Shown piece by piece: positions 1-39,990 of a stretch of 39,990 nucleotides of DNA. The notes under the pieces were generated by a model. It made no database searches. It saw only the letters and a program-made list of their open reading frames with translations, and was not told where the DNA came from. A program made the position numbers and the translations under genes. Numbering within the stretch: the stretch's first letter is position 1; each line of letters opens with the position of its first letter. Where the stretch lies: positions 18,167,457 through 18,207,446 of the forward strand of contig NC_069002.1 in the NCBI RefSeq assembly GCF_001194135.2, in the 5' to 3' direction. This DNA comes from Octopus bimaculoides (taxonomy: Eukaryota).

Positions 1-98
1 TTTACAGATTTTTATTAATGTCACATATTAAATAAAGCGCTTTTCACCTCATCGTGCAGGATTTTCAAATTGTTTCAAATTGTATATATATATGTATA

Positions 99-870
99 CA
101 TGGTGCAGCTAAATTATGCAAAAATGAAATAACACTAACATTTCATTTTAACACATATATTTACCAAAATTACATAAAAATATCTTGAAATACTAAAGAG
201 TAAATTTATTTATTAAAATCGCCATTGTCTTCAAGCACAGCCTCCAGATGACTTCAGAATCTTCTGCAATTCTTCTGGATGGTCTCCTTGTTTAAGTTGG
301 TGAATGCTGCCATAATCCTTGCATTCATGTAATCTTTGGTGTTGCAAGGAATTTTTGTTGATCTCTCGCTCAACTGCACCCGACACATAATAATCAAGGG
401 GGTTGCAGTCTAGGGAGTTAGGTGGCCGGGTGTTAGGGTCTGATGTGGTTGCAGAAATTGACAACTATGACTGGATTCTCCTGCTTGTGTGGCATGGTGC
501 AGAGTCCTGTTGCCAGACATAGGGTCTTCCAGCAGCCACCCTCTTGACCCAGGATAGCACTACCACCTCCAGGTACTTGATATAGGCATCTGTATTGAGT
601 TTGAGGCTGTGCGGGAAGATGAATAACGTTGCCATCATTAGGGATCACTCCAAACACCATGATGTTGACTGGGCGTTTGATTTTTATCACTCTCGGAACA
701 TATCCTCAGACTGACATCCAAAACACTCTGAAATGTTTTCATATTGGAGCTTCCGGTGTGAATGCCAAGCAGTACAGCATGTCGCTTCCAAATTTCTGGC
801 CGAGTGAAATGCGTCATGGTGCTGGATTTCTCACAGATGAGACCCAACTGACCCTGCTATACTGTGTAGT
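99..870 (-). mobile_element. Internally deleted Tc1/mariner-superfamily DNA transposon (maT/DD37D-like)
   Basis: Frameshifted transposase pieces VNIMVFGVI, QQDSAPCHTS and PPNSLDCNPLDYYVSGAVERE. The N-terminal piece MTHFTRPEIWKRHAVLLGI is joined directly to the catalytic region. One terminus is TA|CATGGTGCAGC at 97-99; the other terminus was not located. Confidence 0.8.
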
Positions 871-939
871 TTACAAAATCAAAACATAAACAATGCATAA
901 GTGCGAAATTAAGAATATAAAATGGCGACAATTTCCCCA

Positions 940-1073
940 TTGCACCAACCACATGGTTCTGGGTTCATTCCCACTGTGTGGCACCTTAGGCAAGTGACTT
1001 CTACTATAGCCCCGGGCCGATCAAACCCTTGTGAGTGGATTCCGTAGACGGAAACTGAAAGAAGCCCGTCGTA

Positions 1074-1113
<40 letters not shown>

Positions 1114-1332
1114 TGTATATGTTTGTGCACCTGTGTTTGTCCCCCCGCAACATCGCTTGACAACCGATGGTGGTGTGTTTACGTCACCGTAACTTAGCGG
1201 TTCAGCAAAAGATTCGATAGAATAAGTACTAGGCTTACAAAGAATAAGTCCTGGGATTGATTTGCTCGACTAAAGGCAGTGCTCCAGCATGGCTGCAGTC
1301 AAATGACTGAAACAAGTAAAAGAGTAAAAGAG
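940..1332 (+). mobile_element. Octopus-type SINE with internal (AT)n; head truncated
   Basis: Recognisable blocks ccaaccacatggttc..ggcaccttaggcaag.., gtagacggaaactgaaagaagcccgtcg and cagcatggctgcagtcaaatgactgaaacaagtaaaagagtaaaagag; same family as 39560-39930. Confidence 0.75.
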
Positions 1333-1589
1333 TAAATGTATAATGGCTTTTAGCACCAAAGACACACTTCTCATTGTTGTTTTTCCTCCATTTTCTTATC
1401 GTCTATATATACATTAAACTACGGTTTACCTTTTAAATTGCATGCTGCCGTATACCTGATACCAAGGACCATGCTTACTGAGGTAATTACCAGGAGTGCC
1501 TTTGGATACATCTATCCTTTAGCAGGTTTAAACACCTCTAACGTTATATATATATATATATATTATTTATATTATAAAGAGAAGAGAGA

Positions 1590-1755
1590 GAGAGAAAAGA
1601 GAAGAGAACGTGAGAGATAGGGGGAAAGAGAGAGGGGGAGGGACAGACGGGAGAAGATAGAGAGAAAAGGAAAGAGAGTGAGAGAGAAAAGAGAAGAGAG
1701 CGAGAGAGAGAGAGCGAGAGAGAGAGAGAGAGAGAGAGATAGAGAGAGAGATAGA
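1590..1755. repeat. GA-rich microsatellite; others include (CTAT)n 4180-4268, (GA)n 12252-12345, (CA)n 28065-28205, (GA)n 29076-29127, 30490-30558, 39299-39368 and (CA)n 39931-39990
   Basis: Read directly; several flank assembly gaps. Confidence 0.95.
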
Positions 1756-4177
1756 TGTAAGAAACATTAAACCCAAGTGTGTAGGCGTCTATCCAAGTAG
1801 AGTAATTCTTACTACATCCCTTTATTCTATAAATCTTTTATCCTTTTTGTATTTCGTTAACCACAGTCTATGTTATGACACACTAAATCTTAAATATAAC
1901 ACTATAAAAGAGGCATAATTACACAAGAGGGACCCTACCAAATTAGTTTCCTTATAACTTTCAGAAAAATGAGCTTTATTTAATGAAATTTTTTACAAAT
2001 ATTTCTGAGATCATAAACATCTTCACAGACAGATATATTAACACACATCATGTATTTTAAAGTATTCTTTCAAAATTTTCAGGTTTCATACTGTAGATAT
2101 ATAGTTGATAAGTAACAGAAGTTCGGCGAATATTTCCTTTGTTATGTCTAATACTTCTTTGGAGATATTTTATTTTCTCACCTTCAATAAAATATAACCA
2201 TTAATAATACGACAAAATGTCTATAACAAGTTTTAGATTGATGTCTAACATTCGTGACAAGAACTTTTACACTTTCAAACCTCAACTGATTTACTTTACG
2301 TTTGACGTCAAACAATTCTGATATTTCTCACATTTACGCTCTTACTTTTCTTTCGTTTTATGCTTACCTACAATAGCCACATAGTTCCACTGGTCACGCC
2401 ACCTGTTAGAAATAACAGCCAACTCTGTCCCAAAATATGATAACGGCCAAATCACTTTCACTATCTTAACTTCTTTTCTAATAGATGGACTTTGAATTCC
2501 AGTTCATGACAGACCATTCACTTAAGCAATCCCAGAGATTGGTCAACAGCTGTGTCCCACAAACAGAATAGAGTTGCACGGTTCAATAAGTGGAGGACAC
2601 ACAGAGAAGGTGTCCGATGGGCATCTGAGAGAGAGAGTTAGACGCTCCGGATACATTATATACATCAGTTATTCCCTAATACACTGCTGTATACTTCGTC
2701 TATATTTTCCGTGCTTTATCCACATTTGGAGGTGTTGTGAGACGCGACGTAGATCGGTGTTGTGCCGTGTAGTGAGTGAGTGATGCGGCATTATTTTCAT
2801 AATCTTATTCGGCAAAACTTCAATCTCTACATTCGTAGAATCGGCTTCAATTCAAGGGGCCGTTATTTGTTGAGTGTTCGGCAATAGCGGCCTTAAAACC
2901 TTCTTCCATCACACGCTTCAAATCTGGTGGTCATTGATGCCGACACTGCTCCTGAACAAACTCGACACACTCGGCAATGGAACAAAGATGATGGCTGCAC
3001 TCATAGGGTGTCACTCCGTCCATGAGCATTTCGTAGATATGTCCGTCTCCTGCCACCGGACTGAGCCTCGGTTCGGTTAAGAATGAGAATTTGAGATGTG
3101 AAGTCATCTGGATTAAAAGCAGTTTGGCCGAGAATCATTCAGTGAGTACAGTAAACTTTGACGCCTTTCAAGGATTGTAGAAAGAGTAACCGGGTTACCG
3201 GATAAAACGAACACCACTACACCGCGATACACTGCATCTTTTAATGTAGAATGTGTTTCCGCAAAGAGACTTCACAGATCGAAGTGTGGTTACTACTTCA
3301 CGAAGTACGTCACGAAATGGCAAGTTAAGTGGTAAGCAAGCAATCACTTTAGTCTGGAGCTGTGAGAAGAAGCTGTTGTTTGTGTGACGAACTGTTTCCT
3401 TTATTCGACTGGTAAAGAGAGTGTAAAGGTTGACAGTGGGCTGCCATCTGATTGGCAAGAAAGGCACGTCGACTTGTATTCTAGCGCTAGTACACCTCGA
3501 TTTGTAGGGGGACGCTTGAAAGAGTGACTTTTGGTGGCGGAAAAAAATCTTTCTTCCTACACACTGCCTCCTTCTCACGCATTCTCATGGAGGATCTGTT
3601 GCCGATGATTCGACTGACCATTGGGTCAAGGAAACCCTCGCATCGGCTGTTGGAAAGTGGCATGAGATTCCGCGTCTCTCGTCTCCCTAGTCGTCGACAC
3701 CCATCGAAGACACTGCGTTTATCCTCTGCGCAACTGTTCCAATGCGACCAGCCCAAGTAATACACCTCATCACCGAGACCGGTCAACCGCTAGCGACGGA
3801 CGCGATGCGTAACGTTCAGTGGATTCCAGCACGAAGGGGTTCATCTGACGGGGAATGAGAAGCATCTGCGTATGTATCTACGTCCGACGACTAGAAGAAT
3901 CAAATCGACTGAAAGAATAACAGCGAAACGTATACTCACAAGAGCGTGGAAGGGTGATCGGTCTTACCAGAGCTGAGGGTTATGTCGTTGTTGCTTCTAA
4001 ACTAAGAGATTCCCAACACTCTATAAAGAATCTTATTATGAATGTGTTTCTGGTTGATGAAAAAGTAAAATAATGACTCTGGATTTGTTGTGGTAGTCAA
4101 CAGATCTAACTGTTTACTGTAGTAAATATAAATATCACTAATTATAAACCTCTGGTTAGGCTGCGTTGATATGAATA

Positions 4178-4268
<91 letters not shown>

Positions 4269-4987
4269 NNNNNNNNNNNNNNNNNNNNNNNNNNNNNNNN
4301 NNNNNNNNNNNNNNNNNNNNNNNNNNNNNNNNNNNNNNNNNNNNNNNNNNNNNNNNNNNNNNNNNNNNNNNNNNNNNNNNNNNNNNNNNNNNNNNNNNNN
4401 NNNNNNNNNNNNNNNNNNNNNNNNNNNNNNNNNNNNNNNNNNNNNNNNNNNNNNNNNNNNNNNNNNNNNNNNNNNNNNNNNNNNNNNNNNNNNNNNNNNN
4501 NNNNNNNNNNNNNNNNNNNNNNNNNNNNNNNNNNNNNNNNNNNNNNNNNNNNNNNNNNNNNNNNNNNNNNNNNNNNNNNNNNNNNNNNNNNNNNNNNNNN
4601 NNNNNNNNNNNNNNNNNNNNNNNNNNNNNNNNNNNNNNNNNNNNNNNNNNNNNNNNNNNNNNNNNNNNNNNNNNNNNNNNNNNNNNNNNNNNNNNNNNNN
4701 NNNNNNNNNNNNNNNNNNNNNNNNNNNNNNNNNNNNNNNNNNNNNNNNNNNNNNNNNNNNNNNNNNNNNNNNNNNNNNNNNNNNNNNNNNNNNNNNNNNN
4801 NNNNNNNNNNNNNNNNNNNNNNNNNNNNNNNNNNNNNNNNNNNNNNNNNNNNNNNNNNNNNNNNNNNNNNNNNNNNNNNNNNNNNNNNNNNNNNNNNNNN
4901 NNNNNNNNNNNNNNNNNNNNNNNNNNNNNNNNNNNNNNNNNNNNNNNNNNNNNNNNNNNNNNNNNNNNNNNNNNNNNNNNNNNNNNN

Positions 4988-5019
<32 letters not shown>

Positions 5020-5789
5020 AGCGATGTTCAGCATGTATGTTGAAGATACCGACGTTTCACTAGTACGTTATAAGATAGTTTAAATAGGATAAGATGTGAT
5101 TTTGATAGCAAGGTGAACATATTTGCAGAAGTGAATTTAAGAAGTTGTGTTTATCTTAAGAATGTTATTTCGTTTCTTCATACTGGGTTGACTGTATTAT
5201 CTCGTGTTGACAAAGGCTTCTGTATAATTTCATAAAAGGGCATGCAAATAAATCTTTAACTAATTCGTTTTCCTTATAATCATACAATGAGAGTTAGTAC
5301 AGATAATAGCAAGAGAAGGACTGGATTTAACATCAATAATTTATTTACAGAAAGTAAAATTATATACAATGAATTTATTACAACGTAATAGTGATAGGAA
5401 AAATTGCAGTATATATTATAATGAAAATAAAAATATTTTAAAAGAATCTGTCACGAGAATGACGACAGGAAAGCTTTTCGTAGCTAGTTCCTCAAAACTA
5501 CTCTAAAAAGGTTGAAAAAAGCATGACATAAGGTCATGAAAGATGAGCAATGCAAAATAGCATATCCAGAATGAGTTGCGGGGTTCCATGTGGCAACCTA
5601 GTGTCACTGAAAATTTTTCCAAAAATCAGGGTTTTTATAACTGCCGTAAACCCGATTCTAAGAACCTTTCTCCATGGAAAAGAAACTTTTCACGAAGACT
5701 AGATTGATGTATGGACTGTAAAATTGACCAATGAAAAAAGTAAGACATTTATAAATGAAAGAGAGCCAACACGACTATGACGTCACGTT

Positions 5790-6140
5790 GCTGCTAAAGT
5801 CTTATAACCACTACACTATTCATAATTCTCTCGATATTAATAAACCACCCTGGGCCTTTAGCAGTAAAGCAGACCCACAACAATATCCTAATTATGTGGT
5901 TTGGTGCTTGTTGCACGTGCTTTGGCTGACGAGGCTCACCTTTGCTGCATCTCACTACCACTGACCTGTATCCATGCACTTCAAAATGTGATTCATCGTT
6001 ACTCCAATATTTCTCCGTCCATCTAGAATGATCGCGTGCACAGCGGAGACGGTTTCTCTTCATAATACCAGTCAATAAATCTTTACGTAGAGGCTTTCTG
6101 GTAGGTCTGTACTATAAGACGAAACATTTACATCAGCCGA
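5790..6140 (-). mobile_element. Degenerate Tc1-type transposase fragment
   Basis: YRPTRKP..LLTGIMKRNRLRCARDHSRWTEKYWSNDESHFE...LLWVCFTAKGPGWFINIERIMNS matches the Tc1 RKP / (F)SDES / WGCF..G.G motifs; termini unclear. Confidence 0.65.
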
Positions 6141-6817
6141 AGCCAAATCTTTCTGAAAGGACACCTTGATGCGTGCAAGTGGTGATCCATCTTACCAGAG
6201 CTGAGGGTTATGTCATCAGCCGAAAGGTAGATTGCATCTTTGTAGCCCTATGCCACCGTGAGAACCATTCTCACCAGATCGAGAAGCACAACATTCACAA
6301 TAAAAGTAATTGTCCCATCCACCCGCAGTCGACATGCACCCTAAAGTTCGGTTCCTTGAGGGATCAGCGGCATGAGATATATAAGAAACCGGTTCCTTTT
6401 GTTAAAAGCATATAGGTCGGCGTGAGAAATATCGGGTCGGTGGTGGAAAACTGAAGCAGATGCACTGTTACCTCGACGAAATTCAGCTGCATGAAGCGCC
6501 CCCCTACCTTTGTGACCCACCATGTGTTTCATTTTTCTCAAACAAAGGCTTGAAATTTTATTTAAATAACAAAATTTCATGGTCTTCTCCTCGTACAAGC
6601 ATATTAAGTTTATGAATTTGTCCAAAACTGTCTTACGAATAGAATAATTTGTGTAATGAATCTTCATTTTGAAATAAATCTGAATTTTATCTGTTCAAAG
6701 CTCGTCCATTTGATAGCAATCCCACTCCTGTTTTCCCTAAAACGTTGCTGAAATTGCATCTCATTTTGTCAGAAAAGAGGCAACTATGCAGTGCACAACT
6801 TTTAATAATGTCAATAT

Positions 6818-7620
6818 CAATGGTCAAGACATATTTTCTGGCACGAAGTTTATCAGTGGTTTTTAGCTCATTTTGGGACGCTGAATCCAAATCTGGCATC
6901 AGGTTTTGTTTATCACATCAGATTTTTGAGATATAAAATCTTTTATGTTTGCCGGAAACAGCTATTTAATGCTTATAAAGGAAGAATTAAACATGCGTAG
7001 ATGCAATTTTTCAAAGACAATATGTCTTTCTTTTTTAATCTAATAAATCAATACACAGGAGTAAACGAACATTAGCATGTAAAAATTAAGCTTGGTGATA
7101 ACAAACTATGAATACAAAATCTTTATTCACTGTAGTCATTCATTCCGATCATCTTATTACTGCAAGAACTTCCTCTGTTTTGATTATCTCTTGTGCACAG
7201 CTTCTGAAATGTCTCACATCAAGCTCCAGCAGTAATCTGTCATCATGTTTGAGTCCCATCGGCCTTGGTTTTGTTCTTTGATTATTTTCACATATTGATG
7301 AAAGCGTTCAACATGTTCTTCGTTAACATCAGCCAGGTTCTCTGAAAACTCAACCAAGTGTCTAAATAGTGCAATTTAATGTTCATTCTACACTCAAGTG
7401 CATGCAAACTCAAGAGCAGGTCCCCCACAATCTCTTGATAGTCGTTAGCGTTCCTGTTTCCAAGGAAATTTTGCACCACATCAGAGGACATTCTAAGCTC
7501 TAGCTTCTGCTGCACTCATTGCTGTAACAAAATATGGATCCCTGAGGATTATTCTTATTTTGAGGTCCATCAAATATTCCTGCCTTCTTCTTCAGGTCAC
7601 TGAGATTTGGAAATGTTGTG
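6818..7620 (-). mobile_element. DNA transposon 3' half, tentatively CMC/Chapaev-3-like
   Basis: Frameshifted FPNLSDLKKKAGIFDGPQIR..., DVVQNFLGNRNANDYQEIVGDLLLSLHALECRMNIKLHYL. Subterminal gccagatttggattcagcgtcccaaaa, terminus near 6818 (caatggtcaa, CACTGG-like). Superfamily assignment is from memory. Confidence 0.65.
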
Positions 7621-7659
7621 TATATATATNNNNNNNNNNNNNNNNNNNNNNNATATATA

Positions 7660-8130
7660 TACGGCAATCAAAAGGTTTGACGAATTGCTTCATCACATCA
7701 AGTTCTTCCCATCAACCAGAGGGTCATTAATGATGGTTTTGTCAACGAAGCCCTGTACCTGATCAGTTCTTCAACACACTCACACCATCTGGGCGTCTAT
7801 CACATATTCTCTAACTAAAGAAACAAGTCTCATTATGCTTTTGAGAAATTTAGATGTTAGAAATGGCCATTGAATGGCAAAGGCTTACATCATGGTCTAC
7901 TTACATGATCATTTTATTGAGGTTGAGGATCAAGACTGTTAATCCCTAGAATACCACTTGGAACTCAATGGAATTCCCTTTCCCATTTACCACACAACCA
8001 ACGTCCTGTGAAGCCAGTCTTTGCCTTTACATGCAACAAGGCAAAGAAACAGACGTTTAAACAAATTGGAATATATCTTCCCACACAATTCTTCTCAAAT
8101 GGTCAGCTGCATTACTTTGGATGGAGGCTA
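7660..8130 (+). mobile_element. Helitron Pif1-like helicase C-terminal remnant
   Basis: Frameshifted IMLLRNLDVRNG, LIPRIPL and QRPVKPVFAFTCNKAKKQTFKQIGIYLPTQFFSNGQL, corresponding to the Helitron motif FPVR.AFAMTINKSQGQT...G.YL..PVFSHGQL. Confidence 0.8.
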
Positions 8131-8596
8131 ATGTAAAAATAGCGGCTGAGAGAAATAGAAAGAGTAAATTTACAGACAATCGTGTCGACATGGAGGTTCT
8201 TCTACTTGAAAGCAAAAATGCATTTTTAGCAAGTTTCATAAAATGGAATTACACTTTACGTTTTGCTTTTGAAAATCTCCACAGAATATTAAAACTGCCT
8301 ACATAACAACGGAAGCTGGGACTTACAACAACAATAACAACAACAAACGTAAGTTAATCTCTAAGAACAAGGGAGCAAAACAATTAAATGAGGCTCTATA
8401 TGGTAGATAGACCTGCTAGAATTAGTAGCCAAATCCTCTTCAATTCACACCTCGCCACACATCGGAGAATGTGGTTTTGGGTTCTCTATATTTAGTATAT
8501 AAACAGGATGGTCCTGGCCGGAATGCATTTGATTACAAGTTTCTGTTTGATCAAGGTAGAACTAGGATTAAGCAGCAACAACATTTATGCAGAAAT

Positions 8597-8802
8597 TCAC
8601 ATTATATTCGAGGGTAGACATTCAAGTGCTTCAAAGCACTCAGCTTCCTCCAGAGCTTTCCTCAATACTTCAAATGTACGATGTTCTGGACGACAACCCA
8701 TGAACCATTTGTGCAGCGTTTGGAAGCTCTGATTCAAACTGTTAAAAGGATTGTCCTGCATGATATTTTCCAGGTCAACTTGTTTAACTCCTAATTCCCT
8801 TC
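8597..8802 (-). CDS. Exon 11 (terminal): rest of death domain, TGA stop at 8597-8599
   Basis: Acceptor aatcttttgcag|GA. (G)[67 protein letters not shown]; has the death-domain L..W and T...L..AL pattern. Confidence 0.85.
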
Positions 8803-10288
8803 CTGCAAAAGATTCAACAATAAGAAATAATTGCAACAACATTAAGGATAATAAAAGAGATGTGTACTGTAGGTTGTTATAAATATAAAGAAATTATGTC
8901 ACTAGAGAAATTTAAAAATAGATAAGAAACATGAAAACTTTAAGGCATTTTTTCTAATTCTAATTCTTTCCTGTAACATTCTAATTGCATGTTTATATTC
9001 CTGGAATTGTTACCTCTCAATGCAGAGAAATAGTCACTTGACCTGGAAAGACACTGAAATCTCCAAGTCACGCACCCTGTCAAATAAAGTTACTCCGTAG
9101 ACTTTTCGGAGGAACCTAATTGCAGCTGCTTAATAACATCCCATGATCAATGTCTGAAGCAATCATCTGTGATGCCTCTCCTTCTCTGATTAATTAATAA
9201 TTAAAAAAGTATTAGCATTTAGAAGTATCTAGAAAGATATTGAACTTTAAAACTATACCAGTAAGTTTAATTGGTACATCTGGATCAATTAGAATACAAA
9301 TAAACATGATACCAGAATGATCTGGACTACACAAAGTATAAAATATAATACTGTTAGGTACACATCACGTATTATAGAAGACACCAGCTTAATCTTTCTG
9401 AGTGCATGACTCACAATAAGGATTTCCTTCACTGGATCAAGGCCACAATATATAGAGACATCAATAGTGGAGTAAACCTAGCAATGAGTAAAGTTTTAGT
9501 CTGCAGGAAAGAAGGCGGCACTGATCAACGTCTACAACTCTTAGATCCTGAATAATTCATCACTGCATCCAACAACATCTGGGAAGTCATCATATTTGAT
9601 GTGCAGAGAAGAAGTGAGAGTGGGTGGTGGGTGGTGGGTGGTAACAGGAATTTCTGCATGGAGTACCCAATGTACAAAATAGAGGCAGTAGGATGGCAGG
9701 CAGATTGAGGGAGAAAAAGGACTTTGTAAGTAGAAGATCTACAGGAATAGTTAGTTGTAAGAACAACTATGAAAGACGGAGTTTATACTTTCTGTTACCT
9801 AGGAGGCACAATTAGAAGTGAAGGAGGCTATTTTGAAAACATACAAAAGTTAAAGAAATAAATGAAAGGTAAAACTAAACAGGGAGCTATTATGTCTACG
9901 GACAATTAAGGGATTCTGTTTCCAAATGAAGGGTAGAGAGTATGATGTGTATTTGTAAAGTTCAGTTTTGCATTGAGTTTAGAGGATGTATGAAATGGGA
10001 CGAACTGAGGCGAGCATACTTCACAAGAAGTATAATGTTAATGTGTAGATACCTCTGAGCAAAGATGAGCTGGAAGAACAATTGGGTCCCCGAAGAATCA
10101 GAGACAGAGTACAAGAGAGGAGATGGTACAGATATGGGAAGGGTATGGAAGATAAAAGTTGGATAAAGAAGTGCCAGGAGATGCAGGTGGAAGATAACAA
10201 GAAGTTAAATATGACAAAGGACCACAGCGGCTGTGTGGGGGAAGTTGTCTAACTCATACCAACTTGGAAAATGGACGTATGATTATGT

Positions 10289-10325
<37 letters not shown>

Positions 10326-12249
10326 CTGTTGATTTTACCCCAGTATAGGAGTGGTACACTTTGCAGCAATCCTAAAGTATAACAAGCTGACTATGTCAAA
10401 GATGATATCTTCTCTTAATTTAGATAAATCACTTCTATCAGCTGACTGAGAAGATATTGCCATGACCTCTTACGTCAGCGATCAGAAGTTCAAATCTGGT
10501 CTCCAGCAGTGACCAATGTCCCTAGTAAAGATGTCTTACTATGGGGCAGACCAACTAGATATCAATAGGTAGAATAGGGAGGTACAAGATATTATTGTAA
10601 GTAAAGGGGACATCGTATAAAAGATATTTTTTATGTTGTTACATACTGAGACAAGTGCAAATTGGATATTGTGATGTTCATGCCTTTCCAAGTGGTATTT
10701 GTAATATAAAGAAGAGTAAAATGATTTCCATTGACAAACAAAAAAATCAAGTTTACATCTATCAGGATAATTATTTTATAATTTATGATTGTTTCATTAA
10801 CTTACAGAGCTGAATTCAATCCACCCAAGGGCACAATCGACAATGGGGCCTGTCTTATTTAAATAAAGGAATATAGGTTGAACTGGGGCCAAAGAACTAC
10901 AATAAATAGAAGGAACAGATTGGAGAGGGAAGAGACAGACAGCATCATGTCCCTGAAAATAAACCCTACTGTCTTAAAGTGGATATATTTGATAATGTAA
11001 TCCTGTGCCCCCAAAGAAAACACAGTAATGTCAGATGAGGGACACTTTTCTTCCAAATCAAGGCAAATATCTTCTTAAACAACAACAACAACAGCAATAC
11101 CCAGTCAGTAAACTTTGTAAGTATGCAAAACAAACAAAAAGATTGCCATTAACTCATCTTTGTATCACAACGCAACAAATTCCAGTTCCCTCTTCCAAAT
11201 GACAATGTTAACTTTAGTTTCTCTCTAAATTTATCCATTTTACCAAACATGATGATCTTTAAAAGAATTACTTTACAACAAACATTTCATTCGAAAATTA
11301 GGAATGGAACCTGTTCTCAGTCAATTTGATAATCTAAAGTTCAGGTAAAGGTAAAATTTATAAAAATCAATTAGATATTTTATACTCACCAACTTGCTGC
11401 CATTTATTTCCTAACCTTTTTGCCACATTATTGAGATGGTTCACCGTCAGCTCTGGACTCTCTGAAATAAATATTTAAAAGTTTTACAAATAATAGTAAA
11501 ATATCTTTATCTCTACTAATAATTTTAGTATTGTGAGACATCAATGGTCAGCTGGTGACCACCATGGCTTTGCTCAATATTTGTATACTATCCACAGTGT
11601 TACCATATAACAGGACAATATTCATCCTCAGTATTTAAATCCTATATCCTAACTGAACACTCTCTATGGAACAGCAACACCTCCTGGGGCACTCTTCACT
11701 CTTACATTCGTTACAAACATATATATTGGTTCTGTGCTACTTTCAAATTGATCCATGGGTTGGGGTGTTTGATATCGCTTTGGGTCACTGTAGGTCTCTT
11801 GTATTTGCTTGTCCAGTTCATCTTCAGTGCATGTTAGCCTGCTACTCTTAGCATTTGCAAACAACTTCCTAGTAACCTCATAAGGGTTCTTAAGGACCTG
11901 ATCTGATCTGATTAGTCTCCTTTCTTCTTTCAACATGTCTGATATTTCTTTGCATAAGTTAGAGAGGAACATTTAATCATGTTGGGGATGTTACAATCAT
12001 TCTAGTGCTTCCGGCATAATAAAATGTACCTAGGGCCCTTTATAAAGTGGTTGGTGTTTGGAAGGGTATACCACCATATAAAATTTGGAATGCTTAAATG
12101 AGATGTGTTTCTCAAGCAATCAATGTGAGCAGTAATTCTAAATAAGAACTGACTTGGACAGTGACCACCCATCAAAGAATGGAAAGCAGATGATAAATAA
12201 TGAAACGATGTCATTGATTGTATTATATCTTTCAGCCAGTGTCTATATT

Positions 12250-12347
<98 letters not shown>

Positions 12348-15300
12348 TAACCATTGTTTCAGCAGCGAACCAAAATATTCAACTTGGATAAAGACAGTCC
12401 CTGATGGATGTCCTTCTGCAACATCTTTGCACTAAATAAACATCTCCAAGTTTTACAATTTATACAAAAATGTATTTATCTTTATTAATAATCTGTATTT
12501 TATTATTGTGACACATTCCTATCATCAATGCACACTTGGTGAACACTGTGGCTTTGGACAGCATTTTTATACTTTCTATAGCGGTACCATGTAATGAATG
12601 GTTCAATATTTACATCAACAACAGACTAAACTAACCTTCCTATATCTCCTTTCACCATTAAGATAACCTTCATATTCTAATCTAATAATTCTGCAATTAT
12701 CTCAATTAATTATCACTTGAAGCTGTCCCTCACTTGAAGCTGGTTTTGTTTTGTTTTTCTTATATATGTTGCAAATCTATGACATGGCATTGTCGCCACT
12801 CCTGTAGACTTCACTAATTAACATTATTCTCATCTTCCATTTACTTCCAATGTCAAACATGCTGGTCTCCAAAGTTCTAGCCACAAGCGCATATCATAAT
12901 CCTTCAAGTAGGATAAACATACACCCGTTCTCTTTCTTAAACGTTGCTGCTTGTAATCTTCAATTCTAATTGCCCAGATCACGGTTCGTCAGACTGTCTA
13001 ATGATTGAGGAAATATTTGAAGATATTTCAAAGTCATTCCGTTTCCTTAATGAAGCAATTTTCTTTCCAGGTGTGCAATGTTTACATCTATGCAGGTGGA
13101 GCAGAAAGTTATATCAAGTATCCTAAAATATTGTACCTTCACACAAAACCTCATTAATTACATATAATTGTTATTTCATACATTATTGCAGTGAAATACC
13201 TAAAATTGTACATACTGATACTCATGACCACTATTCTATGCATCAAACAATGTCTCCACTTTCAATGTGATGGACCTCAAATGTGTGAAAATTCAATTAC
13301 CAACAAATTTGAGGACACAAAAGATATGCATTCACAGAAGGGTTTAACTCACAGAAACTGTCTTTCTGATGTCATTCTTAATATAAGAACAACCTTACAA
13401 GGAATACGCATCCCAATTAACATCACTAATACTCTGCCTCATTTTTCATAAATGCTAATTGAGACAAACTAATTAAAAAATGTCACTATCATGCTAAATA
13501 AAGTATATCTAATTAGTGTCGCATAAACATAGAGAAAGGTTTCACAACAGTTCGTTTCCTATGGAATGAAGTCAGGATCAATAATATCCGTATATCCAGG
13601 CAGTGAGCTGGCAGAAACATTAGCACACAGGGCGAAATGCTTAGCGGTATTTCGTACGCCGTTACGTTCTGAGTTCAAATTCTGCCGAGGTCGGCTAATT
13701 AAGTACCAGTTACACACTGGGGTCGATGTAATCGACTTAATCCTTTTGTCTGTCCTTGTTTGTCCCCTCTGTGTTTAGCCCCTTGTGGGCAATAAAGAAA
13801 TAACAATAATATCTGTATATTACTGGGCTACAGAGATCGATAATCCAAGTTTGTAGGGATGTGGTCCTGTACCCAAGAAAAAAAACAGGGGATAAGTAGA
13901 AGGTAACAAGTATTAAAGTATTAGGTGAAAGTTGAAGAGGATACTGTGACAAAATGAGATTACATTTCAGATATACACACATAACCTTTCCTCGTAAGGC
14001 TCCCAGATTACAACAGAAATCTAGTTAAATAATAACGACAATAAGTGATCAGTAATCACACTCGCCAACGACATCAAAACATGCTCGAGGACCTATGGAG
14101 TATACAAAGTAGTCTCCACTAAATGTAGGGCATCGCATGTAGGGAGCACTACTAGGAAACAACACATCTGAATAAAGGAGAGTAGTCACACGGTACACTT
14201 CAATGGAGGACCACCTTAGTACCAAACTCAAAATTTTAAAGTTTCCATCGAGGAAAATGAACGCAACAGGAGAAATCTCAGAATTATGGAAGAAATTGAG
14301 ACCAGCCATGAACAACATGAAGGAACTTCACAAAACCTCCTTCCTTCTCCCTCACCTTCACACACATACACACTTCTGAGCAACAACCTTTTCCAACTAC
14401 GACTTTCTCCAAATGTCCTGAAGAAGGGATCTTCAACCCGAAATGTAGAAACACAAAGTAAAACTGCAAATTTGTTCTCTTTATTTTTCCTTGTATTTTA
14501 TAGTTTACTTTGTACCTTCTCATATTGTCCTGGTCTTACACAACAAACAGTTTTACTGTTATAACTCACAATGCTTTACCAAAACCACGTCAAAAATGCA
14601 AAACAAACAAAAGCTTTGTCATTAACTCTTATGTTTACTCCTAACCAATAATATATTTTAGTTTCCTGTGGCAATATCAACTCTATTGCATATTCTAATT
14701 TATCCATATCACAAACTAGGCAAACCTCTCTGGATATTTTATGATATTCCAATAATATCTCAGATAGGATTATTATACAGCTAACATTTCAAATGGAAAT
14801 TAGGAATGGAACCTGTTCTTAGTCATTTTGGCAAACAATATCACTCAGCAGAAGGTAAAACTTAGAGAAATCAGTTAAGCACTTTAATTTATACTCACCA
14901 ACTTTCTGTGATGAACTGGATGTGCTGGGTGTACCAGATGTACTGTGTGTACCAAATGTACTGTGTGTACCAGATGTACTGGGTACACCCGATGTGCTGG
15001 GTGTACTGGGTACATCCGATGTGCTTGGTGTACTGGGTACATCTGATGTGCTGGGTGTACTGGGTGTAGGCTGTAACACTTTCCGGATCTTCTTCATAAA
15101 GTATGAAGTCACTAAAATAGATAATAAAATGTTATAGTTTGCTTGAAGCATTGTATACGATGTGTAACGTTAAAAGAGATGCAAGGCTAAACAATGCAAA
15201 ATGAAGTGTAAGATGAGGTAACGAAAATTAAAAGTAAGTTACCTGGTAATCTTTGTTTTGTTTTGTTTTATTGTTGTTGTTGTTCTTTTATCTGCCCAAT

Positions 15301-18300
15301 ATTTCGGGTCCTAAAAGTCCCTTCATCAAGGCTTAAGGAACTTTCATTGGATAATGTTCCAATTTCCTGTCTTTGGGATAAGATTTTGAATTTGATTAAA
15401 TTTTTACTTAAGTCGTTTTCAATCATTTTTCATGGTTAATTAGCTTTCCACGTGAATGATATCAATTGCTTTTATAGTATTTTGCAAAATTCTATATTAG
15501 CTTGAAAACAACTTCAGAAAAAAAATTTAATCAAAATCAAAAAGAGAGGAAAGTGGAACCAACGAAAGCTCCTTAAGCCCTGATGAAGGGATTTTTAGGA
15601 CCTGAAATATTGGTCAGATAAAAGAACAACAGCAACCACAATAAAAAAAAAATCAAAGTTTATTTTTATGCCACAACTATCTAAGTAATAGGTAATGCTT
15701 ATAACATTATTGAGTACAATAATACTTGGACATATTCTATTATTGGACATATTCCATATACTTGGGCATATTCCATATACTTGGACATATTCTATTGTAT
15801 ACCATCAACTTCCGGGCCACTCTTTAAACTTGCTTTCGTTACGCAGCTATATACTTGTTTCTTGCTGGTATTTGATTCCTGGTTTGTTGAGTATTTCAAA
15901 CAATCCATGAGTAGGAATGGTTAATCTCATAGCTCTCCTGTATCAGCCCATCTAGTTGATCTTGAGTGCATTTTAGCCATCCATTCTTAGCATCTGCAAA
16001 CAGCTTCTTAGTAAGCACATAAGAGTTTTTAAAAAGATACTCTCAAACCATTTGCTATCTTTTCTTTCAATAAGTCTGATATATCTTTGCATAAGTTAGA
16101 GAGGAAGGGTTAATCTTCTTGTGGAGATGACAATCTTTCTAGTTCATGTGCCACAATAAAATGTACTTGGAACCCTTTATAATGCGGTTGGTGTTAGGAA
16201 GGACATACCACCATAGAAAAGTTAGAATGTTTAAGTGAGATGTGCTCCTCAAACATTCAATGTTGGCAGCAACTCTAAAAAAGAACAGGCTTGGACAGTG
16301 AACACCCGTCCAGTCCATGAAAGCACGGAAATCAAATGACAAGTAATGAGGGTGATATCATTTACTGTGATATCATTTACTGTACTGCATGGTGCAACCA
16401 GTATATATCTGGAAGAGACAGGGAGAGGGAAAGACCAAGAGAGAAAGAGATAGGCAGAGGCAGATTGAGAGAGGGGAGAAAGAGAGAGAAAGAGAGAGAC
16501 CAATTGTTTTTTTTTTCAGTAGCAAACTAGTCTTCTACTTGGTTAAAGACCATGTTTAGTGGATGTAGCGATAGATTTGCTATCATGGAAAATGACAGGC
16601 TGTTCGCATTTGGATCACTTTATATCATAAGACTGCCAGATTATGACAGACACCTGGTTAATCAACAAGAAAGATTATTTATCAGTAATCAATAGGTTAG
16701 CAAAAACAGAAAACAAACAAAAAAGTTGTCCTTAACTCAGTTGTTTACCCACTAAACTAGACTATATTTTAGTTGCTTTAACGATAGACAATATTAAATT
16801 TATTACATGTTTTAGTTTATTACTAACTATTCTAACCTCACGTGATATTGTACATTTCGATAATATCTTTAATAGCATTACTAAATGACTAAACTTTCAA
16901 ATGGAAATTAGAAATGGAGCTTGTTCGCAGTCATTTTGACAAACAATTTAGTTTGTCTGAAGGTAAAACTTAAATGAGATTAATTAGTTACTGCTGTTTT
17001 ATACTCACTCTGACGTAGCGTGGATGTCCTGCGTGTAGGCTGTGACACATCAACTGGCTCTGCCACCGTCTGGACTTCCTTGTCTAACAAATTTGGTCCA
17101 GCTGAAATAAATATTTTCAAGTTTTATTAATTATATTAAAATATATTTTATTATTGTGAGACATTCCTATCATTAATGTTCAACTAGTGACCACCATGGT
17201 TTAGGACAGCATTTTCATACTTTCTAAAATGGTACCATTCAATGGCTCAATATTTAGGCCCACAACAGAATAGTCTAAAATTTCTAAATGTTTTCTTACA
17301 TCTCTTCCTACAATCTTTTTCCAACAAAATCTCACAATGCTGCAATTATGCTTCAAACTTTTGTATTGAGTACTACAGTATATAACCTATTGTGAGACAG
17401 TCTGGGTACATACCCCAGTAAGAGATGACATCTCATATCAAGCAGCAGACTACTGTAACTATTTGAGATCTTCATAATATGATAAATCATAAGGAATTTC
17501 GTTAAAAGATGTTGGAACTTTGTAAAGATGTTGGAACTATCCATACAAGCTTTCATCAATTACCAATATTCACAGCCACACACGACTTTTAATAGTCAGA
17601 CTCTTTAAAGTTGGTCCTTAAACTCACAGTTGATATTTTCTGATTGAATCACCTACTTCATCAAACCTAACACTGATGTACTTGTAAGTAGTATTGTCTT
17701 TAATTATCAACTTCCGAGACACTGATAAATCATTAATCATTTCTAATCACTCACAATTGACTATCAAAAAAGATGGTGTGTACTGAAAGGACATTGGATT
17801 ATTTATAGATATTTCAGATAGTCAGCATTTATCTTTCAGTATCCTTCCTTAAAAAGGTACTGTCTATAAGACAGTACCTTTTTAAAGACAAAGTTTAGTT
17901 GATGCGGTGATACACATCACAGAGAAACAACACTTGAAACCACATTTAACATACGTCTGAGAGATTATGATAGACCTGGGTCTACATAACAACATGAAGT
18001 ACATTATTCCATACCAATGAGACAAACAGACATATCATCATTAAAGAGTATTCTTACCAAATCTATTTTTGCATATAACAATTTGCCGACACACGAGGCA
18101 TCGTTTAGGTGAATTCTTTGGACAGCATTCTCTGCATAACACAATATGCTCACAAGGTTCAAATATCACCAGGGCCTCATTAGTTTCACACCATCGACAT
18201 CTGTAGAACGAAATATAAACACATCTCAACAATAACATTCGTTTATAACAAATATTACATTGTGTACATGTTTACAGAAAAGATTATTATGAGTGACCAG

Positions 18301-21300
18301 AGTGAGATGCGTGGCTTAGTGGTTAGTGTGTTGGAGTCATGATTGTAAGATTGTGGTTTCGATTCCTGGACCAGGAGATATGTTGGGTTCTTTAGCAAAA
18401 CACTTCGTTTTTTATTTGCCCTCCATACAAACCTGTCTCTTGTTATAACTGAGCCCCGGTTCATTAAGAAAACCACTGAATCTGCCACATATGATGTAAT
18501 GGGTGTATCTGAAGAAATCATTTATCTGCAAGATTTTTCTTATAACTTGTCCACTTCAAATGTGTTTCTCCTAAAAAAATATTCTCTGCCTCAGTTGATA
18601 GTTTCGAAACCCAAACCAGTTTGATTCACCTTCTACTGAGGTCAGCGCATACCGTTTAGCCCCTGTTAAAGACGGGTATGATAAACTGTTTATTTAGCTC
18701 GTCCTCGTTTACCACCCGATAACACCTGAAGTTACATATTGTTGCTCACACCATATAGAATAGGGATGCAAACTGGTCTAAGAATATTGAACCAACAATG
18801 GACAACAATAGAAAAGCTACAGGCAAGTACATAAGAACAATACGTTGTACTCTATAAATTATGACAGGCTTAACTAATTTTCAAATAGAAAGGAAATTTA
18901 AATCGATTAAAATCAATTGAGATTATCGAAAATAAATTCTATTCAAAAATATAGCTAATCGTCAGATCGTAAGTAGAACAATAATTAGATATATATATAT
19001 CTGTCTCAACCAACAATAAGTACCAAATGAATTAATATGAAATACTTATTATATAAAGATAGAAAAATTATTAAAAATATCATAATATCAAAATAATAAC
19101 CATTCAATAATCATCCCTTCATCCATTATAATAACATGTATATTATATACAAAAACATCTTACATAAATCATCATTGTTTTAAATTATCATTGTTTTAAA
19201 TACAANNNNNNNNNNNNNNNNNNNNNNNNNNNNNNNNNNNNNNNNNNNNNNNNNNNNNNNNNNNNNNNNNNNNNNNNNNNNNNNNNNNNNNNNNNNNNNN
19301 NNNNNNNNNNNNNNNNNNNNNNNNNNNNNNNNNNNNNNNNNNNNNNNNNNNNNNNNNNNNNNNNNNNNNNNNNNNNNNNNNNNNNNNNNNNNNNNNNNNN
19401 NNNNNNNNNNNNNNNNNNNNNNNNNNNNNNNNNNNNNNNNNNNNNNNNNNNNNNNNNNNNNNNNNNNNNNNNNNNNNNNNNNNNNNNNNNNNNNNNNNNN
19501 NNNNNNNNNNNNNNNNNNNNNNNNNNNNNNNNNNNNNNNNNNNNNNNNNNNNNNNNNNNNNNNNNNNNNNNNNNNNNNNNNNNNNNNNNNNNNNNNNNNN
19601 NNNNNNNNNNNNNNNNNNNNNNNNNNNNNNNNNNNNNNNNNNNNNNNNNNNNNNNNNNNNNNNNNNNNNNNNNNNNNNNNNNNNNNNNNNNNNNNNNATA
19701 TATATATATATATACACATGTATATATATAGATGTATATGTATACGTGTATATGTAAAGCTGTATATGTATAGATGTATAAGAGAGCGAGCAAAGCTACA
19801 GGAAAGCAAAAGATGAATGATCACAATAAGCAGTCAGCTACCCTACCCAAGTCGTTACTACTCCCAGATGTAGGATTCCTCGCCACACAGGTGACAGGCA
19901 CAGCTGTAAGATGCATTATGGATCTATAGGAATTGGAAGAGTGTGACCCAACTGAAACATTAACAACTGGAAGTGTCACCTCTGGAAGTGTCACCTCTGG
20001 AAGTGTCACCTCTGGAGTTTGAAAATGACCACTATACCGAAAGGTAACTGGACAGAAAAAATTTATAATCTATAAATGTCTTTCAATAGCCAGTCACTCA
20101 TCTGGGAAGGCCTTGAAATCAATGTTACCATAGGGGGACTATGTGTGACCCAGTGATAATAAGAAGACTCAAAGGGAGTCTGAAACCAAATAACTTTACT
20201 CAACACTTTGCAACTGAATCAGTGGAGGCAAAGATGCCTCTCATTTACATGATAATTTATGCGCCACATTGCAGAAATCACAATCTAAGTATATCTCAAA
20301 GCAAACTGTTACACTGTTGTACCATTGAATTACAAATAACGTTAATCATTTATGTTCAGGTAACCCTATAGCTTCCAAGAGTACATCTGTATTCGTCTAT
20401 GCTTAGATAAAATGACTAAATTGTGGGTGTTAAGTCCCCATGAAGGGGTCTTTCTAACTTCTAAGAAGATGAAATTTTAGAAATATTACTTTTAGAAGCA
20501 TTGAGATGTCTTAGAAAGTTAAAGAAGTGATTTTAAATTTTCAAACGCAGGATAATGCTAATAATATAGCCTGAACAGGATAAGCTACCCCTATTTTGCA
20601 GAAAAAAGTGTAGGCGGCCAGCTATGAGTGTGTTTGTAGAATATTTTCTTATGAAACCTTTCATAATAATGACTGTTTGGAACAGAGAAGAGAAAAACAT
20701 GTCAGTTTACAGATAAAGCCAACTTTCTTTTAGTACCAACTTCAAAATGTGTTTATTCACTGCATTATTTAGTACTACATTTTCCCGGAGGTTACAAACC
20801 TTTAAAATAGGGAACTACAAGAAATAGGCGGGGTTGAACAGTGTCAACACAACCAATCATGTGAATGTAATCAAAGTAGTGTTCTTTCTTTGATTACATA
20901 ACAGCTACATATTGTCTATTGTTCTTCTTACTATTGTTGTGTGGTCTTTGGTCAAGACACTAGTGAGAGTATAATGTATTGGTAGAATTAAAACTGAACA
21001 AATAAACATGATTATGCAAAAAATAGAAAATGTACTGGTTTATCTTGTCATTGTCAAGGAATACTTACAGTAGTGATGGGAATAATTTCTTTAATTTTTC
21101 TTTCAAATTTTCATTCTTAACTAGGTCCAGTGGAGACACACCGTTTTTGTTTTTATGATAAAAGTCACCCCCGTGTTGGGCCAGATAACTGGCAACCACT
21201 GCGCCGCTGCACCTGCATCCTTGTCTCAATTTCAGCTTAGTGCAGTACTACAAATGATGAAATATAAAATGATAAGTGCAATATAACACAAATATACATT

Positions 21301-21744
21301 ATAGATATCTCAAGGTACACGACAGTTCAACTACTGCTTCACAGTGCTTATCCAGTAACTAAACCGATTTCCAAATATTGAGTTCGTACATCATCTCCAG
21401 TTGCATTCATTTACCATTTTTATTTCTTCTTACTTTATTTTCAGCATGAAGACATTTTGAATAAACAGTCATTATTTTTGGACAGAACAAACTTTATTGA
21501 TTAACACCAAATTTGTTGATACTTAATGTGCAAATATTTACTAGCCTATCACAAATATCACAAAGTATTACATACAAAACAATATTAAAAAAGAAAATCA
21601 TAGTATCAAGTTAAATATAGAAAATATAATGGAACAAATATCTCAGTAATAAAACACAAAGCACAGAAAACCAACAAGAACCTCTCTATACAACTGGCTT
21701 GATGAAACCAAATGGCCACAACAAATATTTATGAAAGAGTATTG

Positions 21745-21794
<50 letters not shown>

Positions 21795-24700
21795 AACAGC
21801 GTGGCAATGAACAATGTTAGTTATCAGAAAAGAGAACACCTTCAAGATACCAATTTCTTCAGATAAAACAACAAAATCAACACCACACAGATACATCCAA
21901 ACATATCAACGTTTCCAAAATTAATAAAGAAACATCTTTGGATGATGAAAGTAAAGTAAAGGAGGCAAGAATTAGGTCACAGTTGAGGCAGCACACCAAT
22001 ACATTGTAGTTGATAAATTGTTCAAACTGTTAATCCGATGGACAATTCTAGTCATGCGTTGGGGAGGAGGGGAGTAGATAACTATCAAAGTAAGTTCTTC
22101 TCAGTAAAGTAGATGTTACAACAACAAACAGATGACCATCAACTGTCTGAAATATTCTTTTCTACCCTTGGCACAAAGCCCGAAAATTTGGGAGAGGGAG
22201 CCAGTCGATTAACACCGGTGCTTAATTTATTGACCCTAACAGGATGAAAGGCAAAGTTGACCTCGGCGGAATTTGAACTCAGAAACTGTCTGAAAATATT
22301 CAAATATTCTTTTCTACTCTAGGCATAAGGACCAAAATTTTTGGGGAGAGGGCCAGTCAATTTGATCGACTACAGTACGCAACTGGTACTTAACTTATCG
22401 ACCCCGAAAAGATGAAAGGCAAAGTCGACTTTGGTGGAATTTGAACTCAGAAACTGTCTGAAATATTATCAAACATCTGCAGTGACCTTTGTTCATATGA
22501 AAATCAAAGAGTTACTTAAATTCTGTAACAGTTGAAAAGTAAATACCATCAGATCTACTGATGGTTAGGTGTCAATGGATTTGTATTTCCACATAAGTGC
22601 ATGCAAATGTTATACGCACATACATATGCAATTGTACAAACAAAACTTAAGTACAGGAACACATACAATGAACCTACTTTATTTACCCACTCTTTAGTGT
22701 GTTCTATTGGCTTAGAGCATAATTTATTGCGGCTTATTTTCAACAAATTTTATTCAACAAAAACATCCTAAAATGATTATTCCGGAACATATTCATCATC
22801 TACTTCAATTACTGCTTCCCATTTGCTTGGTAGGCGGTCAGACCACCATTTAAAGAAATTTTTGTTAAATATTGTTATTGTTTTTGTTGAATAAAATTTA
22901 TTGAAAAAAACTACAATAATTATGCACCAACCCAATAACATTCAACATAACATATACACAGTGGTTATATGTTGAATACAAGAGTGTGGTTGAGAGCTGT
23001 TTCAGTCAGGATTCTTCACAGAATGGATTGGATGTTTTTATTTTGGCACCTGTACTATAAAGGCTGTTATCTGTTATGTCACACAGACCTCTTTTCTATC
23101 TCGTATCATTGTTATATGTGAATAATATCTGCTCTCATCAATAGGTGACCTCTCCTTTAAACTGTGATGGCTGGGTTTCAGTGGCCAAAATCCGAGATAG
23201 GTTGCCTTCTCTACAGTGGAGAAGCCATGCTTTTGAGGGTGGAAAAAGTTGGAATATTGTTTGTTAAATAATATAACTAGGGTTATCAGGACAGAATGGA
23301 TTACTTGATGATAATGGAAGAGGTGGTTGGTGGGTGTGAATTGAGACATGATAAGCAATGTCTGTCTGTTTGTCACTCTCTCTCTCTCACACATACAAAC
23401 TCACACACATACGCATATCCCCCGCCACACAAGCAAACAAGTAAACAAGCAAATTTTAAAAACTTACCTTATCTAAAGTAGCTATGGTTTCCACCTCAGA
23501 ATGAAACATCTTTCTCTCCACAGTAAGGTGCAAACAATTGTTGCCATCATTGTCGACAGCATTTACGTCTGCTCCCCGTGAAATTAAATAGTTAATCATT
23601 CCGAGGTGGCCCCCGGAGACGGCTTCAAGGAATGGTGTCATTTTCTTATGGTTCCTAACATTCAGTTTCATGGAATCCTTTTTGGAGATAAAAGTAGAAA
23701 ATGAAAATTTACATGAAAATTAGGTTAGATATGAATGTGTCATTACTGTCTTCTACTGGGTACTTGGTCGAACTGATCATGTGCATTTGTTGTTTGTCTG
23801 TGAAGTCAATTTTAGTTTCCTCTATAAATTGCTATGGCTTTGTATTAAAGACATCAAATCTTTTAAGTATTAAGATAAAATACTAGAGTGTATATTATAC
23901 ATATGTGTGTGTGTGCATTTGTGTGTGTGTGCATTTGTGTGTGTGTGAGTGTGTGTGTTTTAACTAACCTGGGACAGCATCAAAGTTACCACAGCATAGT
24001 GTTGCCTGTAAGTTATTAAAGGAGAAAAGAAAAATATAAAACAATTAATAGCATTCTGATTGAGATTATTATTAATTATTAGGTCATTAATTTATGAAAA
24101 CAAATGTAAGCAGATCACTATTGCCTAATTACATCAATAATTATATAGACATACATACATTTAGTCAATATCCACTCTACACAGTAGATCAATTATACAG
24201 GGGTTGGACAAAATAATGGGAACACCTAGCATCTTACTTGCATAATTGTGAAATATCTATAAAACCGTCAAAAGCTTGTTTATTTTTATGTTTTTTTAAA
24301 ATTTATTATTAGTGTTGCTTAATATGTTTTGCTAAAATTGCTGTTTCTGTTCAGATATCATCAGAAAAAAGGTAATTAAAATTCATTAAAATGACAGATC
24401 TATCGGACTTTCAAAGAGGTCAAATTGTTGGTGCTCATATGGCAGGCGCTAGCGTAACGAAAACAGCCAAAATGTTTGGTGAATCAAGAAGTACTGTTTT
24501 GAAAGTAATGACAGCCTTTAAGAAAGAGGGAAAAATCTCGTCGAAACAAAACTCCGGAAGAAAACCAAAACTTTCAGATAGGGGCCGTCGGACTCTTACA
24601 CGAATTGTTAGAAAGGATCACAAAAGTACAGCTCCCAAAATTACTGTAGAGTTTAATGACCACCTTGAGAACCCAGTTTCCACAAAAACTGTTCACCGGG

Positions 24701-27700
24701 AGCTGCACAAAACCGAATTTCACGGGAGGGCTGCAATCAGAAAACTACTACTTTCAAAAACAAACGTTGCAAAGCGTTTAGAGTGGAGTAAAAACCTACA
24801 GAATCAGTCCCGAGAACAGTGGAAGAATGTTATTTCTTGGACGAATCGTCCTTTACCTTATTTCTGAATACCGGCCGAGTATACGTGTGGGGACAGCCAA
24901 GAAAAGCATTTGACTCAGACTGCCTTTTTCCACGTGTTAAACATGTAGGAGGATCTGTGATGATCTGGGAGGAAGGGCTATATCTTGGAAATCTGCTGGC
25001 TCAATGGTTTGTCTTCATGGCAGAATTAATAGTCAAGACTATTCAAGTATTTTATCTGATGGTCCTACCCAATATTAAAATAAATTTGTTTGAAATTTTA
25101 AGGTGTTTCCATTATTTTGTCCAATCCCTGTATATACACACTTGAGTCAGCTCAACAATGTATATGTGGTACAACTGTTATATAGAAATGAAATTTAGGA
25201 TAGAGGAGAAGATGTAGAGGTGATTATATTGACTCCAGCACATGACTGGTATCGTATTTTATCTGTCTTTCCAGAAGGAAAGGCCAAATTGACCTCGGTA
25301 GTATCTGAACTCGGAATGTAAAGGGTCGTAAATAAATACCACAAGATATTTTGTCCAACACTAACAAATACCCAAGAACAAGAGAGGTTGAGAGTTTCTT
25401 AAATGAACCAGTGGATATTACTGGTACAGATTATATCAGCTACAGAGTGACATTAGTTACTCTGACACGATTTAAACACTGTAAGGGATGATTCTGTATT
25501 TAACCCTAGGTCAGAGGAAAGAGATACATTACGAGTGACGGGGGTGAAAAGGGGTGAAAGTAAGAAGACAGACGATCTGAACCAGTAACAGTAAGGGAGG
25601 ATTAGATGAAGTGAAGAAAAATCTAGTCATGTGATAACAACAACAATAATTATGGTGATGATTAATTGATGAGGTAGATTACAGTGTCATTACAGTGTGA
25701 AAGAGAGTTGAAAGACGATGGCCCATGGTGGGATATGAATGACTCAATAAAATAAACAGATTTTGATATTCCTGATGAATGTGGTCTTACCATTGAACTG
25801 CTATATGTAGAGGTGTGTTACTATTATTGTCAACCGCATTGGCATCAATGCCATCTTGTTGTAGTAGAAGTTCAACAGTATATGTGTGTCCATTCAGACA
25901 GGCCTGATGCAGAGGTGTCCAACCATCTTTGTCCACCACACTGACATTAATGTTAGTGTGTTGTAGTAGATGTTCAGCGGTCTCCATGTGTCCATACAGA
26001 CAGAGCAGATGTAGAGATGTGCAACCATTTCTGGCCACGGCATTGACATTAATGCCAGTCTGTTGTATTAGAAGTTTAACAGTGTCTGTGTGGCCATGCC
26101 TACAAGCCAGGTGTAAAGGTGTCCAGCCATCTTTGGCCACCACACTAATATCAGTGTGCTTATGTTGTAGTAGACACTTAACAATGTCTGTATGTCCATT
26201 CAGACACGACAGATGTAAAGGTGTGCAACCATTTCTGGTCACAGCATTAGCATCAATGCCAGTCTGTTGTAGTAGAAAATTAACAGTGTCTGTGTGTCCA
26301 TATCGACAGGAGAGATGTAGACATGTCTCATAAACATTGTCCACTTCACTGACATTAGTGCCAGTGTCTTGTAGTAGAAGTTCAACAATGTCTGTGTGTC
26401 CATTCATACAGGACAGATGTAGAGGTGTCCAACCCTCTCCGGCAACCATACTGACATCAGAGCCAGTTCGTTCTAGTAAAAGTTTAACAGTGTCTGCGTG
26501 CCCAGCCTGACAGGCCAGGTGTAAAGGTGTGTAGTGATCATTGGTCATCACATTGGCATTAATGCCAGATTTTTCTAGTAGAAGTTTAACCGTTTCAATG
26601 TGTCCATTCATACAGGCCAGATGTAAAAGTGTGTTACCATTATAGTCTACTACAGTGACGTCAGTGTCAGTTTCTTCTAGTAGAAGTTTAACTGTGTCTG
26701 TGTGACCATTCAGACAGGTCAGATGTACAGGTGTGTCGCCATCATAGTCCACCACATCGACATCAGTGCCATTCTGTTGTAGTAAAAGTTTAACAATGTC
26801 TGTGTGTCCATTCAGACAGGCAAGATGTAGAGGTGTGCAACCATCTTTGGTCACCGCCGTGACATCAGCGCCATTCTGTTGTAGCAGAAGTTCAGCAGTG
26901 TCTGTGTGTCCATTTAAACAGGTTAGATGTAGAGGTGTGTTACCATTATTATCTACAACCATGACATCAGTACCATTCTGCTGCAGCAGAAGTTTAACAG
27001 TGTCTGTGTGTCCATTATAAGAGGCCCGATGTAAAGGTGTCCAGCCATGATTATCCACTACCATGACATCAGTGCCAGTCTGTTGTAGCAGAAGTTTAAC
27101 AGTGTCTGTGTGTCCATTCCGATAGGCCAGATGTAAAGGTGTCCAGCCATCATTGTCCACCACCGTGACATCAGTGCCAGTCTGTTGTAGCAGAAGTCTG
27201 ACACTGTCTGTGTGACCATTCAGACAGGCCATATGTAGAGGTGTCTGACAATCATTGTTCACCACCTTGACATCAGTGCCATTCTGTTGTAGCAGAAGTT
27301 TAACAGTATCTGTGTGTCCATCTTGACAAGCCAGATGTAGAGGTGTGTCGCCATCATTGTCCACTACACTGACATCAGTGCCATTCTGTTGTAGCAGAAG
27401 TTTAACAGTATCTGTGTGTCCATCTTGACTAGCCAGATGTAGAGGTGTGTCGCCATCATTGTCCACTACCCTGACATCAGTGCCAGTCTGTTGTAGGAGA
27501 AGTTTGACACTGTCTGAGTGTCCATTCAAACAGGCTAGATGTAGAGGTGTCCAATCGTATTTGTCCACCGCAGTGACATCAGTTCCAGTTTGCTGTAGTA
27601 AAAGTTTAACAATGTCTGTATGTCCATTGAGACAAGCAAGATGTAGAGATGTGTCACCATCATTGTCTACCACGTTGACATCAGTGCCAGTCTGGTGTAG

Positions 27701-28145
27701 TAGAAGGTTAACAGTGACTGTGTGTCCATCTTGAGAGGCCAGATGTAAAGGTGTGTTACCATCATTGTCCACAGCACTAACATCAGTGTCATTCTGTTGT
27801 AGTAGAAGTTTAACAGTGTCTGTGTGTCCACGTAGACAGGGAAGATGTAGGGGTGTCCAACCATCATTATTTCGTTGATTGACCTGAAAATATAAGCAAT
27901 AAATACTTTAAAGATGGTGTGTACTAGATGGTGTGGGGTACAAGAATTGTAAAAAAATCTCAGAAAGTGAAAGGAAAGAATCAAACTAATAAACAGCTGG
28001 AATGAATGTGGGGAAGAACAAATAAATGAGGTTTGTATATATACACTCACTTACACACGCACACACACACACACACACACATTTATATACCCTCTCACAT
28101 GCAAATATACGCATCCACACGCACAGACACACACACATATATACA

Positions 28146-28212
<67 letters not shown>

Positions 28213-29073
28213 GTACGGCTAGCTGGCAGAAACGTTAGCACGCCGGGCGAAATGCTTAGCGGTATTTCGTCTGCCGCTACGTTCTGAGTTCAAATTCTGC
28301 CGAGGTCGACTTTGCCTTTCATCCTTTCGGGGTCGATTAAATAAGTACCAGTTACGCACTGGGGTCGGTATAATCGACTTAATCCGTTTGTCTGTCCTTG
28401 TTTGTCCCCTCTGTGTGTACATACATAAATACACATATATATACATATGTACAGAAATATACCTACGCTTTATGTTTTCACAAGTCATTTATGTTTATGT
28501 ATTTTTTGTGTGTGTGTGCATTTATGTGCATTTATGTGCATTTATGTGCATCTATGTGCATTTATGTGCATTTATGTGCATTTATGTGCATTTATGTGCA
28601 TTTATGTATGTATATTCGAGTATGTAAGTATATGTATGTATATGCTTATGAGCCTATATGCATATTTATGCATGTATATGTAGGTCTGTATGAGAAATGA
28701 AGAAAAAAAAACAATTTAAAGAAATATAAATTCATTATGGAAACTAAAATTTTTCAATTTTGTGAGACCAATTCCGAAAGATCTTCCAGATATCTATGAA
28801 CTTCTTCTGAAATCCACTCTTTTCAATGTTGTAGCAAATAATTATGTCTATATTGTGGGAAAGAAAGTCGAAAAGTGTGTGTAGCGAGGTATCGATCTAA
28901 AATTCAGCAAAGATATTTATTTTGTTACCAAAATCATCAAATGCACACAAGGAAATGAGCAACTTTTTATAAAAACATATGAATCGTCAGAAAGTCATCA
29001 GTAAACAAAGTTTGGGCACACTGTATGTACATATCACATACGTACAACACACACACACAGATAGATAGATAGT

Positions 29074-29127
<54 letters not shown>

Positions 29128-30493
29128 NNNNNNNNNNNNNNNNNNNNNNNNNNNNNNNNNNNNNNNNNNNNNNNNNNNNNNNNNNNNNNNNNNNNNNNNN
29201 NNNNNNNNNNNNNNNNNNNNNNNNNNNNNNNNNNNNNNNNNNNNNNNNNNNNNNNNNNNNNNNNNNNNNNNNNNNNNNNNNNNNNNNNNNNNNNNNNNNN
29301 NNNNNNNNNNNNNNNNNNNNNNNNNNNNNNNNNNNNNNNNNNNNNNNNNNNNNNNNNNNNNNNNNNNNNNNNNNNNNNNNNNNNNNNNNNNNNNNNNNNN
29401 NNNNNNNNNNNNNNNNNNNNNNNNNNNNNNNNNNNNNNNNNNNNNNNNNNNNNNNNNNNNNNNNNNNNNNNNNNNNNNNNNNNNNNNNNNNNNNNNNNNN
29501 NNNNNNNNNNNNNNNNNNNNNNNNNNNNNNNNNNNNNNNNNNNNNNNNNNNNNNNNNNNNNNNNNNNNNNNNNNNNNNNNNNNNNNNNNNNNNNNNNNNN
29601 NNNNNNNNNNNNNNNNNNNNNNNNNNNNNNNNNNNNNNNNNNNNNNNNNNNNNNNNNNNNNNNNNNNNNNNNNNNNNNNNNNNNNNNNNNNNNNNNNNNN
29701 NNNNNNNNNNNNNNNNNNNNNNNNNNNNNNNNNNNNNNNNNNNNNNNNNNNNNNNNNNNNNNNNNNNNNNNNNNNNNNNNNNNNNNNNNNNNNNNNNNNN
29801 NNNNNNNNNNNNNNNNNNNNNNNNNNNNNNNNNNNNNNNNNNNNNNNNNNNNNNNNNNNNNNNNNNNNNNNNNNNNNNNNNNNNNNNNNNNNNNNNNNNN
29901 NNNNNNNNNNNNNNNNNNNNNNNNNNNNNNNNNNNNNNNNNNNNNNNNNNNNNNNNNNNNNNNNNNNNNNNNNNNNNNNNNNNNNNNNNNNNNNNNNNNN
30001 NNNNNNNNNNNNNNNNNNNNNNNNNNNNNNNNNNNNNNNNNNNNNNNNNNNNNNNNNNNNNNNNNNNNNNNNNNNNNNNNNNNNNNNNNNNNTTTCTAGA
30101 AGTTGTCCATAGGTTCCGGCCCGAAAGTCGTCTTGAACAGGCGGGTCAGGTATTCCTCGTCAACGCCCAGGTTCACCCTCCACAAATCCCCTATAGAATG
30201 CTTTGGTTGTGTTGCAGTCACTCAATGTCGACCCGGGACGGCATAGTTGCTGGAGAGCAACGCGACACTCGCAGTGCCATTCGCTCTTTCTCGGCCTCTT
30301 TTTGATCCACGACTGCAGTTCGGTCATGGAGACGAGTTGCGGGAAAGCGCCCCTCACAAACGGCAACCACACCTGTTCACCATCGTCTATGTAGAGCCGG
30401 AGATGTCTAGATGTCTAGATAGATAGATAGACAGACAGACAGGCAGGCAGACAGACAGACAGATACATAGATAAATAGATAGATAGATAGATA

Positions 30494-30563
<70 letters not shown>

Positions 30564-33500
30564 TGGCGAGCTGGCAGAAACGTTAGCATGCCGGATGAAA
30601 TGCATAGGGGTATTTCGCCTGCCGTTATGTTCTGAGTTCAAATTCCACCGAGGTCGGCTTTTATCCTTTCAGGATCGATAAATTAAGTACCAGTTACGCA
30701 CTGGAGTCGATGTAATTGACTTAATCCCTTTGTCTGTCCTTGTTTATCCCCTCTATGTTTAGCCCCTAGTGGGCAATAAAGATCAGTCTTAATCACGGGG
30801 CGTACCCCATGATTTCTGTTGTCTTGAGAGCCAGAGATGATAGGAAGCTCTTTCAGCAACGCTACATACTAACCTCTTTAGTGCTTTTGCTTTAGAGTGA
30901 CGAGCACCAAGTCGGTATAACGAAGGAAGGAGGGCATGCGATGCGAAACCTCTACAGCCCACTTCTACCGGCCACACTGAAGTCGTCCGACCGTTGTTAT
31001 CACAAAGCAGTTTCAGTTCCTTGTATTTCCTCATTTTCCTCTCATGTGAAGTCTGCATGTTGCTTTCATCACAAACTGTAAGTTCAATCAGTGCTATTGT
31101 CTTCCTCTGCTCGGAAAAGATTAATATGTCAGGCCGAAGGTTCGTGACGGCAATCTTTTCTGGGAAGATCAATTTCGTGTCCAAATCTGCCATGATTGTT
31201 CAGTCGTTTACTAAAGTCAAAAGCCCCGACCGTCTCTACATTGAGCAGAGAAATTGGACGGAAATCAGTTATTATCTTCTCGTTGGATTTTGCCGATTTC
31301 TAGATGTACACCCCTTCGGCCACTCTCCATTGGATTGGAATTCTCCTGGTCCTCCACACAACGGCCATAAATCTCCAAATCAAGCGAAGTAGGCGTGGGC
31401 AACTTTTGTACATCTTATATGGTATCCCATTTTATCCAGGAGCTGATGCATTCCTAGTCCGTCTCAAAATGTCTTTCAACTCCTTAAACGTCGCGGCCGA
31501 GTCGGCAAAAGGGTGAGAAGGGGGATCAGGCTGTATTACACCTTCCCACTCTTCAAAGTCACCCGTCATAGTCGATGAGTAAGTCCGGTGAAGATGATCA
31601 TTCAGATCTTCTCTCGAGCAGTTGAGATTAATCCTACAACTTGGATCCAGAATCTCCCTAGTATAACGGAAAGGTTCTTTCATAAATTTCCGCCTCCCCG
31701 ATTTCCTTTCCCGCCTCCTCGTACATGCTCTCTCTGCTTTGCGTAGTTTTAAAATCTCGCTGTGCAGCCTTTCACCAAGGTCCTTTAACCATCATTCTCT
31801 TCCTCGGGTGCTGAGCGGATTCTCTTGTGAAAAGACCTCTTTTCTTTGCGTAGGTGCTTAAGGCGCACAGAACGTCGATTAGGTTGAATCTCATGAGCAG
31901 ATTTTTCTTTAGCACCAAAACAATCCATAGCAAATGCGTTCACCATCTTCTCATAGGTGTGAAGTTTCTGATCAATGGGACCATGCAATAAAGGTGACAC
32001 CACTCTCTCAGCCTCTTCATCAAATGCCTCCCAGTCCCGTTTATTAGACATAGGTGGCCAATTTATACAAGGGCGGCAGTCTAACTTTGACAAAAGCAGA
32101 CGATCTTGAATCCCATGGCGGTCGGTAAACATTGTGGTTATCCTCCAAGTTTCCGTCTTGCCCCGATTTACTTTTGCTATTTAACAAAATACTGTTCAAA
32201 GACTCACCGCACTGCGTTTTGCCCTGATGAATGCGAACTTCCCTCTTCCCTTTAAACTGGCGATGGCATATTTCACATACACCTTCCTCAAGTAAAGGCT
32301 CCAAGTCACTAATCCCCAAATCGTTGTTGAACGCGAAATCCTGGTCTAATTCCGTGAAATCACGGGAGCTTGTTAAACCGGACGACCTCCCAGCCGGTAT
32401 GAAATTCTCAAAAGTAACTTGATCCATTGAAATTTAGAAAACTAGACTTTCCTAGTAGTCAATCAGTTTGTTCTTGACAGTCATCCAGACTTTCCTAGTG
32501 GTCACTGAATCCTCACAATCAGAAGGAGATGAAAAATATCATAAACTTGGTCAAAAAAAGCAAACACTCCGGCAGGAGATAGCCAAAATTATATATACAT
32601 ATAAATACATATATATATATATATATATAAATAAGAAATATAAAGATATATAAAAAAAGGAACAAAAATACTGGAGATTCAGTATATACCACGTGGCAAA
32701 ATTATGAGTTGAAAATATGTGGAAAACATATAAAAAGTGGAAGAGAAATGCTTTCGTTTCATATAGTTTAATATCTTTTTATAAATATATACATATTGCA
32801 TGGATGTCGTGAAATCCTACCGGTTTTTACTATTTAAATTAGCTTTTCAAGGGACATTGTACTCTAATCAGTTCTCGTGACAGAGGGGTTTCGTCATTTT
32901 GGATGTTTGAAGAATAAGAAGAATGAGTCTAGTGAGTGAACCAAGCGAAGCAACAGGCGGCAAAGGGGACAACTAGATCCTTAGTATTTTCTTTTTTAAA
33001 GTCAAATTTGTATATTGAGGTGTGGTCTGTACTTTTGTATGAACAGGTTTTCTTTGTTTAGGCGTTCTTGTACTGAGATTAAATCTTTGCATTGGTATAA
33101 ATGGGAAGATATGAAAATTCGGCGATTTTTTACTTGCGCATTTGTCGATATACCCGCTCAGTGCTATCTGCCTGTATTGAGGGAAACGAATCTGTTCTTT
33201 ATGTAGCGTGACTCTGCGTCTCAAAGTAAGGTTTGTTTGGCTCACATAATTGTGACCACAACCTGAGCAGGTTAGTACATAGAAAAGGTTCTGGGAAGCA
33301 CATGTGAAGTTGGTTTACTTGAGAATTTTTGTCCTTGCTGGAATGTGAATTCCGAGCCTTAGGTTAAGTATGGGCATGTACCACAATTAGGTCGTCTGCA
33401 TTTTTTAACTGTTGATATCATTTGTATTGAGTATAGTTTTGCATTTGTTAGGAATCTCTTGAGTGATTTATGTTGTCTTTTGCATTTGAGGAGTTTATGT

Positions 33501-35179
33501 GTATTTAAGATGTTGTTCATTTTCGGGTTTTGAGTGAGCAGAGGGAGATTTTGTATGATTGTGTTGTATGCTTCATTGTTTCTGGGGTTGTGGGTTGATA
33601 TGCATGGGAGTGATTTAAAGTGAGGTATTGTGTTTTGTTTTGTTGTCCTTGTTCTATAAGTGCGGGTGGGTATTGACGCTCAATGAGTGCTATTTTGAGT
33701 TCTTGTTCCCGAGTGGTTATGTCAGATACAATTGTACAGATTCTTTTTGCTAGATTGAATGGGATATTTTTTTGGGTGTGTTTAGGATGGCATGAACTGA
33801 AAAGGAGATACTGTTTTGAGTCTGTTGGTTTGTAGTAAATGTCGGTTGCAATTTGGTTGTTGCACTTTTTTAAAATCAAAATGTCCAGAAATGGGAGCTG
33901 TTCCTTGCTATATTCCATTGGGATTTATATTATTCAGTGTGGATTTGAAATCCAGGAGTTTATCATAGGTTTCATTCCAGATGGTAAAACAATCGTCTAG
34001 GTACCTTTTCTAGTTTTCTCTTATATACTGGTGGAATGGGGGTCCGAATTTTTGGAGTGAAAGTTCATATAGGATAGATTCAAAGAAACCCATTATTAGG
34101 TTCGCAAGTACAGGCGCTGCTTTCATTCCCATCGCAATACCGCATTTTTGGCAGTAGTCTATTGTATCGAATAGGAAGTAATTGTTTTGTAGGATGAACT
34201 TCAGGGATTCAATGACAAAAGTCTGGTTTATGCGGTCCGGGAGAACTTCGGGGTATTTTTCTAATCAGAATTTTATTGCCTCTATTCCGTAGTCATGTGG
34301 AATGTTAGTGAAGAGGTTGATAGCATCAAAGGAGACTAATAGAGCTTCTTGTCCAGATCGTCTCTCATGAAACTTTTAATGTATCTGAGGAAAGGTTTCA
34401 ATAGAATGTGCAGAAAGTTGCTTAGGCGGTGTGTTTCACAGGCTGGGCCCACTGTAATAGGCCTTAATTTTAAGTCTATTAGTCTCCTTCGATGTCATCA
34501 ATCTCCACACTAACATTCCACCGGTTGGATTTTACGACATCCATATAATATGTATATATTTATAAAAAAGATATTAAACTATGTGAAACGAATACATTTC
34601 TCTTTCACTTTTTATGTTTTCCATATATTTTCAAACTACACACACACACACACGTATATATATATATATATATACTCACTAACCTGTAAAATGTTATTTC
34701 CTTTACTACTCAACAGGACTTCGACTACTTCTTTACAGTTCTCCTCTACAGCAAGATGGAGAGGGTTGTTGCTTGATGAGTCCTGCTTGTTAACATTCGC
34801 TCCACTGGAAACCAGGGATTTCGCAGCATCATGTTTATGGCTGAAAGTAAAAAATGTAAATATTACAGAAATCCACGTAATAATTATATTAAATGTACAT
34901 TCATATTCAATACATAATAACTAAATGCACAAAAATGTATGTATATTATACCGGGTATATATATTTATATATTTGATCCTTTATATTGAACACTCAATAT
35001 TTCATCTACATTCAATACTTTCTTTCATGGTGCCATCCATTTTTATTTTATTTTATTTTATATTATATATTGTGTATTATATTATATATTATATATTCCA
35101 TATTCTATACCCCACATTGGTTCTGCAGGAATATAAATAAAACAAAAAAAACAGACAGTGTTGGAACTCTTTTAAACAA

Positions 35180-35221
<42 letters not shown>

Positions 35222-38200
35222 TGAGATTCAGATGAATTGGGTACTTAAGTTGAGGCACCATAAATTAGTGCAGTATTATCCATGCAATTTCAAAATAAGG
35301 TGCAAATAAAATTAAAATATGCAACAGGATATCCAGAGGTGATGCAGTAAACCGTTTCAAGCAGCTCCATTTAATTGAACAATGCAATCATCTGAAATGG
35401 ATCTAGAGAAAATTTCATATGCCAATATTAATATATATGTATATAAACAGTCTCATAAAATTAAAAAGTCAATAAAAGAAAATGGAGAAGAAAAATTAAA
35501 AAAAAAAGCTTGGTTTGTTTTATTTGTAATACAATTGGAAAAGTAATGCAAAGATAAACAACTTGAGAGAATGTGTCAGAAGAATGCAGAGCCTGTGGAA
35601 CTTGAAACGAGACAGTGGCATACATTGTGACAGAATGCTCCAAGTTGGCACAAAAATTCCCCAAGGAGGCACAACCAGGCTGTAAACGTTTTACACAGGA
35701 AACTGTGCCAGAAATTGGGATTTGAAACTGGAAACACATGGTACGATCACCGAGCCGAAAGAGTATCATAGTCAGAGAAGTGTAAGATTTTGTGGGACTT
35801 TTTTTGTGGGAAATTAGAAAATAATAGACCAGATATTACAATCATAGATTAAGAAAAGCAAAGTTGCTTACTTATCGACCCATCATGCCCATTTGATTCC
35901 AGGATCATAAAGAAAGAGGAAGAAAAACAAAGGAAATACAATCCCTTAAAATTTGAAATAGGAAGAATTTGGATCCGGCGAACAATAAAGGTCGTGCCTA
36001 TAATAATTGGTGCGTTGAGAACTCTAAGCCAAGATATAGACAAATGGTTGAAGGAGATTGAAATAGAATGCCCACTAGAGTTCCTACAGGATGTTTGTCT
36101 GTTAAGGACAGCAAGGATTATCAGGAGGGTTCTAAGCACTTGAAAGACTGCTGAAAACTTGTGGATCCCTAAGGTTACAGGTCGTCGTAACTCGCTATCC
36201 ACGTAATTCCTACAAGGAATAAGACCGAACCTGAGACAAACCAAAATATTTTATAATAATTTCTATTGTAGGCACAAGGCCTGTAATTTTGAGGGGAGGG
36301 GAAACCGATTACATTAAACACCAGTACTCGACTTGTAGAATTACAAAATGATAAGAGGAAAAGATAACCTCAGCAAGATTTGAACTCTCAAATAATAACT
36401 ACAATACTAAAAACGAGCAATCTGGATGTTTTTATTTCAGTATTCACTTACTAGTTTCTGTCATTCAGGTTTGATAGATTATTTTTCTCCTTTCCTTGTA
36501 TATGAAGTGAATTGTTATTTGTTCAAAAACAAAATTTCTTCAAATTGCTATATTTTCAACATTAGGGATTAATTACGTTTCTGATTTTTGTTTAAATTTC
36601 AGTTCTGCCTCTATCCCCACCCCCACAGAACTAAGGAATAATACATTAACATACTCACACTTTTGTATTCACACCAACCTTCCGTAAGTTTTTAAACTTG
36701 CTAAAAATAACGGCCAAATCAACTGGGTTTAATATTTGGTTAATGAGAGGAGAGAACTTGCGTGCATGCATGAATGTACACGCACACGTACACACATAGA
36801 TACATACACACATACACATGCACACACACATAATACATACATGCATACATACATGCATACATACATACATACATACATGCATACATACATACATGCATAC
36901 ATTCATGCATACATACATACATACATGCATACATACATACAGACATACATACACACATATATACATACATGCATGCATACATACATACATACACGCATGC
37001 ATGCATACATACATACATACATATACACAGGCATACATACACACATACACACATACATACATGCATGCATACATACATACATACACACAGACATGCATGC
37101 ATACACACATACATGCATACATACATATACATAATATACACACACATACATACATGCATGAATGCATGCATACATACATATATACATACATGCATGCATG
37201 CATGCAAACATACATACATACATCCATGCATGCATGCATGCATACATGTACGCATGCATGCATACATACATACATTCACACAAACATACACACACATACA
37301 TACCCACATACATACACACATACATACATACATACACGCACGCATACATACATACATACATACATACATGCACACATACATATATACACGCATGCATACA
37401 TACATACATACATACATGCATAGACAGGGTTGTCTTTACAATGTCATCTACTGCAGTACTTTGTTTGGTCTTTTGCAGTTCTCTTCTTCCTCCGGAACTT
37501 TCACAGAGAAGATGATAAGATATGTAGTTCTGCCCTCATTTAATTACTGCAGTAGATTACTGTAATTAGGTAAGTGATAGAGAATGAGGGAATGAAGGAG
37601 AAGATTTGATGAAGAAATTTGGAAAAGGGTCTAATTGTGTATATAGACATTATATTTCTTGAAATTCAGGTTTTTCGTGATGGGCAGGTTTTCTTGAGCA
37701 TCTCAGTTCGCCATTCATCCTAGTCCTTTGTCATCTTCCCAAGATCAGATTTCACTACTTCATTCGATACCTTCCTGGGTCTCGCTCTTCCACAGTTTCC
37801 GTCTTCAGTGATCGAGATGTTTTATGCAGCTCTCCTCATCCATACACATCACATGACCTCACCGGTGCTCTCTTCTTTCTTACACAACACATCTGAGTCC
37901 TTTTAAGCCCAATTTTTATTTTAACACATTTGCCCTGTCATATGTACACACTGATATTTCACATCCAGTACAGGATGCTAGCTGCATTCTCTTCTAGTTT
38001 TGCATGTCTTCTGCATTCATGGCCCATATTTCTCTACCAAATACAATTGTTGTTTGTACACAAATATCATACATTCTGCCTTTCACTTTTGTTACCAACA
38101 ATGAAACCTTTTGTTACCAACAGAGATAATAACTCTTTGAACTTCCTCCATTCTTTTCTTATTCTTGCAACTCTGTTAATTTTTATGTGTTTTTTTCTTT

Positions 38201-39258
38201 TCAATTTGCTATGATTCTTTATTTTTATTTTGGTAACTCTTATTCTGTGAATATTCTTTGATGACAGAATTTTCTGACAGTTTCTTTATTTGAAACGTTG
38301 TCTTCTGATGAAATGGTGAAAATTTGTCACCAAAACAATTGTAAAGAATAAAATTTTGAATAAATATTTCTGTCTCTTATAATATGATATGGATTTATAT
38401 TCTATGGATGTTGATATCATGGAACATATCTATCTTTAAAGCTGCATTTCTGTGAATATAAGAGATCATATTGAGTTCTAATGAAACCATTACATGTTAT
38501 GTTAATTGATACTTTTATATTAAATCATATCTATGTGAGCATGAAATGCAATGAAACTCTGTCTAAGGAAACTAAAAAAACAACAAGGACTTCAAAAAAT
38601 GTTTTATAGCACAGAGGTGGCCTGATGAGCACAGTTCAGGTCAAGATACATTTAAGAGTGTGTTGGCTATGTTGCAGATGGTGGAGAGATATAATCTTTG
38701 GGAGAAAGTTTACAGATTATTATTGACATAACATCCAAAACTTTGTTTTCATTTTGCTGCTCAAATATAAGTTTCTTTCCAAACAATTGATTGATCTCTC
38801 CATAATCAATATCAACAGACGACTCTGATTCACATTGGATCAATCGTAAGGGTGACCGTTGGCTCTCAAAGAATATCCCCAAAACAAAAATGTTTTGAAA
38901 ACAGATAATCAAAAATGTTCTTATGGTTCAATAATGAAGTTGATTTTTGGAGAAAATGAGAAAAAGATGTTGTTGGTTACCAATATTATGTTGTCATCCT
39001 CTCACACCGACACTCCTGTGGCATCTTTGGATATTTAACCTGTCTAGAAATGGAAAAAATTTGGAAACGAAACAGATCTGAAGATTTTAGTTAATTCTGA
39101 ACTTACTTCTTCACAGCCTAATGTAATGCTGTTAGACCATCTTTGTCAGTCACGTTCAAATTAGATCCTGCTTCTATCAACATGTTTATCATATCTGTGC
39201 TACTATGTATACAAGCAGCCATTAAGTATGTTTTACCTGTTGAGTTTGTTTGGTTCAC
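8597..39258 (-). CDS. Multi-exon Mind bomb (MIB1/MIB2)-related ankyrin-repeat / RING E3 ligase / death-domain gene; 11 exons in window, 5' end outside window, one in-frame TAG at 39118-39120
   Basis: All 10 introns are GT-AG with matching phases (2,0,2,0,0,2,1,1,1,1). Exon lengths 152+157+2093+37+210+179+143+93+213+72+206=3555 nt. The pre-RING segment [29 protein letters not shown] resembles the Mind bomb motif ..[25 protein letters not shown] (from memory). Domain order is ANK-RING-STP linker-death domain. Confidence 0.88.
9700..10325 (+). mobile_element. Degenerate RTE-clade LINE 3' end with (GAT)n tail
   Basis: [13 protein letters not shown] and ..[14 protein letters not shown] remnants, ending in (GAT)n at about 10289-10324. 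Confidence 0.65.
11390..11461 (-). CDS. Exon 10: N-terminal helices of death domain, phase 1-1
   Basis: Acceptor aatatttatttcag|AG, donor G|gtgagt. (E)[23 protein letters not shown](G) joins exon 11 to give the typical death-domain pattern L..VA..LG..W..VGRELGV. Confidence 0.85.
11660..12240 (-). mobile_element. Old remnant of HERO/NeSL-like RLE non-LTR retrotransposon (pre-RT region), copy 1
   Basis: [37 protein letters not shown]...VKSAPG parallels [29 protein letters not shown]...NASAPG of the element at 30783-32460. Confidence 0.65.
13598..13803 (+). mobile_element. tRNA-derived octopus SINE, internally deleted
   Basis: gagctggcagaaac.ttagca...ttctgagttcaaattctgccgaggtcg...gtgggcaataaagaaataa; paralogous to 28216-28415 and 30561-30782. 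Confidence 0.85.
14000..14340 (+). mobile_element. Penelope-like GIY-YIG endonuclease remnant
   Basis: [24 protein letters not shown] and NFKV..E.N...LRIMEEI resemble the GIY-YIG domain of Penelope-like elements; degenerate. Confidence 0.5.
14899..15111 (-). CDS. Exon 9: Ser/Thr/Pro-rich tandem-repeat linker, phase 1-1
   Basis: Acceptor ttattatctattttag|TG, donor G|gtgagt. [70 protein letters not shown]; 213 nt, open. Confidence 0.75.
15251..15658. repeat. About 400-bp foldback element (arms about 15251-15422 and 15503-15658)
   Basis: Left ttgttcttttatctgcccaatatttcgggtcctaaaagtcccttcatcaaggcttaagg versus reverse complement of right ttgttcttttatctgaccaatatttcaggtcctaaaaatcccttcatcagggcttaagg; a second matching block tttgattaaattttt..ttttcaa. 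Confidence 0.85.
15900..16330 (-). mobile_element. Same HERO/NeSL-like remnant, copy 2 (part of segmental duplication)
   Basis: Colinear with about 11800-12190, e.g. atatctttgcataagttagagagga and gggtataccaccat / ggacataccaccat. Confidence 0.65.
17009..17101 (-). CDS. Exon 8: linker exon, phase 1-1
   Basis: Acceptor aatatttatttcag|CT, donor A|gtgagt. (A)[30 protein letters not shown]; 93 nt, open. Confidence 0.75.
18058..18200 (-). CDS. Exon 7: C3HC4 RING finger (MIB/IAP type)
   Basis: Acceptor tttcgttctacag|A, donor G|gtaaga. [47 protein letters not shown] has all 8 Zn ligands; phase 2 to 1. Confidence 0.92.
18305..18430 (+). mobile_element. tRNA-derived SINE head
   Basis: A-box tggcttagtgg (18312-18322), B-box gtttcgattcc (18356-18366), followed by ..gttctttagcaaaacactt. 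Confidence 0.7.
19967..20016. repeat. 15-bp tandem repeat (CTGGAAGTGTCACCT)x3.3
   Basis: Three perfect units plus ctgga. Confidence 0.9.
21069..21247 (-). CDS. Exon 6 (last ankyrin-like unit, Mind bomb-type pre-RING segment)
   Basis: Acceptor catcatttgtag|TAC, donor CT|gtaagt. [59 protein letters not shown]; too short for the ORF track. Confidence 0.88.
22141..22467 (-). mobile_element. Two tandem 5'-truncated SINE copies delimited by three copies of a 16-bp direct repeat
   Basis: aactgtctgaaatatt at 22141-22156, 22284-22300 (one extra a) and 22452-22467; both bodies contain gatgaaaggcaaagt.gac.t.gg.ggaatttgaactcagaa. Confidence 0.85.
23468..23677 (-). CDS. Exon 5 (ankyrin repeats)
   Basis: Acceptor ttttatctccaaaaag|GAT, donor AAG|gtaagt. 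[70 protein letters not shown]; 210 nt. Confidence 0.88.
23969..24005 (-). CDS. Exon 4: 37-nt microexon completing ankyrin repeat 21
   Basis: Long polypyrimidine tract ttttctcctttaataacttacag|G, donor CAG|gttagt. Gives (W)[12 protein letters not shown] and supplies exactly the phase 2 to 0 bridge needed between exons 3 and 5. Confidence 0.85.
24198..25130 (+). mobile_element. Tc1 DNA transposon, internally deleted (933 bp), both TIRs and TA TSDs
   Basis: TIRs caggggttggacaaaataatgggaacacc / cagggattggacaaaataatggaaacacc (27/29 identical); TA at 24196-24197 and 25131-25132. Transposase [14 protein letters not shown].. (24391-) is frameshifted near DES and lacks the C-terminal catalytic part. 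Confidence 0.93.
25220..25370 (-). mobile_element. Degenerate SINE fragment
   Basis: aaggaaaggccaaattgacctcggtagtatctgaactcggaatgtaaag resembles the SINE core at 22250-22283. Confidence 0.55.
25791..27883 (-). CDS. Exon 3: 2093-nt single-exon array of 20 complete 34-aa ankyrin repeats plus the start of a 21st
   Basis: The supplied ORF 25787..27772 starts at a GTG (Val); the frame stays open to the acceptor tatattttcag|GTC at 27883. Donor TG|gtaaga at 25790. Consensus [34 protein letters not shown] with 102-bp period. Confidence 0.95.
28216..28415 (+). mobile_element. tRNA-derived octopus SINE
   Basis: gctggcagaaacgttagcacgccgggcgaaatgcttagcggtatttcg...gagttcaaattctgccgaggtcgactttgcctttcatcctttcggggtcg. 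Confidence 0.9.
28517..28606. repeat. 10-bp minisatellite (TGCATTTATG)x9
   Basis: Read directly; one unit carries a t-to-c variant. Confidence 0.9.
30093..30400 (-). mobile_element. LINE ORF2 C-terminal fragment, tentatively L1/Tx1-like
   Basis: GC-rich coding-like [53 protein letters not shown] running into the gap; clade is from recollection only. Confidence 0.45.
30561..30782 (+). mobile_element. tRNA-derived octopus SINE
   Basis: ggcgagctggcagaaacgttagc...gagttcaaattccaccgaggtcgg...gtgggcaataaaga; abuts the 3' end of the RLE element tail-to-tail. Confidence 0.88.
30783..32460 (-). mobile_element. RLE-type non-LTR retrotransposon (HERO/NeSL/R2-like) with most of the RT deleted
   Basis: N-terminal zinc finger [23 protein letters not shown]; pre-RT SAPG.NGIPY and [10 protein letters not shown] joined near 31232 to the RLE domain [39 protein letters not shown]; stop at 30789. 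Confidence 0.88.
32709..34634 (-). mobile_element. 5'-truncated Penelope-like element with inverted terminal repeats
   Basis: RT remnants ([50 protein letters not shown]) and GIY-YIG ([10 protein letters not shown]); inverted arms 32709-32824 and 34520-34634. Confidence 0.88.
34684..34840 (-). CDS. Exon 2 (ankyrin repeats)
   Basis: Acceptor ttttttactttcag|C, donor CAG|gttagt. Translates (N)[52 protein letters not shown]; phase 2 to 0. Confidence 0.87.
35540..36260 (+). mobile_element. R4/Dong-like RLE LINE 3' fragment
   Basis: [20 protein letters not shown] zinc knuckle and [42 protein letters not shown]. Confidence 0.8.
36270..36390 (-). mobile_element. Degenerate SINE fragment
   Basis: aggcacaaggcctgtaattttgagggg..aacctcagcaagatttgaactc. 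Confidence 0.5.
36765..37420. repeat. Degenerate (CATA)n/(CATG)n/(CA)n compound microsatellite
   Basis: Read directly; source of the MHTY/MYVC ORFs. Confidence 0.95.
37660..38120 (-). mobile_element. Degenerate RTE-clade LINE 3' end
   Basis: [29 protein letters not shown] and [20 protein letters not shown] remnants. Confidence 0.7.
39107..39258 (-). CDS. Exon 1 in window (ankyrin repeats) with in-frame TAG
   Basis: Acceptor cactttccttgtttcag|GTG, donor AA|gtaagt. Translates [49 protein letters not shown]; phase 0 to 2. Confidence 0.82.
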
Positions 39259-39294
39259 CTGAAACAAGGAAAGTGAAGGCGTAGGAAATTAATT

Positions 39295-39375
<81 letters not shown>

Positions 39376-39559
39376 AGTTGAAGAAAAAGTAATGGGTGAG
39401 AAAAGAGGGATACGAAAGAGAAAGGAAGTTGAACATAAAAACGTAGACAAACATACACACACATATATCATGTTGGAGGGGTTTTGTCAGTCAATGTTTG
39501 CAGTAAGAGTTACTGTGCTCCTATATTAGTCAGGGGACTTTATACATTTACAGAGGCAC

Positions 39560-39928
39560 AGGGGTCGTTATGTGGTAAGACATCTTGGGAAAATACTTTC
39601 TACAATAGCTTCGGGTTGACCAAAGCCTTGTGAGTAGGTTTGGTAGACGAAAACAGAAAGAAGACTGTCATATATACGCATGTACGTATGTATGTACATA
39701 TCTATGTGCAAGTGTCTCTGTGTTAGTTTAGTCCATCACCACCACTACTTTATAGCTGGTGTTGGTTCGTTTATATTCTTGTAACTTAGCGGCTCGTCGA
39801 AAGAGTCTGATAGAATAACTAGCGGGCTTAAGCATAACCATTGGCATCAATTTTCTACTCTAAAATACTTCAAGTTGGTGCCCCAGCATGGCCACAGTCC
39901 AATGAATGAAACATGTAAAAGATAAAAG

Positions 39929-39930
<2 letters not shown>
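39560..39930 (+). mobile_element. Octopus-type SINE, same family as 940-1332
   Basis: gaccaaagccttgtgagtaggtttggtagacg..gtaacttagcgg..ccccagcatggccacagtcc..gaaacatgtaaaagataaaagata. Confidence 0.75.
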
Positions 39931-39966
<36 letters not shown>

Positions 39967-39990
39967 ACACACACACATTCACACACACAC

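Follow-up and report, generated by a model that had tools for sequence, protein, structure and literature searches.

The window, by which we mean the whole 39,990-nt stretch of Octopus bimaculoides DNA that was analysed, contains nearly all of one unannotated member of an Octopus protein family that joins ankyrin repeats, a RING finger and a death domain in a single chain. The best explanation of this gene, with a probability of roughly 60%, is an Octopus-restricted family of cytoplasmic Ank-RING-death-domain proteins that derives from the C-terminal half of a Mind bomb-2 (MIB2)-like gene and that would tune death-domain signalling.

Gene structure

The gene is described by an 11-exon model on the minus strand, running from 39258 to 8597 with canonical AG/GT sites and consistent phases. 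It has 1184 codons and 20 splice sites within the window, and the first coding exon (∼28 aa in paralogues) lies outside it. The features are as follows:

39107..39258, minus strand: second coding exon (A), with the first ankyrin repeat and the beginning of the second; phase 0 in, 2 out; AG/GT
39118..39120, minus strand: in-frame TAG in exon A, ALH*AV against ALHYAV (conserved Tyr); from tblastn of paralogues and reading of the DNA
34684..34840, minus strand: exon B, ankyrin repeats 2–3, C-terminal residues ...SSKGNNILQ; from splice sites and phase fit
29128..30092, no strand: assembly gap of 965 N within the exon B/C intron, adjoined by an (AG)n run
25791..27883, minus strand: exon C, 2093 nt, open throughout; 20 tandem 34-aa ankyrin repeats and start of the next
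23969..24005, minus strand: exon c2, 37 nt, begins (W) and completes an ankyrin repeat; AG/GT, phases 2 to 0
23468..23677, minus strand: exon D, ankyrin repeat(s) and conserved FHSEVE...LD segment; from Pfam Ank and splice sites
21069..21247, minus strand: exon E, pre-RING segment; degenerate last ankyrin repeat and helix leading into the RING
19206..19697, no strand: assembly gap of 492 N within the exon E/F intron; phase-2 junction intact
18058..18200, minus strand: exon F, C3HC4 RING of the MIB RING1/2 (IAP-like) class, C-terminal tail ...KNRF; phase 1 out
17009..17101, minus strand: linker exon L1, begins (A), phase 1-1; from splice sites
14899..15111, minus strand: S/T/P-rich linker exon, open, phase 1-1, AG/GT flanks; interior 18/27-bp minisatellite
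11390..11461, minus strand: exon H, first part of the death domain; phase 1-1; 60% identical to P0002
8597..8802, minus strand: exon I, rest of the death domain and stop codon; Pfam Death (joined with exon H)

Exon A matches Pfam Ank and is 58–60% identical to residues 28–80 of paralogues P0017 and P0002, exon B aligns with paralogue residues 79–134, and P0028 matches the N-terminal 103 aa at 64% identity. Further downstream, exon c2 was matched by tblastn to residues 287–300 of P0017 (64% identity), exon D is 57–66% identical to paralogues, and L1 shares 48% identity with the P0002 linker GPKLSDKAVQTVAEP... Splice phases agree across both gaps, P0017 aligns across both gap junctions without missing residues, and no extra exon was found in the homologous introns of an O. 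sinensis paralogue. The introns of the window are swollen by several transposon insertions.

An earlier, sequence-only reading of this DNA had named ankyrin repeats, a pre-RING motif, a RING, a linker and a death domain. All five lie on the minus strand where it had placed them; the exons at 24005-23969 and 17101-17009 and the in-frame TAG had been overlooked.

The ankyrin array

Pfam PF00023 recognizes 25 ankyrin stretches in the spliced model, 20 of which form a tandem array in exon C. The whole gene encodes ∼25–27 repeats; counting the degenerate ones at the exon D/E junction gives ∼26–27, and the previously proposed count was about 26. Exon C scores 851 bits against Pfam Ank_2 and contains a TRF tandem array at 25805-27868 with a period of 102 bp, 20.2 copies, 77% matches and no indels. 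Pooled dS between the array repeats is approximately 0.42. Repeat entropy and dN/dS analysis place the six most variable positions of the array on the canonical ankyrin binding surface. Framework positions give a dN/dS ratio of 0.47 and these six positions one of 1.16. Which positions vary follows the generic ankyrin pattern, and because the repeat pairs are not independent a value near 1.2 is no proof of positive selection. Judged by comparison of its repeats, the array has grown to 20 in-exon tandem copies with framework residues conserved and predicted binding-surface positions diversified.

Origin of the RING region from Mind bomb

Family block HMMs for the pre-RING, RING and Death segments, all built without the window, score 100.7 bits on the pre-RING exon, 46.7 bits on the RING and 117.8 bits on the death domain of the window. 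The pre-RING block also matches genuine Mind bomb proteins (those with SH3_15) just upstream of their first RING at 41–46 bits, and the family profile matches the MIB1 ANK crystal structure 8v0e with an E value of 1.4e-8. All eight C3HC4 ligands are present in the window RING; zf-C3HC4_3 scores 31.2 bits on the RING exon alone and 25.2 bits in the whole protein, just below the cut-off of 27. By alignment this RING belongs to the MIB RING1/2 class and not to the terminal catalytic class, and the two extra residues that it carries between zinc ligands C6 and C7 are also inserted in RING1 of Octopus MIB2-like genes. Additionally, paralogues P0017, P0232 and P0237 have kept a terminal MIB-type RING (RING1 + RING2) and carry no death domain. 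These comparisons support derivation of the pre-RING and RING from the RING1 region of Octopus Mind bomb-2-like genes, as the sequence-only reading had suggested of Mind bomb in general.

The likeness to MIB1/MIB2, and especially to Octopus MIB2-like proteins such as O. bimaculoides XP_014786080 (P0325), extends over the ankyrin region, the pre-RING and the zf-C3HC4_3 finger of RING1/2 class. The window protein differs in having only a short leader before its ankyrin repeats, with no MIB/HERC2-ZZ-MIB/HERC2 or SH3_15 (REP) region, and in having a death domain added and no terminal catalytic-type RING. The MIB1 crystal structure has 10 ankyrin repeats versus ∼26 in the window, ankyrin number being variable in the family (bioRxiv 10.1101/2024.03.01.582834). 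Since the N-terminal substrate-binding modules MIB/HERC2, ZZ and SH3_15 are absent from the window protein, we rejected the possibility that the gene is a Mind bomb orthologue.

The closest solved RINGs are those of cIAP1/2 and XIAP. Together with the preceding helix, which aligns with the cIAP1 pre-RING helix, the window RING finds its best solved-structure matches in the IAP RINGs and MYLIP/IDOL (E 9e-9 to 1e-6), with which it shares zinc-ligand spacing apart from the two-residue insertion as well as an aromatic residue in the post-RING tail. Unlike the IAPs, the window protein has no BIR, CARD or UBA, and its RING is internal and followed by a linker and death domain, whereas IAP RINGs sit at the extreme C-terminus. 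It also reads CLVC in place of the usual CP[IV]C (CPxC in IAPs), and the hydrophobic position that precedes C7 and contacts the E2 is not conserved.

In human MIB1 the ANK-RING1-2 fragment shows no autoubiquitination while RING3 alone is active, and deletion of both RING1 and RING2 slightly raises signalling (bioRxiv 10.1101/2024.03.01.582834). Because the retained RING class is inactive in human MIB1 and exactly the terminal catalytic-type RING is replaced by the death domain, E3 activity should not be assumed, and by this analogy it appears doubtful for the window RING. It is possible, if somewhat unlikely, that family members are not ubiquitin ligases at all and serve instead as scaffolds, decoys or inhibitors that lack catalysis, with a structural or autoinhibitory RING1-type finger as in MIB1; such proteins would do no more than bring ankyrin-bound partners to death-domain assemblies or cap these assemblies. 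Partial loss of the RING in P0014 fits such a role, as do the MIB1 data and the RING class. It is opposed by retention of all eight zinc ligands in the window and most paralogues, by 44% identity to the active cIAP1 RING, by the canonical CPICR in several paralogues, and by the preserved pre-RING helix and aromatic tail (...RF), which active dimeric IAP-type RINGs use.

The death domain and its linker

Pfam PF00531 (Death) scores 35.4 bits on joined exons H and I and 30.4 bits in the whole protein, both above the cut-off of 22.6. By sequence the domain is closest to that of RIPK1 (human, mouse), with E values of 2e-10 for the family profile and 9e-6 for the window, followed by ankyrin-3 and PIDD. 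It shares 48% identity with the domain of O. bimaculoides P0269, a 300-aa death-domain-only protein named RIPK1 by NCBI, and in this it resembles RIPK1/Drosophila IMD-type small death-domain adaptors; it differs from them in being fused to ankyrin repeats and a RING, with no kinase domain or RHIM. In an AF2 model of a paralogue C-terminus the death domain has a pLDDT of ∼90, and the predicted fold superposes on the death domains of ankyrin-G (top structural match), RAIDD, TRADD, RIPK1 and FADD with TM 0.7–0.85. ANK1-3, ANKDD1A/B, DAPK1 and NF-kB p100/p105 likewise combine ankyrin repeats with a death domain at the C-terminus of the same chain, whereas the window protein has no ZU5-UPA, kinase or Rel-homology domain and places a RING between the two. 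The same type of death domain is also found on the tail of an LRR adhesion GPCR of O. bimaculoides (PMC6408891).

The S/T/P-rich exon, which has TRF arrays at 14919-15065, is homologous at its 3' end and downstream intron to those of the first death-domain exon. It is also the positional homologue of an annotated cassette exon in O. sinensis P0037, and judging from this alignment it is probably itself a cassette exon. Death exon 1 and the linker exons are copies of one another in tandem, with one donor context in common, which places them in the same transcription unit.

This last point bears on whether the architecture is a gene-model artefact, in which the death-domain exons come from another, small death-domain gene lying downstream, of a kind common in Octopus. 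Such genes do exist, as 26 Octopus protein clusters are annotated as death-domain-only with this same type of domain; moreover between the RING exon and the final exon there are ∼9.5 kb of intron, and our model was built from sequence alone. We nevertheless consider an artefact very improbable. Besides the tandem duplication, exon H has no start codon, phases agree from the RING (1 out) through L1, the S/T/P-rich exon and H (each 1-1) into exon I, and dozens of RefSeq models from three species encode the RING and the death domain in a single ORF with its exons arranged as here. With 25 Pfam Ank stretches, a RING and a Death match in the window and RefSeq paralogues that join the last two, the architecture proposed from the sequence is real.

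An expanded family in Octopus

The family comprises 84 protein clusters with both RING and death domain, among which are 65 distinct death domains. All members found, auto-named "MIB2-like", come from three species, Octopus sinensis, O. bimaculoides and O. vulgaris. Strong matches amount to 88 hits in the word-indexed search and 52 representatives in the exhaustive search at E<1e-30, and every one whose source was checked is Octopus, a range that reflects the proteomes in the databases, from which other octopods and squids may simply be missing. We thus find a lineage-expanded family rather than a single conserved metazoan orthologue. The sequence-only reading had spoken of a possible cephalopod family: lineage specificity stands, and the term is too broad for matches confined to one genus. 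Paralogous loci are collinear with the window at 74–81% DNA identity, introns included, family members lie ∼100 kb apart on O. bimaculoides CM046629.1, and repeat number differs among paralogues. No description of the architecture was found in the literature searched.

A variable repeat array with a death-fold module, in a family that is expanded, clustered and lineage-specific and whose repeat number varies across paralogues, recalls NLRs and the expanded death-domain repertoires of amphioxus, echinoderms and bivalves. The repeats are ankyrin and not LRR, and neither NACHT/NB-ARC, another NTPase switch nor any other NLR hallmark was found in the window protein; the earlier description of an "NLR-like" receptor therefore reduces to an analogy.

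A possible role in death-domain signalling

We propose that the C-terminal half of an Octopus Mind bomb-2-like gene (ankyrin repeats, pre-RING and RING1) gave rise to the family when its terminal RING was swapped for linker cassettes and a RIPK1/IMD-like death domain. The death domain would dock the protein into death-domain oligomers by homotypic interaction, with RIPK1-like small death-domain proteins, FADD/CRADD-type adaptors or receptor tails as candidate partners, while the long ankyrin solenoid may bind a substrate or some other partner. Equipped with a pre-RING helix and an aromatic tail, the IAP-like RING might then ubiquitinate components of the complex, or play a regulatory role if inert like MIB1 RING1/2. 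The net function would be tuning of death-domain signalling (NF-kB/IMD-like or cell death), and paralogue diversification may provide different specificities. Mammalian MIB2 offers a precedent, as it ubiquitinates RIPK1 and cFLIP and in this way acts on death-domain complexes (PMC5912950, PMC7815719).

We think it unlikely that the family works in some other context than immunity and cell death, for instance as a scaffold or ligase in neurons or in development. The ankyrin array would in that case engage partners in the membrane or cytoskeleton, with the death domain serving for generic oligomerisation, as it does in ankyrins or UNC5. The octopus gene expansions that are well described are mostly neural. 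The best structural matches of the paralogue model include the death domains of ankyrin-G and ankyrin-1, and the adhesion GPCR tail with this domain type (PMC6408891) points the same way. On the other hand, the window protein has no ZU5/UPA modules, its death domain is closer by sequence to RIPK1 than to ankyrin-3 and PIDD, and the cIAP-like RING and the MIB2-RIPK1 precedent point to cell-death and NF-kB complexes.

A premature stop codon in this copy

The TAG at 39120-39118 would cut the protein off after ∼75 residues. This codon is TAT at the two paralogous loci L001 (O. bimaculoides) and L002 (O. sinensis), and as a single nonsense substitution the change from TAT to TAG indicates a null allele or pseudogene of very recent date, or else a sequencing-error site, in an otherwise intact copy. 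That the window copy is a pseudogene or null allele, with the 20-repeat array an unconstrained product of replication slippage, is a serious possibility that we nonetheless do not favor. Besides the early nonsense codon itself, it would account for the absence of the locus protein from a 5.8-billion-cluster collection that includes the O. bimaculoides, O. sinensis and O. vulgaris proteomes; intron enlargement by transposons and the birth-and-death turnover expected in such families are also in its favor. However, the TAG is the sole lesion among the 1184 in-window codons and 20 splice sites, and repeats that have diverged to a dS of ∼0.42 still maintain an open frame and the ankyrin framework (dN/dS 0.47), so that decay, if real, must have set in very recently. 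The TAG could be an assembly error of one base or a heterozygous allele, and more speculatively the reading frame might be rescued by a phase-compatible cryptic donor (39182) or by A-to-I editing of UAG to UGG.

Gene structure and splicing

The window is AT-rich (37% GC) and holds four N gaps along with many microsatellites and transposon fragments, a make-up that fits a draft cephalopod assembly. On the minus strand, stop-to-stop frames show first ankyrin pieces, then a RING and then death-like pieces as the coordinates fall. Pfam places ankyrin repeats in a 2.1-kb open frame at 25790-27907 and in three shorter pieces near 39.2 kb, 34.8 kb and 23.6 kb. We built a gene model from a listing of AG and GT sites, tblastn of paralogous proteins and reading of the junctions. 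This model has eleven exons, each with the required AG and GT sites, and the phases chain unbroken from one exon to the next.

Table. Exons of the gene in the window, each with the AG and GT sites it requires and a matching phase.
39258-39107, minus strand, exon A
34840-34684, minus strand, exon B
27883-25791, minus strand, exon C
24005-23969, minus strand, exon c2
23677-23468, minus strand, exon D
21247-21069, minus strand, exon E (pre-RING)
18200-18058, minus strand, exon F (RING)
17101-17009, minus strand, exon L1 (linker)
15111-14899, minus strand, exon STP (S/T/P-rich linker)
11461-11390, minus strand, exon H (death domain, part 1)
8802-8597, minus strand, exon I (death domain, part 2, and stop codon)

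The spliced product has 1184 residues, in which Pfam detects 25 ankyrin stretches, zf-C3HC4_3 at 25.2 bits and Death (PF00531) at 30.4 bits, the last above its cut-off of 22.6. The spliced model and Pfam thus confirm the combination of ankyrin repeats, RING and death domain that a sequence-only reading had described. The end points (39258 and 8597) and death-domain junctions (11461 and 8802) of that reading are exactly those of the exon model, while its exon set was incomplete in that c2 and L1, which we add from tblastn and splice sites, had been missed. The first coding exon, about 28 residues long in paralogues, was not found in the 730 bases that remain upstream in the window.

Two of the gaps lie within introns of the gene, one at 29128-30092 between exons B and C and the other at 19206-19697 between E and F. 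Simple repeats adjoin both, and an (AG)n run probably caused the gap at 29128. Exon B ends and exon C begins in phase 0, exon E ends and exon F begins in phase 2, the paralogous protein P0017 spans both junctions without missing residues in tblastn, and the homologous introns of an O. sinensis paralogue are about 1 kb long and exon-free. We therefore conclude that no coding sequence is hidden in either gap.

Exon A contains an in-frame TAG at 39120-39118, so that its translation reads ...DGLTALH, stop, AVK. A Tyr occupies this position in all paralogues aligned by tblastn, and the codon is TAT in two paralogous loci. The stop is the sole defect among 1184 codons and 20 splice sites. The window copy of this family gene is possibly a recent null. 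Rescue through a cryptic in-frame donor at 39182 or through A-to-I editing (UAG to UGG) was considered and set aside as unsupported. For the locus itself, the practical yield is a revised gene model, together with an early stop codon that calls for checking.

The ankyrin array

Exon C is a 102-bp unit repeated 20.2 times in tandem, with 77% matches between copies and free of indels. The ankyrin framework residues T10, H13, G19, H20 and L27 are invariant across 20 units, and variation is greatest at six positions, numbered 2, 6, 7, 9, 17 and 18 in our own register, which are the canonical target-binding positions of ankyrin repeats and of DARPin design. Only units 5 and 6, which are 98% identical, are recent copies. 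Pooled Nei-Gojobori estimates over all repeat pairs, which are not independent of one another, gave a dS of 0.42 and a dN/dS of 0.61 over all positions, 0.47 at framework positions and 1.16 at the six variable positions. We read these values only as evidence of an old array that purifying selection has maintained as a folded solenoid. They do not prove diversifying selection, given the dependence among the pairs and a pattern that ankyrin repeats show in general. Across paralogues the ankyrin count ranges from a few up to the 20 in-exon units of the window gene.

A Mind bomb-type pre-RING and an internal-class RING

We rebuilt the family profile from paralogues only, with the window excluded, and the block HMMs for the pre-RING, RING and death domain are therefore independent of the window. 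The window gene reaches 100.7 bits on the pre-RING block, compared with 41-46 bits for true Mind bomb proteins, where the match sits at the homologous position immediately upstream of the first RING. The proteins matched include the SH3_15-bearing O. bimaculoides MIB2 (P0325), O. sinensis P0288 and the three-RING MIB1-type P0302, as well as an insect mib1. The family profile also matches the crystal structure of the MIB1 ANK domain, 8v0e.

The exon F piece at 18.1 kb matches zf-C3HC4_3 at 31.2 bits (cut-off 27), and the RING block, built without the window, scores 46.7 bits on the gene. All eight C3HC4 zinc ligands are present (CRWC...CEH...CRECC...CLVC) in alignment with cIAP1 and MIB RINGs. 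This alignment resolves two classes, the internal MIB RING1/2 with cIAP-like spacing and the terminal RINGs with the pattern CP[IV]C[ML]D...F.CGH, and the window RING falls in the internal class. A two-residue insertion between C6 and C7 is common to the window RING and RING1 of Octopus MIB2-like genes. The derivation from Mind bomb proposed in the sequence-only reading therefore holds, given this shared insertion and the presence of the pre-RING block in true MIB proteins.

A terminal-class RING is kept in paralogues P0017, P0232 and P0237, which lack a death domain, and tblastn with the second RING of P0017 found no terminal-type second RING exon in the window. The terminal RING has therefore been replaced in the members with a death domain. 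In human MIB1 ubiquitin is transferred by RING3 alone, ANK-RING1-2 is inactive, the ANK, RING1 and RING2 regions are dispensable in Notch signalling, and the terminal RING of Mind bomb is functionally important (bioRxiv 10.1101/2024.03.01.582834).

E3 activity of the window RING is accordingly hard to call from its residues and is best regarded as doubtful. A serious rival is that this RING is non-catalytic and has a scaffold or inhibitor role, as suggested by the inactivity of the homologous RING1/2 of MIB1, by CLVC in place of CPxC and by the lack of a clear hydrophobic E2-contact residue before C7. Against it, the window RING retains all its zinc ligands, an IAP-like pre-RING helix and an aromatic tail (...KNRF), and has a hydrophobic residue between C1 and C2. 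The family keeps the internal RING and ankyrin domain of Mind bomb and has lost its catalytic RING as well as the module that binds Notch ligands, and could thus serve as a natural experiment on these enigmatic parts.

A RIPK1-like death domain

The joined 11.4-kb and 8.7-kb pieces match Pfam Death at 35.4 bits, and the Death block, built without the window, scores 117.8 bits on the gene. By sequence, the nearest relative is the death domain of RIPK1 (E 2e-10 with the family profile and 9e-6 with the window), followed by ankyrin-3 and PIDD. The window death domain is 48% identical to that of a death-domain-only protein of 300 residues from O. bimaculoides, listed as RIPK1 by NCBI. We also examined an AlphaFold2 model of the C-terminus of paralogue P0001, a model of the paralogue and not of the window gene, which is ∼50% identical to the modelled region. 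It shows a helical death fold with pLDDT ∼90, followed in confidence by the RING, which is modelled moderately well, while the linker is disordered. Foldseek matched this model to the death domains of ankyrin-G, RAIDD, TRADD, RIPK1 and FADD with TM 0.7-0.85 and to the RINGs of cIAP, XIAP and IDOL.

Family-type death domains also occur on other Octopus proteins. Small death-domain-only genes that carry them are plentiful (P0269/P0355, P0227, P0241, P0242 and P0247) and are automatically named RIPK1, PIDD1-like or uncharacterised; two lie adjacent to each other on O. bimaculoides CM046626.1 (locus L004, 10001-18265 and 25354-28265). P0269 has 300 residues with a C-terminal death domain as its sole domain, a layout resembling that of Drosophila IMD. 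Outside the window, O. bimaculoides LOC106882527 (P0255/P0340/P0341) encodes an LRR adhesion GPCR with LRR_8, GPS and 7tm_2 and a C-terminal death domain of the family type (Death block 96.7 bits; Pfam Death 27.6-28.8 bits), so that exon shuffling has carried the two death-domain exons to a membrane receptor at least once. Ritschard et al. 2019 (PMC6408891) mention, without comment, one such adhesion GPCR sequence of O. bimaculoides with a Death domain.

Duplicated linker exons

Exons L1, STP and H lie in tandemly duplicated intron/exon units, whose flanks are at 11264-12625, 14591-16307 and 16701-17269, and all three use one common phase-1 donor, N/gtgagtataaa. The linker of the O. sinensis paralogue P0037 is made up of three 51-nt cassettes and an additional exon, ESLNLEENRFHSTSKKVAVKQQQV, which arose as a copy of death exon 1 and has since diverged from it. 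The 51-nt cassettes of O. sinensis are spaced ∼166 bp apart (paralogous locus L002, 23302-24353; also 28078-28152). The STP exon of the window is the positional homologue of this additional P0037 exon, with its interior overtaken by an 18/27-bp minisatellite. Because all linker exons are phase 1-1, they can be freely included or skipped, in agreement with O. sinensis LOC115225502, for which numerous linker isoforms are annotated. Phase and isoforms together make the STP linker plausible but optional, and the duplicated units look like a built-in source of variable-length linkers by alternative splicing.

Extent of the family

A search with the C-terminal third of the product returned solely Octopus proteins with Ank, zf-C3HC4_3 and Death, at ≤57% identity. 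In a full-length query of the protein-cluster collection generic ankyrin proteins dominated, with no protein of this locus and no close orthologue above ∼50% identity. A profile from pre-RING to death domain recovered 88 clusters, each belonging to one of three species, O. sinensis, O. bimaculoides and O. vulgaris. Using the profile made without the window, an exhaustive HMMER search of 1.84 billion representatives gave 52 matches at E<1e-30. Sources were looked up for 30 proteins by name and two by encoding contig, and all strong family-type matches among these were Octopus. The weak non-Octopus matches were either amphioxus or echinoderm multi-death-domain proteins or genuine Mind bomb proteins.

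By block HMM, 84 clusters have a family-type RING and death domain, with 65 distinct death domains among them; a further 29 have the pre-RING and RING without a death domain and 26 have a death domain only. The lineage expansion put forward in the sequence-only reading is borne out by these 84 clusters and by the Octopus origin of every strong looked-up match. Mapping of P0037 and P0017 shows that the exon order of the window gene is that of the family, namely Ank, FHSE-LD, pre-RING, RING, phase-1 linker cassettes and a two-exon death domain. The paralogous loci L001 (O. bimaculoides) and L002 (O. sinensis) are collinear with the window, introns included, at 74-81% DNA identity.

Two family members lie ∼100 kb apart on O. 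bimaculoides CM046629.1. O. vulgaris P0182 (278 aa) combines a family RING remnant with two partial family-type death domains and LRR repeats, and looks like either a chimeric gene model over neighbouring family members or a real rearranged copy.

A literature search found no published description of the family, the mention of the adhesion GPCR with a Death domain (PMC6408891) being the sole related remark. Its members are already public as automatic predictions under heterogeneous and misleading names, which in the NCBI pipeline include "MIB2-like", "MIB1-like", "ankyrin-1", "secG-like" and others, RIPK1 among them.

Relation to known systems and proposed function

Like Mind bomb, the window gene has an ankyrin region, a conserved pre-RING and an internal RING of the RING1/2 class, but it ends in a death domain and has no C-terminal catalytic RING (MIB1 RING3 or the last RING of MIB2). 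Whereas the genuine Octopus MIB proteins P0325 and P0288 carry SH3_15, Pfam finds neither MIB/HERC2-ZZ-MIB/HERC2 nor SH3_15 (REP) in the window model, the first exon of which lies off-window. The full-length paralogues P0028, P0017 and P0002 begin with ∼28 residues followed by ankyrin repeats, and their Pfam domains are Ank, RING and Death only. The gene is thus not an orthologue of Mind bomb, from which it differs in lacking the MZM/REP modules and the terminal RING.

Three other assignments were rejected. The model has no BIR in a Pfam scan and is not an IAP, its IAP likeness being confined to the RING and flanking helix. Pfam detects no NACHT or NB-ARC in the model or its paralogues, which excludes an NLR/STAND receptor. 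Canonical ankyrins (ANK1-3) were ruled out by the absence of ZU5-ZU5-UPA; ankyrin-1 proteins with PF00791/PF17809 matched only as generic ankyrin-repeat proteins. Judged from its predicted domains, the window gene is a domain-shuffled derivative in which a Mind bomb Ank-RING1 cassette is joined to a RIPK1-like death domain.

We envisage that the death domain would dock the protein into death-domain oligomers, that the ankyrin solenoid would bind a partner and that the RING may ubiquitinate the resulting complex. In TNF signalling cIAPs bind and ubiquitinate RIPK1. Mammalian MIB2 likewise binds and ubiquitinates RIPK1 and cFLIP (PMC5912950, PMC7815719). In dozens of Octopus genes an ankyrin/RING module of the Mind bomb type is hard-wired to a death domain like that of RIPK1. 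The family would thus have rewired, within one lineage, a connection that in mammals runs between separate proteins, with MIB2 and cIAPs ubiquitinating RIPK1 in death-domain complexes.

With a probability of roughly one in eight, the Octopus Ank-RING-death-domain genes could encode cytoplasmic receptors of innate immunity or cell death, of a class not recognised before. A rapidly diversifying ankyrin solenoid of 2 to >20 repeats, offering a variable binding surface, would sense pathogen or danger ligands and thereby free a death domain of the RIPK1/IMD type, which would seed signalling filaments. The RING derived from Mind bomb would act as an integral ubiquitin switch. If true, this would make them a functional analogue of NLRs assembled from different parts, and an octopod invention. 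Innate immunity and the signalling of cell death have been little charted in cephalopods, and the octopus-specific gene expansions known so far are mostly neural. Such a family is the less surprising for the fact that lineage-specific death-domain architectures are common among invertebrate genomes. It merits follow-up for its size and for the parallel between MIB and RIPK1.

Repeats and other elements in the window

tRNA and Rfam scans of the whole window were empty. The exon C/c2 intron contains a Tc1/mariner-type transposase fragment at 24391-25145 (plus strand), in which a 158-aa ORF matches HTH_Tnp_Tc3_2 at 54 bits and an adjoining 108-aa ORF has no Pfam match. A possible mariner-like remnant at 5794-6075 (minus strand) has no Pfam match. 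The B/C intron is 6.8 kb long, compared with ∼1 kb in the O. sinensis paralogue, and consists mostly of the 965-N gap and a run of 84-136 aa ORFs at 30792-34375 (minus strand) that by eye appear retroelement-like, with reverse-transcriptase-like and endonuclease-like motifs. These ORFs have no Pfam match at E≤0.01, and Pfam found nothing in eight transposon-like ORFs besides the two Tc1-like ones.

A (TACA)n microsatellite of ∼160 units, together with a number of (AG)n and (AC)n runs (36789-37422, 12252-12345, 28053-28205, 29075-29127 and 39298-39377) give rise to long spurious Cys/Met/Tyr/His-rich ORFs. A ∼200-bp repeat is present in four copies that are 82-93% identical, at 13605-13800, 28217-28416 and 30565-30782 on the plus strand and 22355-22452 on the minus strand. 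It is probably a SINE-like element, for which ARAGORN detected no tRNA-like head and Rfam no match, and its copies in further Octopus loci reach 95% identity (L001, 36650-36867). We compared eight Octopus loci, none of which overlaps the window, and dispersed repeats at 944-1341 and 34958-35196 were common to every one of them. The repeat at 34958-35196 is 97.5% identical to a stretch of the O. bimaculoides locus L003, and its best O. sinensis matches are ∼85% identical.

Follow-up and report, generated by a model that had tools for sequence, protein, structure and literature searches.

The locus described here raises the question of whether a long tandem ankyrin array in Octopus bimaculoides is a recognition module with a diversified binding surface, and by what route such diversity would arise. 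The window (the whole stretch of DNA analysed, 39,990 nucleotides at positions 18,167,457 to 18,207,446 of contig NC_069002.1) had been read from its sequence as holding an intron-free array whose units vary at the positions randomised in designed ankyrin repeat proteins (DARPins), and which could be reshuffled in frame into a DARPin-like or VLR-like recognition repertoire.

The array is real and far beyond chance. It occupies a single exon, as had been proposed, the exon borders coinciding with the coordinates of the array:

25791 to 27883, minus strand: exon c, ankyrin array, 2093 nt in a single exon (TRF, translation, AG/GT borders, Pfam Ank/Ank_2, AF2, Foldseek)

Translation of the minus strand from 27883 to 25791 gives 697 codons, coding for 20 complete 34-aa ankyrin repeats and the first nine residues of a 21st. 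The exon is bordered by an acceptor AG (27885-27884) behind a pyrimidine tract and a donor GT (25790-25789), beginning in phase 0 (5') and ending in phase 2 (3'). TRF finds one array (25805-27868; period 102, 20.2 copies, 77% matches, score 1968) with 0% indels and thus none across 2 kb, while the motif T-x-[LV]-H recurs at residues 9, 43, ... 689 of the exon product with a spacing of always exactly 34, both in agreement with the 20 indel-free repeats of exactly 34 aa counted in the sequence-only reading. The residues listed there before TPLH (W,N,D,W,D,D,Q,W,W,N,C,D,N,Y,W,E,C,W,C,W) and the pairs before GH (LR,QD,LN,LN,QD,QD,LN,RN,YN,LN,LN,LN,MN,QA,MN,RY,LN,RH,LY,LN) were reproduced exactly. 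The description of the scaffold as near-invariant was overstated; five columns are invariant (T4, H7, G13, H14 and L21), but the repeats share a mean pairwise identity of only 62% aa (77% nt), with 72% aa identity among repeats 1-12 and 52% among repeats 13-20. By comparison, the repeats of fish ankyrin-1 are only 31% aa identical among themselves. Aside from repeats 5 and 6 (95% nt and 91% aa identical), the sole pair that looks recently duplicated, the window repeats are 65-88% nt identical, and the array is therefore old, with little current homogenisation. Plus-strand ORFs within the array were set aside as by-products of the repeats.

Profile, sequence and structure comparisons bear out the ankyrin reading. 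Pfam Ank (E 2e-190, 20 stretches) and Ank_2 (E 3.7e-259) match the exon product, and a phmmer search of the PDB retrieves ankyrin-1 at 3.9e-175. All 20 units are of 34 aa rather than the canonical 33, the additional residue being placed by phmmer/PDB alignments between helix 2 and the G-x-D-V loop. Units of 34 aa fall within the range of the ankyrin repeats of fungal NLR proteins, and this is therefore a length variant that leaves ankyrin membership standing. An AF2 model of a seven-repeat fragment, built on a 16-row alignment (pLDDT 97.3), has two helices per 34 residues, and Foldseek aligns it with DARPins at TM 0.87-0.93 and with ankyrin-1 at 0.86-0.90; the match to DARPin 6mol_A (TM 0.93) has an rmsd of 1.2 A. 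The array is accordingly modelled as a continuous ankyrin solenoid. An all-beta AF2 model of the whole 697 aa, made without an alignment (pLDDT 69), was discarded as a single-sequence artefact.

In ankyrin solenoids the hairpin and helix-1 positions make up the concave binding face, and it is these that are randomised in DARPins. The six columns of highest entropy in the window array are 30, 3, 11, 12, 34 and 1, five of which are DARPin-randomised positions (2, 3, 5, 13 and 14 in DARPin numbering; hypergeometric P ~1.3e-4). Repeats thus differ chiefly at the tip of the hairpin and where helix 1 ends, in the predicted concave groove, against a preserved scaffold of helix 2 and core, in support of the earlier assignment of the variable columns to hairpin and helix 1. 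The likeness to the DARPin library itself was only partly upheld. The sixth library position, column 32 (DARPin position 33), is conserved, with V in 19/20 repeats, and the most variable column of all, column 30, lies outside the library and aligns with the framework residue Asn31. The predicted fold, the consensus-like scaffold and 44-47% identity are shared with DARPins, from which the octopus array differs in its 34-aa rather than 33-aa unit, with an extra residue in the loop behind helix 2 (LLLQQ-T/N-GTDV), and in being a natural array of 20 repeats, rather than two to three internal ones, inside a multidomain protein.

This distribution of variability would also be expected, in part, of an ordinary structural or adaptor solenoid that grew longer through neutral slippage or through unequal exchange, and whose variable columns are simply the surface positions under least constraint in any ankyrin repeat, with no selection for diverse specificities. 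Binz et al. (2003) are said to have chosen the DARPin library positions precisely as non-conserved surface positions of natural repeats, and in fish ankyrin-1 four of the six most variable columns are likewise DARPin positions, such that the enrichment is partly generic to ankyrin repeats. What is not shared is the behaviour of the outer helix-2 columns (15-20 and 24), which vary as much as the face in ankyrin-1 but are conserved in the window array.

The array exon is part of a gene of at least nine exons spanning 31 kb of the minus strand, with the domain order ANK, 34-aa array, ANK, RING (C3HC4_3) and death domain. Its further exons are as follows:

39107 to 39258, minus strand: exon a, N-terminal ankyrin repeats (tblastn with P0004, a paralog from O. 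sinensis; splice sites)
34684 to 34840, minus strand: exon b, ankyrin repeat ending in '...SSKGNNILQ' (tblastn, 68% identity to P0004; splice sites, Pfam Ank)
23969 to 24005, minus strand: exon d, 37 nt, completing repeat 21 (tblastn, splice sites)
23468 to 23677, minus strand: exon e, more ankyrin repeats, of the 33-aa type (tblastn, 54% identity to P0004; Pfam Ank, splice sites)
21069 to 21247, minus strand: exon f, last degenerate ankyrin repeat and spacer (tblastn, sequence)
18058 to 18200, minus strand: exon g, RING finger of C3HC4_3 type (Pfam zf-C3HC4_3, sequence)
11390 to 11461, minus strand: exon h, start of the death domain (tblastn, Pfam, splice model)
8597 to 8802, minus strand: exon i, coding part, with the rest of the death domain and the stop TGA at 8599-8597 (tblastn, 61% identity to P0004; Pfam Death)

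Exon b joins the array exon in phase 0. The RING finger scores 29.0 bits against the zf-C3HC4_3 profile (cut-off 27) and retains all metal ligands (CRWC...PCEH...LCRECC...RCLVC), and the death domain (PF00531, 34.2 bits against a cut-off of 22.6) covers profile positions 3-80 of 86. Relative to P0004 the model is shorter by ~28 N-terminal residues, the first coding exon lying beyond the window; tblastn gave nothing convincing in the window for this exon or for the linker cassettes (17 aa) that the paralogs have. The spliced model has AG/GT at every junction and reads through 1082 codons in frame with one internal stop, a TAG in exon a at 39120-39118, where the O. sinensis relative L001 has TAT. 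The window copy may thus itself have been inactivated recently.

Relatives at E<=1e-10 comprise 41 word-index matches and 68 cluster representatives from an exhaustive search. Thirty-nine of the 41 belong to Octopus sinensis, O. bimaculoides or O. vulgaris, the other two being weak metagenome matches, and all ten exhaustive-search clusters sampled for names come from the same three species. The three word-index searches gave only matches of ~0.65-1.75 times the query length, and the C-terminal query therefore missed long array-bearing relatives. With the array exon and the full spliced model as queries, no ortholog, and no protein exceeding 46% identity over the model, was found among 5.8 billion database proteins. 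Judged by these matches, the family is Octopus-specific and multigene, with a few dozen members, mostly annotated as 'MIB2-like'. The recognition repertoire envisaged from the sequence has a counterpart in the array-bearing paralogs, of which a handful have so far been found within the family.

The number of 34-aa units in the homologous exon or region differs widely between family members, with one in P0124, two in L002/P0137 (in an exon of ~258 nt), four in P0180, seven in P0004, ten in a single exon of L001 (92% nt identity between units by TRF) and 20 in the window. Window, L001 and L002 align collinearly, introns included (~70-78% nt identity), so these three are gene duplicates, and the series of 1, 2, 4, 7, 10 and 20 repeats across paralogs indicates that the germline array has been altered in steps of entire 102-bp units. 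It grew from one or two 34-aa repeats through in-frame tandem duplication of 102 bp within a single exon, and it both lengthens and shortens in the germline between paralogs. Scaffold residues fixed within arrays (V18 in the window, A18 and R30 in every O. sinensis repeat), together with the repeat pair 5/6, are signs of independent expansion or homogenisation in the separate arrays. The proposed in-frame reshuffling is thus sustained as regards the single exon and the whole-unit changes between paralogs, but within the window array only the pair 5/6 looks recently duplicated.

Selection was gauged from omega values obtained by a simple parsimony count, which assumes a tree of repeats and ignores gene conversion. 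In the window array omega is ~0.67 for the scaffold and ~1.12 for the a-priori set of six DARPin positions (p 0.24), while columns 3, 11 and 12, the positions listed in the sequence-only reading and chosen after inspection of the data, reach ~1.49 (p 0.027); saturation is appreciable, with the tree as a whole carrying ~2.9 synonymous changes per synonymous site. The binding-face positions of the window array thus appear to evolve near the neutral rate and the scaffold more slowly, a pattern that is suggestive but not significant. Groove diversification seems clearest in the younger sister array of L001, on an almost frozen scaffold. Here omega is ~2.8 for the six DARPin positions (p 3.7e-5), ~3.6 for columns 3, 11 and 12 (p 6e-5) and 0.63 for the remainder, and in repeats 1-9 the scaffold has a pS of 0.048 and a pN of 0.007, against a face pN of 0.315. 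The sequence-only reading had expected an excess of nonsynonymous change at the variable positions, and this was found relative to the scaffold in both arrays, while in the window the excess over the synonymous rate was not significant.

These values bear on the ordinary solenoid outlined above. An omega of about 1, and not above it, at the DARPin positions of the window is what such a solenoid would give. In L001, however, a third of the nonsynonymous sites in face codons differ while the scaffold is near-identical at nucleotide level, and relaxed constraint alone is insufficient for the omega observed there. The family is, moreover, lineage-specific and multi-copy, with RING and death domains that are typical of immune or apoptotic signalling, and an ordinary solenoid is on this evidence possible but rather unlikely.

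The same values may be read as the mark of decay, the window copy being a recently inactivated pseudogene, its array a relic with drifting variable positions, and the locus without recognition function. This is a serious possibility, although we do not hold it to be the probable one. The in-frame TAG in exon a, the near-neutral face and weakly constrained scaffold all fit it, as does the want of any protein above 46% identity despite three annotated Octopus genomes, which is to be expected if the locus was flagged as a pseudogene. All else in the gene is intact, however, including the splice sites of the nine exons, the reading frame and the RING ligands. The 697 array codons contain no stop, where 6.1 would be expected under random placement of the substitutions (P(0)=0.002), and the array is free of indels over its 2 kb. 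The scaffold remains distinct from the face (0.67 against 1.1-1.5), and the TAG, a single T>G change, could equally be an allele or an assembly error. With splice sites, frame and ligands intact and neither stop nor indel in the array, any inactivation must be much younger than the array itself.

A more radical source of diversity would be a VLR-like, somatically diversified receptor, in which the array is reshuffled within the individual, through gene conversion by donor cassettes or through recombination, to yield a clonal repertoire. The VLR genes of lampreys and hagfish are incomplete in the germline and are assembled somatically from hundreds of flanking cassettes to encode a secreted or GPI-anchored LRR product. 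The octopus array shares with them solenoid repeats whose concave-face residues vary between units, and equal-length units within one exon would permit recombination in frame. A difference in repeat number between RNA and reference is conceivable for the O. sinensis protein P0174, annotated with six repeats as against ten at its genome locus, but these six are followed by a frame-shifted stretch, typical of gene-model artefacts in repeats. Unlike VLR, the octopus protein is built of ankyrin rather than leucine-rich repeats, and its germline gene is a complete, in-frame nine-exon unit. No ankyrin cassettes were found by tblastn on either strand of the 40-kb window outside the exons of the gene, and the product looks cytosolic, with RING and death domains, the exons seen encoding neither a signal peptide nor a membrane anchor. 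The VLR-like part of the sequence-only reading is therefore abandoned, somatic diversification being extremely improbable, and the array exon would instead represent a germline-evolving recognition module rather than an antibody-like rearranging system.

The closest precedent for such a module appears to be provided by the highly internally conserved ANK (and TPR/WD) repeats of fungal NLR/STAND proteins (Dyrka et al. 2014; Paoletti et al. 2007). Fungal NLR ankyrin repeats of 33-34 aa combine repeat-number polymorphism with positive selection on the concave face, and highly internally conserved repeats, defined by at least 85% identity between units over at least 100 aa, occur in just 0.8% of metazoan repeat proteins (Dyrka et al. 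2014, PMC4986451). The octopus arrays resemble the fungal ones in unit length, conserved scaffold, concave-face variation and changes by whole units, and in their proposed role as germline-diversifying recognition modules; positive selection on the face, as in the fungi, is suggested by L001 of O. sinensis. The window array (62% aa identity, with the pair 5/6 alone reaching 91%) lies well below the 85% identity level and the O. sinensis arrays (~81% aa) a little below it, and repeat number varies between individuals in Podospora, the variation observed here (1 to 20 units) being between paralogs. The array is further joined to a RING and a death domain, in an animal host, and Pfam detects no NACHT or NB-ARC domain in the window model, nor in P0004 or P0124, both of them full-length paralogs, on which grounds NLR/STAND membership was rejected.

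The automatic name 'MIB2-like' likewise does not denote orthology. An ankyrin block followed by a C3HC4_3-type RING is indeed common to MIB1/MIB2 and the octopus family, but the full-length P0004 and P0124 contain no MIB/HERC2, ZZ or MIB-repeat domains by Pfam, and the one RING of the octopus proteins precedes a death domain, a domain absent from MIB proteins; MIB orthology was therefore rejected. Ankyrin repeats with a C-terminal death domain also occur in NF-kB p105/p100, the ankyrins and ANKDD1, and TRIM5alpha couples a RING E3 to a rapidly evolving target-binding domain. The octopus family may be likened to these in domain combination and logic, though it carries no Rel-homology, ZU5/UPA, B-box/coiled-coil or SPRY domains. 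In the literature searched, no specific description was found of the ANK-RING-death order or of an octopus or mollusc family of this kind.

Taken with its gene context, the array is probably the greatly expanded central exon of a gene of an Octopus-specific ANK-array-ANK-RING-death family with a role in recognition. As suggested by the domains, the protein would be an E3 ubiquitin ligase or adaptor that recognises its targets through the ankyrin solenoid; the RING would ubiquitinate whatever is bound in the groove, and the death domain would provide a link to death-domain signalling complexes like those of innate immunity or apoptosis. The diversified groove may then reflect selection for new binding specificities, with the diversity presumably encoded in the germline by paralogs, and possibly alleles, with no somatic assembly. 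The further proposal that the array-bearing genes of octopods form a germline-diversifying intracellular recognition family, with diversifying selection on the groove, repeat polymorphism among individuals and a RING/death readout of the binding of non-self or altered-self, is speculative and, taken as a whole, unlikely. Under this proposal, unequal exchange inside the single exon would be the source of polymorphism in repeat number and order. RNA editing might add diversity or bring about rescue, as through a UAG -> UIG (Trp) change at 39120-39118.

To our knowledge, cephalopods possess no adaptive immunity and only a modest repertoire of described pattern receptors. A lineage-specific family joining an expandable, face-variable ankyrin solenoid to an E3 ligase and a death domain would be a concrete candidate for an intracellular sensor or restriction system that evolves rapidly. 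If this holds, the combination of internally conserved repeats with a hypervariable face, so far documented mainly in fungal NLRs, would extend to animals, in which the octopus genes would parallel the fungal NLR repeats while using another signalling chassis. Should the window copy be a decaying pseudogene, the interest shifts to its intact O. sinensis relatives. Natural consensus-like ankyrin scaffolds of 34 aa with tolerated variable positions may, in addition, inform the engineering of repeat proteins.

In the remainder of the window, Rfam and tRNA scans were empty, and the ORFs of a GC-richer stretch at 30.1-33.9 kb have no Pfam matches. The intron directly downstream of the array exon harbours a transposon remnant, which forms no part of the gene product:

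24391 to 24867, plus strand: Tc1/mariner transposase remnant, HTH domains only (Pfam HTH_Tnp_Tc3_2, E 1.7e-14)

The 102-bp ankyrin array recognised in the sequence-only reading was recovered as a single tandem array at 25805-27868 by Tandem Repeats Finder (period 102, 20.2 copies, 77% matches, 0 indels, score 1968), and translation of 27883 to 25791 on the minus strand gave 697 stop-free codons, with T-x-[LV]-H motifs at residues 9, 43 and onwards to 689, all at intervals of exactly 34 residues. The residues listed in that reading before TPLH, and the pairs before GH, matched exactly on re-translation, and its coordinates, 25791-27883, coincide with exon borders, as 27883 comes directly after a pyrimidine tract and AG, and 25791 is followed by GTAAG. 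The exon is 2093 nt long, with a 5' end in phase 0 and a 3' end in phase 2, and the 21st repeat is finished by the exon downstream. The array contains no stops, where 6.1 would be expected with an equal number of substitutions placed randomly (P(no stop) = 0.002), and not a single indel, and its open reading frame is therefore under constraint.

A tblastn search with P0004 (XP_036370063.1), the O. sinensis protein that is the best octopus match, located eight further minus-strand exons, from 39258 to 8597. The nine exons (a-i) are bordered by AG/GT throughout and splice into 3249 nt in frame, corresponding to 1082 codons and a terminal stop, while about 28 N-terminal residues of the gene fall outside the window.

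Features of the spliced gene model
Exons a-f, minus strand: ankyrin repeats (Pfam), with the 34-aa array in exon c (25791-27883)
Exon g, minus strand: C3HC4_3 RING (Pfam, 29.0 bits, cut-off 27)
Exons h-i, minus strand: death domain (Pfam, 34.2 bits, cut-off 22.6)
39120-39118, minus strand: in-frame TAG in exon a

The TAG is the sole internal stop of the model. The matching codon is TAT (Tyr) in L001, the O. sinensis locus of the paralog protein P0174, and the homologous residue is Trp in the paralog P0124. It could represent a recent nonsense mutation, an allele, an assembly error or an A-to-I-edited site read as UGG (Trp). No protein more than 46% identical to the model occurs in a collection of 5.8 billion sequences, and the gene is thus missing from protein annotation, consistent with a pseudogene-flagged locus or with a species that lacks annotation. 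The window copy may accordingly be a recent pseudogene, a reading favoured by the stop and by the lack of a matching database protein, but the gene is otherwise intact throughout.

A seven-repeat fragment (repeats 3-9), modelled by AlphaFold with a 16-row alignment, has two helices per 34 residues (pLDDT 97.3, pTM 0.92) and resembles DARPins (6mol_A, TM 0.93, rmsd 1.2 A; 6moi_A, 0.87) and ankyrin-1/B/G (TM 0.85-0.90). An all-beta AlphaFold model of 697 residues, from a single-sequence run with pLDDT 69, was rejected. When the repeats are aligned with PDB ankyrin sequences, the extra 34th residue falls within the loop that follows helix 2 (LLLQQ-[T/N]-GTDV), and the register is as follows.

Columns of the 34-aa repeat and corresponding DARPin positions
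Column 3: hairpin residue before TPLH, DARPin position 5
Columns 11-12: end of helix 1, DARPin positions 13-14
Columns 34 and 1: DARPin positions 2-3
Column 32: DARPin position 33

The six columns of highest entropy in the window array are 30, 3, 11, 12, 34 and 1, and include five of the six DARPin library positions fixed a priori (hypergeometric P ~1.3e-4). This positional bias is partly generic to ankyrin repeats, since in fish ankyrin-1 the DARPin positions also make up four of the six top columns; there, the outer-face helix-2 columns (15-20, 24) are equally variable. Identity between units is 62% in the window array and 31% in ankyrin-1, and the unusual feature of the former is a variable face set against a conserved scaffold. 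On a neighbour-joining tree of the 20 repeats, counting by codon gave 2.92 changes per synonymous site against 2.19 per nonsynonymous site. Omega was ~1.12 for the six DARPin positions (p 0.24), ~1.49 for columns 3/11/12 of the sequence-only reading, which were picked post hoc (p 0.027), and ~0.67 for the remaining columns, with pairwise Nei-Gojobori values in agreement. The face thus changes faster than the scaffold, so that the array does not show the lack of face excess named in that reading as counter-evidence, but diversifying selection is not demonstrated in this array.

The signal is clear in the sister array of L001. Across its repeats 1-9 the scaffold codons are near-identical (pS 0.048, pN 0.007), while pN reaches 0.315 at the face columns (1, 3, 8, 10, 11, 12, 33, 34). 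With an assumed tree, conversion tracts ignored and ten units as the basis, the a-priori DARPin set has an omega of ~2.8 (21 nonsynonymous changes versus 7.5 expected, p 3.7e-5), and columns 3/11/12 one of ~3.6 (p 6e-5), with 0.63 for the remaining columns. New specificities may have been selected after recent duplications, or selection may preserve differences in the face as conversion evens out the scaffold; by either route, these codon patterns point to selection for groove diversity. The array may alternatively be an ordinary structural solenoid with relaxed surface positions, which would suit the non-significant signal in the window, but it is mainly the L001 result that contradicts this.

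Most family members have one or two 34-aa units at the array position, although larger numbers occur.

Units at the array position
P0124: 1 unit
L002, the locus of P0137: 2 units, homologous exon ~258 nt
P0180: 4 units
P0004: 7 units
L001: 10 units in a single exon (12460 to ~13529), units 92% identical in nucleotides
Window: 20 units

L001 and L002 both align collinearly with the window, introns included, at ~70-78% identity, and the three are therefore duplicates of one gene plan. The 34-aa length, kept by all 20 window units, is not absolute across the family, as a 3-nt in-frame deletion (LLL to LL) in L001 repeat 4 (about 12790-12890) leaves a 33-aa unit. Every O. sinensis unit has A18 and R30. 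In the window array V18 occurs in 18 of the 20 units and column 30 varies, indicating that each array expanded or was homogenised separately. Some repeat types nevertheless seem to persist across paralogs, as window repeat 9 (about 26948-27049) and L001 repeats 5-6 have the face combination W...R.AS.YN in common (91% amino acid identity). Within the window, only repeats 5/6 (95% nucleotide identity) and 8/9 (88%) look recent, other pairs are 64-86% identical, and pairwise repeat comparison revealed no higher-order period. The array was thus made by in-frame unit duplication inside a single exon, and in this copy duplication has long been mostly quiet. The annotated P0174 has six repeats followed by a ~30-aa stretch corresponding to the last repeat in another frame, where the genomic exon (L001 12460-13529) has ten in-frame repeats; this is most simply a gene-model artefact, the alternative being that the animal used for RNA differed in repeat number from the reference.

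Linker cassettes form a second, independent copy-number-variable module of the family. P0174, P0282 and P0137 contain three to six tandem 17-aa cassettes ('CPKSEEKAVQ..VESV' or 'CPRCREKTVKTV..ESF') between the RING and death domain, and L002 suggests that each is a separate small exon. The cassettes of the paralogs were not found in the window by tblastn, nor were any detected between the RING and death-domain exons (11462-18057), and the g-h junction is in frame without them.

Several other elements surround the exons. A Tc1/mariner transposase remnant lies in the intron directly downstream of the array exon (24391-24867, plus strand, perhaps to 25145; HTH_Tnp_Tc3_2, E 1.7e-14), with no catalytic domain found by Pfam. 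Long microsatellites occur near exons: 170 nt upstream of the array exon ((AC)76, 28053-28205), adjoining exon d ((TG)n, 23900-23958), in the exon a-b intron ((TACA)160, 36789-37422) and just upstream of exon a ((AG)40, 39298-39377). A GC-richer stretch in the exon b-c intron (30100-33900; 44% versus ~36%) contains several ORFs of 115-134 aa on both strands, none with a Pfam match, and could be a repeat element of an unclassified type. The window also includes four assembly gaps, seen as N runs (4269-4987, 7630-7652, 19206-19697 and 29128-30092).

The non-repeat C-terminal part, used as a query, matched 41 proteins, all from O. sinensis, O. bimaculoides or O. vulgaris except two weak metagenome matches, and most with the domain set Ank, zf-C3HC4_3 and Death. 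Their names include 'MIB2-like', 'ankyrin-3-like' and 'PP6 regulatory ankyrin repeat subunit B-like'; a MIB identity was rejected, since neither MIB/HERC2 nor ZZ domains occur in full-length members, whose last domain is a death domain. When the RING and death-domain part was compared exhaustively by HMMER with 1.84 billion cluster representatives, 227 matched at E<=1e-3, of which 68 reached E<=1e-10 and 19 reached E<=1e-30, and all ten clusters sampled for names were from Octopus. No description of this octopus family was found in the literature searched.

This lineage-specific multigene family combines an ankyrin solenoid bearing a face-variable groove with a RING and a death domain, and shows germline change in repeat copy number. 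The groove would bind target proteins, the RING may ubiquitinate these or its own protein, and the death domain could tie the protein to death-domain signalling hubs, so that the family may act inside the cell as a fast-evolving system of recognition or regulation, with innate immunity or apoptosis as plausible settings. The observation behind the sequence-only reading is confirmed, and its interpretation, a DARPin-like or VLR-like repertoire, is borne out in part: VLR-like somatic assembly is highly improbable, given a complete germline gene, no donor cassettes in the 40 kb window and a product that looks cytosolic. The resemblance to VLRs ends at the idea of a solenoid with a variable face, while DARPins have the fold and five of six variable positions in common with the window array. 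The closest known concept comes from fungal NLRs, whose ANK/TPR/WD repeats are highly conserved internally; there, units are 33-34 aa, repeat number is polymorphic between isolates and the concave face is under positive selection; such repeats are rare in metazoa (0.8% of repeat proteins) (PMC4986451). The logic is common but the chassis different, the octopus proteins having a RING and death domain instead of a NOD domain, and internal identity in the window array is below the 85% criterion used for the fungal repeats. The finding would be an animal version of this kind, an ankyrin array for recognition that evolves in the germline and is built on an E3/death-domain chassis. It is less compelling at this locus, given possible pseudogene status and the non-significant selection signal, and more so through the clear signal in its O. 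sinensis relative. An unrelated metagenome protein, P0001 (JGI), has NB-ARC and ankyrin domains with a long run of near-identical 34-aa units (...VVKYLVEEKGADVKA...), so that an ANK variant with 34-aa units and internal conservation is also present elsewhere, on a STAND chassis.
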